Source: Patescibacteria group bacterium (GTDB taxonomy: Bacteria; Patescibacteriota; Microgenomatia; UBA1400; PJMF01). From it: 64,000 bases of DNA. The stretch is from positions 19,127-83,126 of the forward strand of contig JBGTEY010000003.1 of the NCBI GenBank assembly GCA_041747555.1, written 5' to 3'. A model generated the notes under the pieces. It ran no database searches. It was not told the DNA's origin and worked only from the letters and a program-made list of their open reading frames with translations. Shown here one piece after another: positions 1 through 64,000 of this stretch (position 1 is the first letter of the stretch; each line of letters begins with the position of its first letter). The translations under genes were made by a program, and so were the position numbers.

Positions 1-263
1 GCGCGCTCGTAAATGAACCAGCGGTCATTTTTGCAGATGAACCAACAGGAAATCTTGATACCAAAAGCGGTAATGAAATTGAAGAACTTCTTAAAGAGCT
101 CCACGCCGATGGTACAACTATCATCATGGTTACGCACGAATCTGATGTGGCAGCGATTACCAAGAGATTGATTTTATTTAGGGATGGAAAAATTGTCGAT
201 GATCGGCCAATTTCGCCAGCATTGAAGAAAAAAATGAGCCAAAATTCCTATGAACCTGTTTAA
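1..263 (+). CDS. ABC transporter ATP-binding protein, C-terminal fragment (MacB/LolD-like), 5' end outside window
   Basis: Frame-3 translation ...ALVNEPAVIFADEPTGNLDTKSGNEIEELLKELHADGTTIIMVTHE... carries the ABC Walker-B/D-loop and H-loop region. The TAA stop at 261-263 overlaps the downstream permease ATG at 250. Confidence 0.8.
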   Translation, partial: ALVNEPAVIFADEPTGNLDTKSGNEIEELLKELHADGTTIIMVTHESDVAAITKRLILFRDGKIVDDRPISPALKKKMSQNSYEPV

Positions 264-1464
264 TACCTTTACTATCGCACTCAAGGCTATTAGCGTCAAC
301 AAATTGAGGTCATTTTTAACAACCCTCGGAGTAATTATTGGTGTTGGATCTGTGGTGCTTTTAACCGCAATTGGAAATGGTCTCTCTGCATACGTCACTG
401 AACAATTTGACGCACTTGGAGCAAACACCGTGTTGGTATTTCCTGGTGATCCGTTTGGCGAGGGCGGTGGATTTAATCGTGAAGAACAAATTAGTGCCAT
501 TACCTCTAGCAAATTATCGCTCCGCGAAGTCAGGGATATCAAAGCAATTCGCGAGTATGTGACTCGGGCAGTGCCATTTGTGCAAAAAGTCGACACCATG
601 AGTTTTCAAACAACTGAGCAACGAGTGACACTCATTGGCACAACCTATGACTACCCTCTTTCTCAAGGAAATGCCAAGCTTGCTAAAGGATCTTTTTTCA
701 CCAGCACCGACGATGAGTCTGGCAAACGAGTCATAGCAATTGGCCACGCGGTCGCAGAGGAACTATTTGGTGAAATAGATCCCGTGGGCAAAAGAGTCCG
801 GATTGGTACTCAAAATTTTACCGTCGTGGGAGTCATGGAAGAAGTTGGCGGCTCATTTGGCGGCCCTTCTTTTGATACCTATGCATTTATCCCCCTAGAA
901 ACTGCTTTCAAAATGTACGATATAGACTCACTCTTTGAAATTATTGTCAAAGTAAAAGATGCCAATCAAATTCCAGATGCGATTATTGCAATTGAAGACG
1001 TTCTAGGTGAGCGACTTGAAGAAGATGAATTTTCTGTGTTTGATCAATCTGACATTCTCAATACGATTAATGAAATTTTAGGAGTGCTCACCCTTGGCCT
1101 GGGTGGTATTGCCAGTATTTCTCTAGTCGTCGGCGGTATTGGCATTATGAATATCATGCTCGTCTCAGTAACCGAGCGCACCAGAGAAATCGGCCTCCGC
1201 AAAGCCCTCGGCGCTACACCCAACAGTATTTTGGCTCAGTTCCTGATTGAAGCCGCGATTTTGTCGCTCCTTGGAGGGATTATTGGAATTATCATTGCCT
1301 TCCTGGGAACCCTCGCCATTCAACCCTACTTCCCTGCCAAAGTCACAATGGACGCGGTGGTTCTCGCATTTGGCGTTTCAACTCTAGTTGGGCTTATTTT
1401 TGGCGCTGCGCCTGCACGTCGTGCGGCTCAATTATCCCCGATTGAAGCGCTCCGCTACGAGTAA
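250..1464 (+). CDS. ABC transporter permease, MacB/FtsX family (N-terminal TM, large periplasmic domain, C-terminal FtsX 4-TM bundle)
   Basis: 404 aa with one N-terminal TM and a ~230 aa extracytoplasmic domain. The C-terminal FtsX-like region LGGIASISLVVGGIGIMNIMLVSVTERTREIGLRKALGA is the conserved MacB motif. It overlaps the upstream ATPase gene. Confidence 0.85.
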   Translation: MNLFNTFTIALKAISVNKLRSFLTTLGVIIGVGSVVLLTAIGNGLSAYVTEQFDALGANTVLVFPGDPFGEGGGFNREEQISAITSSKLSLREVRDIKAIREYVTRAVPFVQKVDTMSFQTTEQRVTLIGTTYDYPLSQGNAKLAKGSFFTSTDDESGKRVIAIGHAVAEELFGEIDPVGKRVRIGTQNFTVVGVMEEVGGSFGGPSFDTYAFIPLETAFKMYDIDSLFEIIVKVKDANQIPDAIIAIEDVLGERLEEDEFSVFDQSDILNTINEILGVLTLGLGGIASISLVVGGIGIMNIMLVSVTERTREIGLRKALGATPNSILAQFLIEAAILSLLGGIIGIIIAFLGTLAIQPYFPAKVTMDAVVLAFGVSTLVGLIFGAAPARRAAQLSPIEALRYE

Positions 1465-1497
1465 CAATCGCCCCAATTCACGTGCTACACTAGATGC

Positions 1498-1839
1498 ATG
1501 TCGCCACTCAAAGTTATCACACTCGTCGCCGTTGTCACTGTTATTGGTGGTCTTGGTGCAACAATTTATGCAACCGATAAAGTCGTCCAACTTGCAGAAC
1601 CAATTCTAGAAAAAACCGGAGTCGTGGATCGTGAAAAAATTGAGACATTTGCAGAAGAAGCACAGAGTGAAATCCAAACCATCAGCTCGCGCGGACAGGA
1701 CGTAGCCAGCCATACTCAACAAGTTTTAGGCGCTTCAGTCGAAGTAAATGAAAATGATACATCAATCCAAAATCGAGCATTTGAGTATGGTCGGTATCTC
1801 TACTGTCAGCAGGTGGTTGAGGAGTATGAGGGGCGGTAG
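1498..1839 (+). CDS. hypothetical small membrane-anchored protein
   Basis: 113 aa with an N-terminal hydrophobic helix (VITLVAVVTVIGGLGATIYA). No recognisable motif. Confidence 0.4.
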   Translation: MSPLKVITLVAVVTVIGGLGATIYATDKVVQLAEPILEKTGVVDREKIETFAEEAQSEIQTISSRGQDVASHTQQVLGASVEVNENDTSIQNRAFEYGRYLYCQQVVEEYEGR

Positions 1840-3038
1840 TGTTTGGATTGTATATGTCGATCGAAACAAATTTGCAACCCACGAGTGAATCCGAAGCAAG
1901 AAAATTTACCAATATTCATTTTGAACCTGCCATACATCACGACACTGATCTACTTCAAAAAAATGCTATGGAGCAGCAAGTTGTGAGCAACTGGTATGAA
2001 GCAAGTGCTTGGCTTAATAAAGATGCGCTTCTTAGCCGAATGCAAGAATACCAACCAAAGTATTTGTTTGTAGATGGATTAACACCGAGGGGAATAATGG
2101 ATCAAGATAATGTAACTTTTGATCAAAAACTTATAAATCTATGGTATCGATTGCCTGGTCCACCTGAGTCATTCAGAAGTGACAGTCACGTATTTGTAAT
2201 TGCAGGAGATTTTTCCAGCAAATTGAATGACCAACAACTTAACACTCCTCATGACAAAGAGTTTCTAAATAGGCTCGCAACTGAAAGCACACGAGATAAT
2301 GCGCAGAGGCGGTTTAGCTCACTGGTCGAGTTCGGCATCGCAACTGGTGTAGGCTCAGCAATAGCGACTGCAATTCATAAAGCACTAGAAAATGCTTCAT
2401 ATCAAGAAGAAACTATTCCTAATTTCGTGGTTACAAGGAGAGCGTTTATCGGAGGTCTAATTGCAGCGACAGTAGCAATTTCGGGGATAGGTCGACTAGC
2501 TGGTGGCGCCATACACACTGAAGCAAATGCAGCCAATTCTAATGCCGTTTGGAAAAGAAATTTATGGCTACGATTTCATCAACAAGTAGAAGCTATTATT
2601 TTTACTAGAGTGGAGGTAAATGCTCGCACAGCAACATCTTTTCTCAAATTAAAAGATGCTATGATAAGAAAAAATGAGCCAGAAGACACTCCCGCATGTA
2701 GTGTAATGGGTACCGCGCACAGTGACGAATCACTGGAATCTTTAGAAAGTGAAGAGCATAGTAAAAAATTGATCTTCAGATATCTAAAGGATGCTAAAAA
2801 AATTCTTGATACTTTAAAAAAAGAGTTTCCACAGTTTGATGATCTCTCCGCAATGAGAACCTTATGTTCAATAATTGCGGATACAGAAGTGTATGGTGTA
2901 AATAATCCCACGATTGAAGATAGACGACTTGGATGGCAAATATTACTCGAATATATTGAAGTAACCGATCGGTTTCTCAGTCCATCTGTAGTAGCGATTA
3001 CTGAGGAATTTATTGAGGAAATGTACCATATTAATTAA
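1839..3038 (+). CDS. hypothetical protein
   Basis: 399-aa ORF with no signal peptide and no recognisable motif. Its start overlaps the stop of the preceding ORF. Confidence 0.4.
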   Translation: MFGLYMSIETNLQPTSESEARKFTNIHFEPAIHHDTDLLQKNAMEQQVVSNWYEASAWLNKDALLSRMQEYQPKYLFVDGLTPRGIMDQDNVTFDQKLINLWYRLPGPPESFRSDSHVFVIAGDFSSKLNDQQLNTPHDKEFLNRLATESTRDNAQRRFSSLVEFGIATGVGSAIATAIHKALENASYQEETIPNFVVTRRAFIGGLIAATVAISGIGRLAGGAIHTEANAANSNAVWKRNLWLRFHQQVEAIIFTRVEVNARTATSFLKLKDAMIRKNEPEDTPACSVMGTAHSDESLESLESEEHSKKLIFRYLKDAKKILDTLKKEFPQFDDLSAMRTLCSIIADTEVYGVNNPTIEDRRLGWQILLEYIEVTDRFLSPSVVAITEEFIEEMYHIN

Positions 3039-3096
3039 GTACTTTTTAGAAAGCACGACATACCGGTATTAATATGCACAAGAACTTACATGGTTT

Positions 3097-3990
3097 ATGA
3101 CAAACACATATGATTCCCAGCTTCAATCCAATGATTTAACTGAGGCCGACAGCAAGCAGACATCGGAACCAGCTAGAGCGACTTCTCATGAATCCCCTGC
3201 TGAAAAAATCTTCTTACTCCCCGACGAAGCAGAAAAAATCATATTTACCGAAGATACGGCCGTTGAAAAACCCCCACTCTTAGAAAACGTTCCCCACTTT
3301 CAATTAGAAAGTGTCATTGCTGCCCTACCGCTTCTCAACAAACACGCAGAATTCTCTGATGAAAACTATTTCTCATTCTTGGCAAATGGCAACTGGGCTA
3401 TGATCATCAAGACTAAATTTCAAGGAAAAGATGTTGTCATGAAGCTTTTCTACGGTAGTGGACTCAATCCCGAAGATGCAACAAAACTAACAGAAGGAAT
3501 TGGCATGACAGATGAGACTGTCGCCAATACCCAAAACCTCACAGCCAGAAATCGATCTACACAATGGCATCAAGATGCTCTTAAAAGCATCGGAGGATTT
3601 TGGCGTAAATTTCAGCATTCACTAGACTCAGCTGAAGACGCCAGAATCGCGCAAGAAAAAATTGCCGAATCGATCCAAATGGAAGCAGGTGCCCTCAAGC
3701 GAGCAAATGCTCTCAAAAACAACTGGGTCCCTCCGGTGAGAGCTATGTTGACATACCAAGGGAGACCGTGCGGGTATATCATGCCCCAAATCAAAGGTAC
3801 ATTTGCCAGTGTTGCTCAGATTGAGGAGAAATTTCCACATGCAGCACAGGCTAAAGCTGAACTAGAACAAGCAGGAATCTTAATCGATTATTCCGATAAT
3901 CACAATGCAGCAATTTTGGAACAGCACAATACTCCTGTTTTTTTTGATATGTCTCTTAGAGATCCATCTGAATTACAGATGAAAAATTAG
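3097..3990 (+). CDS. hypothetical protein
   Basis: 297-aa ORF with no signal peptide. It is convergent with the VirD4-like gene. Confidence 0.4.
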   Translation: MTNTYDSQLQSNDLTEADSKQTSEPARATSHESPAEKIFLLPDEAEKIIFTEDTAVEKPPLLENVPHFQLESVIAALPLLNKHAEFSDENYFSFLANGNWAMIIKTKFQGKDVVMKLFYGSGLNPEDATKLTEGIGMTDETVANTQNLTARNRSTQWHQDALKSIGGFWRKFQHSLDSAEDARIAQEKIAESIQMEAGALKRANALKNNWVPPVRAMLTYQGRPCGYIMPQIKGTFASVAQIEEKFPHAAQAKAELEQAGILIDYSDNHNAAILEQHNTPVFFDMSLRDPSELQMKN

Positions 3991-6327
3991 CTACAAATTA
4001 CTTCGCGATTGTATCTCCGCCTCAACAACCTCTCTATCCTTACCATACTTAAGTCGCGACAGCTGCTTAATCATCTCGGCTTGCTTAGGATTCATCCGCG
4101 CCTCAACTGCGTCCATGTCTTTTTGAAGTGACATACTAAATGGTGGCACCGGCTCATTTTTGACAATCGTCTTGATATACACATGATATTTTTCAATATT
4201 AGTCAAATCTTGATCACTAAACACCGGCGCGAACTCATGCTGCAAAAATCCCGCGTCAGGCACACCAACTCTAAAACAAATCACGGTACCGACGTTACCA
4301 AACACTGCATTTTTAATTTCTTCATCAATCTGGCCAATAAACTGATTAGCCACGATCAAACTGAGACGATATTTACGAGCCTCTGACAAAATCACCGCAA
4401 AATCTTCGGTTGCATAGTTCTGGAACTCGTCGACGTAGAGATAAAAATCTTTACGCTCATGCATACCGATATCTTGTCGACTCATGGCAGCAGTCAAGAC
4501 TTTAGGCACCAAGATCAGCCCCAGAAATTTTGCATCTTCTTCTCCCAGAATACCTTTAGAGAGGTTGCAAAGCACAACTTTTTGCTCATCCATGGCTTTT
4601 CTGAAATTAAAGGCACTGTACGGCTGACCAATAATGTTTCTCATGGTTTTATTGGTCACAAATCGACCAAATTTAGACACGATATAGTCAAGAACTTCTG
4701 ATTTGTGAAAGTCGGACGTCTGAGCAATTTGATCCGTCCAGTATCGTCTAACCACAGGATCTTTAACGAGCGGTAATAGCTCATCAATAAACTTGGTATC
4801 GGTCATAGCACGGACCAACTCAATAAACGTAGACCCTTTTCGATACATAATCGTCAACATAGCATTGCGAATCGCATGTTCAAACCGCGGACCGATAATA
4901 CCGGTACGGTGCGGGTCGTAGAGCTTATACATCAGGGAAATCACCGATCCGACCACAAAATGACGCTGCTCTTCTGTGTCAGCTTCCATCATGTTCATTC
5001 CCATCGGGCGCAAGAGGTCAGATGGATTAAAGTAAATTACGTCCTCTGCGCGCTCGGGCGGCATAAGTTGCAAAATATCTTCGACAAACTCTCCATGTGG
5101 GTCAACAGCACAGACTCCCTTGCCAGCTTCGATATCCTGCAAGAGCATTTCTTTGAGAAACTCTGATTTACCAGTACCGGTTTTTCCAATAATGTACATA
5201 TGGCGTCGGCGATCGTCTTCACCCAGATAGACTTCGCGAACTTCTCCTCTGTATACTGATTTACCCAAGTACAGGCCGTCTGTGGCAATACTTCTGGGTG
5301 CTGGCGCGTGCTTGGCATTGAGCCATTGGATGTGGTGCGTCTCGATAGTTTTATTGGGTAAGTGAAAAATTGTCGCCATTTCCTCTGTATTCAAAATCAT
5401 GGTATTTCTATTGAACAGCGGCATGTAACGATAAATAAAATCAATCATAAAAAGGTGTTTGAGGAATGTAGTCCCTTTTTGAAATGAGTTATATGCAGAA
5501 GTAAACTGGCCAAAACCACCGATAATATTATTGAGGTGCGAATCTGCAGTTTGATCATCAGTTGCTGATACCACGACTCTAATAGATACCCTAAATCCAG
5601 ACTTTTCTACCTTGTTAGTGATGTACTCCATTTCTTTTGGATCATGCTTGTATGTGGCCTTTTCTGGATCTGCTTCGCGCTGCTTCTCATTTTGCATGTA
5701 TTTTCTACCACGCTCTTGCCATTTTTTGCTTTCTGGTCTGATCAGAATTTGAATGATTCCGCCTTCTCCATAACTCATTTTGGCCATTGCTGAGGTGATA
5801 AGAGATAGTCCATCGGTCGGTAGATCTTTGAATGGTTTGATTGGCAAATGATTTGAGCTATCAAGCGTGAGTGCAGCAAGTGCAACCCTACCTTTTTCAT
5901 TGAAAATATTTATTTCTTCGACCTCTCTAATGTCTGCTTGTGGGTATGCGCCATGAATTTGTTTCTCTACAAAATCACGCACAGACTTAGAGCAACTCAC
6001 ATAAAATGCGATACTTTCTTTAAGAGCTACGATCTCAAATGAAATAACATCCTCTGTCTTCAAAAATGATCCAATACCTTGATTCTTCAATGCATATAAC
6101 CCCGCAAACATTTGCTCTGCGGCGTCAATTTTGGTCTCATTATCCTTTGGAACCTTAATCAACAGCGTTACAAAATTGAGTGCATACTCTTCGCGTTTTC
6201 TATGTTTGAACCATTGAAAGATCATGTACGCAAACACCCCCAAAATTCCCCAAACCAACACCACGGCAAACAAAGTTAGGACAACCGCGATTAGTTGAGA
6301 AAGTAGTAGTTGTGGATCAAGTTCCAT
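3991..6327 (-). CDS. Type IV secretion coupling protein, VirD4/TraG/TcpA-like ATPase
   Basis: 778 aa with two N-terminal TM helices. Walker A is IIGKTGTGKSEF, followed by AVDPHGEF (DPxGE, typical of T4 coupling proteins). Walker B is YLYVDEFQNY, and ARKYRLSLIVANQ resembles the TraG/VirD4 C-motif. Confidence 0.7.
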   Translation of the reverse strand: MELDPQLLLSQLIAVVLTLFAVVLVWGILGVFAYMIFQWFKHRKREEYALNFVTLLIKVPKDNETKIDAAEQMFAGLYALKNQGIGSFLKTEDVISFEIVALKESIAFYVSCSKSVRDFVEKQIHGAYPQADIREVEEINIFNEKGRVALAALTLDSSNHLPIKPFKDLPTDGLSLITSAMAKMSYGEGGIIQILIRPESKKWQERGRKYMQNEKQREADPEKATYKHDPKEMEYITNKVEKSGFRVSIRVVVSATDDQTADSHLNNIIGGFGQFTSAYNSFQKGTTFLKHLFMIDFIYRYMPLFNRNTMILNTEEMATIFHLPNKTIETHHIQWLNAKHAPAPRSIATDGLYLGKSVYRGEVREVYLGEDDRRRHMYIIGKTGTGKSEFLKEMLLQDIEAGKGVCAVDPHGEFVEDILQLMPPERAEDVIYFNPSDLLRPMGMNMMEADTEEQRHFVVGSVISLMYKLYDPHRTGIIGPRFEHAIRNAMLTIMYRKGSTFIELVRAMTDTKFIDELLPLVKDPVVRRYWTDQIAQTSDFHKSEVLDYIVSKFGRFVTNKTMRNIIGQPYSAFNFRKAMDEQKVVLCNLSKGILGEEDAKFLGLILVPKVLTAAMSRQDIGMHERKDFYLYVDEFQNYATEDFAVILSEARKYRLSLIVANQFIGQIDEEIKNAVFGNVGTVICFRVGVPDAGFLQHEFAPVFSDQDLTNIEKYHVYIKTIVKNEPVPPFSMSLQKDMDAVEARMNPKQAEMIKQLSRLKYGKDREVVEAEIQSRSNL

Positions 6328-6371
6328 AGTTGTGTTATACGCGCTTTGAGGGTGGTCAGACTAGGGCTAAC

Positions 6372-7226
6372 TTATGACTCAGAAGGCGCTTCTCTGTAAA
6401 TTACTTTTCCTGCAAACATTTTAATCACCTTGTGGCTCCATTCGACAAGCCAGCGAATACTATACTTGGGATTCTTTTTTTCTCCTTCTTTCTCAATTTC
6501 TTCAGTGATTGGAAGGACAAAGACTGGTTTTTTTGGTAAATGCTTGGTCGATTGCGGCTGCGAACCATCTGCAATTACAATTTCTTGCGGTGTTTGATTG
6601 GCGTGATCCTCTGCATGTTGCAAAAAGCTCTCGACCTCTACAGGGATTTCTGGATTTTTTTCTTGCTCAACATACTGAACACCCGCTCCTGAATCTGGCG
6701 ATACAATGTCTGGACTTGATGTTGACTCAACTTTTTCTTTCGCGAAGCCGAATGCGTTCGGAGGATTGAGTGTATCTGAAACTGGCTGTTGTGGTTGAGG
6801 ATCGGGTTGTTGCACCTCATCTTGAGGTAATTGCGCTGGCTGTTGCGCTGGTTGTGGTGCAGATTGTGGCTGTGGCTGTAGTGGCTGTGGTTGTGGTTGC
6901 ACCAGATCTGCGGCAGGTGTGGCGGATGGTTGAGGTGACACGTCAGCTATGGGTGTCGCACTCAACTCAGACACGATTGCATCGATAATTTCAAGTCGAG
7001 TACTTGAATCAATTTCTGGTTCAACTTGCGGCGTAGATAGTGGTTGAGCCTGTGGTTCTAATGGTACTGTAGGCTGCTGAACTAAATCAACTGGTGGCGA
7101 TTGATTTTGATCATCTGACTGAGCTGTTGACTGCATACTCGAGGAAACTGCACTCATAGTTCCACCAGTTGCGAACGCATTTCGGACCAGCTTGGAAAAC
7201 GGATTAGTTGATTGGGCAGCTGACAT
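6372..7226 (-). CDS. Pro/Gln-rich low-complexity protein (hypothetical)
   Basis: 284 aa with long PQ/QP repeats (QPQPQPLQPQPQSAPQPAQQPAQ). The underlying DNA has ggctgtgg/ggttgtgg degenerate repeats. The structured C-terminal ~70 aa is lysine-rich. Confidence 0.45.
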   Translation of the reverse strand: MSAAQSTNPFSKLVRNAFATGGTMSAVSSSMQSTAQSDDQNQSPPVDLVQQPTVPLEPQAQPLSTPQVEPEIDSSTRLEIIDAIVSELSATPIADVSPQPSATPAADLVQPQPQPLQPQPQSAPQPAQQPAQLPQDEVQQPDPQPQQPVSDTLNPPNAFGFAKEKVESTSSPDIVSPDSGAGVQYVEQEKNPEIPVEVESFLQHAEDHANQTPQEIVIADGSQPQSTKHLPKKPVFVLPITEEIEKEGEKKNPKYSIRWLVEWSHKVIKMFAGKVIYREAPSES

Positions 7227-7231
7227 AGGTT

Positions 7232-7786
7232 CTATTGTACTGCAAGTAGGCGCACCTCGTCACCAACGGTAATTTGGTATTGATCTGCCGCACCGGCGGC
7301 AACTTCTAAGACGGTGTCTGCGGGACTAGGTGAAGTGTAGTTCGGTAACTCTGAAAGTGGTGTGGATGGGTCTGGGTGAGGCACATTTTTAGTAATTCCG
7401 ACAACAGTTGTCCCATCAATCCAGATTATATCAATATCAAACTTCATCTCCCTCATCCAAAATGACTGGATCGCTCGCTGTGGCATCATAAAAAGCAGTC
7501 CGTCACTTCCGATACTGTCGCGACCGCTCAATCCTTGGGTTAATCTTGCTTCGGTATGAATAACTTCTACATCAAGCTGACTCTGTCCAACTTGAATCTG
7601 GGTACGATCTCCATCACTCATGACTCGCAAGGCTTGCTCTGTCTGGGTTCGCTGTGCATTATTTGCTCCAGGAATTACCACGGGCTCAGGAACCGAATTA
7701 TTTTGAACAAACATATACCCTCCATATGCCACACCTACTAGCAATGCGATTCCGAGAAAAAGTATAACTTGGGATTTCATGCGCAC
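7232..7786 (-). CDS. DUF192 (COG1430)-like secreted protein
   Basis: N-terminal signal/TM. The motif MPQRAIQSFWMREMKFDIDIIWIDG matches the conserved DUF192 core. Confidence 0.55.
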   Translation of the reverse strand: MRMKSQVILFLGIALLVGVAYGGYMFVQNNSVPEPVVIPGANNAQRTQTEQALRVMSDGDRTQIQVGQSQLDVEVIHTEARLTQGLSGRDSIGSDGLLFMMPQRAIQSFWMREMKFDIDIIWIDGTTVVGITKNVPHPDPSTPLSELPNYTSPSPADTVLEVAAGAADQYQITVGDEVRLLAVQ

Positions 7787-8550
7787 CTTTTTTTTCTGTA
7801 TAAAAGTACTGCCCCTAGAACTGCAATGAAAAGCAATAACATTATTTGATTTAGACCCAAGTTAACATCTGCGTACAGCTCCTTGTCTGCTCTCAAAAAA
7901 TCGAGAAAAAAGCGGATAGTTGCATAATAAAATGCATATCCAACCGCAAACACTCCATTACCTCTGCGCACTCTTCCAGAGCGCTGCAAAAAGAGAATTA
8001 CCAACGCAAATACCCCCAATAATGCAATTTCATACAGAAAAAGTGGGTGAAAGTAAGAAAAAAACTGAAACCGCTCTAAACGATTTTCTGGGGCTATGTA
8101 TAGTTTCCAGGGAAGATCTGTTGGCAAGCCGTACAATTCTTGGTTAAACGCGTTACCCAACCGCCCCACCATTTGGCCTACAGGTGCGCCAAAAGCAATC
8201 AAGTCCGCAAAGTGAACTAGTGAAATGTGTTGTTTTGTTTTTTGCCATCGGTGCATTCCGTATAAAACCATCGCACCTCCTGCAAACGCTCCAAGAATAC
8301 TCAGTCCACCATTCCAAATCGCAAATGCGTTCAGTGGCTGGTCTAGATATAAGTGCCAATCTGTCCACACGTGCCAAATTCTCGCACCAATAATCGCTCC
8401 CAAAAACATGCCTGTCGTCATTTTCACAATTTCAGATTCGCTAAGACCGTCTTCTTTACCCTCGCGCTCAATAATAAGATACGCAACGAGCGACCCCAAT
8501 CCGATCAAAAAACCATATACATGAAGAGTAAGACCAAAAATTGTTATCAT
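7777..8550 (-). CDS. lgt: Prolipoprotein diacylglyceryl transferase
   Basis: Lgt signatures are present: ITIFGLTLHVYG, YGLPTDLPW and HPLFLYE. The ORF track extends to 8610, but the Lgt-like N-terminus begins at Met21 (coordinate 8550). That start shares one nucleotide with the upstream stop (TAATG), giving translational coupling. Confidence 0.85.
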   Translation of the reverse strand: MITIFGLTLHVYGFLIGLGSLVAYLIIEREGKEDGLSESEIVKMTTGMFLGAIIGARIWHVWTDWHLYLDQPLNAFAIWNGGLSILGAFAGGAMVLYGMHRWQKTKQHISLVHFADLIAFGAPVGQMVGRLGNAFNQELYGLPTDLPWKLYIAPENRLERFQFFSYFHPLFLYEIALLGVFALVILFLQRSGRVRRGNGVFAVGYAFYYATIRFFLDFLRADKELYADVNLGLNQIMLLLFIAVLGAVLLYRKKRCA

Positions 8551-9182
8551 TACCAGACTACCAGCACCCCAAACAAGACTGTCCAGGTTACAACGCCAAC
8601 CATAAACCAAAGCATTTCATTGGCTTGTGGCGCCTTCTTTAATTGATATAAAAAACGATCACGAATTAGTTGCGGTGAGTGATAGAACGAAACTAATTCT
8701 GATGAATAGGATACTAGTATTCCTAAATACAATCCTATACCGAGCACGCTCCCTGTTGAGGTAAGTAAAAAGATACCCAGCGGTACCAGGCTCAGAACAA
8801 ATAGTAGTGAACGCGTTATAAGATGTGATGGATGTACATGCTCAGGTTCTGCGGTAGTTGAATGCTCGGCTGAAGGCACCTGTGCCTGGAACGCTTCTGA
8901 TGCATCTGCGTTGACATTCTCAGGCATGATTTGTGTAGACTCACCTCCACTGTTTGCAGATCCCAAACCCGGAACTCGATTAATCTTGGAATAATGCTTA
9001 TACAACTCTGTTGCATCCAGTAAAAAAAGTGCGAGCCCAAGATACATGCCCGCCAATAGTAAAACTGCTTCAAAAATACGCGCATTATTAGCATCAAGCC
9101 GAAGCAGATAGTAGAGCGCTGCAACAAAGATTGGTACGAGCAATGAGACAATAAACCCTGGATTTTTCTGTGAAGCTTCCAT
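8550..9182 (-). CDS. hypothetical polytopic membrane protein, translationally coupled to lgt
   Basis: 210 aa with 4-5 predicted TM helices. The stop overlaps the lgt start. Confidence 0.4.
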   Translation of the reverse strand: MEASQKNPGFIVSLLVPIFVAALYYLLRLDANNARIFEAVLLLAGMYLGLALFLLDATELYKHYSKINRVPGLGSANSGGESTQIMPENVNADASEAFQAQVPSAEHSTTAEPEHVHPSHLITRSLLFVLSLVPLGIFLLTSTGSVLGIGLYLGILVSYSSELVSFYHSPQLIRDRFLYQLKKAPQANEMLWFMVGVVTWTVLFGVLVVW

Positions 9183-9196
9183 AATACTCCATTTCT

Positions 9197-10444
9197 CTAC
9201 TGATTATACTCCGCATAGACCATATTTTGCTTGAGTTGCACAATTTTTTTCGCACTCATATCGACGTGATCGCGAAACTCAGGAGAGGCTTGATACTGAC
9301 TTTCTAATGCCACAATAATCAGGTCTAGTTCCTCTGGGGTAACGCCTTCTCCAAAAAGTAAAACCTCTATTCCAGCCTCTGCAGCAGCAACCGCTACCTC
9401 TGTAAGTGGCGCCTCCTCCTCTGTGTCTTCTGCATCTTCCACTACTCTTGCAGAACTCATTTCAAGTGCATCAGAAATTACAAGTACTGCCGGGTATTCA
9501 CTCCTCAATTCACCAACACAATCTACACTTAGTGAGCACGGTACGTCAGCGTATTGGTTTACCACCCCAGCGTGTGAAATCATCACACCAATGTTTGGAT
9601 ACTGACCCAAAAGGTACTTATAAAGGTACACACTGTCGTCACTGACGGTGATTTGATCAAAATCGGTATGAAGATCTCGAGTAGTGTCACCAATTCCAGG
9701 AAAATGCTTGAGTACCGGCATCACCCCTTGTTTCGAGAATGCTTCAACAAAATCAATACCAGCCGTCAAAACTGCCAGTGGATCACCTGAGCAAATCCTG
9801 TCACCTAGCACGGGGTGATCTTCTGCGATGTCTACAACGGGCGCGAGCACCACATCGATGCCTACCCGAGAAATTTGTCGAGCTGATGTCTGCAAAATAC
9901 GTAATCGATCTGACCGATCTTGCGCACAAAGTGATTCCCATGAAGGAAGCGCCTCAAAACCCTCACCCCTTAACCGCTGCACCGAACCACCTTCATGGTC
10001 AACCATTATAATTGGCGTGGTTAGCGGCTGTTCCTCACTAGAAACTGAAGTAATAAATGACTGAGCTCGTTCACCAGAAAGTCCATCGCCAAAAATCGTG
10101 ACAAACCCATACGATTCTCGTGTAATTACTTCAGCTATTTCTGAATCTTCGGCAGAAGCATCGTCACCCAGCACTCGGTCGAAAATACCACTTGGTGTTG
10201 CAATTTCAACTGCATCGAGTGTTACAGGGGCAGCTATCATTTGCGCCACACGCTGTCGAGGAGTTAATTGATCAAAATAAAGCTCGTGAGCAGGAATCTC
10301 TACAATTGTTGGTGATGGGGTGGGTGGTGGTGGCGCAGGTTCAAATACTTCACCAAATGGCTGCACAAAGTAATTATAGCCAGCCACAACAGCCAAAATC
10401 ATCAATATAAAAATCAGGATTGAAGTTGACCAGCGCTGATTCAT
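9197..10444 (-). CDS. Glycoside hydrolase family 3 N-terminal domain protein (NagZ-like beta-N-acetylhexosaminidase), membrane-anchored
   Basis: KHFPGIGDTTRDLHTD matches the GH3 KHFPGHG motif, and LVISDALEMSSA matches the catalytic Asp region. It has an N-terminal TM and a PPPPTPSPT linker. The start overlaps the upstream ORF (ATGA). Confidence 0.75.
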   Translation of the reverse strand: MNQRWSTSILIFILMILAVVAGYNYFVQPFGEVFEPAPPPPTPSPTIVEIPAHELYFDQLTPRQRVAQMIAAPVTLDAVEIATPSGIFDRVLGDDASAEDSEIAEVITRESYGFVTIFGDGLSGERAQSFITSVSSEEQPLTTPIIMVDHEGGSVQRLRGEGFEALPSWESLCAQDRSDRLRILQTSARQISRVGIDVVLAPVVDIAEDHPVLGDRICSGDPLAVLTAGIDFVEAFSKQGVMPVLKHFPGIGDTTRDLHTDFDQITVSDDSVYLYKYLLGQYPNIGVMISHAGVVNQYADVPCSLSVDCVGELRSEYPAVLVISDALEMSSARVVEDAEDTEEEAPLTEVAVAAAEAGIEVLLFGEGVTPEELDLIIVALESQYQASPEFRDHVDMSAKKIVQLKQNMVYAEYNQ

Positions 10445-10809
10445 GATAGATCCTTATTTTTTTTGGCACTGGGTGATGTGGTTTTTTTTCGTTTTTCCTC
10501 GCGGAGCATTTTTACTTTCCACATAAATAATTTTGCTTTGCTCTTGGCAGATGCTGCATCTGCTACAAACGATCGGGCTTGCTCTAGGATGCCACGATCG
10601 GTTGTTTTTGCCATTTTAATGTATAAACTCTTGTGTGCTTCATCATTAAGCTCCATTGCCAATCGATAGCCATAATCCTGAAACTCTTGAGTAATATAGC
10701 CACCCTTGTCTTCAATTTGATAGTGATCAAACAGAGACGAAATTGGTTGAAATGCTCCTTTTTTGGTAGACATGTGTGTCTGTATCATATCATTGCTGAC
10801 AGGAGTCAC
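10441..10809 (-). CDS. hypothetical small protein
   Basis: 122 aa with a lysine-rich C-terminus. It overlaps both neighbours by 4 nt, giving an operon with the membrane protein and GH3 gene. Confidence 0.35.
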   Translation of the reverse strand: MTPVSNDMIQTHMSTKKGAFQPISSLFDHYQIEDKGGYITQEFQDYGYRLAMELNDEAHKSLYIKMAKTTDRGILEQARSFVADAASAKSKAKLFMWKVKMLREEKRKKTTSPSAKKNKDLS

Positions 10810-12032
10810 GACAGTCGATCTCGCATCAATAAACTCAACAACACACCCACTGCCGCAAAGACAAAGATACTGTTCCAGCTTGCATTAAAACTGACAAATA
10901 CGATAAATATCGACCAAAACAACAGCGCGCCAATGCCAAGCACAATTTCACGATATGCAAAATACGCTAAGTCTTTTTGACCTTTCGCTCGTTTTAGCCA
11001 AATACTGTCAAAGTTGAGCCAATGAAAATTGGATAATAACTTATCAACACTATCGAGCAGTCCTATCGCAAGCGGCTGAATAATTTGCAAGCGCACCAAC
11101 CAAATTAAACTCAACAAAGTACCAGAGGTGAAAAATGGCCTGTTACTACTTGATCGCCGTGAGTCAATGTACCAACCAACCGCAAAATTAAGCAGCATTG
11201 CTAAGATTAGAGATACGCTATATAAGTACCCGACCTTATCGATGCTTCCCAGCAAGTGGAGCACATAGAGCGGCCAGACAAACAACGCCGCGTCATTAAA
11301 ATACTTACCAATAAATGACACACCCAATCGGCGATACTCAGGCTCACGCACCCAGCTCAAAAATTCATCCCAAGTAGCTCGATGCTTAATTGCTCTATCT
11401 TGAATTTGCAACGTCAGCGCCAAACCCACCACCGGGCCAATAATCGCCACCAAGTAAATTACCTCTAAATTGTATAAAACCGCCACGAGTCCACTTATCG
11501 CCGGCACAATCGCCGCCGTCAACTGCAACAAGAACTGTATTAACCCCAAGTCTTTTCCCATATTCTTTTGATTGGTATTTTCGGAGAGCAGTGTGTGAAA
11601 ACTATTCCAGAAGAAAGGCATTTGGATGCCTTCCAAAACAGCTACCACCCATACCAACATAGGATTCCATTCAGATTTATAAAAAAGTATCAAAACAATA
11701 ATTCGCAATAAAAATGCTACAGCCAATCCTCTTGAGAGACCTATTTGCGCAATTATGTTTGAAATAGGAATTGAAGTAAGCATTACTATCACCCGACCGA
11801 TCAATAAAAACAGCGCAATCGTCAACAATCCCGCCTGAAAAGCAGAAATCGGCAAGAATGCCAGCAAATCAGTGGTGCTACCAATTCTAAACAGGAAGAT
11901 CGGTAAAAAGAAAAATGCCAGCTTATTAACAATATCCCGCACCACTCGCACGGCATAAATATACTCAGCATTCCGACCAAGATCAGCCTTAAATGCAAAG
12001 AAGTGTAAGTGTGGCAGGTGATGCTGCGGCAT
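10806..12032 (-). CDS. polytopic membrane protein (transporter/flippase-like, about 12 TM)
   Basis: 408 aa, hydrophobic throughout. No diagnostic motif is recognised. Confidence 0.4.
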   Translation of the reverse strand: MPQHHLPHLHFFAFKADLGRNAEYIYAVRVVRDIVNKLAFFFLPIFLFRIGSTTDLLAFLPISAFQAGLLTIALFLLIGRVIVMLTSIPISNIIAQIGLSRGLAVAFLLRIIVLILFYKSEWNPMLVWVVAVLEGIQMPFFWNSFHTLLSENTNQKNMGKDLGLIQFLLQLTAAIVPAISGLVAVLYNLEVIYLVAIIGPVVGLALTLQIQDRAIKHRATWDEFLSWVREPEYRRLGVSFIGKYFNDAALFVWPLYVLHLLGSIDKVGYLYSVSLILAMLLNFAVGWYIDSRRSSSNRPFFTSGTLLSLIWLVRLQIIQPLAIGLLDSVDKLLSNFHWLNFDSIWLKRAKGQKDLAYFAYREIVLGIGALLFWSIFIVFVSFNASWNSIFVFAAVGVLLSLLMRDRLS

Positions 12033-12046
12033 ACATTTGAGTATAC

Positions 12047-12580
12047 CTACATTCGGGACAGCACATCAGTGACAATTGAATCTTTTATCAAAGTGTCCAC
12101 TAGTGTTTTTTCATCTGATAAAAATGGCTGCAAAACATACGACTCGGGCGGTATCTGCCGATTTCCCTGACGTCCATCCACACCAATTCTGACATGCCAA
12201 AAATCATCACTCCCCAGATGTTGATAGAGCGACAAGAGACCATTATGCCCTTTTGGACCTTTTTGCTGAATTTTGTAGCTACCCACTTCAATATCTAGAT
12301 CATCAAAGAACACATATGTATTCTCTGGCCTAAACTCAATTGAGTAGAAATTAAGCGATGACGTCACGGCTTCTCCCGATTTATTCATGAATGTTTGCGG
12401 CTTGATATACAGCTCGTTCGGGCTTTTGGCCACCTCAGCCTGGCATCGCTTCATATCTTTCCAAATTGCCCCACGAGCCTCTGCGACAGCATCGACTGCC
12501 CAAAAACCAGCGTTGTGTCGCGTTTTTTCGTATGTATTTCCTGGATTTCCTAAGCCAATGAGCGCGTGCATGCTGTTCAT
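12047..12580 (-). CDS. pth: Peptidyl-tRNA hydrolase
   Basis: ALIGLGNPGNTYEKTRHNAGF is the canonical Pth N-terminal motif. The ORF-track start at 12688 is probably over-extended; a start at MNSMH (12580) fits Pth length. Confidence 0.85.
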   Translation of the reverse strand: MNSMHALIGLGNPGNTYEKTRHNAGFWAVDAVAEARGAIWKDMKRCQAEVAKSPNELYIKPQTFMNKSGEAVTSSLNFYSIEFRPENTYVFFDDLDIEVGSYKIQQKGPKGHNGLLSLYQHLGSDDFWHVRIGVDGRQGNRQIPPESYVLQPFLSDEKTLVDTLIKDSIVTDVLSRM

Positions 12581-12634
12581 TATAACAATGAATTCACCCA
12601 TGCGCGGCACAATGCAGCGCCGCAGTACTATATA

Positions 12635-13744
12635 ATGACCAAAAACATGAATAAAAAGATTCTCATACTCAGCTCGATCCAGGGACACGCTAGTCTGGCA
12701 GAAGCAATGCGTGAAACGTTAGAAAGCAATGACTTTGAACCGGTAGTGCACTCATATCCTGACCCAATTTTGCCAGCATATCGAGTTTTTTACCAACATG
12801 CTCCCCAATTAATTAAAATTGCATACCTTGGCGTCAACCGCACCTCTCTGGAGTTATTTGTCAGACAGTATCTGCAGACTAACTATGACAAACGCTTGCT
12901 CGATCAAATTGAAATTCACGAACCATCGTGCATTGTCTGCACAAATTGGGGTTTTAACCCTTCGCTAGATAAATATTCAGAAAAAAATGCTGTTCCTGCG
13001 GTAAATATACTTAATGACCCCAGAACTTTTTTTAATTTTAATGTCATGAATCACGGGACAATTAATTGCGTATTTGATGAAACCGTTGCCACGGCAGTCA
13101 AAAAACAATTTCCAAATGCAAAGGTCAAAGTCACAGGCTGGCCTGTGCAGAAAGCGTTTGAAGAGCGCTACGAAATGGAAGACGTTCGAAAAGAACTAGG
13201 ATTTGAACTTGATAAACCAGTCTTTTTGTTCGTCACTGGATCTGAAGGGACTAAAAAGGTCTCGCCGATTGTCGAAGAACTTATTGATCACGAACTACCG
13301 ATTCAAATTGCGGTCATTTGCGGAAGAAACAAGCAACTAACCCAAGAACTTGAAGTAATGAAGGATGACTTGAAGACAGCATCCCCAACTACATTAACGG
13401 TGCTCGGCTTCACCAAAGAGATTTATAAATATATGCAGGCAAGTGACCTAATCATTGGTAAAGCTGGACCTAATACACTCTTTGAATCCGTGGCAACCCT
13501 AACGCCATTTATGGCAACAACGCATATTTCTGGTCAAGAAGACGGAAATCTTGATATTATTACAGAATATAATGTTGGCTATGTGGCCGAAGATAACACG
13601 CTTGCGGTAGAAAAATTAATTGAACTTGGAAAAAATCCCAAAAAACTTACGTCGTTTCAACCCGCGCTCAAAAAACTGGCTGCGCATAACGCGCGCTCCA
13701 AACAGGCAATTCTCGATATCATTACTGCCAAAATTAAAAGCTAG
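12635..13744 (+). CDS. MGDG-synthase/UgtP-like glycosyltransferase (GT28; glycolipid synthase)
   Basis: KKILILSSIQGHASLA matches the MGDG_synth N-terminal KxLILTAxxGxGH. VKVTGWPVQKAF and AVICGRNKQL align with the B. subtilis UgtP VKITGIPIRPQF and VVCGKN regions. The start is taken at the internal ATG at 12635. Confidence 0.7.
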   Translation: MTKNMNKKILILSSIQGHASLAEAMRETLESNDFEPVVHSYPDPILPAYRVFYQHAPQLIKIAYLGVNRTSLELFVRQYLQTNYDKRLLDQIEIHEPSCIVCTNWGFNPSLDKYSEKNAVPAVNILNDPRTFFNFNVMNHGTINCVFDETVATAVKKQFPNAKVKVTGWPVQKAFEERYEMEDVRKELGFELDKPVFLFVTGSEGTKKVSPIVEELIDHELPIQIAVICGRNKQLTQELEVMKDDLKTASPTTLTVLGFTKEIYKYMQASDLIIGKAGPNTLFESVATLTPFMATTHISGQEDGNLDIITEYNVGYVAEDNTLAVEKLIELGKNPKKLTSFQPALKKLAAHNARSKQAILDIITAKIKS

Positions 13745-13774
13745 TTCTCGAGAAATTTCAGCTATCCACAGCCA

Positions 13775-15562
13775 TTACGACTGTTCCAGTTGTGCTAACT
13801 GCGAAATTTCTTCTAAAGTCGTCGCGTCCGTCCATTTTTTATCTTCGCGAACTTTTCTAAGCCGAGGAAATCGCAACGCGACACCTGCACTATGATTTGG
13901 CGAACGCGTAATTTCATCAGCAGCAATTTCTACCACAATTTCGGGTGCAATCCAGACGTCGGGAGTGAGACTTTTGTCAACAAAATAAGCTGGTGGTTTT
14001 TCTGAAACCGCTATGTCATCACACAGTTTTTTGATCGAGGTGAGTTGATCCTCTGAGATGCCGGTGCCTATTTTGGCGACGGTGCGAATTTCTTGGGCGG
14101 TGTTGAGCGCGCCGACCAAAAATGCCCCAATTCCAAATGAGGCGCGCTTCCCGCGACCTCGGTAGTAGCCCATGATGACTAAATCAAGAGTATCAGCTAG
14201 TTTTCCCGACGTTCCCTCAGCTTCTTTGATCTTGACCCACCGCCAGCCTTTTCGGCCGCTTCGGTATTTGGAATCAATTTTTTTGATGACTGCGCCCTCA
14301 AGTTCATCCGCCAAATACTCATCATGCAATGCTCTGAGAATGGCTGGATCGCTCGTTTTTGTTATTGGAGTGAATTGGAGCGTGTCGGTGTCTTCAAACT
14401 GCACTCTTAAAATATCTTTTCGTTCAAAAAGTGGCGTGTTTAAGAGTGATTTTCCGTCGATACTCATGATATCAAAGGCAAAAAACCGAATCGGCACATC
14501 CTCCGACGCACTTTTAATATCATGCTTTCTTTTGCGAGTGATCGTGTCCTGAAACAGCAATAACTTATCAGTTTGCGGGTCATATCCAATTGCCTCGGCA
14601 TCCAGAATACACCGCTCACACCGCAAGAGGTTTCCAACTTCTACCAACTCAGGGAACATATGCGAAACATCTTCTAAACTCCGACTAAATGCGCGAACTC
14701 CCTCTGGTGTTTTATGAATTTGCACACGCAATCCGTCGTATTTTGGCTCTGCGAGTACCTCACCCATTTTTTCAATAATTTCTGCCGCAGAATTAAGTCG
14801 CTGACATAATGCGGGCACAATTGGCACTCCAGCTTGTACGGTAAAACCAGAAAGAATTTTTCTTGCTGCAGCCTCATCCTTCAATTCTTCTATAGAATGC
14901 TTGAGGAAAAATGCAGCCAACGCGCCTATGTCCGCTTGCTGTTGATACGCCTGCTCAAGAACATCTCTGTGCGATTTATCACCAGAAACTGCCCAGGACA
15001 ACGCGTCTAACAACGTCATCACCGAAAAACCAAGTCGTAATTTTCCAATAATAATCCGAGCCACAAATCTACAAGAAACCGGATCAAGATCCACAAACAG
15101 CGCAGTCAATTTCTGCAGTTTTTGTTCCTGTGACCCAGCTCCCGATTCCCGAGCGATAGTTTCTAGTCGAGAGAAAACTTCAAGAACTGAGAGATTTTTT
15201 ACTGTCTCAGCACTTCGCTCTCGCACCGCTTCTGCAACCAAGCCAACGTCACCGAGTCTTTTATAGAGCGCAGTCACCTCGTCAACACCCAAGCTCGCAT
15301 CAGACTCACCGAATAAATTGGTCGCCTCACCCGTTTGCAATAATCGAGCCAGCGCCCGAATCACCATTTTTGCAGAAAGTTGAAATTCAAGCGATTCAAA
15401 TGCGGGTACTAATTTACCTTGCAACAAATAACTCGCAGGCTGTCGCTCGTCGTCATCAAGCTCGAGATACAGCTTCGCCAATAACTCCGTGAGCACCAGC
15501 CGTGACTGCTCAACTTCTAAAGCACTCAATTTTTCTGAAAATTTTGAAAAATACATACTCAC
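13775..15562 (-). CDS. lig: ATP-dependent DNA ligase
   Basis: AEPKYDGLRVQIH is the KxDG adenylation motif. The 595-aa length and overall layout match archaeal/eukaryal-type Lig proteins. Confidence 0.85.
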   Translation of the reverse strand: MSMYFSKFSEKLSALEVEQSRLVLTELLAKLYLELDDDERQPASYLLQGKLVPAFESLEFQLSAKMVIRALARLLQTGEATNLFGESDASLGVDEVTALYKRLGDVGLVAEAVRERSAETVKNLSVLEVFSRLETIARESGAGSQEQKLQKLTALFVDLDPVSCRFVARIIIGKLRLGFSVMTLLDALSWAVSGDKSHRDVLEQAYQQQADIGALAAFFLKHSIEELKDEAAARKILSGFTVQAGVPIVPALCQRLNSAAEIIEKMGEVLAEPKYDGLRVQIHKTPEGVRAFSRSLEDVSHMFPELVEVGNLLRCERCILDAEAIGYDPQTDKLLLFQDTITRKRKHDIKSASEDVPIRFFAFDIMSIDGKSLLNTPLFERKDILRVQFEDTDTLQFTPITKTSDPAILRALHDEYLADELEGAVIKKIDSKYRSGRKGWRWVKIKEAEGTSGKLADTLDLVIMGYYRGRGKRASFGIGAFLVGALNTAQEIRTVAKIGTGISEDQLTSIKKLCDDIAVSEKPPAYFVDKSLTPDVWIAPEIVVEIAADEITRSPNHSAGVALRFPRLRKVREDKKWTDATTLEEISQLAQLEQS

Positions 15563-15583
15563 CAGTATAGAACACCTCGACCA

Positions 15584-16675
15584 CTACTCAACCAGCTGAT
15601 ACCGCACACCTTTGGTCACACCCAATTTTTTTATGACACCTTTTTCTATTAAATCCTTAACATCGCGCAGAATTGTATCGACGGAAATGTTTGGCAATGC
15701 TGATTGCATGTCATCAGAGGTAACATTTTCTTGATTTTGAAACATCTCCAAAATAATTATCTGACGCTCTGAGAGTGCAACTTGTTGACCCAATTGTTTC
15801 TTTAACTTGAGGTCTTTTGACAATTTTGTAACTTGATCTTTGACTTTATCAACCTCAATTGCCACACCGTAGCAAAAATACTCAAGCCAATACGTCATGT
15901 CGTGCGTCTCATTTTGCTGAACCGATAATAACGCTTGATAGTACGCTTCAACATCGCCGTCAAAATACTGTTCAATAGAAAAAAACTTTTTAAAATCATA
16001 ATCCTTGAGATACAAAAGTAATGTCGCCATTGCACGGGCAGTTCTGCCGTTTCCCTCGATAAAAGGATGGACGTACACCAATTGATAATGGGTAATCGCC
16101 GCCACGAATATAGGATGTAACCGCTCTGCATCTTCAGATGTGACCCATGCAAAAAAATCTTCAACCAAGTAAGGAATTTCTATCGACACCGGTGGGCGAA
16201 ACACCACCGCGCCACTGGTGGCACTTTTTACAATCACTTGTTTATCCCGATACGCGCCTGAATATTGCTTCTCTACCAATCGATTAACCGTTAATTTATG
16301 GAGTGTCCGCAAAGTATCCATGGTAAAAACAGAGCCCAGTGCGCTTGGCTTTTGCGAATCGATCCAGGACAACACATTTCTGTAGTTGATCACTTCTTGA
16401 ATATCGCGTTCGCGCGCCATGATGCCGGTTTTTCTGACCACCTCATCGGTATCAGAGATTTCATCGAGTCTCACCACCTGCTCTGCCTGTGTTTGACTGA
16501 GATCATTTCCTTCAATTTTAGTACCAAAGTGAACTGATTTGGTGAATGCTTCGTCTCTAAATTTGGCTTCCCACGCGGGAACAAGCGGTGCATTATCAAT
16601 CAACGCCTTCGCCGACTCAATTCGACTGATATATGTCAAGAGATTATTTGAGATAGAAAAGACAGGTTTAAACAT
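15584..16675 (-). CDS. Fic family protein (Fido domain AMPylator-type) with C-terminal winged-helix
   Basis: HPFIEGNGRTARAM matches the Fic motif HPFx(D/E)GNGRxxR. Confidence 0.85.
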   Translation of the reverse strand: MFKPVFSISNNLLTYISRIESAKALIDNAPLVPAWEAKFRDEAFTKSVHFGTKIEGNDLSQTQAEQVVRLDEISDTDEVVRKTGIMARERDIQEVINYRNVLSWIDSQKPSALGSVFTMDTLRTLHKLTVNRLVEKQYSGAYRDKQVIVKSATSGAVVFRPPVSIEIPYLVEDFFAWVTSEDAERLHPIFVAAITHYQLVYVHPFIEGNGRTARAMATLLLYLKDYDFKKFFSIEQYFDGDVEAYYQALLSVQQNETHDMTYWLEYFCYGVAIEVDKVKDQVTKLSKDLKLKKQLGQQVALSERQIIILEMFQNQENVTSDDMQSALPNISVDTILRDVKDLIEKGVIKKLGVTKGVRYQLVE

Positions 16676-16770
16676 GGTGTGATGCTGACAGTATAGTTAT
16701 TTTTGCAGAATTTGCAATGAAAAAATAAGCGCAAGAACACCGAACTTAAAAAAATTTCGTAGGTTCTTTT

Positions 16771-17778
16771 CTAGTTGGAGTTAGCTCTAGACGAGATCAA
16801 GTCCCACAAAACTTGTGGAATTGCCTCAACCAAATCACTGGCATTGAAAAATGGCCCCGTGCGCTCTGCCAATACCTCACCTGCACGCTTGTTGACGAGC
16901 GTCGCAGCGACACTTGCCACCCATTGATCATTGGTGCACGCGAGTGCTGCCAATAAACCTGCCAGAACATCGCCCGTACCGCCTTTGGTGAGTCCAGGAT
17001 TTCCCCCAGTGATGATTTGCGAATGATGCTTGTTGAAAATCAAATCCTCTTCACCCTTTAAAACAATTAGGCACCCTGTATTTACGAGCTTACTTACATG
17101 CAAATGATTGAAGCTTGAAAGCTGTTCTAACTCAAGTTTAGTCGCGCTTTGGGTAGCACTATCCCCCTCGTCAAATTGGCTCAAGGTCTCTTGTCGTTCC
17201 AGCAACCGCTCCAACTCCCCAGTGTGCGGTGTCAAAATACACCGCTCGGTCAAAAGGCGCGGATCACACATTTGGAGCGCGCCCGCATCAATCACCCATT
17301 TTTTTTCGGGAAATTGTGCAAGGAGGTAATTAACAATTATCTGGGTGTTTGTCATCCAGTCGTCTTTAGAAAGTTTTTCCTCAAGCCACGAAGCAGGATC
17401 TGCATGCAAAATTTCATCTTCTGGAGACACCCGCGTCATTCCTGGACCAATCAAAATGCAATCGGCTTCATCAATATAATTAAATATTTCTGTACGCGGA
17501 ATCACAATTCCGTTCCAAAAAGACTTTTTTACTTCTTGAATCAATTCGTTATTCTCTGGAACAGAAGAATAAAAAACCATATCAACAAATTTAGAAGCGA
17601 TATCGAGACTCCATTTGCTGGCGCCATGAAATAATTCAGAACCACCGATTATCAGCAATTTGCCATTTTGACCTTTGTGGGAGTCTGATTTGGGGAGTAC
17701 CACAGAATCCTTGATAAACTTTTCAAGCTCTGACAGATTTTTGACTGGTTGAAAGGAATCTGATTGCGACATGGTCAT
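16771..17778 (-). CDS. nnrD: ADP-dependent NAD(P)H-hydrate dehydratase (YjeF C-terminal domain family)
   Basis: GKLLIIGGSELFHGAS and GNPGLTKGGTGDVLAGLLAAL are YjeF_C/carbohydrate-kinase signatures. Confidence 0.75.
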   Translation of the reverse strand: MTMSQSDSFQPVKNLSELEKFIKDSVVLPKSDSHKGQNGKLLIIGGSELFHGASKWSLDIASKFVDMVFYSSVPENNELIQEVKKSFWNGIVIPRTEIFNYIDEADCILIGPGMTRVSPEDEILHADPASWLEEKLSKDDWMTNTQIIVNYLLAQFPEKKWVIDAGALQMCDPRLLTERCILTPHTGELERLLERQETLSQFDEGDSATQSATKLELEQLSSFNHLHVSKLVNTGCLIVLKGEEDLIFNKHHSQIITGGNPGLTKGGTGDVLAGLLAALACTNDQWVASVAATLVNKRAGEVLAERTGPFFNASDLVEAIPQVLWDLISSRANSN

Positions 17779-18827
17779 AGCAGTATAATCGTGGCATCCT
17801 GAGCTGTCACGCTGGATTGTACTTCGTCGACGATAGATTTGGTGGCGGTGGTGAGGATGGTTTGATACGTGTCGGTGAGCGAAAGCACCATTTCTCGCTT
17901 TTCTCGATCAAGTTCTGACAGAATATCATCCAGCAGTAATATCGGTGTTTGATCTGATTGATCTGTCAAAAAAGCTAACTCGCACATTTTGAGCCACAAG
18001 ACCGCAAGACGCTGCTGCCCCCGAGACCCATAGGTGCCTATGTCTCTAAATTCTCCACCAATGACTAGTTCAACTGACACATCATCTTTTTGCGGACCTA
18101 TCAAACTTCTGCCTGCTGCAATTTCTTTTGAATAATATTTCTCCTGTCGTTCTTCTGAAATTATTGACGGCAAATAGTGCCCCCGAAAGGAAACGGGAAA
18201 TTCAACTTGGGTAAAATACTCAACCAATCGCTGGCGATATTTTTGAATGAGGGTTCCGTGCTTGAGGAGGGTTTGGTTCCAGTAGTGAAGTGTAGTTTTT
18301 GACATCTCTCCTTCTCGCACTTGTTGGAGGAGTTTGTTGCGTCGCCGAAGTGCTTTATCATATGTAGACAGTGATCGATCGTAATCAGGAAATAGTAACA
18401 TTAGCGGGGCATCCAAGAATGCACGACGTCTGGGTGGCGAACCCTCAATCAGCCGCATATCTTCTGGCCGAAATACAACCGATTGAAACGCCCCTGTCAC
18501 CGATCGCTTTTGCTTCCTCACTCCATTAAGGCTAAAAATCCGGGGCGCAGCACGCTTGCCCTGCACCAATCCCGTGGTGAGCAAGACTTCTATAGTGTCA
18601 TCTTCTGTTTTGCCCGTTACTCGCGCTAGCTCTGAACCAAACTTGATCATTTCATCGGTCTTGGTGGCGCGAAAACTTCCGCCAGTCGAGAGTAAATGGA
18701 TCGCTTCTATAATAGTAGTCTTGCCGATCGCATTAGGGCCAACCAAAACCGTGATACTTTTCTCAAAATCTATCTTCTTATTTGAATAAGCTCTAAAATC
18801 CTGGAGTGCAATCGTACGAAGGGTCAT
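17775..18827 (-). CDS. recF: DNA replication and repair protein RecF
   Basis: The N-terminus LRTIALQDFRAYSNKKIDFEKSITVLVGPNAIGKTTIIEAI and the C-terminal SMC-like signature LLLDDILSELD match RecF. Confidence 0.9.
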   Translation of the reverse strand: MTLRTIALQDFRAYSNKKIDFEKSITVLVGPNAIGKTTIIEAIHLLSTGGSFRATKTDEMIKFGSELARVTGKTEDDTIEVLLTTGLVQGKRAAPRIFSLNGVRKQKRSVTGAFQSVVFRPEDMRLIEGSPPRRRAFLDAPLMLLFPDYDRSLSTYDKALRRRNKLLQQVREGEMSKTTLHYWNQTLLKHGTLIQKYRQRLVEYFTQVEFPVSFRGHYLPSIISEERQEKYYSKEIAAGRSLIGPQKDDVSVELVIGGEFRDIGTYGSRGQQRLAVLWLKMCELAFLTDQSDQTPILLLDDILSELDREKREMVLSLTDTYQTILTTATKSIVDEVQSSVTAQDATIILL

Positions 18828-18857
18828 GGGTGTATTGTACCTGACGCGTGGCGAGCT

Positions 18858-20642
18858 TTATTTTTTCTCAATATTGAAAAATGCCCCGCCACATGGATTT
18901 CCAGACCACTGTGGAATTCTCATGTTTCCAGGCGCGCGCAAGTTGAAAGCTTTGCAAAACTCACTTCCACTCATACTGACTCCATTGATATTGACTGACG
19001 AAGTACTGCCATTTCCTTGCGTGACAGAAACGCTGTTGGCAGCCGATATTCCACCATACTTGCCCGCCACATCTCTGAGTTCTCCAAGACTATATGGATT
19101 GCCACCCCAACAGTCGGTGGTAACTGGGCTAATTCGCGCGGCTTCACCAGAATTGCCTTTGGTGATTATCAGGTGTGCGTTTACGATATCGGCCATTTCC
19201 TCTGGACTGAGCCAAGGGTTAGAGCGACCACACGTTGAACCACTACTACTATATCCTTCACGCCACCAGGATTTATACAACCAAGGTGAGCCGCCTATTT
19301 TCTCATACGCTTTGTCTAGAAAGTTTGATCCACCCGAACCATCGGTGGTATCCCATCCGCCAGTTTTAGTCCAACCACCGTGTGTTGAAGCATATTGTGT
19401 TGAAACTGGGTTTCCACCACCATCAACGAGGACCATACCCTTAGTTTCCCTAACTGCTTCTTCCCAGGCTCCGCCTTTTGGTGAGTTTTTAAATACCTGG
19501 CATTTTTCTGTGGTGCAGATTGAATTCTGACCATTACTTGTGTGTTTGATTGCAAATGTTCGAGCAGCAATCGCTTGTGCCTTGAGGACTTCTTTGGGCC
19601 AGCTGGCGGGAACTTCGTAGATTCTCATCAGATACCAATCCTCAAATGAGCCAGCGCCATGACCCTGGACGGTAATTTCTCCCATAACTGGATAATCTGT
19701 TTTAATTGATGTGCCTGGATAGTATGCATTTAGTATTTGCTCATAATTCTGCCCGCTCTTGGCTCTCCCCAATGCCCCATATTGGCTCATACCATTTCGA
19801 TGACTATATGCACCAAATGAAAAGATCGCAAAATGCCCACTCGGTGCACTTTCACGAAAACCAACGATAGAAGCCAATCGATCGTCTGCCAATTCGCTAT
19901 CACCACTCACAGTAAATCCTCCCGATCTAGAGTTAATAATTTCAGTTTGTCTTGCCGAAAGCTCTGCTATTTGACCACCAAGAACTTGCTGATAGTCCTT
20001 AGCCTTACCTATTTCACTTTTGAAAAAATCTGCCTGCTCATCAAGCTGCTTCTCGAGTCCTGCGAGTGTTATTTGATCTTGTTCGAGCTTGGTTTTGTCT
20101 TGTTCCAGAAGTGCGATGTCTGCGCCGATGGTTTGGATGAGCTTGTTGTCTTGGGCTTTAACAGAGCTTCGATATGCCAAATCCTTGGTGAGATCAGCTG
20201 CATCTTGATTAGAGAAAATCAATAGAAAGTCAGAGTTAGTGCGTAATTTTTTATACTGTTCAAAAATTCTTCTCGAAAGAATTTCGTACTGCGTTGCCAG
20301 ATCTTTTTCTCGAGAATCAATTTGCTTTGCGACTTCTTCGCTCTCCGCTTTTGCCCGAACCACCCCTGCGCGTGCGTTATTTATTCTATTTTCTAGATCA
20401 GAAACTTGCGACTCCAATGGCTTGGTGGCGTCTTCTGAGAGTTTTTTGAGGTGTTCCAACTCATCAATTTGTTGTTGCAGCTCAATCACTTCGTCGGCAC
20501 TTACTTGTTTTATTGGGGAATAAAGACCCATATATGAGCCTAAATTAAATACAGGCCACATATTTGAAATCGGCCCAAGCACCAATAAAAATCCCAATCC
20601 CAGAGCTAGCTTGGCAGGCAACCAACGTTTCATAGTATTCAC
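18858..20642 (-). CDS. SpoIID/LytB-domain protein with N-terminal signal and long coiled coil
   Basis: The C-terminal half contains AQAIAARTF and YASTHGGWT, matching the SpoIID YxSTxGG motif. The N-terminal ~250 aa is heptad-rich. Confidence 0.6.
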   Translation of the reverse strand: MNTMKRWLPAKLALGLGFLLVLGPISNMWPVFNLGSYMGLYSPIKQVSADEVIELQQQIDELEHLKKLSEDATKPLESQVSDLENRINNARAGVVRAKAESEEVAKQIDSREKDLATQYEILSRRIFEQYKKLRTNSDFLLIFSNQDAADLTKDLAYRSSVKAQDNKLIQTIGADIALLEQDKTKLEQDQITLAGLEKQLDEQADFFKSEIGKAKDYQQVLGGQIAELSARQTEIINSRSGGFTVSGDSELADDRLASIVGFRESAPSGHFAIFSFGAYSHRNGMSQYGALGRAKSGQNYEQILNAYYPGTSIKTDYPVMGEITVQGHGAGSFEDWYLMRIYEVPASWPKEVLKAQAIAARTFAIKHTSNGQNSICTTEKCQVFKNSPKGGAWEEAVRETKGMVLVDGGGNPVSTQYASTHGGWTKTGGWDTTDGSGGSNFLDKAYEKIGGSPWLYKSWWREGYSSSGSTCGRSNPWLSPEEMADIVNAHLIITKGNSGEAARISPVTTDCWGGNPYSLGELRDVAGKYGGISAANSVSVTQGNGSTSSVNINGVSMSGSEFCKAFNLRAPGNMRIPQWSGNPCGGAFFNIEKK

Positions 20643-20711
20643 ATTGTATACTATTGTACAGACAACTCATCACTGGCCTATTTTTACAGACTAGGCTACA
20701 ATAACCATGTT

Positions 20712-21899
20712 ATGAGTGCGCGCCTAAACCTGCAGAAATTACTGCTTGTAGTCACCTTAGTCTTTTCATTTTTCTTGAGTGCTTTGGTGCCAACAAAAGT
20801 TGCGGCTCAAAATGCATGCAATCCCTCAATACTTGACCACAATATCGAGGCTACTTACTTTGACGATGATCCAGACAATTCGATGAATATTACGGTCAAT
20901 AATCTGATTAACGGATCACTTTATTCGATACGAGTTATCGACTCGACTGGACTTGCTCTATCTGATGTCCAAATAAATTCAGGTGGAAATGGTCAGATCA
21001 CCACTATTATAAGTGCATCACTCGATCCTGATGTTTTTGATTATGATGTTGGTCTGGTTGGATCAGTTCCTGGATTCAGGCGGGTTACACTTTTTGGCGA
21101 TGGAATAGGCGTATGTGAAATCGCTACATTTTATATTATTGAAGAAAGTCTCATTTTAGATGACTACGAAGTATATCAAAACATTGGCGGTCAACAATGT
21201 TCTGAGAAAAATGGAGGCTGTTTAAACACCACACAACCAATTGTTTTTGAGACAAGAATAATATCTGCTTCTACTGGGGATGGTGTACCCGACTTGAATA
21301 TTTTGCATAACAGGAGTGGGGCGGGCAATCAATTACCAGCAACATACCTTGGAAATGGTGTATATAGGAGTAGTCATCCCCCCATGGACGATGGAACATA
21401 CACCATGTACGTAGAGGAGAACGGAACATTAAGTAACCCAGACATAGGTGATTTTTCGTTTACCGTCTCAATTGACTGCGATTCTTGTGTCCCACCTGGA
21501 GACATTACTGACGATTCAGTCAATCCAGTCGAAGATATTTACAACTTTTGCAATCAAATCAACGACGCTTCTCAACGCGCTGACTGCCTTGACTGTGCTG
21601 GAGGTCGGGGTGATTACAACGGTGTCTGGACTGCAGTCGGCTGTATTTCAAGAGAGCCAACCAGCATTGCGAGGACCTTCATTAGAATTGGTCTCGCTAT
21701 GTCAGGCGGTGTTGCTTTGCTCATGATTCTTGGTGCTGGCTTTATCCTTGCTACATCAGAAGGAGACCCCAAGCGCACTTCTGAAGCCAAAGAAATGGTG
21801 ACTGCAGCGGTGGTCGGATTACTATTTGTGATATTCTCAGTTGTAATTCTACAATTTATTGGATTTACCATCCTACAAATACCTGGGTTCGGAGGATGA
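20712..21899 (+). CDS. Secreted Cys-rich protein with C-terminal VirB2/TrbC-like two-helix pilin module
   Basis: Signal peptide ending VAAQN, then a ~280 aa Cys-rich domain. The C-terminus IGLAMSGGVALLMILGAGFILATSEGDPKRTSEAKEMVTAAVVGLLFVIFSVVIL has the same TM1-charged loop-TM2 layout as the small pilin-like paralogs downstream. Confidence 0.5.
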   Translation: MSARLNLQKLLLVVTLVFSFFLSALVPTKVAAQNACNPSILDHNIEATYFDDDPDNSMNITVNNLINGSLYSIRVIDSTGLALSDVQINSGGNGQITTIISASLDPDVFDYDVGLVGSVPGFRRVTLFGDGIGVCEIATFYIIEESLILDDYEVYQNIGGQQCSEKNGGCLNTTQPIVFETRIISASTGDGVPDLNILHNRSGAGNQLPATYLGNGVYRSSHPPMDDGTYTMYVEENGTLSNPDIGDFSFTVSIDCDSCVPPGDITDDSVNPVEDIYNFCNQINDASQRADCLDCAGGRGDYNGVWTAVGCISREPTSIARTFIRIGLAMSGGVALLMILGAGFILATSEGDPKRTSEAKEMVTAAVVGLLFVIFSVVILQFIGFTILQIPGFGG

Positions 21900-21903
21900 T
21901 GAA

Positions 21904-22566
21904 ATGAATACCGGAGTACTTAAAGCAATACTTGCGCGACTCAGTCTTCACCTTCTTGCTGTCGTGGTGTTATTTGGTATTTCTCTGATCGGGAATCCTG
22001 CAAAAGTGTCCGCTCAAAACATATTGCAATGTGGCACAGCTTTTTATTCAGATGAAGACCCCCCACCAATATGCCAATGTAGTTCTGGGGAAAGTCCATA
22101 CTTTGGTGATCTCGTCTGTTGCGGCTGGGTTTTCTCAAATCCAGATACCGGACAGCTTGCATGTGTTAGCACAAACTCAAATCCTTTTGACCCAGATATA
22201 GAGGGTGGCGACATTATTATCACCGAAGGTGTCTCAAATGCTACATTTGACATTCTCAATCCACTCCAAATTGGTGGTGGGGAAAACATAAATGTCGAAG
22301 CAGCCTCAGACTTTGCGACAGATCTCTCCACCCCTGGCGGTATAGTCACTAGACTACTTGAATTTGCCTTTCCCTTGGCGGGGTTATTGCTGTTCCTCAT
22401 GCTTGTCTGGGGTGGATTCGAAATCTTGGCTGGATCTGCCACCAAAAAATCAGTTGATGCAGGAAAACAAAGAATTACCGCAGCAATTCTGGGATTTTTA
22501 CTCCTGTTTGCAACCTACTGGATAGGACAACTACTCGAGGTGGTTTTTGGGGTAGTGATTCTTTAA
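21904..22566 (+). CDS. Secreted protein with C-terminal VirB2/TrbC-like pilin module
   Basis: The start is taken at ATG 21904, preceded by GGAGGA; the ORF track's TTG at 21859 is unlikely. Signal peptide ...AKVSAQN. The C-terminus LAGLLLFLMLVWGGFEILAGSATKKSVDAGKQRITAAILGFLLLFATYWIGQ is the pilin-like module. Confidence 0.5.
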   Translation: MNTGVLKAILARLSLHLLAVVVLFGISLIGNPAKVSAQNILQCGTAFYSDEDPPPICQCSSGESPYFGDLVCCGWVFSNPDTGQLACVSTNSNPFDPDIEGGDIIITEGVSNATFDILNPLQIGGGENINVEAASDFATDLSTPGGIVTRLLEFAFPLAGLLLFLMLVWGGFEILAGSATKKSVDAGKQRITAAILGFLLLFATYWIGQLLEVVFGVVIL

Positions 22567-22627
22567 AGAATTTAAAAAAAACGCGAATGACCGCGCGCGC
22601 TCTTTAGGTGCATTCGAGCACTTCAAC

Positions 22628-23350
22628 TCAGCCAGAACCAAATCGTCTCTCTCTGCGCTGATACTCCTCAATTGCCTTATCTAACTCCTCTGGAGTGAAG
22701 TCGGGAAAAGTTACCTTGGGAAAGTAGCATTCAGCGTACTGCCCTGACCACAACAGAAATCCAGACAATCGCTGCTCACCACTGGTGCGAATGATTAAAT
22801 CTGGATAGGGATACTCACTCGTCTCAAGATACGCTTCGAAGTATTTCTCGGTGATTTGCGACACATCAAAGTCATTGCCCTCAGATGCAACGTGCTGTAC
22901 TAAGTCTTTCACACCGCGTACAATCTCATTTCTCCCGCCATAGTTCATGGCAATAACTACAGTCATGCCGGTGTTATTTTTAGTTTTCTCAACTCCTTCT
23001 CTAATTCGATCCTGTATATCTGGTGCTAACTGCTCAATCTCCCCAATATGTTTGACCACCATGTTTTTTTCGTGAAATTTTTCAATCTGCTTATCGAACA
23101 TGGAGCGAAATAGATTCATGAGCCCCTCAACTTCTTTTTTCTCCCGATCCCAATTTTCTGTACTAAAAATCCAAAATGTCACGCACTCTACTCCAAGCTC
23201 AGCTGCACGATCAACCAACGGCTCAATTGTTTTATTCACCGCATGTTCGTGACCCCGAAACACTTCCCAGCCATGACTCCGCGCCCACCGGCGATTTCCA
23301 TCGCAAATTATGGCTATGTGCTTAGGAATTGTGGAGATATCTGGTTGCAT
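22628..23350 (-). CDS. uppS: Undecaprenyl diphosphate synthase (cis-prenyltransferase)
   Basis: HIAIICDGNRRWAR and the overall 240-aa layout are diagnostic. Confidence 0.9.
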   Translation of the reverse strand: MQPDISTIPKHIAIICDGNRRWARSHGWEVFRGHEHAVNKTIEPLVDRAAELGVECVTFWIFSTENWDREKKEVEGLMNLFRSMFDKQIEKFHEKNMVVKHIGEIEQLAPDIQDRIREGVEKTKNNTGMTVVIAMNYGGRNEIVRGVKDLVQHVASEGNDFDVSQITEKYFEAYLETSEYPYPDLIIRTSGEQRLSGFLLWSGQYAECYFPKVTFPDFTPEELDKAIEEYQRRERRFGSG

Positions 23351-23399
23351 AGGACTACCTTTGGATGAAGAACGGTCAATTTTTGAGCAGTAATTAGTA

Positions 23400-24227
23400 T
23401 TAATCTGTGATTTCTTTCACTATTTTTGTACCAACATGTCGAGTATTTTTGAGCGCTGCAGTGATTTCACCGTATTTCGTAGCATTAATAATTTGCGCAG
23501 GAACCCCGCGTTCCGCCATCACAAGTGATTGCATCACCTTATGATTCATACCACCAGTAACATCGAGTCCAGCGGACTCACCAAGAGCTTGCGTGTGTTG
23601 TTTCACTGTATCCGGTGTTAAGAAATCAATTGTCTTACCTGTAGCATCCAACACTCCCTCAGTAATGCCACAATGTAGTATTGTATCAAATTGCCACCCC
23701 TTTTGTCCCATCTCATCCGAGACATACTCTAGAACTCGCTCTGTAGAGAAAATCGTACACCCATCATTTTGATCAAAAATTACATCGCCGTGTACGACAG
23801 GAATGCATCCAACCTGGAGTGCATGCTCAATGCCTTCAATCCATACCCGCTCTAATTCATGGTCTTTGGCAATAAATATTGATTGAGGACTAACTGAAAC
23901 TACTGGTACACCAGCTGCAATCAGTGCCGACATAACCATGTAATTCAAGTTGCGCATCGCGTGAGAAACTTGAATAACACCTTCTTGACTTGAATCGTTC
24001 ACCCAACCCTTGTGTGTTTGATATTTTTTAGCCAGGACATGCCCAAATGACCCTGCGCCGTGTCCTAGAATCACCGGCCCACAGTCAGGCAACACTTCTG
24101 CAAGTTCTTTACAGATTTGACGCAACATTTGTTCATCAAGTGCAAATTCCTGTGTTTTGTCAGTGATAAGAGATCCGCCTAATTTGATGAGTGTGACAGG
24201 CCTTTGCTGGTAAGTTAGTTTGTGCAT
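23400..24227 (-). CDS. ipk: Isopentenyl phosphate kinase (amino-acid-kinase family)
   Basis: LIKLGGSLITDK, LGHGAGSFGH, PVVHGDVIFD and DVTGGM align with the archaeal IPK motifs ILKLGGS, HGGGAFGH, VIHGDIV and DVTGGM. Confidence 0.8.
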   Translation of the reverse strand: MHKLTYQQRPVTLIKLGGSLITDKTQEFALDEQMLRQICKELAEVLPDCGPVILGHGAGSFGHVLAKKYQTHKGWVNDSSQEGVIQVSHAMRNLNYMVMSALIAAGVPVVSVSPQSIFIAKDHELERVWIEGIEHALQVGCIPVVHGDVIFDQNDGCTIFSTERVLEYVSDEMGQKGWQFDTILHCGITEGVLDATGKTIDFLTPDTVKQHTQALGESAGLDVTGGMNHKVMQSLVMAERGVPAQIINATKYGEITAALKNTRHVGTKIVKEITD

Positions 24228-24253
24228 AGTGTTTCCATTCGCAACCTATTATA

Positions 24254-24694
24254 ATGGTAATCACCAATATGTTCACTAGAGGAAAATCTCAATCTGCACA
24301 AGTAGTACCTCATTTTTTTATGGTGGTTTTGGTATTTTTTGCCTTATTTTTTGGTCTGTCACATCCAGCGCAAGCACAATGCGATCCCGGCAATGGAAGT
24401 ATTAACCTTGGAGAATGTTTGCGATTGAGTAATGATCAAGGTGTAGGTGAAGTTTACGAAAGCCCTGCATTTTTGGTAAATTTAATCGTAAGAAATTTGT
24501 TTGTTGCTGGGGCAGTCATTCTATTCCTCATGGTATTTTATGCAGGGTTTCTCTTTGTATTTAAAGGCAAAAAAGGTGTTGAGGATGCAAAAGCCGTTGC
24601 CACCAATGCTATTATTGGGTTTGTGGTCATGTTTTCTGCATACTGGATCGTACAAATCATCGCGGTCGTCACGGGCACTAATATACAACTCTAA
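24254..24694 (+). CDS. VirB2/TrbC-like pilin paralog 1
   Basis: Signal peptide ...SHPAQA|QC, a short Cys-containing head, then TM1 (LFVAGAVILFLMVFYAGFLFVF), loop KGKKGVEDAK, and TM2. The real start may be ATG 24269. Confidence 0.55.
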   Translation: MVITNMFTRGKSQSAQVVPHFFMVVLVFFALFFGLSHPAQAQCDPGNGSINLGECLRLSNDQGVGEVYESPAFLVNLIVRNLFVAGAVILFLMVFYAGFLFVFKGKKGVEDAKAVATNAIIGFVVMFSAYWIVQIIAVVTGTNIQL

Positions 24695-24697
24695 AAC

Positions 24698-25159
24698 ATG
24701 AACATACCTACACCAGTACATACTTGGCACAAATTTGCTTCTAAAACACCATTTTTGATGGCCGCATTGCTCGTAGTTGTTGTTTTTTTCTCCGCATATT
24801 CGCCTGTTTTAGCACAGATTGATGATATTGGCACGATTGATGTACCACCTGGTGTTGAACAATACAACACAAGCTCTGGTGCCGATATTGGCCTCGTGTT
24901 TTTCATCTCAAGAATGATTAGACTTGCGACTCTTGTTGCTGGATTGTGGGTCACCGCAAATACCATGATGGCGGGATATGTCTATCTTTCATCACAGGGA
25001 AAAGCCGATGCACACGGGAGAGTTCGAGACATTCTAACCATGAGCACCATCGGTCTGGTTCTAATTGTGACTGCCTACACCGTTGCGGGACTTTTAAGCT
25101 TGTTGATTTTTGGCGATCCCCTTTTTATTCTGAATCCTACTATTGAAGGGCCAGCATGA
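24698..25159 (+). CDS. VirB2/TrbC-like pilin paralog 2
   Basis: Same architecture: signal ...SPVLAQ, TM1, loop SSQGKADAHGR, TM2. The C-terminal motif is FGDPLFILNPTIEG. Confidence 0.55.
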   Translation: MNIPTPVHTWHKFASKTPFLMAALLVVVVFFSAYSPVLAQIDDIGTIDVPPGVEQYNTSSGADIGLVFFISRMIRLATLVAGLWVTANTMMAGYVYLSSQGKADAHGRVRDILTMSTIGLVLIVTAYTVAGLLSLLIFGDPLFILNPTIEGPA

Positions 25160-25725
25160 TTTCAAACATCATAAACCGAATCAAGTCATTCGCAATTCAC
25201 ACCGCAGTGATACTTGTGGTGTTTTGTGTCCCATTTTTTATCAACGCTCCCGTAGCTCAAGCACAATGCACAGGACCCGAACACGCTGGAAATTGTGTTG
25301 ATAATCGCACATGCATCAACTATCAAGGAGCATGGGTGGCGTTCGGTGCTGAGTGCGGATCTTCTTCTATTGGTGGTGTTCGAGCCCCCCAAGGTGTACA
25401 TCAATATAATCTTCTTGCTGGCACATACGGCTCAACTACTGCCAGTGGCCTGGTTGTGTTTGCCTCTAGAGCTATGCAGCTTGCGAGCATAGTTGCCGGG
25501 ATTTTCATGATGATCAACTTGGTTCGTGCGGGCTTTATTTATATCACCAAATTTGACCAAACATCAGCGCATCAGGAAGTACGAGATCTCCTCACTTACA
25601 GTGTGGTCGGTCTAGTAATCATGGTTTCTGCGTATGCTGGAGGTGGATTGATTGGTCTGGTATTCTTTGGAGACGCCACATTTGTTCTCAGTCCAACACT
25701 TGAGGGAGCAGTTCCACCACCGTAA
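25156..25725 (+). CDS. VirB2/TrbC-like pilin paralog 3
   Basis: Signal ...APVAQA|QC and a Cys-rich head. The C-terminal FGDATFVLSPTLEG motif is shared with paralog 2. The start overlaps the upstream stop (ATGA). Confidence 0.55.
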   Translation: MISNIINRIKSFAIHTAVILVVFCVPFFINAPVAQAQCTGPEHAGNCVDNRTCINYQGAWVAFGAECGSSSIGGVRAPQGVHQYNLLAGTYGSTTASGLVVFASRAMQLASIVAGIFMMINLVRAGFIYITKFDQTSAHQEVRDLLTYSVVGLVIMVSAYAGGGLIGLVFFGDATFVLSPTLEGAVPPP

Positions 25726-25777
25726 TAGTTAGATCGCCATCTGGTTTAACAACAGGTAGCTGGTATATAATGCAAAT

Positions 25778-26152
25778 ATGAAACTTTTCGTACCACAGCT
25801 AATTGCACAATTTGGAGGAGGTTTTGAACCTCCTGTTGATAATACATTCACCCAAGGTGCTGATTCGACACCAGAGGCAAACTTAGAAGTTATCGTGTCT
25901 AATATGCTTGGTGTGGTGACAGTTTTTGCAGGATTATTTTTCTTAATTTACTTTCTTATCGCTGCGTTTAAATGGATTTCTGCTGGTGGCGACACAGGCA
26001 AAGTTCAGGCTGCGCGCGATCAAATCATGAATGGAATTCTTGGATTAGTCATGGTGGTTGGCACGTACACAATTGTCGCCATAATTGGCGTCATCGTTGG
26101 ATTTAATATCTTGAATCCAGCAGCAATTATTAGAGATACATTGGTACCGTAA
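25778..26152 (+). CDS. VirB2/TrbC-like pilin paralog 4
   Basis: 124 aa with the loop SAGGDTGKVQAARDQ between two hydrophobic helices. The ATG lies 6 nt downstream of tggtatataat, suggesting a leaderless start. Confidence 0.5.
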   Translation: MKLFVPQLIAQFGGGFEPPVDNTFTQGADSTPEANLEVIVSNMLGVVTVFAGLFFLIYFLIAAFKWISAGGDTGKVQAARDQIMNGILGLVMVVGTYTIVAIIGVIVGFNILNPAAIIRDTLVP

Positions 26153-26611
26153 ATGAAAATAGCTGCAAATATCAATCAAATTCTCCGTACAAATCTAGGA
26201 ATCATATTTGTAGGACTGGTTATTCTACTGATGACAACATCCCCTGTGTCTGCGCAGATCACCAATCCAGTTATCGGTGAATTAGGTCAGGGCATCGGTG
26301 ATACGAGCGGCGACGAAAAATCAGCAGAGCTATTTGCCAACTTTTTTGTGAGCATTTGGCAAGCAGTGATTATGTTTGGTGGATTAACGGTGTTAGTGTT
26401 CTATATTTGGGGCGCATTTGAGTGGATTACTGCAGGAAGCGATACGAGCAAAGCAGAAAAAGCTCGATATAGAATCACCAATGCAACAATTGGCCTCATA
26501 CTGCTTATTAGCACATTTGTCATTGTTGGTTTTGTCAGCACCGCGCTCTTCGGAGAAGAGTTCCAAATTCTTAACTTAAGCCTACCAACCACACAAATTG
26601 GCGCACCATAA
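26153..26611 (+). CDS. VirB2/TrbC-like pilin paralog 5
   Basis: Signal ...SPVSAQ and loop TAGSDTSKAEKARYR. It is adjacent to the upstream stop. Confidence 0.55.
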   Translation: MKIAANINQILRTNLGIIFVGLVILLMTTSPVSAQITNPVIGELGQGIGDTSGDEKSAELFANFFVSIWQAVIMFGGLTVLVFYIWGAFEWITAGSDTSKAEKARYRITNATIGLILLISTFVIVGFVSTALFGEEFQILNLSLPTTQIGAP

Positions 26612-26623
26612 ATAAGGAAAACC

Positions 26624-27031
26624 ATGCTACTCTCCACTCTTATCGCTCAAGCAGAAATTAACCTCGGGCAAACAGCGATTGATCAAGGACTGCCTGGCAC
26701 CGCAGATGTTGATACCGCAGATTATGCCGGCGCCTTTGGAGTAATTCTTGGCAATATCATGAGTTTTGTGATGGTAATTGCCGCTCTTGCGGTACTTTTA
26801 TACCTCATCTGGGGTGCTGTTGAATGGATTACTGCTGGAGGAGATTCCGGAAAAGTAGAAAAAGCACGAACCAAAATGATGAATGCGATTATCGGTATTA
26901 TTGTTTTGTCTGCCGTAACAGCGATCTTTATGCTGATTCAAGAATTTTTAGGTCTGGAATTGCTTGATTTCGGAGGTGGTGGTCGATTTGATGATGTTGA
27001 CCTTGGGGGTGGTGGAGATGGCAGAAATTAA
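26624..27031 (+). CDS. VirB2/TrbC-like pilin paralog 6 (Gly/Asp-rich C-terminal tail)
   Basis: Loop TAGGDSGKVEKARTK, with C-terminal GGGGRFDDVDLGGGGDGRN. Confidence 0.5.
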   Translation: MLLSTLIAQAEINLGQTAIDQGLPGTADVDTADYAGAFGVILGNIMSFVMVIAALAVLLYLIWGAVEWITAGGDSGKVEKARTKMMNAIIGIIVLSAVTAIFMLIQEFLGLELLDFGGGGRFDDVDLGGGGDGRN

Positions 27032-27090
27032 TCATCACCTCTGCATCAACACCGCGATCGCTGCATTCAGCGAAATCAAAACCCTCAACT

Positions 27091-27124
27091 AAAGTAAAGC
27101 ACTTGACGTACGAAAATAAATCCA
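27091..27124 (+). promoter_or_regulatory. Sigma70-like promoter (TTGACG-18 nt-TATAAT) with downstream AAGGAG SD for paralog 7
   Basis: The sequence cttgacgtacgaaaataaatccatgtataatg is followed by ttaaggagtcaaATG at 27153. Confidence 0.5.
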
Positions 27125-27152
27125 TGTATAATGAATTAGTTGAAGTAAGTAC

Positions 27153-27605
27153 TTGAGATTAAGGAGTCAAATGACAAGACCAACATTCGATCGAGTAAAA
27201 CAGTATGCTGGATATGTTGCTACCTCAGCAACTGCCCTCGCACTATCTGCAAGAGGTGTTCTCGCCCAAGATGGAATTGATATCGGCACAGTTGAAACTG
27301 GAACTGGTTTTGCAACTGACCTTGGCTCAGTGATTACCGCTGTTCTTAGTTTTGTAATGATCATCGCTGCTCTGCTCGTCTTTCTCTACCTCATCTGGGG
27401 TGGAATTGAGTGGATCACATCTGGTGGTGACAAAGGAAAAACAGAAAGTGCTCGAAACAAAATTACGAGTGCTGTCGTGGGTATGATTATCCTCGCTGCT
27501 TCCTATGCAATACTGCTGCTCATCCTCAGATTCATCGGATTTGAAGACCTCGCAGATGTATTCGGTCAAGCATCAACTATTAATGAAGCTGGAGGCGCTG
27601 AATAA
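27153..27605 (+). CDS. VirB2/TrbC-like pilin paralog 7
   Basis: Signal ...GVLAQ and loop TSGGDKGKTESARNK. A canonical SD is present. Confidence 0.55.
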   Translation: MRLRSQMTRPTFDRVKQYAGYVATSATALALSARGVLAQDGIDIGTVETGTGFATDLGSVITAVLSFVMIIAALLVFLYLIWGGIEWITSGGDKGKTESARNKITSAVVGMIILAASYAILLLILRFIGFEDLADVFGQASTINEAGGAE

Positions 27606-27644
27606 CTTCCTGTATCACAACATTGCTTGTGAAAATAATAAAAA

Positions 27645-27667
27645 CCCCTCTCCGGAGGGGTTTTTTA
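27645..27667 (+). terminator. Rho-independent terminator closing the pilin array
   Basis: The stem cccctc-tccg-gagggg is followed by tttttt. Confidence 0.7.
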
Positions 27668-27739
27668 GTGCTGCAGGATTAGTCTGATCACACCCCACTC
27701 CACTCGCCTGATATTTAATAATCAGGTATACTACAGTTC

Positions 27740-28177
27740 ATGAAACCAACTCAAGAAAAGAAATCGCCTTTAAAACCGAAGGTCTCTGCGCTGGTTACAA
27801 ACGGCACCGCGTTCATCCTTAGTTTCTTTATTTTTGCCCAGCAAGCATTTGCTCAAAGCGCTTGGTCTGGCGTTTGTGTTGGTGGAGATGACAATGATGT
27901 TGCCACAATTCAAGGTCTAGAGTGCCTCATTGCCAATGTGTTTCAAGTAATTTTAACCGTTATTGGCTTGGCTGGTTTTGTAATGATGATTGTCGGTGCG
28001 TTCCGCTGGCTAGTTTCAGGTGGAAATACTAAGGGCGTCGAGTCTGCGCGCAATACCATTACCTTCGCTGTAGTAGGGTTGGTTGTGGCACTGAGCGCAT
28101 TTATCGTTCTCAACTTGATCGCATCATTCACTGGCGTCAACGTTATCACCTCGTTTGTGATTCCTGAGTCAACGTAA
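27740..28177 (+). CDS. VirB2/TrbC-like pilin paralog 8
   Basis: Signal ...AFAQS and loop VSGGNTKGVESARNT. The ATG is 7 nt downstream of tatact, giving a leaderless-type layout. Confidence 0.55.
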   Translation: MKPTQEKKSPLKPKVSALVTNGTAFILSFFIFAQQAFAQSAWSGVCVGGDDNDVATIQGLECLIANVFQVILTVIGLAGFVMMIVGAFRWLVSGGNTKGVESARNTITFAVVGLVVALSAFIVLNLIASFTGVNVITSFVIPEST

Positions 28178-28234
28178 GTTTTATCACCAACTCACTTGGT
28201 TTTCCTCACCTCAATACCCTGATATACTATCCTT

Positions 28235-31200
28235 GTGTTGAAAAACCTCTTCTCGCTAGCGGTATTTTTTGTGATGGTCGTCTTTGGACTATTCTCGGCA
28301 AATGCTGCACAAGCACAAACTGTGGGCTCACACCTAGGTGTAGGAGACATTGGTGGCCAAATTAGTAACATACAGGTGCTCAGGGCAAATGGTGCGGGTC
28401 AAGGTTTTCCGGTAACTGCTCTACTCAATGTCAACACCGCTGGCAATAACGAGCAAAGCATGCGAGATTTGCAGTTTGAGATTACTGAAGCGGGCTTTTA
28501 TCCCATTATTCGTATTACCCATGTGTGTGATCCTGCGCTGACTGAACCCTTTGTTAGAGCGGCTATTGATAATATTAACGCTACCTTTACTCAAGAACAC
28601 ACTATTGTTTATGGAAATGAAGTCAATAATGCTGCGGCAGAATGCCCTGACCCAGAGCAATATGTTCGGGAATACAACTGGATTAATGATATGGCCAATG
28701 TGGTGCCGGCAGCACTTGACTTTTACAACGGAGATTTCCCTACAAGCACATTCTTTACTGCTGGAAATGGAAGTGCAGGCACAATCTATAGCGGTAACGG
28801 ACCATTTGCTGCAAATGCCTATGGCTGTGTTGGTACGCTTGACCCAACTTGCGAACCTGCTACCACCGACACTCACGAACAAGGATATGCTCGCTATTCA
28901 AGTGCAGACTATTACATCCTCACCGAATTCTCACTCTCGCCCGAGGGTCGTGTGCCCGGAGCTCCAGACACCAACCTCGAAAAAGTTATTGAATTCATTC
29001 AAGGTCGCGCTGGAGACACTGGCGCCCGTTACATCACTCCCCTCGTCAGAAACGTCTGCAACAATGAAGGAGAATGGCTTTTGTACGTCAACGGCAGGCT
29101 ATTCACCATGAATAGTACCGAGGTTACCGATAATTGTGAGGGAAATCCTGGCGGGTATGGGGATGGATACCCATTTTATGATGTGAGTGATTCAGATTTT
29201 TACATTACTCCAATCAAATCACTGGGGCTGAACATCGATCCAGCGGCCAAATCTGCAGCAATTCGATCAGAACTTGCTCAATCTGGATACGAAGCATACT
29301 GCGCAATGGATGGAATAACGGTTCGCCCTGAATATAACTCAATGGACCTGATCAATCGCTTTTTGGAATTGCAAACAGAAGGGCGTGCCGATCCACTCCT
29401 TGGCGCAACCGCCAACTCTGTAGCGGTTCTAGACTTTACTACTGCTAAAACACCTGTTTGGCGAGATGTCGGTGTTGGCACTCGCAGATTTATGATGACA
29501 TCCCTTGAGGAATATTTTTCGTTCAAAGACGTGTATGACGTACCAGGCTCAACAAACGCAACTCGAGAAGTGGCTTCAGGAGCTATAAACTCACTCCTCA
29601 CCACACACCAACGCTGTGTTCAGTCTGCAAAAACAATCGTCGCAACCCAATTAATGTGTGAAAAACTTGAAGATCTTGGATCGTCGTGCGCATTGCGATC
29701 GAGAGAGGTCCCTGGGACCAACTATACGATGCAAACAATTATTGATGAGATGAATAAAGTAGCAGAAGCAACGGGCAATCACCCTAGAGCTGGAGAGGAA
29801 GTAGCATTTTGCGATGATGTTATTTACGACTTTGAGGAAATTTCTGAGATCACGCAAGAATTCAGGAAAGGTATCTTGAACGTCAATCTGCACATGGATC
29901 GAGCGTATAGATTAGCCTTTTTGGTTGCGCGGATTACAACACTTAGCCCTGGAGATGGCACGTTTGCGAATATGTTTAACTTCTTTACCGGAACCACCCG
30001 ATCTGGAATACCTCGAGATGAGGTGCTCATTATTGCTTTTAAAGTGCCAGATTTTGCTACAAACAGGGGTGGTGGTGAATCGAGTGGCAGCTACTACTGG
30101 GAAGACGCAGCATACTTAACCAGAAACGCACTCATAACTAAAGATAGAATCGCAGAAATAAATGACGAACTTAGAGCTGCGAAACGAAATGAGATCGAAG
30201 CAAACGCCAATAGTGCTGGAAATCGCTCGCAAGGTACGGGTGACAAGATTTTCTGCATCGATGGCGCATTTCCTGATGGAAACGGCTCACAAGCATGCAA
30301 AACACCCGTCGGCAAAGCTGTCGTCGACATTATTAACGGCAATGGCACCGCATGCTCAGAAGATATTGAGCCAGCAAATCAAATCTCTGATGCCGCCGGA
30401 CTCAATCCTATCCCCCCAGAGCAAAACACGGGCAAAATTTTCACCGCAGAGAATGGCGGAGATGTACTGATGAATCTATTTTTCGGAGATGGCACCCACC
30501 TCAGAAATGACGTCTACGATCCTCAAGCAGCCCGCACCACCCCCCAAGGTGCGACCTTTGGACAATTTCAAACAGTCTGGGATATCACACCAGATAGCTG
30601 GCCACCCACAGTTGGAAGTACTTCTGTTGAATTTTACTTAACATACCCGGCTGGATTTGAACAAGAATACATTGAACAAGTGTTAGCCGGCACCTTTTTT
30701 ACCCAACAAGAACTGGCTAACATCAGGGGGGAGAATCTAGAGATACCCGCTGATCCCGAACTTAAGGATCGATTCTCGATGATTGGTGGGCTGTTTGGAT
30801 TAAACACGGGCTCAATAAGTCATACATTTACCGATCCAGATGACTGCGAACTCGTAGAGCCAGAACCCATCATTGATCCAGAAACAGGTGAAGAAGTTAT
30901 CTATCCATACATTGATCCTGAAACCAAAAAACTCATCACAGGCCCTCCTCCACCCACTGAGGTTTGTAAAGAAAAAACCTTTTCGATCTCAATCGATACC
31001 GACCCTGTCGACTCGGTGCAGATTCTCGGCGCACGAATTGGCTTCTGGTCACGAACTGCACAACTCAAAATCAGCAGCTACTTCAGTCAGTCGCACGCAT
31101 ACCTTCTCTCTTGTAGCACCACAGAAGAATTCTTATTGGGAAATTGTGCCGGTGGTGCTCCCCCAGTTATTGCGGATCCAGTCCCAGATATTCCTCCGGT

Positions 31201-31759
31201 TGCTCGGTGTGAGGAGGGTAGTCCAAGAATTACCAGCGGCGAAAACGCACAGCATGTTTTCTCACTTGCCGATCCAAACTGTACCATCTATGAGGAGAGC
31301 GTTCACAACATTCCGGGCTGGAAAAATGAAAATGAATCCTATAGACCATGTGACGAACTGTACTCATATGTAGCCTGCACCTACCCCAACACGCTTATTG
31401 AAAATCAGGTGAATGCAGCAGGGGAATTTGTAGACGAAGGCGTAATGACCGCATGCGAATATGTCGTCCAAAGAGCGCAAGCTGCCGGCATCAGTCCCCG
31501 ATTCGCACTTGCAATGTGGGGTGAGGAGTCCGGATTTAGTAATTATGGCGGACCTGATTTGGGAGCAATATTTGTGGATTATCCCAACCTTGGTACACAA
31601 ATGACGGCATTTATTGGGGCGGTGAATGAGAACGATAATTACTTGGATTTTCTGGTTCAATACTCTGAAGGAACTTCGAATGTTGGCACGAACCGATTCT
31701 GCTCAAATCCCTGGTTCGTTGGTCGACTAAAAGAGTACCACGAATTTTTAGGACCTTGA
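28235..31759 (+). CDS. Large secreted protein (1174 aa), hypothetical; possible lysozyme-like C-terminal region
   Basis: Signal peptide MLKNLFSLAVFFVMVVFGLFSANAAQAQ with a GTG start. It is Cys-rich and contains short IDPET repeats. The C-terminal region ...RAQAAGISPRFALAMWGEESGFSNYGG loosely resembles glycoside-hydrolase/lysozyme ExxS motifs; this is a weak match. Confidence 0.5.
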   Translation: MLKNLFSLAVFFVMVVFGLFSANAAQAQTVGSHLGVGDIGGQISNIQVLRANGAGQGFPVTALLNVNTAGNNEQSMRDLQFEITEAGFYPIIRITHVCDPALTEPFVRAAIDNINATFTQEHTIVYGNEVNNAAAECPDPEQYVREYNWINDMANVVPAALDFYNGDFPTSTFFTAGNGSAGTIYSGNGPFAANAYGCVGTLDPTCEPATTDTHEQGYARYSSADYYILTEFSLSPEGRVPGAPDTNLEKVIEFIQGRAGDTGARYITPLVRNVCNNEGEWLLYVNGRLFTMNSTEVTDNCEGNPGGYGDGYPFYDVSDSDFYITPIKSLGLNIDPAAKSAAIRSELAQSGYEAYCAMDGITVRPEYNSMDLINRFLELQTEGRADPLLGATANSVAVLDFTTAKTPVWRDVGVGTRRFMMTSLEEYFSFKDVYDVPGSTNATREVASGAINSLLTTHQRCVQSAKTIVATQLMCEKLEDLGSSCALRSREVPGTNYTMQTIIDEMNKVAEATGNHPRAGEEVAFCDDVIYDFEEISEITQEFRKGILNVNLHMDRAYRLAFLVARITTLSPGDGTFANMFNFFTGTTRSGIPRDEVLIIAFKVPDFATNRGGGESSGSYYWEDAAYLTRNALITKDRIAEINDELRAAKRNEIEANANSAGNRSQGTGDKIFCIDGAFPDGNGSQACKTPVGKAVVDIINGNGTACSEDIEPANQISDAAGLNPIPPEQNTGKIFTAENGGDVLMNLFFGDGTHLRNDVYDPQAARTTPQGATFGQFQTVWDITPDSWPPTVGSTSVEFYLTYPAGFEQEYIEQVLAGTFFTQQELANIRGENLEIPADPELKDRFSMIGGLFGLNTGSISHTFTDPDDCELVEPEPIIDPETGEEVIYPYIDPETKKLITGPPPPTEVCKEKTFSISIDTDPVDSVQILGARIGFWSRTAQLKISSYFSQSHAYLLSCSTTEEFLLGNCAGGAPPVIADPVPDIPPVARCEEGSPRITSGENAQHVFSLADPNCTIYEESVHNIPGWKNENESYRPCDELYSYVACTYPNTLIENQVNAAGEFVDEGVMTACEYVVQRAQAAGISPRFALAMWGEESGFSNYGGPDLGAIFVDYPNLGTQMTAFIGAVNENDNYLDFLVQYSEGTSNVGTNRFCSNPWFVGRLKEYHEFLGP

Positions 31760-31803
31760 TCCCAAAGGTCATATTTCACACTATTTAGAAAAACAGATAT
31801 GTA

Positions 31804-32745
31804 TCATCCGCCAGACGAAGTTCTTGTTGGCTGATAGTTGAGCGAACCAGGCTTAGGATTATTTGAACGGGAATTGTTTTTGGATGGCTGAGATTTTTGT
31901 TGTGATGGTTTGTGGGAAGAATACTTCTTTTCCCCCGGTGTAATCGTGATGCTGGCATTTGATCCCGAATCAGATCGTTTTGTATCACTAGCTCGCACTG
32001 CTTTACTCTTCTGCGCGCGCTCAGCCCCACTCCGCATCAATCGAGCGATGGTTTCAAACGTGTCTGCTGTCATACCAGGTGACTGAAAATTATCGGTGAC
32101 ATGCTCGATACCTCGCAATAAACCTGTCGCCGTTTCTGCAGAAACCGGCAATTGGGTTTCCTGCAGTAAGCGAGCCAATAGCTCACTACTTGATGAATAT
32201 CCAGAAGTATTAATATTTAATACGGCAAATGACGCATCAAACGCTGCAATAGATATCACACTTGCATCGCGATAATGATCCTCATATCCAAAATAAAGCT
32301 GCTTTAAGTCTTCGAGGTCACGAACTCCAATGAGAATAATAACTTCAGCGGCTATACCGGTGTAAGAAAAATCGACTTTGCTTGAGTCAAGTGGTGGGTG
32401 TCCTTGCTTGGGCTTAATTGTGAGATAAAATTTTCCTGAATCATCCCCTATATGGTAGCTAACTTTATCAACTGACTCCTCTGAATACTCAAAACTAATA
32501 GTTAAATTCTGATTACCGATCTCTGTGACCATGGTGGCAAGCCCGCTAAAAGCTGCTTGAGATGCAGGCTTTTCTGGTGAAGCGAGGGTTACTATTTTTC
32601 CCTGCTCTACAAGTGATTGTGCTAGTGCGCTCGCAACCCCAAGTTGGTCAAACGTTGGATCTGTCCCAAATGCCACCACAATTCTTTCTGCATCATTGAT
32701 GATGCTTTGAAATTGGGTGGAGTGCTGTGACTGAATCATAATCAA
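31804..32745 (-). CDS. DHH/NrnA-like phosphoesterase homolog with degenerate catalytic motifs and basic Ser-rich tail
   Basis: AERIVVAFGTDPTFDQLGVASALAQSL aligns with the NrnA region ...ILHRHVRPDPDAYGSQCGL. TATGLLRGIEHVTDNF aligns with YAGIVGDTGRF. The DHH triad appears as DHY, and the first His/Asp residues are replaced. Confidence 0.4.
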   Translation of the reverse strand: MIMIQSQHSTQFQSIINDAERIVVAFGTDPTFDQLGVASALAQSLVEQGKIVTLASPEKPASQAAFSGLATMVTEIGNQNLTISFEYSEESVDKVSYHIGDDSGKFYLTIKPKQGHPPLDSSKVDFSYTGIAAEVIILIGVRDLEDLKQLYFGYEDHYRDASVISIAAFDASFAVLNINTSGYSSSSELLARLLQETQLPVSAETATGLLRGIEHVTDNFQSPGMTADTFETIARLMRSGAERAQKSKAVRASDTKRSDSGSNASITITPGEKKYSSHKPSQQKSQPSKNNSRSNNPKPGSLNYQPTRTSSGG

Positions 32746-32922
32746 ACAAAAATACTAGGAGTGTGTCATTTTTATACCAGTCCACATTTGTAAATACAAG
32801 TAGTACTGCAAATATGATCATAAAAATGCCACTATTGTGCGCCTCACTCACGCTTAAAACAGCCGTCAACTCAATGAAATCCACCGTAGGCGGATCTCTC
32901 CTGTCTGCTATAATAAAACGCA

Positions 32923-34611
32923 ATGTTGAAAAAAGCTGCCACTTGGCTATTGATCGCAGTCTGCGTTTCTAGTGCATTTTTTGCGCTATCTCCAAGTATC
33001 GCTTTTGCTCAGGATGAAGAATATGCACCCTACAGCGCAGGTCAGGCAATGCTTGATAAAGAGCAGTACGATGCAGCTATCCGAAATTGCGACACCCCCT
33101 CACTTGAGTGCTTAGTGCACCAAATTTATAAATTTTCGATGATTGAATCAGTTAATTCAATTGCATACCGAGAAGGTCTGTCCGGCCCTGATGCTGGAGC
33201 TGGCATTAATGGTGGTACACAGGTCGCAAGATCTGGAGGTTTTGTTGGTGATGTTTTTGGGCTAATTGGCACATTTTATGAACAACCTCCTGCACGCACT
33301 AATGTTTGGGTGGCTGACACACTTGAAAGCATGAATATCGCGCAGCCCGCACAGGCTCAAGGCCTTGGGTTTGCAGCGCTCGACCCTATTCTCGATCTCT
33401 GGAAATTATTTAGAAATGTAGCATATGTGTTTTTTGTAGTTATTTTTGTGATTATTGGTTTCATGATCATGTTTCGCACCAAAATAGGTGGTCAAACTGC
33501 CGTAACCGCCCAACAAGCCATCCCCAGCATCATTATTAGCTTGATACTCGTTACATTTTCCTATGCCATCGCTGGATTTATGATTGATTTGATGTACGTG
33601 ATAATGTTCCTGATGGTTGGACTCTTCGGCACAACGATGACCACACAACAACCAGATATCATTAGTTGGAACATACTAGAATTAATGGGACACCTTTTCA
33701 AACATCCTGAGATAAGTAGCTTTAGTGGTAATGTTGACACAATTACTACCATGATTGAGGGAATGGCTGACAATGAAGCAATTGCTGGTGTTGGTGGCTT
33801 AATTGGTGGCATCACCCTTACGTTTGTGCTGGCTATAGCAATCCTTATCGGCACGTTTAAGCTCTTCTTTGAGTTACTCAAGTCATACGCAAGTATTGTG
33901 CTTGATGTGATTATTGCCCCAATTTACTTGATGGTCGGTGCAATTCCCGGCAGACAAGGGGTGTTTAAAGATTGGATTCGCGACTTAGCTGGAAACCTTG
34001 CGGCTTTTCCTGCCGTGCTACTTATGACGATCTTATTTTATGAATTTAGCGAAAACCAAGCGTTTCAAAGTGTTGACGACTACGGTGGTTTCATGCCTCC
34101 ATTTCTATTAGGTAGAGGCCAACCTGGCGCAATATCTTCACTACTAGGCTTGGCAATTATTTTGGCACTACCAGAGATCGTGAAGGAAGTTAAGACTGCA
34201 GTTGGAGCTAAAGAAGGTATTGGTACGAAGATTGCCGGATGGGCAGCATCGACAGCGAAGCAAGGTGTACCGTTGGGTGGACGAGCAGCGAGCATTCCTA
34301 TTGGCGGTGCGCTCGGTGCTGCGGGCAAGATGGTTGGCAATTTACCTGAAGCTAGAAGAAACAAAAGTCTGGAACACTTATTTGACGGAACTCTTGGCGC
34401 AGCAAGAAGAGGCGCTGGCAGAGGTGTTGAGGCAACAAGTTGGGCATCGAGGTCTATGGGAGCAAATCAACCAGATGTTCTCAACCTCATTACAAACCCA
34501 ATTGATAAAGTGCTAGGAAGTGATTCTATGAGAAGACAAGAAGCGTTCCAGCAGGCATATGAAGACGTCTTCCAAAGAGGCAGGAGTGTCTCTTCTCGCG
34601 ACCCCAAGTAG
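32923..34611 (+). CDS. Polytopic membrane protein with signal peptide; candidate VirB6/TrbL-like T4SS channel subunit
   Basis: Signal ...SIAFAQ, a ~150 aa extracytoplasmic head, then 6 or more TM helices and a Gly/Ala-rich cytoplasmic tail. The call rests on topology, size and T4SS context only. Confidence 0.35.
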   Translation: MLKKAATWLLIAVCVSSAFFALSPSIAFAQDEEYAPYSAGQAMLDKEQYDAAIRNCDTPSLECLVHQIYKFSMIESVNSIAYREGLSGPDAGAGINGGTQVARSGGFVGDVFGLIGTFYEQPPARTNVWVADTLESMNIAQPAQAQGLGFAALDPILDLWKLFRNVAYVFFVVIFVIIGFMIMFRTKIGGQTAVTAQQAIPSIIISLILVTFSYAIAGFMIDLMYVIMFLMVGLFGTTMTTQQPDIISWNILELMGHLFKHPEISSFSGNVDTITTMIEGMADNEAIAGVGGLIGGITLTFVLAIAILIGTFKLFFELLKSYASIVLDVIIAPIYLMVGAIPGRQGVFKDWIRDLAGNLAAFPAVLLMTILFYEFSENQAFQSVDDYGGFMPPFLLGRGQPGAISSLLGLAIILALPEIVKEVKTAVGAKEGIGTKIAGWAASTAKQGVPLGGRAASIPIGGALGAAGKMVGNLPEARRNKSLEHLFDGTLGAARRGAGRGVEATSWASRSMGANQPDVLNLITNPIDKVLGSDSMRRQEAFQQAYEDVFQRGRSVSSRDPK

Positions 34612-34708
34612 CGCTTTGGTCTCACGGAAAATTCCACATATTTCTTGACCACAAATAGAAGCATGAAAAGTTGAATAGTTTGGGATTTTTCCAACAGACT
34701 TGTAGTGA

Positions 34709-37700
34709 CTAATGATCTGCAGCCTGCTGCTGCTCTTTGATGGAGGGCTCTCTGAGGTAGCGCTTGAGTTTTCTATTGAATCGAGCCTCAAACCACCACG
34801 GCGATCGAATTTTGAAATTGATAGCTGGGATCGTAAATTCAGGAATAGCTGGTAGCTTGACCTTTTTGGGCTTTTCGAATCCAATAGTTCTAAAGGCTTT
34901 GCCCCTCAACTTGGAGAACAGCCTTGTATCGTTGACATCTTCACCCTTCAGTCTGAGACTTGTACCGTCTACAATTTTTTGCACCACGTAATCCCTTAAT
35001 ACATCTGGGAAGGTCTCTGCTTTGTTAAAGAGCTCTACTGAAACATCTCTAAATGACTTTGCCTTTACGAGTCTAGTTGGTTTTTTCGACTTCTCGTCAT
35101 ACTGATCGTAAATATCTTTTACATACCTCAATATCATCTCCTGACACGCTCCGATGAAGACATCGTAATAACGTGTTCCAACTAGGATGGGGTAAATTCC
35201 CTTGAGAGGTGAAAAGGCTGAGATAATTTGTCCGATTCCACTCGAGAGATCGTCCTCGTGTGTCAAGGTTGGTGGCTTGTTTGCGAGATTCACAAACTCT
35301 AACCATGAATTCATCGTTTTTATATACTCTGTGTATGTAATACCGCCATAATCACCCCCATCTCTGTCCAGAATGAGGTCCCAAATATAAGGGAAGAATG
35401 CCAGATCATCACCAACTTCAATTCCCCTCATCTTAGAAAGTGTTATTCTTCTATCAACCAACTCTCTGGCCTCAATAAATTCTTCCACATTGTCATCACC
35501 TTTGACCTTGGTTTTCCATTCAGTTCCTGTATTCCCCCTATATTTGAACCTACTCACATCTGGTGAGCGCTCCCCAGTGCTCTCAGATAGTACTTTCGTA
35601 CCATAGCGATCATTTGTGGGGAGTCGCAAGACCTGCCAAAGTATTTTTAGTTCTTTGGGAACGAATGCGAATGAGCGAATTTTATACATGATGTAGGACA
35701 TTGGCGACGCCTGCTTAATTGCAGAAATATCCCATGTTGGTTTATTTGTCTCAATGTATGCTGCCAAGTGAGGTGCATAGGCCTTTGCCCGCAGTTCCCC
35801 GATGAGCGCCATGAGTTGTATCCCAGTAATTGAAGATGGTTTTAAATCTGGGAAGAGAGCCTGAAGGACGTCACCTATGTTCAATTTTCCTTGCTTAAGT
35901 TCGAAATCTCTAGGATTTCCAAACCTACCATAATCATGCTCTAAGGGAATTGGTCTCCCGTTAACCAACTTTGTCGAACTCGACTCAACTACGAGAAGTT
36001 TTCCAATCACTGCTCCAGCATCGTTGCGAACCACTGGCGTACCTCCCCTCCCCTTATCAATCTTATGTATGGCAGGGTCGAGTGAAACTCGAGCACCTCC
36101 CATGAGAACGAAATTTTCTTTCTTTATCTCCTTTAGGCATCCAATATAGTCACCATTTTTATTTTTCAGTGGATTGCCATTATCGTCAACGTATGTGATT
36201 GTGCCGGCTAGAAATAGTTCTTCGATTTTCTCTGCTGCTCTATAATTTTCGGGGTCACTGAGAAATTCACGCATATCTGCCAAGCCAACCTCACCGCTAA
36301 TTTTTGCTCTCGATTCATCAAGGCTATCCCAGGCAAGTTGATTAAAGACATCTGAATTAGCAGCCCCAATAAATGCATCCCACAACAGCAATTTAATTGC
36401 CCATTCTTTTTTAGCTCCTATTTCTTCAGCAATTTCTCTAATTCTTTCTGCTTTCTTTAAAATTACTCCTTCGGAACCAGAACCTTTAGATGGTTTTTCT
36501 GATGAAACAATTTGACCGTATAGGACCTCCAGCTCATTTTCAAGCCTTTCCCTCTCTGGTAATCGCTGAGCAATATCAATTGCCTCAGTGAGGTGCTCTA
36601 CCGCCTTGGCGTGTCTACCAGATAAGTTATTTTCTCCAACGAGGTAGTTAATTATTTCTATAATTATTGGATTGTGGTCGTAATTTGCTCTGTTAAGTAA
36701 ATCTCTTGTCTGAGCGGCTTGGTATGCAGCATCAAGCGCTATTTTTATTGCTTCAAGAGAGGCCTTGGTGTGTGCGTCTGCTCGACTAGAGTGTGGCGCG
36801 ATATTCGCCAAATCGATATCTAGCGTAGTGTCAACAGCATCTGATAGCGGCTTCACCAACTGTCTGTACTGAGCCACTTCTTCACGTTCTGTGCCTAGCT
36901 TAATAGCCTCGGCATTTCGTGCTTCTCTTTCGTTGGCTCGCTGCAGCAATTTCTCTAAATGTTGCTTTCTGAGTGCATCTGTCGTCCTACGCACCAATGA
37001 CTCAAGCCTTGACAACTGGTTCCTCAACTCTTGTTGTTGTTGAGCAAGGTCTTGTTGAGAGGCTGGTACGCCCGTGTTTAATATATCAAGCAAATTCTTT
37101 AGGAGACCTGCCTCATATTTTTGTTTCCAATCTTCAAATTCTTTGTTTTTTAATCTCTTCACCCGAGTCTCAACATCTGCCAAAACTTGCTCGGCTGGCT
37201 TGACATATTCCCGATCTAAGAAGTCGGCAACTTGCCTTTTATTTCCACGAGATGAGCCTGGAATTTCGGAGTCAGCAATAGCATCTTTCAACCCACTCAG
37301 AAAAGTTCGTAGCTTACTCACATCTCTATCTTTTTCTGGATTCCAGTCGGGTTCATTCGCCAATCTAGTGGCAATTGAGGTCATGAGTGGTCCAACTTTT
37401 TTGGCGTCATCGGGATGCTTATCTGCAGGCCAGTTGGCTACGTCAATTTCTCTTGGTTGCTGAGGTTGATCAGGTGGTTGTGCCAGAGGTTCGCCGGTGA
37501 GCGCTCTGACTTCGCGTATCAAATCGTCAATTTCATCACTCCTTGGGCCAATGCTCATGTACTCCCGCGAGAGCTTGTCAATTTCTTTTTCCAAAAGAGT
37601 TCGGCCATACACTCCTGCGTCCCTTTTCAAACCAAGTAGTCTATCCTTGAATGGTTGAAATAAGTCAGCAGCTTCAGCTTTCTTTTGTGGATCTTTCGCC

Positions 37701-37933
37701 TGATTCTGACGCAGAGCTGCAAGTTCTTTTGCCGTTTCTATCAAGTCAATTAAGTTATTTAATTGGTAAATATCACCCTCCGCCTCATTGGTGCGGTTAT
37801 CAAGAACGTCCGCTTTTTCATCCAACACCTCATGGTCTGACTTGGCATCATTAATGAGATCGTTTATTTCCTTCACCAAATCTTTAAGTGGTTTGGAGTA
37901 GTCTTCGCTTCGCGATGTGGTTTCTTTTACCAT
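34709..37933 (-). CDS. Large hypothetical protein (1074 aa), N-terminal coiled coil, no signal peptide
   Basis: A long uninterrupted ORF. The N-terminal 300 aa is heptad/charged-rich. No catalytic motif is recognised. Confidence 0.4.
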   Translation of the reverse strand: MVKETTSRSEDYSKPLKDLVKEINDLINDAKSDHEVLDEKADVLDNRTNEAEGDIYQLNNLIDLIETAKELAALRQNQAKDPQKKAEAADLFQPFKDRLLGLKRDAGVYGRTLLEKEIDKLSREYMSIGPRSDEIDDLIREVRALTGEPLAQPPDQPQQPREIDVANWPADKHPDDAKKVGPLMTSIATRLANEPDWNPEKDRDVSKLRTFLSGLKDAIADSEIPGSSRGNKRQVADFLDREYVKPAEQVLADVETRVKRLKNKEFEDWKQKYEAGLLKNLLDILNTGVPASQQDLAQQQQELRNQLSRLESLVRRTTDALRKQHLEKLLQRANEREARNAEAIKLGTEREEVAQYRQLVKPLSDAVDTTLDIDLANIAPHSSRADAHTKASLEAIKIALDAAYQAAQTRDLLNRANYDHNPIIIEIINYLVGENNLSGRHAKAVEHLTEAIDIAQRLPERERLENELEVLYGQIVSSEKPSKGSGSEGVILKKAERIREIAEEIGAKKEWAIKLLLWDAFIGAANSDVFNQLAWDSLDESRAKISGEVGLADMREFLSDPENYRAAEKIEELFLAGTITYVDDNGNPLKNKNGDYIGCLKEIKKENFVLMGGARVSLDPAIHKIDKGRGGTPVVRNDAGAVIGKLLVVESSSTKLVNGRPIPLEHDYGRFGNPRDFELKQGKLNIGDVLQALFPDLKPSSITGIQLMALIGELRAKAYAPHLAAYIETNKPTWDISAIKQASPMSYIMYKIRSFAFVPKELKILWQVLRLPTNDRYGTKVLSESTGERSPDVSRFKYRGNTGTEWKTKVKGDDNVEEFIEARELVDRRITLSKMRGIEVGDDLAFFPYIWDLILDRDGGDYGGITYTEYIKTMNSWLEFVNLANKPPTLTHEDDLSSGIGQIISAFSPLKGIYPILVGTRYYDVFIGACQEMILRYVKDIYDQYDEKSKKPTRLVKAKSFRDVSVELFNKAETFPDVLRDYVVQKIVDGTSLRLKGEDVNDTRLFSKLRGKAFRTIGFEKPKKVKLPAIPEFTIPAINFKIRSPWWFEARFNRKLKRYLREPSIKEQQQAADH

Positions 37934-38228
37934 ACCCTGTAATTATACCACCAACCCACCCACACAATCCACCCACACTCGAGGTTTTATCGCGGTGGCA
38001 TCATGAACTACTAAAATCGCTTTCCACTTGCCAAGCGTCTAAAAAATATGATACAAAATGATCCGTAGTTATTTGTGGAATCTGGTGGAACTCCAGAACT
38101 GTGCCGCAACGGTTAAAGTCCGATCTTCAGATAACGCTTGGGAGTTTTTCTCTCGAGTAAACCGACGAGCATCGGGCACGCACCAGAGTTTTTTTCAAAA
38201 AAAACTATTAAATTTGCGCACCCATGCT

Positions 38229-38250
38229 CCTCTTAAACGAGGAGTTTTTT
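38229..38250 (+). terminator. Terminator-like hairpin (ctcctc-ttaaac-gaggag + T6) abutting the annotated start of the downstream gene
   Basis: Read directly from the sequence at 38229-38250. Confidence 0.45.
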
Positions 38251-40147
38251 GTTAGCCACACCAGAGAGATCCCCATCATTTAGGCACGCCAAAGTTCGAT
38301 TCGGTGAACGCGTGAACAGAAATCTTGATCAAATTTCTGCGCTGCTTTCCAGAAGAAAACATGAGCTTTGGGACTCAAGCGCATATTTTAATCATCTTTT
38401 GATCTCTAAAAATGCAAGGCAAAGCACGCAGCGTCTCAAGCTCGATCTCACCACTTTTTTCCATGAATACGTTGGCATGTTCTGGAAAAAAATCTATCCC
38501 TACTCCAAGTACGGTATTTTTGACGGGTATGACGTGCCAATGAGTCAGTTGGGATGGAATTTTGAAAGATTGCTCAAAAATGAAGGTAAATGCACAATTC
38601 GTGCCAGCCTCGAAACACTCGGAATGCAAACTTTCGAAGACTGGGCTGATGATGCAACAGTGCCAATTGGTGCAGCGCTGCTCTACATCAGTCCTCGGGG
38701 ATCAAGAACTAAAGAAAACTATCCAGGATTTGAAAAAGAAAATTATGTTTTTATCAATATTTTTCAAAAAATTGGTTTAAATCAGCACCAACTTATTCAG
38801 TACACGAGCTTTGACGGCGAGGATGCGCTTGAAAAATTACAGCTTGACGTGCTCAAGTCATGCACTGGATCGTCAATCACCACCCACTCCAATCAAGTAA
38901 ATACCGATGACTTATCACAATCACACAGCATTATCGCAAGGAAAATTAAACTCCCTACTTGTTTTTCAATCAAAGACATTGAAGAAAAAGTCTACGAACA
39001 TGAATCAAGTTGGCCGACTAAACGCAAGGATTTACCCCAAGTAGACGAAGTTCAGTTTGGGTTCGAGCTCGAGCGACTACTTAAATTCTGTGAATCTGCA
39101 TTCTTGACCCTAGCGCATCAAAATCACGAATCTTCTGAGGAGCTAAAACCATCACATCTGCAAAAATTTGCCGAATTCCACCAAGAAATTGATGGCGCAT
39201 CTTTACCACCAGAGAAACAATTTGACATACTCATCGCCTGCGCCCGGAAAGAATTTTTAAAATGGGTGCAAGATCATTCAGAAAACTACCACACCAAGTC
39301 GATCACACTGCAGCCACTTGCTCTGGAAAAGATCGTTGAGTTGTGGGGGCACGAATGTCTTAAGGAAACCAGGCAACTCAAGGGCAAGCAAAAATCACAC
39401 CTTAGAGAACTGCATGAGTCGATTGCTCTTGACCCAACTCTTCCGCTCATGAAGCTCTCAAGTCTTGCGCACTGCATTGCCTTCACTCCCCACTCAGTTG
39501 CACTGAATTTAGTAAAGTTTCCACAGGTAAGTTGGGGAGTCGGGATGTCTGCCCAGCTACTAAACCTTTCTTCTTTAGAAAAATCGGACGCGCTCGCGGA
39601 GCTCAAGCAACACTATGTGCAAAAAAACCTTTTTGGTCAGCGGTGGTATATTTTGCGAACTGAAAGTCATGAGTACACCGAACTCACCTGCATACTTAAA
39701 AATGGAGACGTGATTGGTCCGTGTGGCATTCCACTCAACGAAGATCGTGAATTTTGCCTATCAGCCGAAGCTTATGACCAGCTACTGTCAACGCTCAGCG
39801 TCAACAGTCCACACACAAAGCTTACTACGTTACAATCACATTTTAACAACTCAGATCTCACACAAGATGAAAAAAATCATGCAGATCAATTTATGACATT
39901 TCTCGAGACGCTTGTTCGACACACCGCAAGTTTACTCGAATTTATAAACAACGATTTTTACTCACCGCTTGCAAACCAGATACTTGCGCTCATAGAAGAA
40001 CTTCCCGATCCGCTTATGATTGTTAAAAGCCCTCATTTTTTTGTTAAAAAAATAGCAGTATTTCTCCAAGATATCGATGAAACCCTCCTCCCGCTCTTTT
40101 TCTCTCAAGAACTCCGCACCTCACCAACAGTGAAAAAAACGGTATAA
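38249..40147 (+). CDS. hypothetical protein (632 aa)
   Basis: A long ORF with no signal peptide. The TTG start at 38249 lies inside the T-run of a hairpin, so the true start may be downstream (first Met at codon 76). Confidence 0.4.
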   Translation: MLATPERSPSFRHAKVRFGERVNRNLDQISALLSRRKHELWDSSAYFNHLLISKNARQSTQRLKLDLTTFFHEYVGMFWKKIYPYSKYGIFDGYDVPMSQLGWNFERLLKNEGKCTIRASLETLGMQTFEDWADDATVPIGAALLYISPRGSRTKENYPGFEKENYVFINIFQKIGLNQHQLIQYTSFDGEDALEKLQLDVLKSCTGSSITTHSNQVNTDDLSQSHSIIARKIKLPTCFSIKDIEEKVYEHESSWPTKRKDLPQVDEVQFGFELERLLKFCESAFLTLAHQNHESSEELKPSHLQKFAEFHQEIDGASLPPEKQFDILIACARKEFLKWVQDHSENYHTKSITLQPLALEKIVELWGHECLKETRQLKGKQKSHLRELHESIALDPTLPLMKLSSLAHCIAFTPHSVALNLVKFPQVSWGVGMSAQLLNLSSLEKSDALAELKQHYVQKNLFGQRWYILRTESHEYTELTCILKNGDVIGPCGIPLNEDREFCLSAEAYDQLLSTLSVNSPHTKLTTLQSHFNNSDLTQDEKNHADQFMTFLETLVRHTASLLEFINNDFYSPLANQILALIEELPDPLMIVKSPHFFVKKIAVFLQDIDETLLPLFFSQELRTSPTVKKTV

Positions 40148-40155
40148 TCGAGAGT

Positions 40156-41823
40156 ATGGTCGACGACTCAACGACAGTTACTGTAGTGCCTGAAAATACT
40201 CAACCTGAACATCAGGGGGAGATGCTCGAACCTGGGTACACCAAAATCGATTCAATTCCACAATTTAGCCAAGCGCTTACTCGAGATGAGGTGTATGAAA
40301 TATTGGCACGCATTGGCAATATTTACACCAGCAAAGGGTTGATTGGCCAACAAACAATATATTTAAAAACCGAGAACAGCCCGGGCTGGGAAGAGTTCAT
40401 TAGTGAGGATGTATCTACCACTTCCCGCAGCGATAGGAAGGGGTCGCAGCCACTCAGATACAGCACGCTCTTCAGTCTTTTTGGCGCACTTGGTTTTTGG
40501 CTCAAGAATCATGGCTATCCTAAGTTAACTGAGTTTAGCAACCCCACAACCTGGATGCGTCAAATGATGCTTGAGGGGGAGGTGGATAGAGAAACCAACT
40601 CAATTTCTGAACTTTCGCTCTCAAACAGTGAGCAGTTACATGAGACCGCCCTCCGCCTGTATCAAGCAGCGCTGAGAATAGAAAATAACGACCCAAGCAC
40701 ACCAAAAACCACAAGCGCACAGCTCTTTCCCAAAACCGATCTCGTTTTAGCGTTCGCAAACTACATAGATCTACCAGAAAAAGAGGATGAAGAGACAGAT
40801 CCTGAAAGCGGTGGTGAAGCTGGTGATGACGTCGCAGTCACCGATGACACGCTCCAGGCGCAAGTTTCTCAACCCCAAGTTGCCCCACAAGAAACGCAAA
40901 CACCAGAAGAAACAGCGACACAAACCCCAAGCTCCGAGCGAGCACGAAAAATTAGATACGAATCAGCCTGGCTATATAACCGAGCGTTAGCCGATCTATT
41001 TTATAGCAATGGTATTCAACTTGATCAAATTCCCGCAGATTTAAGAGCTCAACTTCTCGCAGAAGTCACCATGCTTGCCAGCCAACAAAGCGACGAGGCC
41101 CTCGCGCTCATCTTTGCCAGTCCAAGCAAGCGCCAAGCACTACTCAATCAGCTGTACGGCAGACTACAAGCATCACCCTATTTTTCCAAGCTAAGTGCTT
41201 TTTACACCCAAAGACTCAATGAAACCACTGACCCACAACAAAAGAAAGAGCTCGAAGTAAAGGTAGAGCAAAACCTGGGACCAATATCTGGCGGGGCTGT
41301 CGTAATTACTTCCATACAACCCCAAAATCAAGAAGACATTCTTGAAATGTCGATTCAAGAGATATTGCACTCTGATAACCCAGTTGTCATAAGAAACATC
41401 AGGCGCACTATTGACTCATTTGTTCATGCATACGGCGTTAATTCCGTAATTCCAGATGATGAAGAAAGAGCTCGTCGCCAAGCACAAAACCCAGCTGATG
41501 CTCTCTGGTTTATTCATACGCTTTCAAAAGGCAAAATTGCACTAATTTTTCAGATTGAACAAAATCTCAGTGCCAGAGATGTTTCTCGACTTAAGGAGCT
41601 ACTCTCTGACTATGCAGTTGTTACCGCCACCGAACGTATTCTCGACGGTCGATCAATTGGAATTGCGTATGGCGCCTTTCCGATTACAGCAGTAGAGCAA
41701 CAAGCGCTTATTGGTGGTGGTGAAAAAGCTGAGCAAGTTTTTTCACAGCATGTACGAGTAATCAATGACGTTCGACAATTAGTTGCTGAAACAGATGGTG
41801 GCGTCGTTGCAGCTGCACTTTAG
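40156..41823 (+). CDS. hypothetical acidic protein (555 aa)
   Basis: A long ORF with no signal peptide and an acidic, Thr/Gln-rich central linker. Confidence 0.4.
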   Translation: MVDDSTTVTVVPENTQPEHQGEMLEPGYTKIDSIPQFSQALTRDEVYEILARIGNIYTSKGLIGQQTIYLKTENSPGWEEFISEDVSTTSRSDRKGSQPLRYSTLFSLFGALGFWLKNHGYPKLTEFSNPTTWMRQMMLEGEVDRETNSISELSLSNSEQLHETALRLYQAALRIENNDPSTPKTTSAQLFPKTDLVLAFANYIDLPEKEDEETDPESGGEAGDDVAVTDDTLQAQVSQPQVAPQETQTPEETATQTPSSERARKIRYESAWLYNRALADLFYSNGIQLDQIPADLRAQLLAEVTMLASQQSDEALALIFASPSKRQALLNQLYGRLQASPYFSKLSAFYTQRLNETTDPQQKKELEVKVEQNLGPISGGAVVITSIQPQNQEDILEMSIQEILHSDNPVVIRNIRRTIDSFVHAYGVNSVIPDDEERARRQAQNPADALWFIHTLSKGKIALIFQIEQNLSARDVSRLKELLSDYAVVTATERILDGRSIGIAYGAFPITAVEQQALIGGGEKAEQVFSQHVRVINDVRQLVAETDGGVVAAAL

Positions 41824-41910
41824 CGGAATAACTCAGAGGGGTTTAGAGAAGTCGAATATAAAATATTTCTCCCTCTCTGGAATAGTCTCTCTCCAGCAGA
41901 GCAAAGATTT

Positions 41911-44900
41911 GTGTATCAAAAATTTAATATACCTTTCAAAAAATTCGAGAATAAACTCGACTCTCTACCGCTTATTGAACAATTTTTCTCATTTAGATTA
42001 AAAGACTTGGATAGATTTAGAGCACTGAGTGAGCTTGAGCAAGAGGCGGTCATTTCTGGCAAGATTAGCCAGCTGCAATCATCTACAAGTGCGATAACCG
42101 CACTTGAAAAAAAACTCGAAGAAACTCACCGATTGTCGCTCGCTCCACCCACCGGCATTGGCCTTGCCTTAGAAAAATTATCTGCTCTTGAGAGAGATAT
42201 TTTAAGACTCGGCCAGACGTTACCTGCAGGCTCCCCAGAACTTAGTCGACTTCAGCAATCGGTGGCAATTGCTCGAGTCCAACTAGAAAAACAACGCACT
42301 GCAACTGCTCGTTTTATTGATGTTGACTTTCAGTCTCAAGCTGGTCTTGCGGCTCTGAAATCAAGACTCGATCCCTTAGCGCAAGATCAGTCTCGAGTTG
42401 GTGCAGAGATAGACACAATAAAATCTCAAGTAGGAGGGCTTGAACAGTCGGTTTCTCGATTTGAAAGCACAACCAGCCCAACATTTATTGCTCAAACAGA
42501 AGCAGCTACCACACTTCATCAACTTCGCAATAAACTTTTGCGCCAAATAGAGCGGTCTCCATCAAGTGTTCAATTGCGAGATATTGAATCAGCTATTCAA
42601 CACATAGAGCAGCTTATAACCACTGAACAACAAGCAGTTAGACAAGCTGAAGTTGGTGGAATAGATTCTAGCTCAACTTCGCAACCTACCCAAAGCATGG
42701 GCAAGAAACTACTAGATCAAGCCCCTTCGGTCAAAGCTCTCGAAGAACTCAGGGGGCAACTCAAATCAATCTTACGGAGGCGTGGTCGTGATCAAACAGT
42801 GGTAAGGGAAATACAAGAGCAAATTACCGCTGTTCATGAGCGGTTAATCAATTTAAACAGAGCTCGGCAGGCAGCATTTGGTCAAGGAAATACCGCTTCA
42901 CTTTCTGCTCTCGCTGCTATTCGAACCGATCTAGATGCATTGGGCGACCGACAACCGCGAACTTTATCCGCTATCCAAGCTATTAAGGGTCAGGTAGGAA
43001 CGATTGAGCGAAAAGTAATCGAAGATCAAAATAATTCCAGCTCCCCACTTGAGGCACAAACAGATGCAATTTTATCACTCGGGCAACTCAGAACCCAACT
43101 CGAACATCAAATAAAACTATCACCTTCGAACTCTAAACTGCGCAGGATAGAAAATGCAATTCAAAAAATAGAACAGCAAATAATTCGTGAGCAACGCGCT
43201 ATTAAGAGAATTGAGGCTGGAAACAATGATCCCAATTCAATTAATACCGTTGTCTCAAGCGCAGGAGTTAGTTTTTTTGAACAATCACCCTCAATTATCG
43301 CTCTTGAGGAGCTAAAAAACCAACTACGACTGCTCTCTGGCATGCAGGATCAATATCGCATGGAGGTCATCGATATTCAACAAAAGATTTCTGCAGTTCA
43401 TAAACGATTAGAAGACACGCGGAGATCACTTGCAATTCCTTTCGAATTGTCTGGGCTCAGCGAGAAGGACATAGAAGTCGCTACACTTCTTGAACTAGTT
43501 AGAGCTCATGAAAAAAATCGACTATCTATTGAAGTGGCTGCAGGGATAAGAGAAAAGCTCCTTCAGGGTAGAAGCGCGCAGGAGATCGCACTATTGCTTG
43601 CATATCTGGAGCAAGGGAGTCGCGTGAGTTTGGGATATCAGGATAGCGCGGGCGATGGTGCATATGACGTTGGGAGTTTAGATGATTACAGCTTGAGTGC
43701 AATTGCTGGAGCTGACGAAATGCTCTCTGAGGGTGGTGGTGCATCGACTGGAATTGCTCAAAGATTTAACAATTGGCGTCATGGGAGTAACCGATCAAAA
43801 TTACAAAGAGGTTTTAATTACGCGACCAACAAATTAATGTCTCGAGGTGCGCAAGCGCTGTCTCCATGGGCAGCGGGTGCGCTCGCCATATCAAACAGAT
43901 TAATTGGTGAAGAAAATACCAATCGAGTTATCGGTGGCACACTCGCACTCATGATTGGTACCACCGTTGCCGCACTCAGCTCTTGGGGAGGCCGAATTGG
44001 CGCTCTCCTTGGTGGAACCCTTGGTGGTGTGGTGGGCTCGTATGTACCGGTCTTGGGCACAGCTGTTGGCGCAGTAGGCGGTGGTATCGCGGGTGGCTTG
44101 GCTGGGCATGTCTATATTCAGCCAGTTCTGGATAAAATTTTTGGCACCGGAACAGCGGAGTCAAGCGCGGGCTTTTCTGGTGCAAACTTAGGGAACCTCA
44201 ATCTTGGATCGCCTTCTGTGGCAGGTCAACTTCCGGGCGGAGTTGGTGCCAGCACTGGTTTGGGTGTCTCGAGCTCAGCAACACCTGGGGTAACTTTGGG
44301 TTCTAGTGGAGCCACTACTGCTGCTATGGCACCAACGCTGGGCACGGTTGCAGGCACCGGAGGTGCTGGTGTCGCGAGTGCCGGACTTACAGGAGCGGGC
44401 AATGCTGGATTAGGCACAGGAGTGGGCGCCACCCAGGCTAGTATTTGGGAAACATTAGTTAAATCACTGGGTGAGTTCTCTGTTGGAACTGTAGCACCCA
44501 TAGGCGCGATGGTGTTTGGCATAACATCGTTCACATTCACAATGTGGATTATTTTTGCTGCATTTTTAGCACCACTTCCCCTTGAGCCAGGCGCTGGATC
44601 TCAAACTCCGGGGTTTATCGAGGGATTTCAAGGATGTTGGCCGACAACGGGCACAATTAGCGGATATTTAACGTATTCATCTGATGGATCACAGCATGCA
44701 ACTATGCCAGGTGGATATGGTGGATTTGCTGGGCCAGGCACTGCTATCGATATTTCTACCGGTAGCAATCAGCCACCAATTTACTCCCCGTATTCTGGTA
44801 CAGCTGATTTTTATCCCAATGGTCATGGAATAAGCACTCTATACGGTACTCATGTGGTTCTCACCACCCCTGATTTTGTAATTATTTTTGCTCACATGAG

Positions 44901-45918
44901 AGATTTTGGTTCCGCAGCTACGATGAATGGACCAACAATGGATGTACCAATCATAGCTGGCCAACAAATAGGATTTGTAAATAGTACGGGCAACTCCACC
45001 GGAAACCACCTCCACTATGAAGTAATAGGAGACCCACCCATTACTATCCTAAGTCTTTTGCCTCTGAGCAACAGTTTTAAACAAGCTATCACTGTGAGTG
45101 AAGAAACAATTTTTGGTCTCCCCGTCAGCTCCACCGACTGCGCAATTAAAAATCTTGGTGATGCAACAGGGTTTATGGCCATCGGACCAAAAGAGATAAA
45201 TAATTTATTAATGTCTAGCACTGCAGAAATCAATCAAGGACCAATTAGAACCTGCACTTGGCAACAAAATCGAAATCTAGAAGCTGCAATTAATGCAAAC
45301 TTCTTTAATGCCAGTTTACTCCCCGTTGGTATTGCAGGAAACAATCCTGCCAAGTACTGGGAGAATGCAGATAATAGAGACATCACTTTTATTGAACAAA
45401 TGCAATCATTAGTGGTAACCTCTTCAACCGACTCAATCATTATGACCAGACCAGATCCCGACTTAGCGTATTCTCCCGCGAATGACTTTCCAATTGATCT
45501 ACCCGAATATAGCTCCGGCATCACCGGTCTCTATGTTGAGGGTGATAGCAGCACAAGTGATGTAAGGAATAGAACGCTAATAGGAACTGGAGTTGCTTCT
45601 GCTGATTGCTCAACTGAGTACGCAGGTGATGAGGTGATCTTCCTCCTAGTAATGAATAGCGCGACATTTGATGAAATTGAGCAAGAGGCTAGACGATGCG
45701 GAGCTACCGAAGTTATTCATCTCGATGGTGGTGGTTCAAGTGCATTTTGCACGAATGATCCTAACTACAATTTCGCGACAACAACTCCTGTTCCGGTAAA
45801 TGTTGGACTGTACCGCGCTGAGTTATTTTCAATTATTGAGGAAGATGGCGAGACCATCATTCAACCAGAACCAGGTGGAGGCGCGAACGACCCCGAACCA
45901 CCAATCGCACCAATCTAA
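41911..45918 (+). CDS. Multidomain cell-wall hydrolase candidate: coiled-coil tandem repeat, Gly-zipper segment, M23 peptidase, phosphodiester-glycosidase-like C-terminus
   Basis: Two ~186-aa repeats lie at aa 145-330 and 331-515 (ALEELRGQLK/ALEELKNQLR; ITAVHERL/ISAVHKRL). A Gly-zipper segment follows: GGTLGGVVGSYVPVLGTAVGAVGGGIAGGLAG. The M23 domain carries GTAIDISTG...PYSGTADF and GNSTGNHLHYEV (HxH). The C-terminus has EVIHLDGGGSSAF, the NAGPA-type DGGGSS motif. Confidence 0.65.
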   Translation: MYQKFNIPFKKFENKLDSLPLIEQFFSFRLKDLDRFRALSELEQEAVISGKISQLQSSTSAITALEKKLEETHRLSLAPPTGIGLALEKLSALERDILRLGQTLPAGSPELSRLQQSVAIARVQLEKQRTATARFIDVDFQSQAGLAALKSRLDPLAQDQSRVGAEIDTIKSQVGGLEQSVSRFESTTSPTFIAQTEAATTLHQLRNKLLRQIERSPSSVQLRDIESAIQHIEQLITTEQQAVRQAEVGGIDSSSTSQPTQSMGKKLLDQAPSVKALEELRGQLKSILRRRGRDQTVVREIQEQITAVHERLINLNRARQAAFGQGNTASLSALAAIRTDLDALGDRQPRTLSAIQAIKGQVGTIERKVIEDQNNSSSPLEAQTDAILSLGQLRTQLEHQIKLSPSNSKLRRIENAIQKIEQQIIREQRAIKRIEAGNNDPNSINTVVSSAGVSFFEQSPSIIALEELKNQLRLLSGMQDQYRMEVIDIQQKISAVHKRLEDTRRSLAIPFELSGLSEKDIEVATLLELVRAHEKNRLSIEVAAGIREKLLQGRSAQEIALLLAYLEQGSRVSLGYQDSAGDGAYDVGSLDDYSLSAIAGADEMLSEGGGASTGIAQRFNNWRHGSNRSKLQRGFNYATNKLMSRGAQALSPWAAGALAISNRLIGEENTNRVIGGTLALMIGTTVAALSSWGGRIGALLGGTLGGVVGSYVPVLGTAVGAVGGGIAGGLAGHVYIQPVLDKIFGTGTAESSAGFSGANLGNLNLGSPSVAGQLPGGVGASTGLGVSSSATPGVTLGSSGATTAAMAPTLGTVAGTGGAGVASAGLTGAGNAGLGTGVGATQASIWETLVKSLGEFSVGTVAPIGAMVFGITSFTFTMWIIFAAFLAPLPLEPGAGSQTPGFIEGFQGCWPTTGTISGYLTYSSDGSQHATMPGGYGGFAGPGTAIDISTGSNQPPIYSPYSGTADFYPNGHGISTLYGTHVVLTTPDFVIIFAHMRDFGSAATMNGPTMDVPIIAGQQIGFVNSTGNSTGNHLHYEVIGDPPITILSLLPLSNSFKQAITVSEETIFGLPVSSTDCAIKNLGDATGFMAIGPKEINNLLMSSTAEINQGPIRTCTWQQNRNLEAAINANFFNASLLPVGIAGNNPAKYWENADNRDITFIEQMQSLVVTSSTDSIIMTRPDPDLAYSPANDFPIDLPEYSSGITGLYVEGDSSTSDVRNRTLIGTGVASADCSTEYAGDEVIFLLVMNSATFDEIEQEARRCGATEVIHLDGGGSSAFCTNDPNYNFATTTPVPVNVGLYRAELFSIIEEDGETIIQPEPGGGANDPEPPIAPI

Positions 45919-45935
45919 GGTGTACTATACTAACA

Positions 45936-46919
45936 ATGACCATGGAAAAGATTCGTACCATCATCAGATGGTTTAAAGCACTACCAATCCAATTCAAACT
46001 CTTCGTATTTGTTGTGGTACTCTTGGCGATCTCAGGTATTTTGCGCCTGATTACCCCAGAAGTAACGCCAGAATCTATATTACTCCCAATTACGTCGGGG
46101 GTGGTGGGGCCAAAATCACTAGAGTCTGTGACTATATCTGGCGACCTCCCTCAACTTTCAGAGGAAGTTCCACTCTATCAGGGTGCAAACGCCACCGTTT
46201 CACCTGTTGAATTTGCTACATTTCTTGCTTCACAATTTGGTTTACCCAAATCGAGAGAACTTCCCAACCGATGGGTGGATTCTGAGAGCGGCATTTCTAT
46301 AGACTACAGGGATTACAGTAAACAAATTTTATATCTCCAGTACTTTGAAGAAACAGATGAAAATGCAACGCCCAACCGTGAGCAAGCCATCTCAGTTGCA
46401 GAAACCTTCATCAAAGACACGCTTGGGATTGAAAATGTTTCCCCTCAAATTGCTAATGTGCAGTTTCATGGTGAAGAATCTGTTGTTACTCAAGCAAACG
46501 CCACCCATGTTGTCGTGCCATTTGTTTTTGCCATAGATGGAATTCAAACGTACTACGAGGGAGCAAGGGACACATACGCACTGGTCTACATAGATGCAGA
46601 ATCTAGAGTAGTCAAGGCAGAATTTTTCACCCCACCGCCAAATCCGACGCAGTATGCAGTTGCAGATCCTCTCAATAAAAATACCCTCGAGCGATCAATT
46701 AAATCTGGAAATGGAGAAATAATCGGTTCAACAAGTGTACAGCGTTTCACCATTACTGACTTACAAAATCTCGATATACAACTTATTGAACTGGAGTACC
46801 GATACTCGGTTCGAGATAATCGATTTTACCCGTACTTTCGCATGATTGGAGACGGCGAAACAGCCGACGGCACGATCGCGCGGGTGACTCTCATTCACCC
46901 AGCAGTGGAACTCCAGTAG
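45936..46919 (+). CDS. Bitopic membrane protein (N-terminal TM + about 270 aa external domain); possible VirB8/TcpC-like scaffold
   Basis: TM helix LFVFVVVLLAISGILRL. The assignment rests on topology and synteny (between the hydrolase and the PrgI-like gene) only. Confidence 0.3.
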   Translation: MTMEKIRTIIRWFKALPIQFKLFVFVVVLLAISGILRLITPEVTPESILLPITSGVVGPKSLESVTISGDLPQLSEEVPLYQGANATVSPVEFATFLASQFGLPKSRELPNRWVDSESGISIDYRDYSKQILYLQYFEETDENATPNREQAISVAETFIKDTLGIENVSPQIANVQFHGEESVVTQANATHVVVPFVFAIDGIQTYYEGARDTYALVYIDAESRVVKAEFFTPPPNPTQYAVADPLNKNTLERSIKSGNGEIIGSTSVQRFTITDLQNLDIQLIELEYRYSVRDNRFYPYFRMIGDGETADGTIARVTLIHPAVELQ

Positions 46920-46940
46920 AATCTTGGGTATCATAGACCT

Positions 46941-48158
46941 ATGCGCGAGCACCCAATTCCCACAGATATCACCAACTATCGTTTTCATATAATCGGAACG
47001 ATGACGCTCAAGCAGTTTGGTGAGGTTGCGCTCGGAGTAATTGTCGCGTTTTTGCTGTACATGACCAATTTGCCTGTGGTAGTTAAATGGCCATTGATCA
47101 TTTTTTCAGTCGGACTTGGGGGGGCTGCTGCCTTCATCCCTATTGCCGAGCGTCCGCTCGATCACTGGATCGTGACATTCTATAAAGCACTTTACAAACC
47201 CACTCAATTTTTCTGGAAACGAACAGAGCGAATTCCAGAACCTTTCCTATTTAAACCACGTGATAATGAAAAACCTCAAGAAGAAGAGCTTGATTTAACA
47301 CCCTACAAGCGTCAGAGAATTAAAGAATATCTTCACTCTGTTCCCTCTGAAACACCCTATAGTCCTTCGTTTACAGAAGATGAAACTGCCAGAATGCAAA
47401 GTATTCTTGACTCATTTTCAACAACGCCCGTAACTTCCACATCGTCAACGCCAATTCGTGAAAACGCCGTCAAACCAACGCTTTCGGTAAGGGTGCGGGA
47501 CATTCGAGCACCAGAATCTAACGATCTTACTACACCAATTCTTTCCCAAGCAGCACCGACTACTGCCATTCTTCCTCAAGCAACTGAAGAATCTCCCATA
47601 AGCCCAGCAGCACTTTTTGAAACATCAGAATTACTACCCGATCAAGAACAAAGCGCGAGCAAACGCTTGATTGACCAAACACCTCAAGTATCCACACCGT
47701 CAGAACTCAACCAAACCCATCAAGATCACACTATTATTCATTCAACACAAGATACTAAAACTAATACACCAACTGTCGAAATAGCCGCTGATGAGATAAT
47801 TCAAGTTGCGGCACCCTCGCGCACCTCAAGTCAATCAAGGCATATTCCTGAAAGTACCACCAACGACGACGATCTCTCCTTATTTCCAGATCTTCCAACA
47901 GAACCAAACAAAATTGTTGGTATAGTGGTCACTCAAAACAATGAACTTATCCCCGAAGCAATTATTGAAGTAAAAAATGACCGTGGAGAAGTGCAGCGGG
48001 CTGTAAAAACTAATGCCTTGGGTCAATTTTTCATCACAACTCCTCTCATGGATGGTGATTACACGATAACAATTGAAAAAGAAGACTTTGTATTTGAGCC
48101 GTATCAAATTCAACTCAGTGGCCAAGTCGTTCGCCCGATCAAAATACAGAGCTTGTAA
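46941..48158 (+). CDS. PrgI/VirB3-like membrane protein fused to Pro/Thr/Ser-rich linker and C-terminal beta-sandwich (carboxypeptidase-regulatory-like) domain
   Basis: The N-terminus PIPTDITNYRFHIIGTMTLKQFGEVALGVIVAFLLYM matches the PrgI-family pattern (VPKDIRxYxEKxxGGLTLRQF + TM). The C-terminus IVGIVVTQNNELIPEAIIEVKNDRGEVQRAVKTNALGQFFITTPLMDGDYTITIEK resembles a CarbopepD_reg fold. Confidence 0.5.
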   Translation: MREHPIPTDITNYRFHIIGTMTLKQFGEVALGVIVAFLLYMTNLPVVVKWPLIIFSVGLGGAAAFIPIAERPLDHWIVTFYKALYKPTQFFWKRTERIPEPFLFKPRDNEKPQEEELDLTPYKRQRIKEYLHSVPSETPYSPSFTEDETARMQSILDSFSTTPVTSTSSTPIRENAVKPTLSVRVRDIRAPESNDLTTPILSQAAPTTAILPQATEESPISPAALFETSELLPDQEQSASKRLIDQTPQVSTPSELNQTHQDHTIIHSTQDTKTNTPTVEIAADEIIQVAAPSRTSSQSRHIPESTTNDDDLSLFPDLPTEPNKIVGIVVTQNNELIPEAIIEVKNDRGEVQRAVKTNALGQFFITTPLMDGDYTITIEKEDFVFEPYQIQLSGQVVRPIKIQSL

Positions 48159-48193
48159 ACAAACCTCTGTCTGAAGTACAGTACACATAGGAT

Positions 48194-49474
48194 ATGCCAG
48201 ACACCACAATTCAATCTACCACTCAGCAATTTCTTGATATTTACGACATAACCAATAATTTGTTGATTATGAAAAATGGCACAACATCGGTCGTAATTAC
48301 CGTTGATGCTATGAATTTTGGTCTCCTTGCTGAAGAAGAACAGGATGGAATCATGTATGCCTATGCTGGTTTACTAAATTCTCTCAACTACCCTATTCAA
48401 ATTGTCATTAAGTCACAAACCAAGGACGTAACAGGATACTTACACCTCCTTCAAGAACAAGAAGAAAAAACCACAAACAGAACAATTCAAAAAAGAATTC
48501 GTGAATATCGTGAATTTGTTGCCAATCTTATTCATGATCGAAATGTGCTTGATAAGAAATTTTATGTTGTTATTCCTGCAACTTCTCTCGAGCTAGGGTT
48601 GCTTTCTGCACAATCTGTACTACCTGGGTCAAGTGAGTTTGACATAACTAAATATGAAAAAACGATGATTATTGAGAAAGCGCTCAATATCTTAGAGCCT
48701 AAGCGAGATCATCTCATTTCACAATTCTCTCGAATTGGATTATTCTCAAAGCAACTTACCACACAAGAACTAATTCAGTTATTCTATGTAAGTTACAACC
48801 CTGAAGCAATTGAGGGACAACAACTTGCAGACACTAAAAATTACACAACACCGCTCGTGACGACCGGTGCAAAAAGGGCATTTATGAACGACCAACCCTC
48901 CGTCCAACCACAAACTACTCCTAACACTCCTCAAGAGAGTACGCCTCTAGATACTACATCTCAGAGTCCCGCGCAGAATCAGGTGTCAAATACTCAGCAA
49001 CCAGAAACCACCGCACCAATGTCTACTACGCAACCAGCGACTCCAGAGCAACTCACTCAGGATCCAAGTGCGTTTACTCAGCCTACTTCACCAGTAGTAA
49101 ATACAGTGGAATCTCCTCAACCACAACCTACATCACCACCAGAACCAATTGCGATTGAGACACCACCACCGATTACTTCACCAACACCAGTCGCTCCACC
49201 CGCACCACCAACTTCTTCAACGATGCCAACTACGACACCACCCTCCGCGGATTCATTATCGCAATCTATGATGTCAACACCGCCAACTCCATCAGCAGAA
49301 CCAGTTGCCACAACACAAGAACCAACCATTGCTCAAGAAGAAATTAATAAAACTCTTGGACAACTCAACTCCATGGATGCGGCAAACAATATGACACCCC
49401 CAGCTCAAGGTGGGGACTCTGTGGACAATGCCGGTGCTCAACCAGGCGACAAGGACGCACTACCAGAAATATAA
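48194..49474 (+). CDS. Hypothetical protein: about 220-aa globular N-domain (possible VirB4 N-terminal-domain-like) + about 200-aa Pro/Thr-rich tail
   Basis: FLDIYDITNNLLIMKNGTTSVVITVDAMNFGLLAEEEQDGIMYAYAGLLNSL resembles the TrbE/TraC N-terminal 'kdGsl...g.d.e..seee' region. It shares a reading frame with the downstream VirB4, separated only by TAA-acg. Confidence 0.4.
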   Translation: MPDTTIQSTTQQFLDIYDITNNLLIMKNGTTSVVITVDAMNFGLLAEEEQDGIMYAYAGLLNSLNYPIQIVIKSQTKDVTGYLHLLQEQEEKTTNRTIQKRIREYREFVANLIHDRNVLDKKFYVVIPATSLELGLLSAQSVLPGSSEFDITKYEKTMIIEKALNILEPKRDHLISQFSRIGLFSKQLTTQELIQLFYVSYNPEAIEGQQLADTKNYTTPLVTTGAKRAFMNDQPSVQPQTTPNTPQESTPLDTTSQSPAQNQVSNTQQPETTAPMSTTQPATPEQLTQDPSAFTQPTSPVVNTVESPQPQPTSPPEPIAIETPPPITSPTPVAPPAPPTSSTMPTTTPPSADSLSQSMMSTPPTPSAEPVATTQEPTIAQEEINKTLGQLNSMDAANNMTPPAQGGDSVDNAGAQPGDKDALPEI

Positions 49475-49477
49475 ACG

Positions 49478-51607
49478 ATGAAAAACTTCCTGCAATCACT
49501 ACCGTTTCCGTTTGGTAAAAAGAAAAAACCAGACGAGCCAGTTACAGACCAAGCTGCACTTGCGCAAAAGCAACAAGAGGAACAGCTTGAGAAACTGAAA
49601 GCGTTTTCGCGTGGTCTTGTAACTATTCAGGATATTATTGCGCCTGAAGCGATTGAGGTTGATTTTACGTTTCAAAAAATTAATTCAACATACTCACGCA
49701 CTCTGTTTGTAGCTGGGTATCCTCGAAGTGTGCCAGCAAACTGGTTGTCACCATTGATTAATTTTCCACATAAGTTAAACATTTCACTTTTTGTGTACCC
49801 AATGGACTCGGGAGAGATTCTTGATAATCTCAAGAGAAAAATTACTGAAATGGAGGCAGAAATACAATCTGATCTTCGTGCAGGGAAAATCAGCAACATT
49901 AATACCGAGGTACAACTCGAAGATGCGCGATTTATTCGAGAAGAACTCGCAAAGGGCTCTGAGCGATTCTTCCAATTTGGGCTCTACACAACCATTCAAG
50001 CAGATAGTCTTGAAATGCTCGATAAAATTACCAAAAATATTCAGTCAACGCTCGGCTCACTCCTCATTGTTTCCAAGAAAGCTACGCTACAAATGGATGA
50101 TGGGTTTAAAACCACCCTCCCCATGGGCACAGACAAACTTCTCGTGACCAGAAACATGGATACCACCTCATTAGCAACGACGTTTCCATTCACTTCATCA
50201 GAGTTAACCATGGAAACCGGTATCATGTATGGCATTAATGAACATAATGATTCTCTTGTAATTTTCGACAGATTTAAGATGGAAAATGCCAACATGGTCA
50301 TTTTTGCCAAGTCCGGTGCTGGAAAATCGTATACAGTGAAGCTCGAAATTCTCCGTCAACTCATGTTTGGTGTTGAAGTGTTAATTATGGACCCTGAACA
50401 CGAATACGAAGAACTATGCAGCGCTGTTGGCGGTTCATATATCAACTTCACTTTTAGTTCTGATACCAAAATTAATCCATTTGATCTCTCAAACCTCTAC
50501 GAAGAAGGTGAAAATGAACTTGGACAGAAAATCATCTCACTCCACGGTCTATTGAAGGTTATGCTGGGTGAAATGACCCCTCAACAAGACGCCATGCTTG
50601 ACCGAGCGCTCGTTGCTGCATACAAAGCTAAAGGCATCACCCCCGATCCTGCAACCCAAACGAACGAACCACCACTCATGGAAGATGTCTACAAATCACT
50701 CATAGGTATGGAGGATAGTGACGCTAACGACATCGCTGCTCGGCTAGAAAAATACATCACTGGTTCATTTAGAGGTATTTTTGACCAAAAATCTAACATA
50801 AACATTACAAGTCAACTAACGGTCTTCTCTGTCAAAGAAATGGAAGAAGAGATGCGCCCGATTGCAATGTATATTATTTTAGATTTCATCTGGACTCGAG
50901 TGAAGAAAGATCTTAAAAAACGCCTCTTAATCGTTGATGAAGCCTGGTACTTCATGAAACATAAAGATAGCGCTTCATTCCTACACTCCATGGTTAAGCG
51001 CGCAAGGAAATACTACCTCGGAATTACAACAATCACTCAGGATGTGGAAGACTTCTTGCATAATGACTACGGAAAAGCGATCGTAACTAACGCGTCCATT
51101 ATGTTTTTGATGAAGCAATCAACCGCATCCATCCCCATCTTAGCCGAAACGTTCTACCTATCTCAAGGTGAGCGACAACTTTTGGTGACTGCAGATATTG
51201 GAGAAGGTATTTTCTTCGCAGGTCAAAATCACGTCGCCCTCAGAGTAGTTTCTAGCGATGACGAACATGCAATTATTACCACCAATCCAGAAGAGCTTGT
51301 ACATAGAAAACGGATGAGAGCTGCTCAGGCACTCGCAAAAGTACAAGCTGCTACTCAAGAATCTTCAGACCAGAGCCAATCTCCCCAAACTTCACAAGCT
51401 ACCCGAGGCGTACTCGCTGGTAGTGCCCCCAACACACAGGCTGCCCCCGCGTCTCCAGGTGCAAAGCCTATACAAACTGGATTCACCTCACAAAATGACA
51501 GCAATAAAACAGCCACTCCACCAGCTAGCGGTAGCGCAGAAGCTCAAGCACAATACAAAGATCCAACCCAAATGTATAGCATTGATGATTATCAGCCTCC
51601 TCAATAA
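49478..51607 (+). CDS. Type IV secretion VirB4-like ATPase (PrgJ/TcpF type) with Ser/Gln-rich C-terminal extension
   Basis: The N-domain IQDIIAPEAIEVDFTFQKINSTYSRTLFVAGYPRSV is typical of monoderm VirB4. Walker A is MVIFAKSGAGKSYT, followed by IMDPEHEYEE. Walker B is LLIVDEAWYF. Confidence 0.8.
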   Translation: MKNFLQSLPFPFGKKKKPDEPVTDQAALAQKQQEEQLEKLKAFSRGLVTIQDIIAPEAIEVDFTFQKINSTYSRTLFVAGYPRSVPANWLSPLINFPHKLNISLFVYPMDSGEILDNLKRKITEMEAEIQSDLRAGKISNINTEVQLEDARFIREELAKGSERFFQFGLYTTIQADSLEMLDKITKNIQSTLGSLLIVSKKATLQMDDGFKTTLPMGTDKLLVTRNMDTTSLATTFPFTSSELTMETGIMYGINEHNDSLVIFDRFKMENANMVIFAKSGAGKSYTVKLEILRQLMFGVEVLIMDPEHEYEELCSAVGGSYINFTFSSDTKINPFDLSNLYEEGENELGQKIISLHGLLKVMLGEMTPQQDAMLDRALVAAYKAKGITPDPATQTNEPPLMEDVYKSLIGMEDSDANDIAARLEKYITGSFRGIFDQKSNINITSQLTVFSVKEMEEEMRPIAMYIILDFIWTRVKKDLKKRLLIVDEAWYFMKHKDSASFLHSMVKRARKYYLGITTITQDVEDFLHNDYGKAIVTNASIMFLMKQSTASIPILAETFYLSQGERQLLVTADIGEGIFFAGQNHVALRVVSSDDEHAIITTNPEELVHRKRMRAAQALAKVQAATQESSDQSQSPQTSQATRGVLAGSAPNTQAAPASPGAKPIQTGFTSQNDSNKTATPPASGSAEAQAQYKDPTQMYSIDDYQPPQ

Positions 51608-51798
51608 TTTACAGTGAATTTGAGCGTAGAGGCGATTCATCAACTACTCGACCAACAAGCTGATATACCAATTCTTTTACCCACTTGTCAACTGTGGAAA
51701 ACTTTGTGTATAACATGAATACTTTCCTGTCCGCCCCGTCAGTAGTTGTGAGTTCGCGTCAAAACTCATGAGAGTAGTATCTTTTATTAAAAGTACAT

Positions 51799-53337
51799 AT
51801 GCAGGTTTTGAGTGATCAAGAGGTGAAAAAGGCATGGCAGCAGGCGTGTGCTATTTTACAACTACAACTTTCTCCCGCTGTTTTTAATACTTGGATTATT
51901 GCAAATCCTCTCACCCAACTAGCATATGTCGATGCAGAAAATGCTCGCGCAACTATCACGAGCCCAACAGCCTTCCACTCAACAAACCTCAAAAAAAATC
52001 TCCATTTACAAATAAAACAAGCGGTTGACCGAGTCGCACAACGTAGCACACAAATTGAATACAGAGTCGGATCTCCAAAAAGCACCACCAGCACCACACC
52101 AAGTCAATCTTCACGCTCGTTTACATCTGTTCAAGATACGTTAACACCTCAGGGTTTTACTCCAAATCACGATTCTTTCACTCCCCCAATTGATTTCAAA
52201 CCTTCCAATCATGCTCCCCAATCACCAAGGGCAGAAGATTTATTCTCTCCAGAAACCATGCAATCAGCTGCTACCGATCGCATCGAAGCAAAAGCTCGTG
52301 GAATTGGATTAAGAACTGACTACACTTTCGAAACCTTTGCGGTCTCTACCACTAATGAAATGGCCCACGCCGCTGCAACAGCCGTCTCAAATAGGCCAGG
52401 CCTCTCATACAATCCTCTCTTCCTCTATGGGGGCGTAGGAGTAGGTAAAACCCACCTCATGCAAGCAATTGGTAACAACATCCTTGCGGGAAATCCCAAC
52501 ACGAAATTACTCTACTGTACGGGCGAAGAATTTACGAATGAAATTGTAAATGCTATTCGCACCAAACAAGCAAATATTTTTAAAAACAAATACAGAGGTG
52601 TTCAAGTCCTCCTCCTTGATGATGTACAGTTTCTAGCAGGAAAAAATGCCGTTCAAGAGGAATTTTTTCATACATTTAATGCACTTACTAAGCAACAAAG
52701 TCAGATTGTCCTTACTTCAGATCGTCCACCCCATGAAATTATGCTCCTAGAAGATAGACTGAGATCAAGATTTGAAGCAGGTCTTATGATTGACATCCAA
52801 CAACCGTCTTTTGAGTTGCGAACCGCAATTTTACTAGTGAAAGCAAGCGCAGCTCAGGTGCCAATTCCTATTGAATTAGCGAAAACTATAGCTTCAAAAG
52901 TAGAAAGTGCTCGAAAAATAGAAGGAATAATTACTAGTATCCGCTCAGAAGTTGAATTAAAAAATAGAGAAATCGACGCACAGCTCGTTGATGACATCCT
53001 CAAGGTGGAGATAGAAAACAGACGGCCGACAATTTCCGCCTCCCCCGCCGATGTCATCAAAACAGTCGCCAACCACTATAAGCTCAAACAAACATCAATT
53101 AAAGGAAAAAAAAGAGTCAAAGAACTTGTTATAGCACGACATATCGCTATGTTTTTACTAAAAGAAGAGTTATCTCTCTCACTCGTTGAAATTGGTAAAT
53201 GGTTTTCTGGAAGAGATCATACCTCAGTCCTCCACGCGGTAAATAAAATCAAAAAAAGTGTTTCGAGTGACGACAGAATTAGACAAGATGTCTCTGCGCT
53301 AAGAACAACATTAGCTGCTTCTTCCCCGAGTGTATAG
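51799..53337 (+). CDS. dnaA: Chromosomal replication initiator protein DnaA
   Basis: It has a DnaA N-domain, a low-complexity linker, the AAA+ motif GGVGVGKTHLMQAIGN, LLLDDVQFL, and a C-terminal HTH ...IARHIAMFLLKEE. A tgtggaaaa box lies upstream at 51693-51701. Confidence 0.92.
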   Translation: MQVLSDQEVKKAWQQACAILQLQLSPAVFNTWIIANPLTQLAYVDAENARATITSPTAFHSTNLKKNLHLQIKQAVDRVAQRSTQIEYRVGSPKSTTSTTPSQSSRSFTSVQDTLTPQGFTPNHDSFTPPIDFKPSNHAPQSPRAEDLFSPETMQSAATDRIEAKARGIGLRTDYTFETFAVSTTNEMAHAAATAVSNRPGLSYNPLFLYGGVGVGKTHLMQAIGNNILAGNPNTKLLYCTGEEFTNEIVNAIRTKQANIFKNKYRGVQVLLLDDVQFLAGKNAVQEEFFHTFNALTKQQSQIVLTSDRPPHEIMLLEDRLRSRFEAGLMIDIQQPSFELRTAILLVKASAAQVPIPIELAKTIASKVESARKIEGIITSIRSEVELKNREIDAQLVDDILKVEIENRRPTISASPADVIKTVANHYKLKQTSIKGKKRVKELVIARHIAMFLLKEELSLSLVEIGKWFSGRDHTSVLHAVNKIKKSVSSDDRIRQDVSALRTTLAASSPSV

Positions 53338-53666
53338 AATTAATGAAAAAAGTTTACTACAAAAAACCAAAAAAACCCGTTTTTATTCACAATTGTGGAA
53401 AAGTCCGTGGATTACCATGTGAATTGATTGGTGATATCTGGGGATTACTTCAGCTCATTGTGAAGAACAGCAAAATGTTTCCACCATGTATGCACAGATC
53501 TACACAACAGTTCTTCACAATGATCCTTGACCAATTTTCACACTTATTCAACAGTAAAAACACTCTAAAAATCTCAAGTAATAGTCCGTTTTATTCACAT
53601 AGTTAGTGTGACCTACTATTAAAACTACTATATTTCTATATTATGTAATTAGTTAATAGAAGCCGT
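53338..53666. promoter_or_regulatory. Candidate oriC (dnaA-dnaN spacer) with DnaA-box cluster and AT-rich unwinding element
   Basis: TTATTCACA occurs at 53383-53391 and 53591-53599. tgtggaaaa (reverse complement TTTTCCACA) is at 53394-53402. TTCTTCACA is at 53511-53519, and its reverse complement at 53459-53467. The AT-rich stretch 53611-53660 is a candidate unwinding element. The 87-aa ORF in the track here is probably spurious. Confidence 0.6.
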
Positions 53667-54776
53667 ATGAAAATCTCACTTTTACAAGAAAACTTCAATC
53701 AAGCACTTACCTACCTTCAAAAGGCAATTCCTTCAAAGCCTCAGTTACCAATTTTATCTTCTGTATTAATTACCGTTCAAGATCTTGAATGCACGATTGC
53801 AGCAACTGATTTATATTTTGGGGTTAAAACAACACTTCAAGCCGACAGCACTGAGTCTGGAACAATTGTTGTCCCAGGGAAAGAATTGAGAGAAATCATT
53901 TCTTCTCTCCCCGCAGGACCTGTATCGCTTATATACAAAGACGGTACCGTTACGGTCAAAAATGAAACCACCACCGCCACACTTCAATGTCATTCGAGTG
54001 ATGACTATCCTCCTTTTCCTCAGATTGAAGTTGATTCGGAGGAGGTTTCTGCAGAAACTTTAGAGAAAATTGATACATTCGTGAGTTTTAGTGCATCAAC
54101 TGATCAGGCGAGGCCAGTTCTAACATCAATTCTTTTGCAAGCCAATGAAAAACGGGTAACTGCCGTAAGTACTGATGGATTCAGATTGTCAAAATTAGAT
54201 CTGGAGAACACTTCATTGAGTCAAGCGGATACTGTTTTAATTCCCGCACAATCTTTAAGTGAGGTATATCGAATCATTAAGCAAGTTGGTGCAAAAACAA
54301 TCAAATGGGCAGTTTCGAGCGAGCTCAAACAGGTTCTCTTTACTATTGACGACACTGAGGTGTACGTAAGAATGATTGAAGGAGAATTTCCTCCGTATGA
54401 AAAAATAATTCCCACTACATTTGAGACTGAGGTTGTATTTAATACTCAAGAATTGGTTGACAATCTTAAAAGATCACTGATTTTTGCTCGAGATGCATCA
54501 AATATTGTTAGATTTACATTTAAAGATCAAAAAGTTATTCTCTCTGCAACATCCCCTTCTATCGGGAAATTTGAGGGCGAACTCCCCGTAGCTACAATTA
54601 TAGGAAAAGAAAATGAAATTGCATTCAATGCGCGGTATGTACTTGATTATCTATCGGTAGTTCTAAGTGATGAAGTTACGTTAAAAATGTTAGAAAGTCT
54701 TAAGCCCGCCCTTTTTTCTTCATCAGAAGTTCCTGGTCACCAATATGTGGTGATGCCGTTTAAGATTCACGGTTAA
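53667..54776 (+). CDS. dnaN: DNA polymerase III beta sliding clamp
   Basis: 369 aa. It follows dnaA, has the three-domain clamp length, and begins MKISLLQENFNQAL. Confidence 0.9.
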   Translation: MKISLLQENFNQALTYLQKAIPSKPQLPILSSVLITVQDLECTIAATDLYFGVKTTLQADSTESGTIVVPGKELREIISSLPAGPVSLIYKDGTVTVKNETTTATLQCHSSDDYPPFPQIEVDSEEVSAETLEKIDTFVSFSASTDQARPVLTSILLQANEKRVTAVSTDGFRLSKLDLENTSLSQADTVLIPAQSLSEVYRIIKQVGAKTIKWAVSSELKQVLFTIDDTEVYVRMIEGEFPPYEKIIPTTFETEVVFNTQELVDNLKRSLIFARDASNIVRFTFKDQKVILSATSPSIGKFEGELPVATIIGKENEIAFNARYVLDYLSVVLSDEVTLKMLESLKPALFSSSEVPGHQYVVMPFKIHG

Positions 54777-54824
54777 AATTCAGACACTTTCTCCTCTGTG
54801 GGTTCGTGATATAATGCCTACCTT

Positions 54825-54980
54825 ATGCCACAAAGAACATGGAAACCAAAAAAGAGAAAACGTGCTCGAACGCATGGTTTTTTGAACAGAAATAACTCTG
54901 TAACCGGAAAAAAATTGCTTAAGCGAAGACGATCAAAAGGGAGAAAAAGCCTTGCGGTCAGTCCAAAGCACAAGCGATAA
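54825..54980 (+). CDS. rpmH: 50S ribosomal protein L34
   Basis: The manual translation MPQRTWKPKKRKRARTHGFLNRNNSVTGKKLLKRRRSKGRKSLAV... matches the L34 consensus. At 51 aa it falls below the ORF-track cutoff. tgatataat (TGnTATAAT) at 54807-54815 lies 9 nt upstream of the ATG. Confidence 0.85.
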   Translation: MPQRTWKPKKRKRARTHGFLNRNNSVTGKKLLKRRRSKGRKSLAVSPKHKR

Positions 54981-54982
54981 TT

Positions 54983-55318
54983 ATGTTTCCAAAACAGGTT
55001 AAGTTGTCACTAAAGAATCAAACAGATCTTTTTTTAACAGCAAAAAAGAAGCATACTTCGATTTTTACAATACTGCATCAATTGAGTGAAAATCCTGGGG
55101 TAGCAGTTATTGTTAGTAAAAAAATTTCTACAAAAGCAGTCGACAGGAATCTCGTCAAGAGACGTGTTTTTGCCGCAATTACTTCAAGGGCTGATGAAAT
55201 ACTCGAAAAAAAGTACGCATTAGTGATACGCTGTAAGCCAGCGATAGCAACAACTCCTTATTTAGAAATTAAGCAGCAACTAAATACGAAACTTAATGAA
55301 ATATTCTCTCCTCATTAA
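54983..55318 (+). CDS. rnpA: RNase P protein component
   Basis: It follows rpmH. The basic motif VAVIVSKKISTKAVDRNLVKRRVFAAI matches RnpA. Confidence 0.75.
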   Translation: MFPKQVKLSLKNQTDLFLTAKKKHTSIFTILHQLSENPGVAVIVSKKISTKAVDRNLVKRRVFAAITSRADEILEKKYALVIRCKPAIATTPYLEIKQQLNTKLNEIFSPH

Positions 55319-55493
55319 CACATATCAAGTAATTCGAAGCATTCGATATCAGATTCTTCACTCTGTATTTGGTGTTGTGAGTCATTGTAAGCACACCCCA
55401 ACTTGTGGAACGGTATTTATTTATACAACTCAAAAACAGGGGGTTTTGCAGGGTATGAAGGCTGGCATGATTCAACTCGTGCGGTGTATGTAG
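55296..55493 (+). CDS. yidD: Membrane protein insertion efficiency factor YidD
   Basis: LINTYQVIRSIRY...CKHTPTCGTVFIY...GMIQLVRC matches the YidD pattern LIxxYQ...CRFxPTCSxY...RCHP. It overlaps the rnpA end, as is common. Confidence 0.6.
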   Translation: MKYSLLINTYQVIRSIRYQILHSVFGVVSHCKHTPTCGTVFIYTTQKQGVLQGMKAGMIQLVRCM

Positions 55494-55506
55494 TTTTAGG
55501 AAAAAT

Positions 55507-56265
55507 ATGGAAGCAATTACAGGCGCAATTTTATTGGTTTTGGGATATTTGTATTCTGTTACCGGTAGTTTAGGATTTGCTATATTGGTGTTTACTGCGA
55601 TAGTTCGCACTATTTTACTTCCCCTTACTATTCCCGCACTTAAAGTTAGTTCGAAAATGAAGGAGATTCAACCTGAATTAAAGGGTTTGAAAAAAAAGTT
55701 TAAAGACGATAAAGAGGGTTTGCAAAAAGCTCAACTCGAGCTCTATAAAAAATATAATGTCAATCCGCTTGGTGGTTGCTTACCACAACTCATTCAGCTT
55801 GGTGTGGTAATCGTTTTATATCAAGCTTTAATAGCGTTTCTTCATGACCCACTCGTTGATGGAATATTAGTTGATACTAGCTTTTATTGGCTTGATTTAG
55901 CAAAGCCAGATCCTCGTTATATTCTTCCATTTTTAGCGGCGGGATCACAATTGATTCTTTCTCTAATGATCGCACCAGGTGCCGAAACAAGTGATATTGT
56001 TCCAAATAAATCAAAATCCAAGAAAATTCAAAAGGCGAATGAAAAAGAAGAGGATGTCGCAGAAATGGCATCATCCATGCAGCAGCAAATGCTTTATATC
56101 ATGCCAGTTATGACCGGTATCATTGCGGTGCAGTTTCCTTCTGGTTTAGCCCTCTACTGGGTGGCAACAACGATTTTTAGCATTGGTCAGCAGTATTATC
56201 TTTCTGGCCCAGGCGGCCTTGTAACATATTATCAGCGCGCAGTAGCATTTATACAAAAAAAATAA
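55507..56265 (+). CDS. yidC: Membrane protein insertase YidC (short monoderm type)
   Basis: 252 aa. The conserved region is FAILVFTAIVRTILLPLTIPALKVSSKMKEIQPEL. Confidence 0.85.
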   Translation: MEAITGAILLVLGYLYSVTGSLGFAILVFTAIVRTILLPLTIPALKVSSKMKEIQPELKGLKKKFKDDKEGLQKAQLELYKKYNVNPLGGCLPQLIQLGVVIVLYQALIAFLHDPLVDGILVDTSFYWLDLAKPDPRYILPFLAAGSQLILSLMIAPGAETSDIVPNKSKSKKIQKANEKEEDVAEMASSMQQQMLYIMPVMTGIIAVQFPSGLALYWVATTIFSIGQQYYLSGPGGLVTYYQRAVAFIQKK

Positions 56266-56274
56266 GGAGTAAGT

Positions 56275-56739
56275 ATGACAGTTGATACGTTTATTTCACA
56301 ACTTTGTGAGCATTGTGGGTTATCGGTAGATGATGTCTCGATCGAGATCAATGAGACTGATGATAAAATCATTGCCCAAATCCAGTTACCAGAAGAAGAA
56401 TCTGGTTTATTCATCGGGTATCACGGGGAAACACTAGATGCGTTACAGCGAATTGTACGATTGGTATTCTTTAGAACCCATCCAGATAAAAAAATTATCG
56501 TCAATATTAACGAATATCGAGAAGATCGAGAGGAAAAGCTGCGCGAAATGGTGAAAAGTATTGGTGAGCGAGTTTTGGAATCTGGTCAATCATACACATT
56601 TAATTCATTTTTACCCGCAAATGAGAGATATATTATTCACTCAACACTCTCTGAAGATGAATCCTTAGAGGGTTTGGAAAGTATCTCAGAGGGAGATAGA
56701 AAAGATCGTCGACTAACAATTCGAGTAAAATCGGAATAA
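56275..56739 (+). CDS. jag: Jag/KhpB-like RNA-binding protein (Jag_N-KH-R3H)
   Basis: It sits immediately downstream of yidC. An R3H-like region ...ERYIIHSTLSE... is present. Confidence 0.7.
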   Translation: MTVDTFISQLCEHCGLSVDDVSIEINETDDKIIAQIQLPEEESGLFIGYHGETLDALQRIVRLVFFRTHPDKKIIVNINEYREDREEKLREMVKSIGERVLESGQSYTFNSFLPANERYIIHSTLSEDESLEGLESISEGDRKDRRLTIRVKSE

Positions 56740-56741
56740 AT

Positions 56742-57155
56742 ATGGGAATTCGTATTTTTACTGATGGTGGTTCTCGGGGAAATCCTGGACCTGCGGCAAT
56801 AGGTGGAGTTATTTTCCTTGATCAATCAATTGTGCATGAATTCTCAGAATATATCGGTGTTGGGACAAATAATGAAGCGGAATATCAGGCTATAAAATCC
56901 GCACTTCAGTGGCTTAACTCCAATAATCAGGAGGACGCGGATAAAATTGAGTGCTATTTAGACTCAAAATTAGTTGTAGAACAACTTTCTCGAAACTGGA
57001 AAATCAAAGAACCTCGAATGAAGGTATTAGCTGATGATTGTTGGAAGATTGTTGATTTGATTTCACTTCCTGTAACATTCCATCATATTCCTAGGGAACA
57101 AAATTCTGAGGCAGATGCCTTGGTCAACCAAGCATTGGATGTCGCTCTGAAGTAG
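56742..57155 (+). CDS. rnhA: Ribonuclease HI
   Basis: IRIFTDGGSRGNPGPAAIGGVIF, with the catalytic DxE...D layout. Confidence 0.85.
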   Translation: MGIRIFTDGGSRGNPGPAAIGGVIFLDQSIVHEFSEYIGVGTNNEAEYQAIKSALQWLNSNNQEDADKIECYLDSKLVVEQLSRNWKIKEPRMKVLADDCWKIVDLISLPVTFHHIPREQNSEADALVNQALDVALK

Positions 57156-57207
57156 TCTCGAACTCTGTCCCCTTCCACAGACGTGATTTTTTCCCTAAAA
57201 TAACAGT

Positions 57208-60200
57208 GTGACGAAACAACTCATTACCGAACTAACTCAGGACGAACCACTCGTGGTCGTGATCGGTGAAAATAGTGGTTTGAGAGACCAACTCCTTGTA
57301 GACATTCAGGGGGCACATGTTCAATCACAGACACTATTGCCTGAATTCATCCCCAAAAACCATTCAATGCTCTTGAGTGCATATAAAATCGTTTGGATAC
57401 TCAGCCCAACAACATCGGTGAGCGAAATTGAGCAAATTGGATCCTTACTAAAACTTGCACAAGAGCGACTAGTTGTAGTAATGCCGATTCTTCATCCTTT
57501 TGTGGTGGAAAATTCAGTTGGTTTTGAAGAATTTCATAAAGAGACGCAGCTTCAAGAGCAACAGATTCGAGCGTGCAATAAAGTTTTATCAGATTCGTTT
57601 TTTATTTTTGGACTTGAATTACTGGGGAGTAGAGTTGGTCGATCCGTCATACCTCACTTAGTTGGGGTACTATCGACACGCCAGCTGGTGTTCAACCCAA
57701 AATTACAAATAGGGGTGCTTTCTGAAGAAATATTTTCAAGGCAAATTGTCACCCACATGTTTCGGCCTGGCGCAAAACAGAGTATTTTAGTTGGCGCATT
57801 TGAGGCTAATACAACTACATCTCTTGATGAAATTGCGAATCATTATCAGTCTTATCATCAAAAACCAGTTAGGATCGAAGTATTAGCAACAACGCAAGAA
57901 AAAATTATCCCTTTCACGGTAAAAAAAATATCTGTTGCTACTAGCTCAGAGGCACTTTCTAGTTTTACCCGATCACTCCCCTCCCCTCAGGACGAAAAAA
58001 ATACACCCGTTGTGCTTGCAAAATCAGATGAAAAGACAGAGGGTGTCTCATCATCAACGCCCTCAGTACCTAATGTGACTATCGCGACTCCAGTCATTAC
58101 TTCACCCAATTCCCCCACACTTCCTCAAGTAAAATCAGATAGTCTAAAAGTTCCATCACAAGAATCACATAGTCTTGAAGAAATTTTAAATACAAAAAGA
58201 CCTACATCAAGACCATTTCAGGCAAAAAGTAACAAAATAGAATTGTCTCAAGAGGATAAAACAATCCAGCGCTCCCCAGCACAAACCTCCAATTCAACCA
58301 TCTCAAAAGAAGATTTAACGCGTGAAGTGCAGCAAATTTTTGGTGCTCAACGCGTGGAGAAGAAAACATCAAGAATACAATCGGTGGCTAAAAAGGAAGG
58401 TAAACAAGTTAAAAAATCCAAACGCCGAACAGTTTTGTTTTATGGCGGAGTGTTCGTGTTTGGTGTGGGGTTGGGTATATTGGCACTTATCGGCTTATTT
58501 TTCGGATCGCAGTGGCACTTGAAAAACACGCTTATTTCAGTGATTGAAGCTCAGGGGCAGCAGCGTGAAGCTACTTCAGATGAGTGGGTTAGTGTTGAGC
58601 GCGCAACCAAAATCGTTGCGTTTCAGACAGAAAGTTATGGAGTACTTTTTGATAGTGAGCTTCTTAGTAATTCAACAACGCTTCTTACGTTCTCAAATAA
58701 TTTGTTTGCGACTCGCGATTTACACACGAGAGTTGAATCTAACGCAAAACAGGCATTTCTGGGTGTGTTTGGTGGAACCACAAGCAATACTGGGTTGCTT
58801 GCCGAAAACATAGCCACTGAGGCTCGCAAAACCTATGAAAACATCTCCCAAATCCAAGCCACATTGGAACAAATTGAGTTAACGAGTTCTACAGAAACAC
58901 AACTTGCAGCGATTGAAGAATTTGAGAAACAAATTGTTTCACTAAGAAAGTCGCTTGCAGTTCAGCAGCAGTTTTTACCAATAGTGGGTTGGCTATCAGG
59001 GGAACAAGGGAAAAAAACGTACGCAGTACTCCTCCAAAATAACCAAGAACTCCGCCCTACCGGAGGATTTATTCAAGCAGTTGCCTTACTTACGTTTCAG
59101 GACGGCACACTGATAAATTCTCAAGTATTTAGTGCAAATGACATTGATTCTCGAGTAGCTGGCCTACTCACTCCACCTAACGATCTCACTACTCACCTCG
59201 GTGAAAAGCGGTGGTTTTTTCGCGATAGTAATTGGGATCCTGATTTTCCAACAACTGCAGCGACCGTGGCATGGTTTATTGACGAGGCGCTGAATGTAGA
59301 AATAGATGGGGTTGTCGGACTAAATAACAATTCTCTTGCGAGCTTAATTCGTGCGATAGGCCCTATTGATATTCCTGAATACAACGAGGTGCTAACGCAC
59401 CAAAACTTAGGTGAACTCATGGAATTCCATTCTGAGGTGGTATTGGTTAACCAAGATCGAGTTGAAGATTATTCAACAATTGTTTTAAAACGAGTCATAC
59501 AGCAATTAACCTCACTTCCAGAAAATAAAGCTTTACCAACTATGAATGCTCTCTTCTCTGCCCTAGAACAACACGAATTGCTCTTTACGCTCGTTAGTGA
59601 TGAATATGATTCGACGCTAGAAACACTCGGGTGGAATGGTTCTCTTAAACATCCAGAGTGTCCTCCACAATTAGGAAATGAAAATTGTTTGGTCGACATG
59701 ATCGCTCAAATTGATACCAATATTGGGGTAAATAAAGCCAATTATTATGTTGAGAGAACAATTGTTCATGATGTATTTATTACCAAAGACGTTGCACAAC
59801 ATTCTCGAGAAATAGTAATTGAGAATACTGCAGACTCTAGCGCGTGGCCTAAGGGCCCATATCAGGCTTATATCCGCTTCTATGCGTCCAGCAATGCACA
59901 ACTAGATTCATTGACAATAAATGGCATTTCTGTGGCCGACGAGGTTATAACTCAGCGAGATGAACATGGGTTCAGACTCATAGGAACCACAATTGAGGTT
60001 CCGATTCAGTCTGAGATTATCCTCTCCCTCAAGTATCATGTGCCGATTACGCTTGAGGATGCGTCATCATTTGCTTATGCACTCTTTGAGCAAAAACAAC
60101 CTGGTTGGCAAAAATCAGCGGTGGTGACTCGGATTTCACATGATCCAAGTATTACACCGGTCTTAATCGCTCCTCAGGCATCAGTCTCTGGAGATCAAAT

Positions 60201-60258
60201 TATATTTGATACATCGGATAATACGCATATTTTTGTTGGTGCACAATTCGCTCAATAG
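57208..60258 (+). CDS. Large hypothetical protein (1016 aa) with one central TM helix and a large external domain
   Basis: TM helix VLFYGGVFVFGVGLGILALIGLFFG at about aa 410. No catalytic motif is recognised. Confidence 0.4.
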   Translation: MTKQLITELTQDEPLVVVIGENSGLRDQLLVDIQGAHVQSQTLLPEFIPKNHSMLLSAYKIVWILSPTTSVSEIEQIGSLLKLAQERLVVVMPILHPFVVENSVGFEEFHKETQLQEQQIRACNKVLSDSFFIFGLELLGSRVGRSVIPHLVGVLSTRQLVFNPKLQIGVLSEEIFSRQIVTHMFRPGAKQSILVGAFEANTTTSLDEIANHYQSYHQKPVRIEVLATTQEKIIPFTVKKISVATSSEALSSFTRSLPSPQDEKNTPVVLAKSDEKTEGVSSSTPSVPNVTIATPVITSPNSPTLPQVKSDSLKVPSQESHSLEEILNTKRPTSRPFQAKSNKIELSQEDKTIQRSPAQTSNSTISKEDLTREVQQIFGAQRVEKKTSRIQSVAKKEGKQVKKSKRRTVLFYGGVFVFGVGLGILALIGLFFGSQWHLKNTLISVIEAQGQQREATSDEWVSVERATKIVAFQTESYGVLFDSELLSNSTTLLTFSNNLFATRDLHTRVESNAKQAFLGVFGGTTSNTGLLAENIATEARKTYENISQIQATLEQIELTSSTETQLAAIEEFEKQIVSLRKSLAVQQQFLPIVGWLSGEQGKKTYAVLLQNNQELRPTGGFIQAVALLTFQDGTLINSQVFSANDIDSRVAGLLTPPNDLTTHLGEKRWFFRDSNWDPDFPTTAATVAWFIDEALNVEIDGVVGLNNNSLASLIRAIGPIDIPEYNEVLTHQNLGELMEFHSEVVLVNQDRVEDYSTIVLKRVIQQLTSLPENKALPTMNALFSALEQHELLFTLVSDEYDSTLETLGWNGSLKHPECPPQLGNENCLVDMIAQIDTNIGVNKANYYVERTIVHDVFITKDVAQHSREIVIENTADSSAWPKGPYQAYIRFYASSNAQLDSLTINGISVADEVITQRDEHGFRLIGTTIEVPIQSEIILSLKYHVPITLEDASSFAYALFEQKQPGWQKSAVVTRISHDPSITPVLIAPQASVSGDQIIFDTSDNTHIFVGAQFAQ

Positions 60259-60436
60259 TACTCTTAAAATAAGTGTACTTCCCTCCCCCTTCTCAATTGA
60301 AACGTTAATGGTATAATTTCCGTTCTACACACATGGGGTAAACCCTCCAGTGTAGTCCGTAAAATAATGATGAGCAATAAGTAAGAGTCACTTATTGATA
60401 ACTCACAAAACTGTGTTATAAACCGAATCTTACATC

Positions 60437-61144
60437 ATGAAAAGCACCGATAAATCAAGCCACTTCCACGTAGTTGAGAAAAACAACCCTAACAATAACG
60501 CACTCCGTGCTCAAGGGTTAATTCCAGGAAATATTTTTGGCCTAAAAAAACCCTCTATATCCGTCCAATTTGATTTGAAGGCATTTAATAAAATGTATGA
60601 GAGTGCTGGAGACAGTAGTCTTGTATATGTTGCCGTCGAGGGAACGAAAGACTCCTATCCGGTGCTGATTGACGAAGTTCAGTATCATCCAGTTACAGAA
60701 GCTCCTTTACATGTCACATTTCGTCGAGTGAACTTGGCAGAGAAGATTACTGCAGAAGTCTCAATCGAGTTTGAGGGAGAAATCGACATCCCACAAGCCA
60801 CCCTCGTCATTGTGCGAGACTCAATTGAAGTAGAGGCACTTCCAGCTGACCTTCCAGAATCATTTAAGATTGATGTATCAACATTAACTGAAGTAGGGCA
60901 GAGCATTGTTGTTTCAGCACTAAGCTTTGATAAGAGTAAGGTTACACTGATGCTTGGTGAAGACCAGGATCCAGAAGAAACTCCACTTGTTATCGTTCAG
61001 GAAGTTAAAGAAGAGGTTGTTGAAGAATCTGATGATGAGCTCTCGACAGAAGATGGTGAAGGCGCTACAGGACAGACTGATAGTGAGACACCAGCTGAAG
61101 AAGGTCAAGAGTCCTCTGAAGAATCATCAAAATCTGACGATTAA
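60437..61144 (+). CDS. rplY: Ribosomal protein L25/general stress protein Ctc with acidic C-terminal tail
   Basis: The N-terminal about 190 aa follows the L25/TL5 beta-barrel pattern (...LIPGNIFG..., ...PVLIDEVQYHPV...). An extended -10 (tggtataat) lies at 60309-60317. Confidence 0.7.
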   Translation: MKSTDKSSHFHVVEKNNPNNNALRAQGLIPGNIFGLKKPSISVQFDLKAFNKMYESAGDSSLVYVAVEGTKDSYPVLIDEVQYHPVTEAPLHVTFRRVNLAEKITAEVSIEFEGEIDIPQATLVIVRDSIEVEALPADLPESFKIDVSTLTEVGQSIVVSALSFDKSKVTLMLGEDQDPEETPLVIVQEVKEEVVEESDDELSTEDGEGATGQTDSETPAEEGQESSEESSKSDD

Positions 61145-61178
61145 ATTCTTTCAAAAAAATTTTTATAATCAAGAAAAA

Positions 61179-61703
61179 CTACTCTGAAAAGATCGGGTGG
61201 TTTGGGTCGAGCTCTCGAGCAGCATTCCAGTAAGGTGTCGCACTGCTTTTTTCTCCAAGTGCGTCGTAGAGGAGTGCAATATTTATGAGAACGTCTCTAT
61301 TATGAGGTTGATATTCTTCGATGAGCAGTAATGACTCTAATTCTTGCTGTGCCTGAGCTTTAGTTAGGCTTGTTTTCTCAAGATCGATTGTATATTCAAT
61401 ATTATTAGTTATCTCTTCTTCTAGAGAAACTTGAGGTTGAGTATAGATCTGCGCTAGCCAAGAGAGTGCTACTACCGCAATTACGAGTAAAATGGCGAGT
61501 GTTACTCGATACTTCCACATTTTTTGAATTCCATAATCAAATGCAAAAACACTACTGTACCAGGCGAGACTAATCGCAAGTCGAGTAGAAAAGAGTAGTG
61601 ACTGTAGGGCGTGCATGGCGCCATTATCCTCAGTAATCGAGGGTGTGTAAAGGCGGGTTATAAAAAAATGTGTGTTTAAGCGAAATCGGTAGTTTTTGGC
61701 CAA
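61179..61703 (-). CDS. hypothetical membrane protein with TPR-like C-terminal region
   Basis: Two TM helices. The start is likely the internal Met at about 61616, because the track ORF overlaps the valS 3' end. Confidence 0.35.
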   Translation of the reverse strand: MAKNYRFRLNTHFFITRLYTPSITEDNGAMHALQSLLFSTRLAISLAWYSSVFAFDYGIQKMWKYRVTLAILLVIAVVALSWLAQIYTQPQVSLEEEITNNIEYTIDLEKTSLTKAQAQQELESLLLIEEYQPHNRDVLINIALLYDALGEKSSATPYWNAARELDPNHPIFSE

Positions 61704-63976
61704 TCACTTGTGATTAAAAGTGGTTCAGTGACGATGTCATTTTTATAGAATTCTTGCCAAATTGCCTCGGTGACAAATGGCATATAAGGGTGGAATAACT
61801 TGAGGAAAGTTACCATTCCTTGTTCTAGATTTTCTTGAGATAAGCCGTCGTTTTTGGCGTCTTCTATACAAACATCGCAGAACCAGTGCCAAAACTGAGA
61901 ATAGAGCATATCTGCAGAGTAACCGATGTTCAATTTATCGAGTTGAAGGGTGATATTCTCAACATTCTCCCTAAGTTGTTTTTTGAAATGTTTTTCTTGG
62001 CCTTTTTGATAGGTGATTTTGCCGGAGGCAATAGGTTCTGTCTTGAGGCGCTCCTTATTCATGAGTGTAAATCTCGCCGCATTCCACAATTTATTGGTTA
62101 AATGCTTCATTCCTTTAAAATCGCGATTCCCAACTGATTTATCTTGTCCAGCAGTAGATCGGATGACGAGGGCCATTCGTAATGCATCAGTACCAAATTC
62201 CTTAGTTACTTCGAGTGGATCAATTGAGTTTCCTTTTGACTTGCTCATTTTTTGACCTTTTTCGTCTCGGACTAGGCCGTGTAAGTAGACGTGCGCGAAG
62301 GGTGTTTCGCCAGCTTTATAGAGCCCAAGAAGCATCATTCTCATTACCCAAAATGGGAGAATGTCGTACCCAGTTTCCATGACTGAGGTGGGGTAGAATC
62401 GCTTGAAATCGCCTTTTTTGTTCGTCTTTAGGGTCACAAACGGCCATTGAGCGGAGGAGAACCAAGTATCAAATGTGTCTGTTTCTGGAATCCAGTTTTT
62501 GGTTGTTTTTGACGCTGATTTTGCTGGCTTTTCACGTGAAAGAATATATGGCACGTCTGGTTCTGCGGTGATTTGTTGCAAACCGTCGATGATTTCTTCG
62601 AGCTTGTGTTCTTTGAGAAGTTCAGAAAGTATGCCATTTATATACTGCTTCTTTTTTGACAAAAATCCGGCAGTAATTTTATCTTCATTTCCATCAATTT
62701 CATACCAAACGGGAATTGTAATACCCCATACAATTTGTCTTGAAATATTCCAGTCTCTCAAGTTGTTGAGCCAGTGATTGAGAACGGTGGTGTATCCCGC
62801 GCCCAGAATAACGGTCTTCTGATCTTCTACGACTTTGAGTGCTTGTTCTACTAAATTATTTTTTGTATGACGAACTGATAAGAAAAACTGAGGTAAGGGA
62901 AGTGGTTCAATTATGCGTCCACAGCGGTAGCAGGTGTCTACTGGAGTGTTGTACTTGGTTTCGATTTTTTCTATTAGATTTTTTTCTTCTAAATCTTTAA
63001 CGACTTGTTCCCGAGCTTGAAGAACGGTAAAACCTGCGTATTTGCCCCCTATATCCATTATTTTACCTTGTCGATTGATGCCTTGGATGATAGGAAGATC
63101 ATGTTTTTTGGCCACTATAAAGTCATTAAAATCATGTGCTGGGGTGAGTTTCACAATACCGGTACCAAATTCAGGTTCCACGAATTCATCGGCAATTATC
63201 TCCATTTCTGCACCCGTGAGAGGATTGAGGGCTTTTTTGCCGATCAGCTTTTTGGTTTTTTTGTCTTTGGGGTGAACAGCAATGTGAGTGTCTAGAAAAA
63301 TTGGCTCGGGTCTCGTGGTGGCAATTGTTATGAACGTTTTGGGATCACTGGCGAGTGGGTATTTTACATAGTACAGCTTAACGTTCTGATCAACTTTATC
63401 TACTTCAAGCTCTGAATAGCTGGTGCCGCATTTTGTACAGTAGTTGACGAGTTGGACATCGCGATAGATGAGTCCATCGTTGTGCAGCTCTGTAAAAGTC
63501 TCTAAAACTTCATCAACAATTTCTGGATCAAGGGTGAATTTGAAGCGACTCCAGTCGGCACTAGCTCCGAGTTTCTTAATTTGATCAACGGCTATGCCGG
63601 AATTTTCTTGAACATACTCCCAAATCAATTTATATAAACTATTACTGTCATAGTCAAAGCGACTCTTTTTATCTTTTCTTAATTTCTTTTCAAAGACAAA
63701 TTGAGTTTCAATACCTGCATGATCGGTGCCGGGAATCCAAACAGTGTCATCACCAAGCATGCGATGATACCGAATTAAAATATCCTCTAGACTGACAAAC
63801 GTTGCGTGACCGACGTGGAGTGGGTCATTGGCATTAGGTGGAGGCATGATGATGCTGAATGATTTTGAGCGGACAGTTCGTAATTTCTTGACAGTGTCAG
63901 GGTTAAACGCGTCGTGTTTTTCCCAGAGTTTGTAGATTTTTTCTTCGTGATTGGTGTGGTTGTAGTTGGATTCCAT
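61676..63976 (-). CDS. valS: Valyl-tRNA synthetase (short form lacking C-terminal coiled coil)
   Basis: HIGH motif PPPNANDPLHVGHA, KMSKS motif KMSKSKGN, and an editing domain are present. Confidence 0.9.
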   Translation of the reverse strand: MESNYNHTNHEEKIYKLWEKHDAFNPDTVKKLRTVRSKSFSIIMPPPNANDPLHVGHATFVSLEDILIRYHRMLGDDTVWIPGTDHAGIETQFVFEKKLRKDKKSRFDYDSNSLYKLIWEYVQENSGIAVDQIKKLGASADWSRFKFTLDPEIVDEVLETFTELHNDGLIYRDVQLVNYCTKCGTSYSELEVDKVDQNVKLYYVKYPLASDPKTFITIATTRPEPIFLDTHIAVHPKDKKTKKLIGKKALNPLTGAEMEIIADEFVEPEFGTGIVKLTPAHDFNDFIVAKKHDLPIIQGINRQGKIMDIGGKYAGFTVLQAREQVVKDLEEKNLIEKIETKYNTPVDTCYRCGRIIEPLPLPQFFLSVRHTKNNLVEQALKVVEDQKTVILGAGYTTVLNHWLNNLRDWNISRQIVWGITIPVWYEIDGNEDKITAGFLSKKKQYINGILSELLKEHKLEEIIDGLQQITAEPDVPYILSREKPAKSASKTTKNWIPETDTFDTWFSSAQWPFVTLKTNKKGDFKRFYPTSVMETGYDILPFWVMRMMLLGLYKAGETPFAHVYLHGLVRDEKGQKMSKSKGNSIDPLEVTKEFGTDALRMALVIRSTAGQDKSVGNRDFKGMKHLTNKLWNAARFTLMNKERLKTEPIASGKITYQKGQEKHFKKQLRENVENITLQLDKLNIGYSADMLYSQFWHWFCDVCIEDAKNDGLSQENLEQGMVTFLKLFHPYMPFVTEAIWQEFYKNDIVTEPLLITSDWPKTTDFA

Positions 63977-64000
63977 GGTTGGGTGATTATAGCACTTACC

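Follow-up and report, generated by a model that had tools for sequence, protein, structure and literature searches.

The 64-kb window analysed here (the whole stretch of DNA, 52 main ORFs) comes from an uncultured ultra-small Microgenomatia-type Patescibacterium (CPR) and carries chromosomal type IV secretion system (T4SS) genes beside the replication origin, which raises the question of whether these genes build one apparatus and whether that apparatus conjugates DNA. The preliminary description pictured components scattered among core genes. By profile searches, we confirmed lgt, pth, lig (an ATP-dependent ligase), recF and uppS at the positions it gave (Pfam), but we found that 24254-51607 forms one contiguous cluster of about 27 kb that keeps its gene order in relatives. 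Core genes separate it from three others, namely two pilin-fusion genes and a VirD4-like gene, and the interleaving therefore holds for these alone. We consider it likely that 24254-51607 encodes a chromosomal T4SS of the CPR clade within the monoderm MPF_FATA class, to which the two outlying pilin-fusion genes belong too and the VirD4-like gene possibly.

The VirB4 ATPase, of MPF_FATA/CD1110 type (49478-51607, plus strand), was correctly recognised at the outset. It matched Pfam P-loop_TraG (1.8e-23) and NCBIfam NF045971 "VirB4-like, CD1110 family" (382 bits, cutoff 325), its top solved-structure match was 4AG5, the Thermoanaerobacter VirB4 (7.5e-45), and it displays Walker A (AKSGAGKS), DPEHEY and Walker B (LLIVDEAW) motifs and a low-complexity C-terminal tail. 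The PrgI/VirB3-like membrane protein (46941-48158, plus strand), in which a long linker leads to a CarboxypepD_reg beta-sandwich domain at the C-terminus, likewise kept its assignment, scoring 30.2 bits against PF12666 (gathering score 27). We also noticed an ORF missed in the first reading (48194-49474, plus strand), which encodes a TrsD-like protein, namely a split VirB4 N-terminal domain (residues ~1-225) that continues into a variable tail rich in P, T and Q. This ORF matches positions 103-281 of NF045975 VirB4_plasma (6.2e-9), the VirB4 ORF covering positions 292-892 of the same model, and weakly matches NF041427 TrsD.

Upstream of these genes, a giant wall hydrolase (41911-45918, plus strand) combines M23 and NAGPA domains, as first proposed and now supported by Pfam matches. 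Its N-terminal region is a cytoplasmic coiled coil with an internal duplication of ~170 aa, followed by a Gly-rich membrane region, and the M23 and NAGPA domains lie outside the membrane; its position is kept in relatives, and it is the functional counterpart of VirB1. The neighbouring bitopic membrane protein of 327 aa (45936-46919, plus strand) had been taken for a possible VirB8. This identity is ruled out, as a confident structure model (pLDDT 92) shows three extracytoplasmic alpha/beta subdomains with a YycI/YycH/PepSY-like fold, and no VirB8-type subunit was found in the system. VirB6 is undetectable by HMM in the present Microgenomatia lineage; by predicted fold, our candidate is a family of more than 1000 members that includes the polytopic membrane protein encoded at 32923-34611 (plus strand), which has about 8 hydrophobic segments in addition to its signal peptide.

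Five conserved proteins of the cluster are without an assigned role. The 632-aa cytoplasmic protein (38249-40147, plus strand), which probably leads a 38249-51607 operon, is weakly conserved, proteins of 669-709 aa filling its position in relatives. Next to it, a 555-aa protein lacking TM segment and signal peptide (40156-41823, plus strand) gave no family match with Pfam and NCBIfam profiles, and tblastn matches to it occur at the equivalent position in 13 loci. On the minus strand are a cytoplasmic giant of 1074 aa whose N-terminal half is coiled coil (34709-37933), a big minus-strand gene being invariably found 3' of the VirB6-like gene in relatives, and a soluble 313-aa protein (31804-32745) whose gene is flanked by those of the secreted giant and the VirB6-like protein. 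The latter, again without family match in Pfam and NCBIfam profiles, is 37-44% identical to same-position proteins of two relatives (L081 and L083). Finally, a secreted 1174-aa protein with a signal peptide (28235-31759, plus strand), invariably 3' of the pilin array, is 29-39% identical to its same-position orthologues and had no match in Pfam, NCBIfam or PDB; it is a candidate adhesin, tip protein or glycosidase.

The synteny comparison across CPR relatives suggested in the preliminary description was carried out on 80 retained VirB4-relative loci, and relatives in this range (64-86% best-segment identity) came from Patescibacteria-type MAGs only, judged by record title or common gene order. 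Two orders are kept: first, hydrolase, 327-aa protein, PrgI, TrsD, VirB4, dnaA, dnaN, rnpA and yidC; second, pilin array, secreted giant, 313-aa gene, VirB6-like gene and minus-strand giant. The TrsD-like gene lies immediately 5' of virB4 in 73/80 loci, PrgI is kept in 69/80 (one relative shows the identical pairing with CarboxypepD_reg), and dnaA follows virB4 in 72/80. In the window, dnaA (51799-53337) begins 191 bp past virB4, in line with the roughly 200 bp first given, and precedes dnaN, rnpA, yidC and jag. With both flanking intergenic regions it spans 51608-53666 (plus strand), probably the oriC region, with DnaA-box-like 9-mers at 51693, 51705, 53383, 53394 and 53591.

As had been claimed, no member of a relaxase, integrase or VirB9/10/11 family was detected among the 52 main ORFs (Pfam profiles, with NCBIfam in addition for the relaxase, within 64 kb, a search that a highly divergent or distant relaxase could escape). 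The order beside dnaA is kept at VirB4 best-segment identities down to 64%, GC content is uniform across the window, tRNA genes, integrases and repeat-type boundaries were not found, and all genes are intact and long. These data leave very little probability to an integrative conjugative element in decay or after domestication, with relaxase and integrase recently lost or situated beyond the window, even if the core proteins have homologues in conjugative MPF_FATA systems and a plasmid relative in Embleya (36% identity) keeps a T4CP gene and a "replication-relaxation family protein" gene beside virB4. The central reading of a fixed, non-conjugative apparatus is supported in every test made, without the VirB8 assignment and the scattered components attached to it: the locus is a chromosomally fixed, origin-proximal CPR T4SS of monoderm type, with no relaxase detected and an expanded pilin set, probably serving host contact rather than conjugation.

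The expanded pilin set could be counted precisely. The PF18895 T4SS_pilin module is present in ten ORFs (5 above and 5 below the gathering threshold), matching the ten VirB2-like genes announced earlier, and a six-frame scan with an HMM built from the ten modules found exactly ten; as these match their own HMM by construction, the informative part is the absence of an eleventh. The modules align as hairpins with a mean pairwise identity of 24% (maximum 46%). Eight of the genes form a plus-strand array of positional orthologues across six genomes. Pilins 1-6, identified by PF18895 matches, hairpin alignment and positional orthology, are tightly packed within 24254-27031 (24254-24694, 24698-25159, 25156-25725, 25778-26152, 26153-26611 and 26624-27031), and pilin 8 (27740-28177) is the most conserved of the eight, with 56-65% identity to its positional orthologues. 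The two outlying plus-strand genes (20712-21899 and 21859/21904-22566; PF18895 21.5 and 26.2 bits, gathering 26.6) each encode a protein whose C-terminus is a pilin hairpin and which also has a signal peptide and an extracellular domain. Between them and the array lie uppS and a gene of the amino-acid-kinase family, and neither outlying gene has a positional orthologue in the relatives' arrays.

Pilin 7 (27171-27605, plus strand) stands apart. We moved its start from TTG 27153 to ATG 27171, behind a TAAGGAG Shine-Dalgarno sequence, and it reached the top score among the ten against NF045849 (28.7 bits). A sigma-70 promoter-like site (27103-27132, plus strand; TTGACG-N18-TATAAT, 11/12 consensus positions) lies 5' of it, and a TTGAC(G/T)-N17/18-TA(T/C)AAT site precedes its orthologue in 5/5 compared arrays. 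On the 3' side is an intrinsic-terminator-like hairpin with a T-run (27640-27666, plus strand; AAAAACCCCTCTCCGGAGGGGTTTTTT), with an equivalent 3' of the orthologue in 5 other genomes. Judged by consensus matches, pilin 7 is the only array gene with a dedicated strong promoter and terminator, and since both are conserved, we propose it as a candidate major pilin.

This kind of system is already known. Relaxase absence, pilin arrays, a distant T4CP and dnaA/dnaN proximity were described for Patescibacteria between 2023 and 2025, first for the T4SS of Southlakia epibionticum (SEML1_0006-0019; Wang et al. 2023, Cell, PMC10633639), then in a survey of 3,035 CPR genomes (Quiñonero-Coronel et al. 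2025, Microb Genom, PMC12102498). Both place a relaxase-less CPR clade near dnaA within MPF_FATA, with arrays of 2-11 pilin genes, so that the novelty first ascribed to the expanded pilin repertoire finds no support. Our cluster shares with this clade a VirB4 nested in MPF_FATA, a TrsD homologue beside virB4, PrgI, hydrolases other than SLT/CHAP, VirB2-like arrays of ~25% mean identity, a remote T4CP and a location beside dnaA/dnaN/rnpA. It differs in its size and its five large proteins without assigned role, and offers a fold-based VirB6 family where the survey calls VirB6 "scarce" in the class. In the CPR T4SS literature examined, we found no report of pilin positional orthology or of a promoter and terminator for one pilin; array-pilin orthology in six genomes, the signals of pilin 7 and the core order in Pontibacillus (see below) are small additions.

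Compared with monoderm conjugative MPF_FATA systems (C. difficile CTn2 CD1110 family, pGO1 Trs, pCF10 Prg/Pcf and Mycoplasma ICE Mbov_0395/0397), the cluster has in common a CD1110-model VirB4, TrsD-like and PrgI-like partners, a large multi-domain wall hydrolase and the lack of a VirB7/9/10 outer-membrane core; its pilin modules give sub-threshold matches to the Mycoplasma ICE "Mbov_0395 pilin-like" model. In contrast, its chromosomal site beside oriC is fixed, relaxase and adjacent T4CP are lacking, its pilin-module genes number ten where those systems have one at most, and its hydrolase chemistry is M23+NAGPA rather than SLT+CHAP. Unlike diderm VirB/D4 systems (A. tumefaciens VirB, R388 Trw), it belongs to a monoderm envelope and lacks VirB5, VirB7, VirB9, VirB10 and VirB11. 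Compared with the VirB2 paralogue arrays of Bartonella and Anaplasma, its pilin paralogues are ancient and positionally conserved, and therefore fixed distinct roles fit better than antigenic variation.

We propose the following mechanism. The M23/NAGPA hydrolase would open the wall, and VirB4/TrsD, anchored by PrgI on the VirB6-like channel, would power assembly of a Sec-exported filament made mostly of pilin 7, the other seven fixed paralogues being minor or specialised subunits. The pilus-channel complex would touch the host bacterium and pass material across the interface without DNA conjugation; a homologous T4SS is essential to epibiotic growth of Southlakia epibionticum. Sequence alone is uninformative on the direction of transport: effector proteins moving outward are our first choice of cargo, and host macromolecules moving inward the second. 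A dedicated importer, analogous to H. pylori ComB or archaeal Ced systems, in which DNA, nucleotides or other macromolecules of the host would be drawn in by pilus and channel and so offset missing biosynthesis, seems to us rather unlikely. Import has been raised in the literature, where CPR genomes without nucleotide synthesis are described, and would agree with the lack of a relaxase match and with weak matches of VirB4 to CedB and CedD models. However, CedB scored 49.6 bits (cutoff 700) against 382 bits for the conjugative CD1110 model, and the cluster is without DNA-processing or uptake genes.

The identity of the VirD4-like (T4CP-superfamily) ATPase (3991-6327, minus strand) stood up, with 31.9 bits against TrwB_AAD_bind (gathering 20.5), DotL and TrwB as top solved-structure matches, and readable GKTGTGKS, DPHGE and VDEF motifs; it has one N-terminal TM segment and an unusual N-terminal domain of ~340 aa. 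Its membership of the T4SS cluster is uncertain. The gene lies about 18 kb off the main array and about 14 kb off the nearest pilin-fusion gene, and 13 ORFs, including lgt, pth, DNA ligase and recF, part it from the cluster; T4CP homologues are seldom near virB4 in CPR, and the Southlakia VirD4 counterpart was reported as non-essential. On the plus strand, the cluster itself falls into at least three transcription units, and two further genes lie on the minus strand. All this would suit separate systems, with the VirB4 operon acting independently of the pilin array and VirB6-like gene, the VirD4-like gene independent of both and its ATPase perhaps exapted for some other task, but we hold such a split to be improbable. 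First, array and VirB4 operon are adjacent in every relative with enough contig to judge, and in two relatives the stretch from the array through the TrsD-like gene beside virB4 (or virB4 itself) takes up no more than about 19 kb. Second, the core order is shared as one block by the Bacillota strain Pontibacillus sp. ALD_SL1, on an 898-kb replicon typed non-mobilizable (NZ_CP062975.1, 351-361 kb). That block is not beside dnaA, has no recognisable giant unknown proteins or YycI-like protein, and holds only two PF18895 pilins, together with TrbL/VirB6, PrgI/TraL, a TrsD-like gene (29% identity to 48194-49474), VirB4 (37% identity) and a giant M23 hydrolase with NlpC/P60 in place of NAGPA. A VirD4-like homologue, N-terminal domain included, lies ~11 kb from the Pontibacillus virB4 and is apparently fragmented.

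By using VirB4 (49478-51607) to search for relatives, we retrieved 80 related loci, all from Patescibacteria-type MAGs and with 64-86% best-segment identity, and found a recurring gene order: the 555-aa gene (40156-41823), the wall hydrolase, the 327-aa gene, PrgI, TrsD, VirB4, dnaA, dnaN, rnpA and yidC, with dnaA following virB4 in 72 of the 80 loci. A second set of contigs, retrieved through homologues of the VirB6-like protein (32923-34611), revealed another recurring order, in which an array of 7-9 pilins is followed by a gene for a secreted protein of ~870-1210 aa, a gene of ~300-350 aa on the opposite strand, the VirB6-like gene, a giant gene on the opposite strand and then the virB4 operon. 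In two relatives, the stretch that begins with the array spans ~19 kb up to virB4 itself or up to the TrsD-like gene adjoining it. Since both gene orders recur in relatives, the interval 24254-51607 is, judged by synteny, one contiguous 27-kb cluster without any recognisable housekeeping gene inside. It comprises three or more transcription units on the plus strand and, on the minus strand, two genes (31804-32745 and 34709-37933), and only the pilin-fusion genes (20712-22566) and the VirD4-like gene (3991-6327) are separated from it by core genes. The preliminary description had the components interleaved with core genes throughout, which holds for these two pilin-fusion genes and the VirD4-like gene but overstates the dispersal of the rest.

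The identity of the central ATPase is solid. VirB4 passed the NCBIfam model NF045971 conju_CD1110 ("VirB4-like conjugal transfer ATPase, CD1110 family") with 382 bits against a cutoff of 325, matched P-loop_TraG in Pfam (1.8e-23) and had the Thermoanaerobacter VirB4 C-domain (PDB 4AG5, 7.5e-45) as its closest solved structure, as expected from the initial call. An archaeal Ced DNA-import ATPase was rejected, the CedB model NF041017 reaching only 49.6 bits for a cutoff of 700. The best plasmid-borne relatives of VirB4, in Bacillota and Actinomycetota, were only 28-37% identical. Among the MAG records that show this Patescibacteria-type arrangement of genes, many bear the title "uncultured Pseudomonadales bacterium", "Limisphaerales" or "TM6"; given their Patescibacteria-type gene content and synteny, such titles look like mislabelled taxonomy.

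Two genes upstream of virB4, the PrgI/VirB3-like protein (46941-48158) was likewise confirmed, scoring 30.2 bits with PF12666 (gathering score 27); it carries a CarboxypepD_reg domain at its C-terminus and its gene is kept in 69 of the 80 loci. The ORF directly upstream of virB4 (48194-49474), kept in 73 of them, was overlooked in the first reading. It covers positions 103-281 of VirB4_plasma (6.2e-9), an NCBIfam model for the VirB4 of a Mycoplasma ICE, and the VirB4 ORF covers positions 292-892 of the same model. Because the pair, taken together, spans a single long VirB4, this ORF is, on that evidence, a separately encoded VirB4 N-terminal domain, that is, a TrsD homologue in the terms of the literature. 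The TrsD model itself matched weakly (0.015), and BLASTP between the ORF and VirB4 returned low-complexity similarity only. Aligning the TrsD-like family with the VirB4 N-domain family by hhalign, both built from the 80 loci, gave no significant score (E 0.07, Neff ~2), so that the call rests on the tiling of the NCBIfam model by the two ORFs. We noticed long P/T/Q/S-rich low-complexity tails or linkers in the TrsD-like protein (48800-49470), VirB4 (51300-51600) and PrgI (47400-47900), and a similar stretch in a 284-aa protein encoded upstream of the VirD4-like gene (6372-7226). These tails differ in length among relatives, the TrsD-like proteins ranging from 226 to 705 aa.

The virB4 operon also encodes the proposed wall hydrolase (41911-45918), a membrane-anchored protein of 1335 aa for which both predicted domains were found, Peptidase_M23 (34.1 bits) and NAGPA (27.1 bits), located behind hydrophobic segments. 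It would take the role of VirB1, yet it is no SLT/CHAP homologue of VirB1. Within its long cytoplasmic N-terminal part, a stretch of ~170 aa is duplicated in tandem (residues ~144-311 and ~334-501; 42% identity, E 2e-37).

Then, we asked which parts of other type IV secretion systems (T4SSs) the window lacks. First, no relaxase family was returned by Pfam scans of the 52 non-overlapping main ORFs of the 64-kb window, nor by NCBIfam scans of 19 cluster proteins and the VirD4-like protein. Second, the Pfam scans returned no integrase family. Third, no window ORF matched the VirB7/9/10 outer-membrane core or the VirB11 ATPase. The absences of relaxase, integrase and VirB9/10/11 first read from the bare DNA thus stand within the window. 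An integrated mobile element was rejected on the lack of an integrase family and of any tRNA gene in the window and on its even GC content (0.37-0.47), and a diderm VirB/D4-type system (MPF_T) on the lack of VirB7/9/10 and VirB11 among the window ORFs.

The expected ten VirB2-like pilin-module genes were all recovered: ten ORFs carry the T4SS_pilin module PF18895, five above and five below the gathering score, and the ten modules align as a two-helix hairpin with a mean pairwise identity of 24% (maximum 46%). No eleventh copy was found in a six-frame scan of the window with an HMM built from them. Pilin arrays recur in relatives' loci, and each of the eight array pilins (24254-28177) best matches the pilin at the same ordinal position in five comparison genomes (loci L081, L083, L084, L085 and L086) in which the VirB6-like protein shares just 44-52% identity with that of the window. 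Across these six genomes, positional orthologues are 35-65% identical, compared with 24% among paralogues; in one relative, pilins 5 and 6 are fused. Same-position best matches and the higher identity of orthologues indicate an old, fixed set of distinct genes, which probably fits non-redundant pilin roles better than recent diversification or a rapidly varying cassette.

One pilin stands apart. The start of pilin 7 was revised to the ATG at 27171, downstream of a TAAGGAG ribosome-binding site. Ahead of the gene we predict a near-consensus promoter (TTGACG-N18-TATAAT, 27103-27132), and after it comes a strong hairpin with a T-run, a putative terminator (27640-27666). In each of the five other arrays, the orthologue of pilin 7 has these same flanks; the remaining array pilin genes, by contrast, are tightly packed. 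Its own conserved promoter and terminator make pilin 7 the likely candidate for the major pilin.

In all 12 secreted proteins of the system (ORFs 20712, 21859, 24254-27740, 28235 and 32923), the predicted signal peptide ends in (V/L/A)-x-A and the predicted +1 residue is an invariant Gln; this motif occurred in none of seven other checked window proteins with an N-terminal hydrophobic segment. The pilins at 25778 and 26624 have very short leaders of ~10 residues. Just upstream of the array, a divergent gene for an ECF-type sigma factor is present in L081, L083, L085 and the contig of P0035. An amino-acid-kinase-family gene takes this position in L084, L086 and the window, where no ECF sigma factor was found.

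We found no VirB8-type (NTF2-like) bitopic subunit in the window, and the 327-aa protein (45936-46919) that had been proposed as such was a wrong subunit call. Word-indexed homologue searches with this protein gave only 3-5 proteins, even with a 26-sequence profile, and an exhaustive HMMER search was needed; a structural model compared with the PDB by Foldseek found no meaningful match, and tblastn against plasmids found none. PDB sequence and profile searches gave nothing useful for the 327-aa family, the VirB6-like family, the TrsD-like protein or the 1174-aa secreted protein. For the five cluster proteins without a family, Pfam at E<=5 and NCBIfam returned noise only, and all-against-all BLASTP of the window proteins detected no paralogy beyond the pilins. 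In the 1174-aa protein (28235-31759), the stretches VYGNEVNN and YILTEFS, close to the N-terminus, may contain motifs of a clan GH-A-like glycosidase (GNEVNN, TEFS), and AMWGEESGF, towards the C-terminus, may contain an SLT-like one (GEES). Profile and PDB searches lent neither reading support.

The coupling-type ATPase placed far from the rest at 3991-6327 held up, passing TrwB_AAD_bind with 31.9 bits against 20.5. Among solved structures, DotL and TrwB match it best, with similarity confined to the surroundings of the P-loop, and one N-terminal TM segment is followed by an unusual ~340-aa domain before the ATPase. This gene of the T4CP superfamily lies at least 14 kb off, beyond housekeeping genes, and we saw it co-occur with such a system once, in Pontibacillus, which speaks for a possible tie to the channel.

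These features have precedents. In Southlakia epibionticum, the essential T4SS (SEML1_0006-0019) has Gram-positive-like subunits and an essential series of pilins, and neither a coupling protein nor a relaxase was recognisable in it (Wang et al. 2023, PMC10633639). A survey of 3,035 CPR genomes described a monophyletic VirB4 clade nested in MPF_FATA, with TrsD and PrgI adjoining virB4, VirB6 "scarce" in Microgenomatia, few VirB8 matches, T4CP genes distant from virB4, hardly any relaxases and a location close to dnaA, dnaN and rnpA; the same survey counted 441 VirB2 arrays, which comprise 2-11 genes, average 25% identity and are found above all in Microgenomatia and Saccharimonadia (Quiñonero-Coronel et al. 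2025, PMC12102498). The locus is, by its gene content, a T4SS of the MPF_FATA class and probably of the CPR clade, another instance of the published system. The preliminary description rediscovered it carefully and correctly, apart from the VirB8 call, the missed TrsD and the overstated dispersal; it erred in presenting as undescribed features that the 2023 and 2025 papers describe.

Beyond the parts list, the relaxase missing within 64 kb and the conserved chromosomal position, all directly observed, we propose that the hydrolase would open the cell wall and that PrgI would anchor VirB4 and TrsD to the membrane on a VirB6-like channel. VirB4/TrsD would build a filament from the Sec-exported pilins, with pilin 7 as its predominant subunit, and the complex would contact a host bacterium and transfer material other than relaxase-bound DNA. 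Reviews repeat the same traits and offer effector delivery or uptake from the host as options. We favour protein export over import of host molecules through the apparatus, the main rival, although sequence alone cannot settle the direction. The Patescibacteria T4SS is essential for epibiotic growth in the sole species tested, and our locus leaves that picture unchanged. Three testable points do become sharper: the identity of the missing VirB6 in Microgenomatia; the age and fixed order of the pilin paralogues, which make non-redundancy more probable than variability; and the likely role of a single pilin as the major subunit.

The best VirB4 relative in the plasmid database (37% identity) lies outside this group, on a replicon of Pontibacillus sp. 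ALD_SL1 (Bacillota; NZ_CP062975.1, 341-373 kb) typed as non-mobilizable. Its cluster, flanked by flagellar genes, shares the core order, with two PF18895 pilins, TrbL/VirB6, PrgI/TraL, a TrsD-like protein, VirB4 and a giant M23 hydrolase; at a distance of 11 kb there is a fragmented homologue of the unusual VirD4-like protein of the window. A relative on an Embleya plasmid (36% identity), unlike Pontibacillus, has a classical set, with a T4CP gene and a gene annotated as "replication-relaxation family protein" beside virB4. An NCBIfam model for the "pilin-like conjugal transfer protein" of a Mycoplasma ICE also matched the window pilins, below threshold. Judging by these matches and the Pontibacillus pilins, pilin-like subunits are not unique to CPR among monoderm systems, and T4SSs with pilins and without a detected relaxase may not be CPR-specific. 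Since the Pontibacillus cluster has the same core order, one could go further and see in relaxase-less pilin-bearing T4SSs a distinct non-conjugative monoderm subclass reaching beyond CPR. In it, a fixed set of eight non-redundant VirB2 paralogues, of which one would serve as a dedicated major pilin with high expression, would form a heteromeric pilus or conduit that crosses a Gram-positive-type wall, and the conserved giant cytoplasmic proteins would be substrates or a cytoplasmic platform; we regard this as unlikely. Pontibacillus is a cultivable genus, and such a system might be studied there.

The window is part of a small Patescibacteria-type chromosome surrounding its probable replication origin. 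The Pfam scan placed dnaA at 51799-53337 (+), followed in order on the plus strand by dnaN, rnpA, yidC, a jag-like KH/R3H protein, RNase H, a DUF4012 protein and ribosomal protein L25. Left of the cluster are lgt, pth, an ATP-dependent DNA ligase, a Fic protein, recF, SpoIID, uppS and the amino-acid-kinase-family gene. DnaA-box-like 9-mers are not above chance over the whole window (18 observed, 18 expected), but the 5 of them that fall in two short intergenic regions either side of dnaA form a suggestive grouping. Given these flanking 9-mers and a reversal of the cumulative GC skew at ~53.8-54 kb, a replication origin beside dnaA is probable. As an origin marker, the skew is confounded by the C-rich codons of the P/T/Q-rich tails. 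Between the VirD4-like gene and the cluster, the eukaryote/archaeal-type DNA ligase (13775-15562, -) and the Fic/DOC protein with a C-terminal HTH (15584-16675, -) show nothing that links them to the T4SS. Nearly all genes of the system (20712-51607) are on the plus strand left of the probable origin (51.6-54 kb) and point towards it, and would thus be transcribed head-on to a leftward replication fork; the orientation of virB4 followed by dnaA is kept in the 72 related loci.

Follow-up and report, generated by a model that had tools for sequence, protein, structure and literature searches.

Patescibacteria are ultrasmall bacteria that account for a large share of bacterial diversity, and their cultivated members live attached to host cells. 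Arrays of genes encoding VirB2-like pilins are an established feature of this group, in which 441 have been reported (Quinonero-Coronel et al. 2025), most commonly, like the one described here, in Microgenomatia and Saccharimonadia. In the only member tested genetically, Southlakia epibionticum, both the T4SS and its array (SEML1_0014-0019) were found to be essential for growth on the host (PMC10633639). Our locus shares with it and with other Patescibacteria arrays the PF18895 (T4SS_pilin) family, tandem divergent paralogs, adjoining PrgI/VirB3 and VirB4 genes and proximity to dnaA. However, the six Southlakia pilins are small proteins with PF18895 within residues 38-180 and no large ectodomain (table in PMC10633639), whereas positions 1 and 2 here carry Cys-rich ectodomains of ~280 and ~100 residues. 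In addition, the paralogs here are orthologous by position, which the array papers do not report. Pilin arrays are already published; their modular large members and positional orthology are absent from the literature searched, in which modular VirB2-type pilins were not found (most subscription journals lay outside it).

The VirB2/TrbC/TraA pilins (PF04956) of the F, pED208 and T pili share with the array a signal peptide, a helical hairpin with a short polar loop and co-occurrence with VirB3 and VirB4 genes, and some array members show weak profile links to them. Known VirB2-type pilins are nevertheless small, single-module proteins (64 residues in pED208; PMC5018250), while genes 1 and 2 encode large N-terminal domains, and unlike those systems, whose pilins polymerise with phospholipid to form an extracellular tube, the host here is monoderm and its filament putative. 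The tip and nucleator protein of Gram-negative systems is VirB5 (PMC12857230). The likeness of genes 1 and 2 to VirB5/TraC is one of proposed role only, that of an outward-facing, low-copy component at which the pilus is nucleated or capped and contact with the target is made: no VirB5-family Pfam match was found for either gene at E <=1, and VirB5/TraC structures were absent from the top 50 Foldseek matches of either model. VirB5 is itself a soluble helical-bundle protein without a pilin module.

A conserved polymerisation module bearing a grafted bulky domain is found in the modular or minor pilins that type IV pili and type II secretion systems use (PilB and PilC of Streptococcus sanguinis, GspK), which are low-copy and located at the tip or near it. 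These modular pilins would share a design principle with genes 1 and 2, but their pilin fold is unrelated and they have a single N-terminal hydrophobic helix, a prepilin-peptidase leader and a C-terminal graft, whereas genes 1 and 2 have a Sec-type signal peptide with an AxA-like site, an N-terminal graft and a C-terminal hairpin module. Finally, Pam pili (PamA/PamB; bioRxiv 10.64898/2026.03.03.709456) are also CPR surface filaments of Ig-like domains with paired cysteines, and their RbmA-like anchor PamR, with tandem FnIII domains and a C-terminal TM anchor, resembles gene 1 in layout. Pam pilins, characterised by a nine-strand sandwich, a donor linker strand and a truncated Ig domain, differ in using donor-strand exchange, in having no helical hairpin and in being encoded outside a T4SS pilin array, in an operon that includes a chaperone. 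PamR has a single C-terminal TM helix where genes 1 and 2 have the two-helix PF18895 hairpin, and RbmA is but one of many generic Ig-like folds matched by gene 1. It is unlikely on architecture that genes 1 and 2 are Pam pilins.

Layout of the locus

The window, that is the whole 64,000-nucleotide stretch of DNA analysed, contains the array and its neighbours as follows.

18858..20642, minus strand: SpoIID-domain protein (PF08486, E 3e-16), divergent from gene 1
20712..21899, plus strand: gene 1, modular VirB2-like pilin, array position 1; 395-aa ORF, stop TGA 21897-21899
21891..21896, plus strand: Shine-Dalgarno GGAGGA of gene 2, 7-nt spacer to ATG 21904
21904..22566, plus strand: gene 2, modular VirB2-like pilin, array position 2; 220 aa from ATG
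24254..28177, plus strand: eight small pilin paralogs, array positions 3-10, PF18895 the top match for all
24254-24694, 24698-25159, 25156-25725, 25778-26152, plus strand: small pilins, positions 3-6
26153-26611, 26624-27031, 27153-27605, 27740-28177, plus strand: small pilins, positions 7-10
28235..31759, plus strand: 1174-aa secreted 24-Cys protein, signal-peptide-like N-terminus
41911..45918, plus strand: 1335-aa protein with M23 peptidase (PF01551, E 3.2e-8) and NAGPA (PF09992, E 5.8e-6) domains
46941..48158, plus strand: PrgI (VirB3-like) family protein (PF12666, E 6.9e-7, 30.2 bits, above cut-off), two TM segments
48194..51607, plus strand: VirB4-like ATPase in two same-frame ORFs, 48194-49474 and 49478-51607, TAA 49472-49474

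Genes 1 and 2 form the first two members of a T4SS pilin array of the kind known from Patescibacteria, and this array belongs to a chromosomal, origin-proximal, monoderm-type T4SS of a Microgenomatia bacterium. The PrgI/VirB3-like, VirB4-like and M23 hydrolase genes lie on the same strand 20-29 kb downstream of genes 1 and 2, and dnaA and dnaN are near the T4SS genes. The first VirB4-like ORF matches NCBIfam VirB4_plasma (E 6.2e-9) and the second TraG P-loop, AAA_10 and CagE_TrbE_VirB, while the 1335-aa M23 protein is a candidate T4SS cell-wall hydrolase. The SpoIID-domain gene is the upstream neighbour of gene 1 in loci L001-L004 too, and a homolog of the 1174-aa 24-Cys protein, for which a Pfam search gave no match, comes after the array in each of the three further loci whose sequence was read to that point (with positions in L002 and L003). 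In L002, the array runs on continuously from genes 1 and 2. A promoter/terminator scan around the genes gave promoters not above shuffled expectation.

The original prediction had placed the 395-aa and ~220-aa ORFs where they are found and had preferred ATG 21904 to TTG 21859 as the start of gene 2, a choice borne out on several grounds. The ATG is preceded by GGAGGA, made by the last two Gly codons of gene 1, while TTG 21859, from which the ORF would be 235 aa, has no GGAGGA-type motif and would add an acidic extension. In public collections, the 220-aa form occurs as an exact copy (P0121) plus 265 homologs, and at 53 of 79 distinct ortholog junctions an ATG is found -1 to +7 nt from the preceding stop codon.

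The C-terminal hairpin module

AlphaFold2 (AF2) models of both proteins (pLDDT 85.3 for gene 1 and 85.1 for gene 2) depict a signal peptide and a C-terminal helical hairpin, between which lie two Ig-like beta-sandwiches and a small Cys neck in gene 1, and a small beta domain in gene 2. The parts are as follows.

20712..20810, plus strand: gene 1 signal peptide, residues 1-33; basic n-region, hydrophobic stretch 4-32, predicted cleavage between VAA and QN
20811..21146, plus strand: gene 1 Ig-like beta-sandwich domain 1, residues 34-145; AF2 strands 41-143
21147..21497, plus strand: gene 1 Ig-like beta-sandwich domain 2, residues 146-262; AF2 strands 147-252
21498..21542, plus strand: gene 1 low-confidence linker, residues 263-277; pLDDT <50 at 266-277, 12.6% identity
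21543..21656, plus strand: gene 1 four-Cys neck, residues 278-315; C280, C292, C295, C311, motif GxWTAVGCI
21657..21896, plus strand: gene 1 pilin hairpin, residues 316-395; AF2 helices 316-348 and 353-387, loop TSEGDPKRTSEAKE
21904..22014, plus strand: gene 2 signal peptide, residues 1-37; hydrophobic stretch 3-36, predicted cleavage between VSA and QN
22015..22188, plus strand: gene 2 small Cys-rich beta domain, residues 38-95; AF2 strands 45-88, pLDDT >90
22189..22323, plus strand: gene 2 pre-hairpin segment, residues 96-140; family consensus FDxLNPLxI...LSTPGGIV
22324..22563, plus strand: gene 2 pilin hairpin, residues 141-220; AF2 helices 144-176 and 181-215, loop SATKKSVDAGKQR

Homology of the C-terminal module to the small paralogs, as read from sequence, is confirmed well above chance. 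An HMM built from the eight small paralogs only scored 62.1 bits against gene 2 (residues 127-220) and 30.8 bits against gene 1 (residues 318-387), compared with <=5.9 bits for 200 composition-preserving shuffles of each C-terminus, which upholds the earlier claim of a TM1-loop-TM2 module shared with the small pilins. In the alignment of all ten proteins, proposed earlier as a check, the modules are paralogous and not identical: gene 1 is 31% identical to gene 2 and 16-25% identical to the small paralogs. PF18895 is the top Pfam match for all ten proteins. With a gathering score of 26.6, gene 1 (residues 331-383, 21.5 bits, E 2.5e-4) and gene 2 (residues 147-203, 26.4 bits) both fall below it, and four of the eight small paralogs are above it (26.8-35.2 bits). 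Precomputed annotation assigns PF18895 to most database homologs of genes 1 and 2, and 119 of 131 array members from 12 genomes match this family at E <=0.01. PF04956 was matched by 5 of the 131 (best E 2.8e-5), by one window paralog (E 0.0094) and by Southlakia pilins, which match PF18895 too, and a search with this family gave no match for gene 1 or gene 2. There is also weak similarity (E 7e-5 and 4e-3) to the 'Mbov_0395 family pilin-like conjugal transfer protein' of Mycoplasma ICEs. The best Foldseek pilin match was the Aeropyrum conjugation pilus (8dfu) at E 4.3, in a search that cannot discriminate helical hairpins, and profile searches of PDB sequences with the ten-paralog and gene 2 family alignments returned no pilin, only chance TM-helix matches or nothing.

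The hairpins are 66.7% (gene 1, with a conserved C-terminal IPGFGG) and 72% (gene 2) identical to their homologs. The loops ATSEGDPKRTSEAKE and SATKKSVDAGKQR sit between hydrophobic helices, at ~322-348/359-387 in gene 1 and ~146-176/190-215 in gene 2. Both N-termini look like Sec signal peptides, as seen earlier, with basic residues, ~20 hydrophobic residues and probable cleavage sites after Ala; Ala32 of gene 1 is invariant in all ten paralogs, in all of which the Ala-Gln pair aligns, and Ala37 of gene 2 is at least 90% conserved. A signal peptide followed by two TM helices suggests an N-out, loop-in, C-out topology, which would fit outward display. Because the gene 1 loop carries a net negative charge, its placement inside draws no independent support from the positive-inside rule. 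[quoted passage not shown]

The two ectodomains

The predicted mature proteins, of ~362 aa (gene 1) and ~183 aa (gene 2), would each have a folded ectodomain, and both are Cys-rich as originally described, with 10 and 6 Cys. In gene 1, each of the ten is either invariant or conserved to at least 90% in 63 homologs. Domain 1 is modelled with confidence (block pLDDT mostly >90), has conserved C36 and C135 as well as Ig-like Foldseek matches, and averages 18.5% identity to homologs. Domain 2, with conserved C163, C170, C256 and C259, averages 21.6% and is weakly linked by phmmer to Big_13 repeats of a 3941-aa protein. The neck, modelled as two short helices and a beta-hairpin, is 49% identical, with columns invariant in the 63 homologs. 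In gene 2, the beta domain is 28% identical to homologs and its six Cys are of a three-disulfide type; three of the six fall in columns at least 90% conserved among 62 homologs and the family consensus has six. The pre-hairpin segment, which is 37% identical, is modelled as short helices.

It had been proposed that this is an adhesin or tip domain on a pilin scaffold and that fold prediction with a Foldseek search might reveal adhesin or lectin folds. The secreted ectodomain on a hairpin stands, but the searches gave no binding fold that would support the adhesin or tip role. Foldseek matches of the gene 1 ectodomain (E 1e-5 to 1e-6, TM-scores 0.2-0.34) include transglutaminase barrels, filamin, TEP1/C3 macroglobulin domains, RbmA, intimin and SiiE, with no lectin or other known binding fold among them, and the model is that of a generic tandem Ig-like beta-sandwich. 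The gene 2 model had no PDB match at E <=0.001, leaving its ectodomain without a significant match. When the gene 1 ectodomain alone was searched against 1.84 billion representatives, six proteins matched, from which no function could be transferred; one of them, P0245, is a spurious match to an fn3-repeat protein. Ig-like sandwiches are generic spacers as often as adhesins.

Conservation, proposed role and rival readings

Gene 1-type relatives with the same C-terminal module were found in 153 species-level genomes, most of them 375-450 aa long, and because homologs of similar length with this module are so widespread the architecture is not a gene-calling artefact. An annotation artefact, by frameshift or assembly fusion, has a negligible probability: the exact protein (P0001) is present in public collections, in both NCBI and Logan assemblies, along with ~190 homologs, most similar in length, that align without interruption and keep the ten conserved Cys. 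The order of a large pilin, a second pilin and 8-10 small pilins is conserved in 84 related loci. A gene 2-type ORF directly follows the gene 1-type ORF in 76 of 81 cases, and in loci that extend far enough small pilins come next, 8-10 of them in the 23 complete arrays. Every window paralog best-matches the same array position elsewhere, in 23/23 complete arrays for positions 1-4. This positional orthology, together with the conserved order and size pattern, argues for old, non-redundant roles of the paralogs. Across species, identity is 67-72% in the hairpins and about 19-28% in the ectodomains, and ectodomain length differs between species, gene 1-type ORFs spanning ~280-510 aa and gene 2-type ORFs 104-543 aa.

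We propose, with a probability of about 55%, that genes 1 and 2, as the first position-conserved members of a ten-gene VirB2-like array, encode outward-displaying, low-copy subunits. Each array protein would be exported by Sec and its signal peptide probably cut after the conserved Ala, leaving the C-terminal hairpin membrane-embedded, its short loop cytoplasmic and its two ends external, as the signal peptide and two TM helices suggest. The hairpin would act as the assembly module through which genes 1 and 2 join the eight small paralogs in one pilus or conduit, a step presumably driven, on the analogy of Gram-negative systems, by the VirB4 ATPase at a VirB6-like platform. The ectodomains would then face outward, in gene 1 as a pair of Ig-like sandwiches that are stapled by disulfides and sit on a four-Cys neck, in gene 2 as a small six-Cys domain, and the two proteins may serve as low-stoichiometry tip, cap or surface-decorating adhesin subunits contacting the host cell. 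Since the ectodomains are bulky, single-copy, fixed at positions 1-2 and faster-diverging than the hairpins, low-stoichiometry specialised subunits are most likely. A tip or low-copy placement is suggested by steric reasoning and gene order only, and the evidence for an adhesin or tip function is indirect: a fast-diverging ectodomain on a conserved hairpin, its bulk and its single-copy conserved position. Speculatively, genes 1 and 2 might supply the adhesin/VirB5-like function for which these systems have no recognised gene. A survey detected no PrgB-type adhesin in Patescibacteria (PMC12102498), and the two modular pilins are the best, widely conserved candidates for the missing host-contact part of the Patescibacteria T4SS, each combining a conserved module for assembly with an outward domain that varies and is stabilised by disulfides.

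Gram-positive-type T4SSs are generally without pili (PMC12102498; PMC12857230), and the hairpin could instead be a simple two-helix anchor, with genes 1 and 2, perhaps all ten, staying in the cytoplasmic membrane as parts of a T4SS channel or a cell-wall-spanning stalk, where they would hold Ig-like spacers through the wall without polymerising. The weak Mbov_0395-family similarity, suggestive of a monoderm membrane component, would fit such a static anchor, as would RbmA among the gene 1 fold matches and PamR of the unrelated Pam pilus, whose tandem FnIII domains and C-terminal TM anchor are proposed to tether a filament (bioRxiv 10.64898/2026.03.03.709456). However, a mere anchor would have no need for 67-72% hairpin identity or position-specific sequences while the rest drifts to ~20%, and the TrbC/VirB2 matches of 5 of 131 array members, and of the Southlakia pilins, also speak against it; we regard it as doubtful, at something like one chance in four. 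It is unlikely that gene 1 or gene 2 is an abundant major pilin coating the whole pilus with Ig-like domains. The VirB2-type N-terminus does lie on the filament exterior, and hairpins of gene 2-type rank among the array's best conserved, but the F pilus packs five subunits per stacked layer in a filament 87 Å wide (PMC5018250), where, on steric grounds, 280-residue ectodomains would crowd one another if all subunits bore one. The shaft could also be built from the eight small paralogs, whose hairpins are individually conserved and of which those at positions 9 and 10 show the highest conservation for their length (59% identity).

That the ten paralogs are interchangeable variants serving antigenic variation or host-range switching, as proposed for Bartonella Trw, has been suggested for Patescibacteria arrays (PMC12102498), and could account for the low identity of the paralogs to gene 1 (16-31% when all ten are aligned) and for ectodomains that differ between species. 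Yet each paralog resembles its counterpart at the same position in 23 other genomes more closely than it does most of the paralogs around it, and the six Southlakia pilins are each essential, which makes this reading highly improbable; the positional orthology of the ten paralogs argues for a heteromeric structure over antigenic variation. More tentatively than the low-copy, outward-displaying role preferred here, and with odds well short of even, the ten paralogs may be non-interchangeable blocks of an ordered heteromeric T4SS filament or conduit, with the two modular pilins at its distal end and their ectodomains recognising the host. If so, fast-evolving Ig-like and Cys-knot ectodomains would set host range, a VirB2-derived protein would replace the VirB5 tip and PrgB-type adhesins, and the array would represent a new architectural class of conjugative-type pilus.

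Architecture of the two large pilins

The first two genes of the pilin array are co-directional open reading frames (ORFs) that together fill the interval 20712-22566; the small paralogs lie further along:

20712-21899, + strand: gene 1, 395 aa, stop TGA at 21897-21899
21904-22566, + strand: gene 2, 220 aa, start ATG at 21904
24254-28177: eight small pilin ORFs, products of 124-189 aa

The original prediction that gene 2 starts at ATG 21904 rather than TTG 21859 is supported by a GGAGGA motif (21891-21896) 7 nt 5' of this ATG, which directly precedes the gene 1 stop and represents the two final Gly codons of gene 1. The TTG start has no GGAGGA-type motif and would place an acidic peptide (MDLPSYKYLGSEDDE) ahead of an otherwise typical signal peptide. 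In addition, the 220-aa form has an exact match in public collections (P0121, a database protein identical to gene 2), and of the 79 distinct junctions examined in orthologs, 53 have an ATG at -1 to +7 nt from the upstream stop. Within 21885-21906, the conserved C-terminal GFGG motif of gene 1 is coded ...GGA GGA TGA, and its Gly-Gly codons therefore double as the Shine-Dalgarno (SD) sequence of gene 2. Most gene 1 orthologs end in GFGG or a close variant, and an SD-like motif is present in 46/79 junctions.

PF18895 (T4SS_pilin) is the top Pfam match of all ten proteins, always across the C-terminal ~65 residues. Since the scores of gene 1 (21.5 bits) and gene 2 (26.4 bits) fall just below the curated cut-off of 26.6, homology was checked independently using an HMM built from the eight small proteins only, with 200 composition-preserving shuffles per C-terminus as a control. 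This HMM matched gene 2 with 62.1 bits (residues 127-220) and gene 1 with 30.8 bits (residues 318-387), while their shuffled C-termini never scored above 5.9 bits, showing that both proteins end in a module homologous to the small paralogs, as had been proposed. In hydropathy plots and AlphaFold2 models alike, the loops singled out in that proposal are flanked by two long hydrophobic helices. The ten hairpin modules are paralogous, not identical (16-31% identity between gene 1 and the other nine proteins in a ten-protein alignment).

The N-termini of genes 1 and 2 display the n-, h- and c-regions of a Sec signal peptide ending VAA|QN or VSA|QN, where cleavage is predicted to occur, and the Ala-Gln pair is aligned in 10/10 paralogs. 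The proteins at array positions 6 (25778-26152) and 8 (26624-27031) lack a long hydrophobic signal peptide and have a ~10-residue leader ending LIAQ. Most position-6 orthologs in 23 other genomes keep a comparably short leader (M..LIAQ|FG.GF.PP), which suggests that this paralog may use a different export or processing route.

The AlphaFold2 model of gene 1 (63 homologs, pLDDT 85.3) comprises, in order:

first element: signal helix
residues ~36-143 and 147-252: two beta-sandwich domains
residues 266-277: low-confidence linker
residues 279-313: neck, two short helices and a beta-hairpin
residues 316-348 and 353-387: helical hairpin

Each of the ten Cys is either invariant in the family or at least 90% conserved, and four of them surround the GxWTAVGCI motif of the neck. 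A Foldseek search of the PDB gave nothing but generic tandem Ig-like matches (E ~1e-5 to 1e-6, TM-scores 0.2-0.34), including transglutaminase C-terminal barrels, filamin, TEP1/C3 macroglobulin domains, RbmA, intimin D0-D1 and SiiE. The ectodomain alone had six matches among 1.84 billion representative proteins, including four ~400-aa orthologs and one 3941-aa RTX-type protein of Big_13 Ig-like repeats. The gene 1 head is therefore a bacterial Ig-like tandem, and neither search revealed a recognisable lectin or enzyme fold. In gene 2 (pLDDT 85.1), a small six-Cys beta domain (residues 45-88) with no significant PDB match in Foldseek precedes a conserved helical segment and the hairpin. Sequence, Cys conservation and models thus agree with the predicted succession of secreted-type N-terminus, Cys-bearing ectodomain and hairpin in both proteins.

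A chromosomal T4SS locus

The array belongs to a chromosomal, origin-proximal, monoderm-type T4SS of the kind described for Patescibacteria, in which pilin arrays of 2-11 genes have been reported, notably in Microgenomatia (PMC12102498). Its surroundings are as follows:

18858-20642, - strand: 594-aa SpoIID-domain protein with coiled-coil N-terminal half, divergent from gene 1
28235-31759, same strand as the array, downstream: 1174-aa secreted Cys-rich protein (24 Cys), after the array
32923-34611, same strand, downstream: 562-aa protein, signal peptide and about seven TM segments
same strand, downstream: M23 + NAGPA hydrolase
45936-46919, same strand, downstream: 327-aa protein, single N-terminal TM segment
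same strand, downstream: PrgI (VirB3-like) protein
48194-49474 and 49478-51607, same strand, downstream: VirB4-like ATPase, two same-frame ORFs
same strand, downstream: dnaA and dnaN

The 1174-aa protein, which has no Pfam or NCBIfam match, probably belongs to the same apparatus; proteins of comparable size (1118 and 1210 aa) come after the array in two related loci, L002 and L003. The 562-aa and 327-aa proteins, without Pfam matches, are candidate VirB6/PrgH-like and VirB8/PrgL-like components by position and topology; the literature describes these components as hard to detect in Microgenomatia. The VirB4-like ORFs, parted by a TAA (49472-49474) and one codon, match the N-terminal part of a VirB4 model (first) and carry the P-loop domains (second); the split could be real, the stop could be read through, or the sequence could contain an error. 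The SpoIID-domain protein, which neighbours gene 1 in 4/4 loci inspected, could partner the apparatus in remodelling the cell wall.

Gene content varies in the stretch that separates gene 2 from the small pilins, with an undecaprenyl-diphosphate synthase (uppS) and an amino-acid-kinase-fold gene in the window (22628-24227), a full mevalonate-pathway block and a sigma factor in L004, and nothing in L002. Since the ten pilin genes are contiguous in this last genome, uppS and the kinase are a local insertion.

Conservation of the array

Gene 1 has relatives in 153 species-level genomes, labelled Pacebacteria, Woesebacteria and Microgenomates. When the ORFs of 84 loci were classified with three profiles, a gene 2-type ORF directly followed the gene 1-type ORF in 76 of 81 cases, with small pilins next wherever the locus extended far enough (8-10 per array in 23 complete arrays). 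The titles of many of the records L006-L084 read 'uncultured Pseudomonadales bacterium', and a few name Limisphaerales, Methylococcaceae or TM6. Their pilin locus is nonetheless of this Patescibacteria type, with its gene order conserved, and they look like mislabelled MAGs in the public databases.

The best match of each window paralog occupies the same array position in 23/23 complete arrays for positions 1-4; later positions show a consistent displacement by one step. Orthologs are closer to each window paralog than most in-window paralogs are. The array therefore consists of old, non-interchangeable genes, which fits a heteromeric assembly and speaks against antigenic variation or host versatility, an idea found in the literature. 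Mean identity to homologs falls from the hairpin (67% in gene 1, 72% in gene 2) through the gene 1 neck (49%) and the gene 2 pre-hairpin segment (37%) to the ectodomains (18.5% and 21.6% for the gene 1 Ig domains, 28% for gene 2). Ortholog lengths vary (gene 1-type ORFs ~280-510 aa, gene 2-type 104-543 aa), and many gene 1 tblastn matches begin only at residue ~150 or ~277 and run onward. Together, this indicates that the heads turn over and the assembly module stays constant.

Possible role of genes 1 and 2

A signal peptide and two TM helices would give a topology N-out, loop-in, C-out. In the F pilus both termini are exterior and the inter-helix loop lines the lumen (PMC5018250), so an N-terminal graft on the hairpin would point outward. 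The pilus of Gram-negative systems is believed to elongate at its base, under a VirB5 tip complex (PMC12857230). In Patescibacteria, neither a VirB5- nor a PrgB-type adhesin has been recognised (PMC12102498). The favoured reading is that genes 1 and 2 encode low-copy, outward-displaying subunits of the T4SS filament or conduit, most plausibly distal or tip components in contact with the host. Homology, architecture, genomic context and the pattern of conservation are established by the analysis, and export and topology are inferred from the sequence; incorporation in a pilus, stoichiometry and a role as adhesin are speculative. The chief alternative treats the hairpin as a static membrane anchor within a wall-spanning machine that has no pilus, which would be consistent with monoderm T4SSs normally being without pili and with a weak resemblance to a 'pilin-like' protein from a Mycoplasma ICE.

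The T4SS pilin-array system is already known, and genes 1 and 2 are new variants inside it. Southlakia epibionticum has six arrayed pilins, each essential (PMC10633639; reviewed in PMC12857230); their PF18895 domain lies within residues 38-180 (annotation table, PMC10633639), which marks them as small. VirB2-type pilins carrying large grafted domains were not mentioned in the literature open to search. The design of genes 1 and 2 resembles that of modular or minor pilins of type IV pili and type II secretion, although with opposite polarity and an unrelated fold. Ig-like domains are also used by the Pam pili, a recent discovery in Patescibacteria, which lack the hairpin and assemble by donor-strand exchange (bioRxiv 10.64898/2026.03.03.709456).

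Follow-up and report, generated by a model that had tools for sequence, protein, structure and literature searches.

We identified, in the genome of an ultrasmall Microgenomatia (CPR/Patescibacteria) bacterium, a family of ten paralogous genes whose products are probably VirB2/TrbC-superfamily pilins (Pfam PF18895) of a chromosomal monoderm-type T4SS, making up a fixed set of specialised subunits. The stretch of DNA analysed, hereafter the window, is 64,000 nt long, and the array lies in a monoderm-type T4SS region beside dnaA/dnaN. Eight successive + strand ORFs (p1 to p8; 146, 153, 189, 124, 152, 135, 150 and 145 aa) occupy positions 24254-28177, just as the original prediction had described them, and BLASTP confirmed that they are paralogous, with pairwise identities of 15-49% and E values of 1e-5 to 1e-32 for most pairs. 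The count of eight holds for this array, but the family as a whole has ten members, as two larger upstream paralogs, p0a and p0b (20712-22566), share the C-terminal domain; uppS and an amino-acid-kinase-family gene stand between these two and p1.

All eight array proteins consist of a variable head followed by a pair of hydrophobic helices with a short connecting loop, that is, a helix-loop-helix hairpin with the short, positively charged loop that is a trait of VirB2/TrbC. The first gene, p1 (24272..24694, +), has one Cys pair in its head and was assigned from Pfam and its orthologues. Its longest ORF begins at 24254, but because that ATG overlaps a TATAAT box (24249-24254), the start is probably at 24272, the equivalent of which is the start of the orthologue in the relative L002. 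It is followed by p2 (24698..25159, +), with a C-terminal FGDPLFILNPTIEG tail, and by p3 (25156..25725, +), which has a 62-aa head with four Cys residues, arose from p2 by a lineage-specific duplication (44% identity) and is missing in the relatives L004 and L005. The features behind the predicted translational coupling, namely the ATGA overlap of p2 and p3 at 25156 and the abutting stop and start of p4 (25778..26152, +) and p5 (26153..26611, +) at 26152/26153, were confirmed. A TATAAT at 25766-25771, only 6 nt 5′ of the p4 ATG and kept in two relatives, suggests a leaderless-type start and corresponds to the first of two internal promoters that had been proposed, at about 25757. The remaining genes are p6 (26624..27031, +), p7 (27171..27605, +) and the last pilin gene p8 (27740..28177, +), which has a TATACT box 7 nt 5′ of its ATG and a conserved Cys pair in its head (WSGVCVG...LECL).

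The shared features are less uniform than first assumed. A leader ending in an A-x-A-like site is present in p1, p2, p3, p5, p7 and p8; it is clearly hydrophobic in five of the eight proteins (p1, p2, p3, p5 and p8), while the 32-residue leader of p7 falls under the hydropathy threshold. The cleavable signal peptide ascribed to all members does not extend to p4 and p6, which have no Sec-type hydrophobic leader, only 10 and 8 residues, respectively, before the head (MKLFVPQLIA and MLLSTLIA, each followed by Q); these end in the same IA-Q motif, and the orthologues are built likewise. Similarly, the charged loop motif GGDxGKxExAR, thought to be common to all, is restricted to p4-p8. The Cys pairs (p1, p3 and p8) and the C-terminal FGDxxFxLxPTxEG tail (p2 and p3, partial in p5) were found in some members, as expected.

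The assignment as VirB2/TrbC-like T4SS pilins, already put forward in the original prediction, is supported by profile searches. PF18895 (T4SS_pilin) was the top Pfam match of all ten paralogs and was found in 61 of 61 aligned relatives; p5, p6, p7 and p8 passed its gathering cut-off of 26.6 bits (30.6, 35.2, 31.7 and 26.8 bits), whereas the other six scored 17.6-26.2 bits. PF04956 (TrbC/VirB2) was matched at E ≤0.01 by 33 of the 61 relatives (best 2.8e-8) and in the window by p1 only, weakly (E 0.009). All database matches carry precomputed PF18895 annotations, and some homologues are named 'pilin' by NCBI. The hairpin was modelled by AF2 with pLDDT >90, and, in structural comparison, the AlphaFold model came closest to an archaeal conjugative pilin. 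Counted against the pilin assignment are the four of eight array genes that remain under the Pfam gathering score, a profile search of PDB sequences that returned no VirB2 or TraA chain, and the distance of ~20 kb between the array and virB4. It is nevertheless very improbable that these proteins are holins, bacteriocins, immunity proteins, members of an undescribed secreted two-helix family or of some other unrelated small membrane family, resembling pilins in composition alone. Such a family might be suspected from the sub-threshold Pfam matches to many unrelated membrane families (holin, MscL, WLS-like_TM), which represent hydrophobic-composition noise; among holin and bacteriocin families none matched significantly, the best being Phage_holin_3_6 at E 0.15 for p4. 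The consistent PF18895 and TrbC/VirB2 matches, the structural match, the conserved synteny with T4SS genes and surroundings free of phage or bacteriocin genes all speak against it, and the undescribed family that had been offered as an alternative is thus the known family PF18895.

The T4SS region of the window is syntenic in relatives, and VirB4 and its partners are co-encoded with the pilins, as in the VirB2/TrbC superfamily. Directly after the array follows a gene for a secreted protein of 1174 aa (28235..31759, +) with conserved synteny and no Pfam match. A polytopic membrane protein (32923..34611, +), for which a hydropathy scan showed at least ~7 hydrophobic segments besides a signal peptide, is a VirB6-like candidate; its gene is syntenic in L002 and L003, and we infer this assignment, since the protein has no family match. 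Further downstream are genes for a 1335-aa protein with M23 peptidase and NAGPA domains (41911..45918, +), a candidate T4SS cell-wall hydrolase, a PrgI-family (VirB3-like) membrane protein (46941..48158, +; PF12666, 30.2 bits, above the cut-off), a 426-aa protein (48194..49474, +) similar to the N-terminal portion of VirB4 from mycoplasma ICEs (NF045975, E 6e-9, profile positions 103-281), whose TAA lies one codon ahead of the in-frame ATG with which the next gene begins, and a VirB4-type ATPase (49478..51607, +; PF19044, PF12846 and PF03135). A candidate VirD4/TraG-like coupling protein (PF10412, 31.9 bits; PF01935) is encoded at 3991..6327 on the - strand, and none of the window proteins scanned matched a relaxase family.

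In the explanation that we propose, each product would be inserted as a helical hairpin into the cytoplasmic membrane, exposing the head and the C-terminal tail on the outside and keeping the short basic loop in the cytoplasm; the leader, where present, would be removed by signal peptidase I at a predicted site after Ala, so that in most cases Gln becomes the N-terminal residue. The VirB4 ATPase and its VirB3-like and VirB6-like partners, whose genes lie 5-24 kb downstream, would extract the hairpins and polymerise them, forming either a pilus or a conduit across the wall for host-cell contact, a function suggested by analogy with Southlakia epibionticum, for which the available text of Wang et al. 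2023 (PMC10633639) describes an essential series of pilins. A point against this explanation is that, according to the accessible parts of PMC12857230, a patescibacterial T4SS pilus has never been observed and other monoderm T4SSs are without pili. That such systems are not known to form pili, together with the monoderm type of the remaining machinery, agrees with a reading that we consider unlikely, namely that the proteins are membrane-resident or wall-spanning channel parts of the T4SS without an extracellular pilus, comparable to the Mbov_0395 family of mycoplasma ICEs. The profile of that family, NF045849 (Mbov_0395 family pilin-like conjugal transfer protein), was matched nearly end to end by 58 of 61 family members (best E 8.8e-10), and pLS20_p028 by one; homology to the mycoplasma family is thereby suggested, though not established. 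However, the NF045849 scores compared with the cut-off of 40 were all lower (p7 28.7 bits, p6 22.4 bits), heads 20-300 residues long that contain disulfide pairs and Ig-like domains fit exposed structures, and a subunit that, as predicted from its signals, is monocistronic and strongly expressed suggests a polymer. The channel-part reading and our explanation differ solely in how far the assembly extends.

That subunit is p7, a 144-aa protein whose head is the shortest and whose core is the most conserved; its nearest paralog is p6 (49% identity). The start of p7 is probably the ATG at 27171, where the database protein P0001 also begins and upstream of which lies an AAGGAG ribosome-binding site; as for p1, the longest ORF (150 aa) begins earlier. 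By pattern matching on the sequence, we predicted a sigma-70-type promoter (TTGACG-N18-TATAAT, 27103..27132, +) with 11/12 consensus matches, in keeping with the second proposed internal promoter at about 27091, and an intrinsic terminator with an 11-bp stem and a T-run (27640..27666, +). The strong terminator had been thought to close the whole array, but it lies directly after p7 and before p8 and closes p7 only, so that p7 is seemingly monocistronic. In each of the five genomes examined closely (the window and the relatives L002-L005), p7 has both the promoter and the terminator at its sides. Across species loci, a strict promoter pattern was present at 29 of 75 p7 junctions compared with 1 of 413 other junctions, a terminator followed the p7-like gene in 44 of 69 loci compared with 0 of 419 other junctions, and the median gap upstream of the p7-like gene was 85 nt compared with 8 nt elsewhere. 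As p7 alone is bracketed in this way, it is likely the major pilin, consistent with its strong ribosome-binding site, smallest head and highest conservation, while p1-p6 and p8, with their paralog-specific, conserved heads, would be low-abundance minor pilins.

The two upstream paralogs, above all p0a, may serve as tip or adhesin subunits. The 395-aa p0a (20712..21899, +), outside the array of eight, combines a signal peptide, two Ig-like beta-sandwich domains, a Cys-rich neck and the C-terminal pilin hairpin (AF2 model, pLDDT 85), with PF18895 at residues 331-383; Foldseek matched the model to Ig-like domains of filamin, invasin and SiiE (E ~1e-6). Its homologues have 380-450 aa and PF18895 at the C-terminus. 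The 220-aa p0b (21904..22566, +; PF18895 26.2 bits), a gene call in L001 whose longest ORF from 21859 would encode 235 aa, has a Cys-rich head of ~120 aa and shares 39% identity with p7 across 77 aa.

Across species, the arrays are collinear and their genes 1:1 orthologues. In the four relatives L002-L005, the best window match of every array gene was its positional counterpart, by a wide margin, and 58 of 59 complete species loci contain 6-12 same-strand pilin genes; the nearest relatives are Microgenomates, Pacebacteria, Woesebacteria and Gottesmanbacteria MAGs. The heads, which had been called hypervariable, vary between paralogs but are 46-97% identical between the window and L002, and pooled dN in this comparison was 0.13 for heads, 0.07 for cores and 0.41 for leaders, so that the epithet is not supported and the heads appear to be under purifying selection, although dS is saturated between the compared genomes and dN/dS values are qualitative only. 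These results bear on the possibility that the paralogs are alternative, interchangeable major pilins whose divergent heads provide antigenic or host-range variation, a reading that has been put forward for the virB2 arrays of Bartonella and Anaplasma and that the accessible text of PMC12102498 raises for Patescibacteria. The low identity of the paralogs, which differ most in their exposed heads, would fit such a variable pilus, as would lineage-specific gains (p3 here, an extra p7-like copy in L003) and the heads of the p0a family, which diverge much faster than the pilin core (many matches span only the C-terminal ~30%, at 55-66% identity). We regard it as quite improbable, however, given that order and 1:1 orthology are kept across species, that head dN is only about twice that of the core and well under that of leaders, and that major-subunit transcription signals occur at a single gene. 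In addition, no long high-identity DNA repeats were found in the array, hence there is no sign of recent gene conversion, and most array genes are tightly coupled in operons, which suggests that they are co-expressed rather than switched. The original prediction had left open a heteropolymeric or a variable pilus; the former is compatible with the data and is the reading we favour.

Like the canonical pilins VirB2 (Ti plasmid), TrbC (RP4) and TraA (F), the window proteins are small hairpins with a basic loop and are co-encoded with VirB4, and PF04956 similarity to those pilins is detectable in their orthologues. The N-terminal leader of canonical pilins is cut by signal peptidase; here, a leader is present in most members and its cleavage is predicted. 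The canonical systems are diderm and, besides a VirB5 tip protein and an outer-membrane core complex, have a single pilin gene or, rarely, two, in contrast to the window, with its ten paralogs, longer heads, some members without a Sec-type leader, no VirB5 and no outer membrane. Pilins of the VirB2/TrbC superfamily polymerise with phospholipid into a helical filament, the P- and T-type ones (TrbC, VirB2) being cyclised head-to-tail. Type IV pili and type II secretion systems combine one abundant subunit with strong signals of its own and co-transcribed low-abundance paralogs with distinct exposed parts; this analogy is functional only, as fold and assembly machine are wholly different and there is no homology. 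We know of no multi-paralog array for the archaeal Ced/Ted conjugation-like pili. These archaeal DNA-import systems (PDB 8dfu, 8dft) show only 14-16% sequence identity. The 80-residue two-helix NF045849 protein of monoderm (MPF-FATA-related) mycoplasma conjugation is headless and single copy, unlike the window array.

Tandem amplification of virB2 inside a T4SS locus, as seen here, occurs in Bartonella and Anaplasma phagocytophilum, an analogy also cited in PMC12102498 (accessible text). Those arrays are read as antigenic variation, whereas the window paralogs are ancient, collinear between species and apparently under purifying selection, which argues for division of labour; rapid diversification and recombination of exposed regions, the mark of the former, were not found in the window array. 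The closest counterparts are in Patescibacteria, contrary to the novelty originally implied. As far as the accessible text of the published work goes, such arrays are known notably from Microgenomatia and Saccharimonadia (PMC12102498; PMC10633639; PMC12857230), among them the SEML1_0006-0019 region of Southlakia epibionticum ML1, the 'Sec secreted array' of Nanosynbacter lyticus TM7x and the 441 arrays of 2-11 pilin genes that Quinonero-Coronel et al. 2025 (PMC12102498) delineated with the same Pfam models. By their definition of a VirB2-like array, the window holds ten genes in two blocks, with two non-pilin genes between them and VirB4 in the window. It shares with the arrays described in the accessible text the PF18895/PF04956 families, the tandem same-strand arrangement that is sometimes broken by a non-pilin gene, a monoderm-type T4SS without relaxase, the location near dnaA and the class Microgenomatia, in which such arrays are described as particularly abundant, and the within-array identities of 15-49% compare with a published mean of 25% and maximum of 54%, so that we see no difference in kind. 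Since such arrays were already described in 2023-2025, this one is a typical example rather than a discovery. To the published array descriptions, as far as their accessible text extends, we add the conserved order and 1:1 orthology, the promoter- and terminator-bracketed p7, the short-leader members and the Ig-domain member.

Eight plus-strand ORFs at 24254-28177 encode proteins of 146, 153, 189, 124, 152, 135, 150 and 145 aa, as originally predicted, and they are paralogous, with pairwise BLASTP identities of 15-49% and E-values mostly between 1e-5 and 1e-32; as also stated, two genes overlap by ATGA at 25156, and a stop and a start codon abut at 26152/26153. In a multiple alignment, the products of genes 1-8 (p1-p8) share a core of ~72 residues, consisting of two hydrophobic helices and a short K/R-containing loop, preceded by heads of 18-62 residues that are unalignable between paralogs. 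The loop motif GGDxGKxExAR, ascribed to all eight proteins, is present in genes 4-8 but is not a feature of the whole set, and the FGDxxFxLxPTxEG tail noted for some members occurs in genes 2 and 3 and partially in gene 5. The array does not end at eight genes, however. Two further paralogs with larger heads lie upstream, p0a (20712-21899, 395 aa) and p0b (21904-22566, 220 aa as called in a locus with an exact copy of the region; 235 aa for the longest ORF, from 21859), and their C-termini consist of the same domain. Between p0b and gene 1 lie uppS and an amino-acid-kinase-family gene on the opposite strand. In some relatives (L017, L026, L050 and L052), counterparts of these big-head genes sit immediately before the array, and we therefore regard the window as carrying ten array genes interrupted by an insertion. 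In three more distant relatives, the slot taken here by the kinase-family gene and uppS, just upstream of the first pilin gene, is occupied by a divergent ECF-type sigma factor gene and two small ORFs (L003 6427-6951, L004 7349-7900, L005 6463-7032); this sigma factor might be dedicated to regulating the array.

The identification of these proteins as VirB2-like pilins was supported. The best Pfam match of all ten paralogs is PF18895 (T4SS_pilin), with genes 5-8 scoring above the gathering cut-off, and the same domain was found on 954/954 relatives of gene 7 among the matches listed, some of which are named "pilin" by NCBI. PF18895 matched 61/61 aligned family members, PF04956 (TrbC/VirB2) 33/61 (best E 2.8e-8) and CagC 2/61. 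The AlphaFold2 model of the gene 7 product is a helical hairpin (H48-83 and H88-121, pLDDT >90), for which Foldseek ranked 8dfu first, at E = 2 only. When the family alignment was used as a profile against PDB sequences, no pilin was returned (best match MscL, E 0.15), so that sequence alone gives the family no link to a solved pilus. A holin or bacteriocin identity, named at the outset as the finding that would speak against pilins, was rejected, as a single such match appeared, at E 0.15, and the reading as an undescribed family gained no support. The NCBIfam model NF045849, the mycoplasma-ICE "Mbov_0395 family pilin-like conjugal transfer protein", matches 58/61 members at almost full length (best E 8.8e-10), with the two window proteins that were scanned singly falling under its curated cut-off, and pLS20_p028 matches one family member. 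These similarities hint that the pilin-like hairpin may have belonged to monoderm (MPF-FATA-related) systems from the start instead of having been taken over from diderm T4SSs, a question left open by Quinonero-Coronel et al. 2025 (PMC12102498); the similarity to NF045849 may be a nuance beyond the published array papers.

A cleavable signal peptide had been predicted for all eight proteins, but genes 4 and 6 have no hydrophobic leader, and the head is preceded only by MKLFVPQLIA/Q and MLLSTLIA/Q, respectively. Leaders are equally short in the orthologues of both genes, and also in distant gene 1 orthologues, indicating that they are genuine and not start-codon artefacts. Hairpins with such short leaders could insert via YidC, without Sec. 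The leaders of 8-13 residues of several members (25778-25810, 26624-26650 and the orthologues in L002-L005) end in (L)IA/Q, the same hydrophobic motif as in the full signal peptides. The recurrence of Gln at the predicted mature N-terminus and the Gly-rich C-termini prompted us to consider head-to-tail cyclisation as in VirB2/TrbC, an idea that was dropped, as orthologues also have A/E and A/A sites. Translation of genes 1 and 7 probably begins later than the longest ORFs would imply, for gene 1 at 24272, since a TATAAT box runs into the ATG at 24254 and the orthologue in the close relative L002 begins at the equivalent of 24272, and for gene 7 at the ATG at 27171, which has AAGGAG upstream and yields a 144-aa protein with an identical entry in a public collection.

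The array is collinear in L002 (GCA_049289655.1) and in the more distant L003-L005, where the best window match of every gene is, by a wide margin, its positional counterpart (identity 56-91% for L002 and 39-73% for L003-L005); L004 and L005 lack p3, and an additional p7-like copy is present in L003. The heads had been described as hypervariable and a comparison of dN/dS between heads and cores proposed, which we ran against L002. Only the ranking of dN is meaningful in this comparison, because dS is saturated (>1), and it places leaders above heads and heads above cores (pooled dN 0.41, 0.13 and 0.07). With head identities to L002 of 46-97% and a head dN well under that of the leaders, the description as hypervariable is not borne out. 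At the DNA level, the repeat between genes is recognisable only in the loop-coding segment, at 62-72% identity, and the lack of long high-identity tracts led us to reject recent duplication or gene conversion. Between 6 and 12 same-strand pilin-domain genes (mode 7) are present in 58/59 complete 10-kb loci from different species, and thus eight genes are ordinary for the clade. The array paralogs are ancient and individually conserved, as expected under a division of labour but not under antigenic or host-range switching. A variable pilus, as first suggested, is therefore unsupported; PMC12102498 suggests that pilin variability may aid adaptation to different hosts.

Gene 7 stands apart from the other members in its transcription signals. 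In 5/5 closely examined genomes it has TTGAC-N17/18-TA(T/C)AAT upstream and a strong stem-loop with a T-run downstream. Across the species loci, a strict promoter pattern was found at 29/75 p7 junctions versus 1/413 other array junctions, a terminator was predicted after p7 in 44/69 loci versus 0/419 other junctions, and the median upstream gap is 85 nt for p7 versus 8 nt elsewhere. One pilin gene follows 3' of p7 in 47 loci and two in 21 loci, and in the window genes 7 and 8 are separated by the strong terminator (27640-27666), which does not close the whole array as had been assumed. Gene 7 also has the shortest head and the best ribosome-binding site among the array genes, and its identity to L004 and L005 (62% and 60-73%) is the maximum in the array, p8 being equally conserved to L003. 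The prediction of internal promoters found broad support in -10-like boxes near the starts of gene 1 (TATAAT, 24249-24254), gene 4 (TATAAT, 25766-25771) and gene 8 (TATACT, 27727-27732), all kept in at least the nearest relatives. The spacing between box and ATG is 6-7 nt for genes 4 and 8; for gene 1 it is 17 nt, counted to the likely start (9-13 nt in its orthologues). Such proximity suggests that the mRNAs of these three genes may be leaderless or have very short leaders. A Shine-Dalgarno site is absent at genes 1, 4 and 8, and gene 7 alone combines a long 5' UTR with AAGGAG. From this organization, we infer that p7 is the one abundantly made major subunit among co-transcribed minor subunits.

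The exception to the conserved heads of the array is the p0a family. The AlphaFold2 model of p0a (pLDDT 85) comprises a signal peptide, two beta-sandwich domains, a Cys-rich neck and the pilin hairpin, and Foldseek matched its head to the tandem Ig-like domains of filamin, invasin, SiiE and RbmA (E ~1e-6 to 1e-5). Many p0a homologues are alike only over the C-terminal ~30% (55-66% identity), and their heads diverge much faster than the core. Judged by its modelled fold, p0a is a natural candidate for a pilin-anchored adhesin.

The window covers the chromosomal origin region, with dnaA, dnaN, rnpA, yidC and khpB at 51.8-56.7 kb, and its T4SS is of the monoderm type. It includes a VirB4 ATPase (709 aa, 49478-51607) directly preceded by a 426-aa protein starting at 48194 with similarity to the N-terminal portion of VirB4 from mycoplasma ICEs, a PrgI/VirB3-like protein (46941-48158), an M23/NAGPA hydrolase of 1335 aa, a polytopic VirB6-like candidate (32923-34611) and a VirD4-like protein (3991-6327); none of the window proteins scanned matched a relaxase family. 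Within 48194-51607, the 426-aa ORF, which corresponds to VirB4 N-terminal positions 103-281, stops at TAA, followed by ACG and then the same-frame ATG of the ATPase; possible readings are two genuine genes, a TrsD-like partner or a gene that has been interrupted. Directly 3' of the last pilin gene, a secreted protein of 1174 aa (28235-31759) has syntenic counterparts in L002 (1182 aa) and L003 (1110 aa) and no Pfam or NCBIfam match; a "WGEESGF" stretch in its C-terminal part is reminiscent of lytic transglycosylases. Three large ORFs between the VirB6-like gene and the M23 hydrolase, at 34709-37933 (minus strand), 38249-40147 and 40156-41823 (1074, 632 and 555 aa), have no Pfam match and no predicted transmembrane segment, the latter two also no NCBIfam match, and could be T4SS-associated cytoplasmic components or substrates. 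The closest named relatives are Microgenomates-group, Pacebacteria, Woesebacteria and Gottesmanbacteria MAGs, and a Logan contig from SRR28170463 carries an exact copy of the region. Many species-representative records with a Microgenomatia-type array (including L007, L008, L010-L012, L029, L062 and L070) are titled uncultured Pseudomonadales, Gammaproteobacteria, Vitreimonas, TM6 or Limisphaerales and are probably mislabelled or mis-binned.

Wang et al. 2023 (PMC10633639) identified a series of pilin genes that is essential in Southlakia epibionticum. In PMC12102498, 3,035 patescibacterial genomes were searched with PF04956 and PF18895, and 441 arrays of 2-11 pilin genes were reported, with a mean within-array identity of 25% (maximum 54%) and a location near dnaA. 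Other work describes the T4SS as essential in the one patescibacterium that is genetically tractable and its role as "completely unknown" (PMC11665869), and a monoderm T4SS with a pilus as unprecedented (PMC12857230). Our literature search found no published structure or image of such a patescibacterial pilus, and the literature on TM7x transcriptomics and Mycosynbacter cryo-ET held nothing specific on these pilins. We tentatively propose, with less than even confidence, that the Microgenomatia T4SS, a monoderm-type system, would assemble a pilus as a fixed heteropolymer, in which a major VirB2-like pilin, p7, is joined by seven to nine conserved minor pilins, including the Ig-domain adhesin p0a in place of VirB5, and that its pilin may derive from a mycoplasma-type ICE two-helix protein and not from diderm VirB2. 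That it is a true major/minor heteropolymeric T4SS pilus seems possible rather than probable.

The regularities seen across species, namely the conserved order of specialised paralogs, the one gene bracketed by promoter and terminator and the Ig-domain member, replace the vague notion of variable pilins for different hosts by a testable model of major pilin, minor pilins and adhesin, which points to the gene for first tagging or depletion. To our knowledge, a major/minor pilin architecture of this kind is known in no T4SS. Such pilin arrays have already been described, and this locus is a typical member and no new kind of system; our contribution is a sharper, testable fixed-set model with p7 as the major pilin, accompanied by minor pilins and an Ig-domain adhesin pilin.
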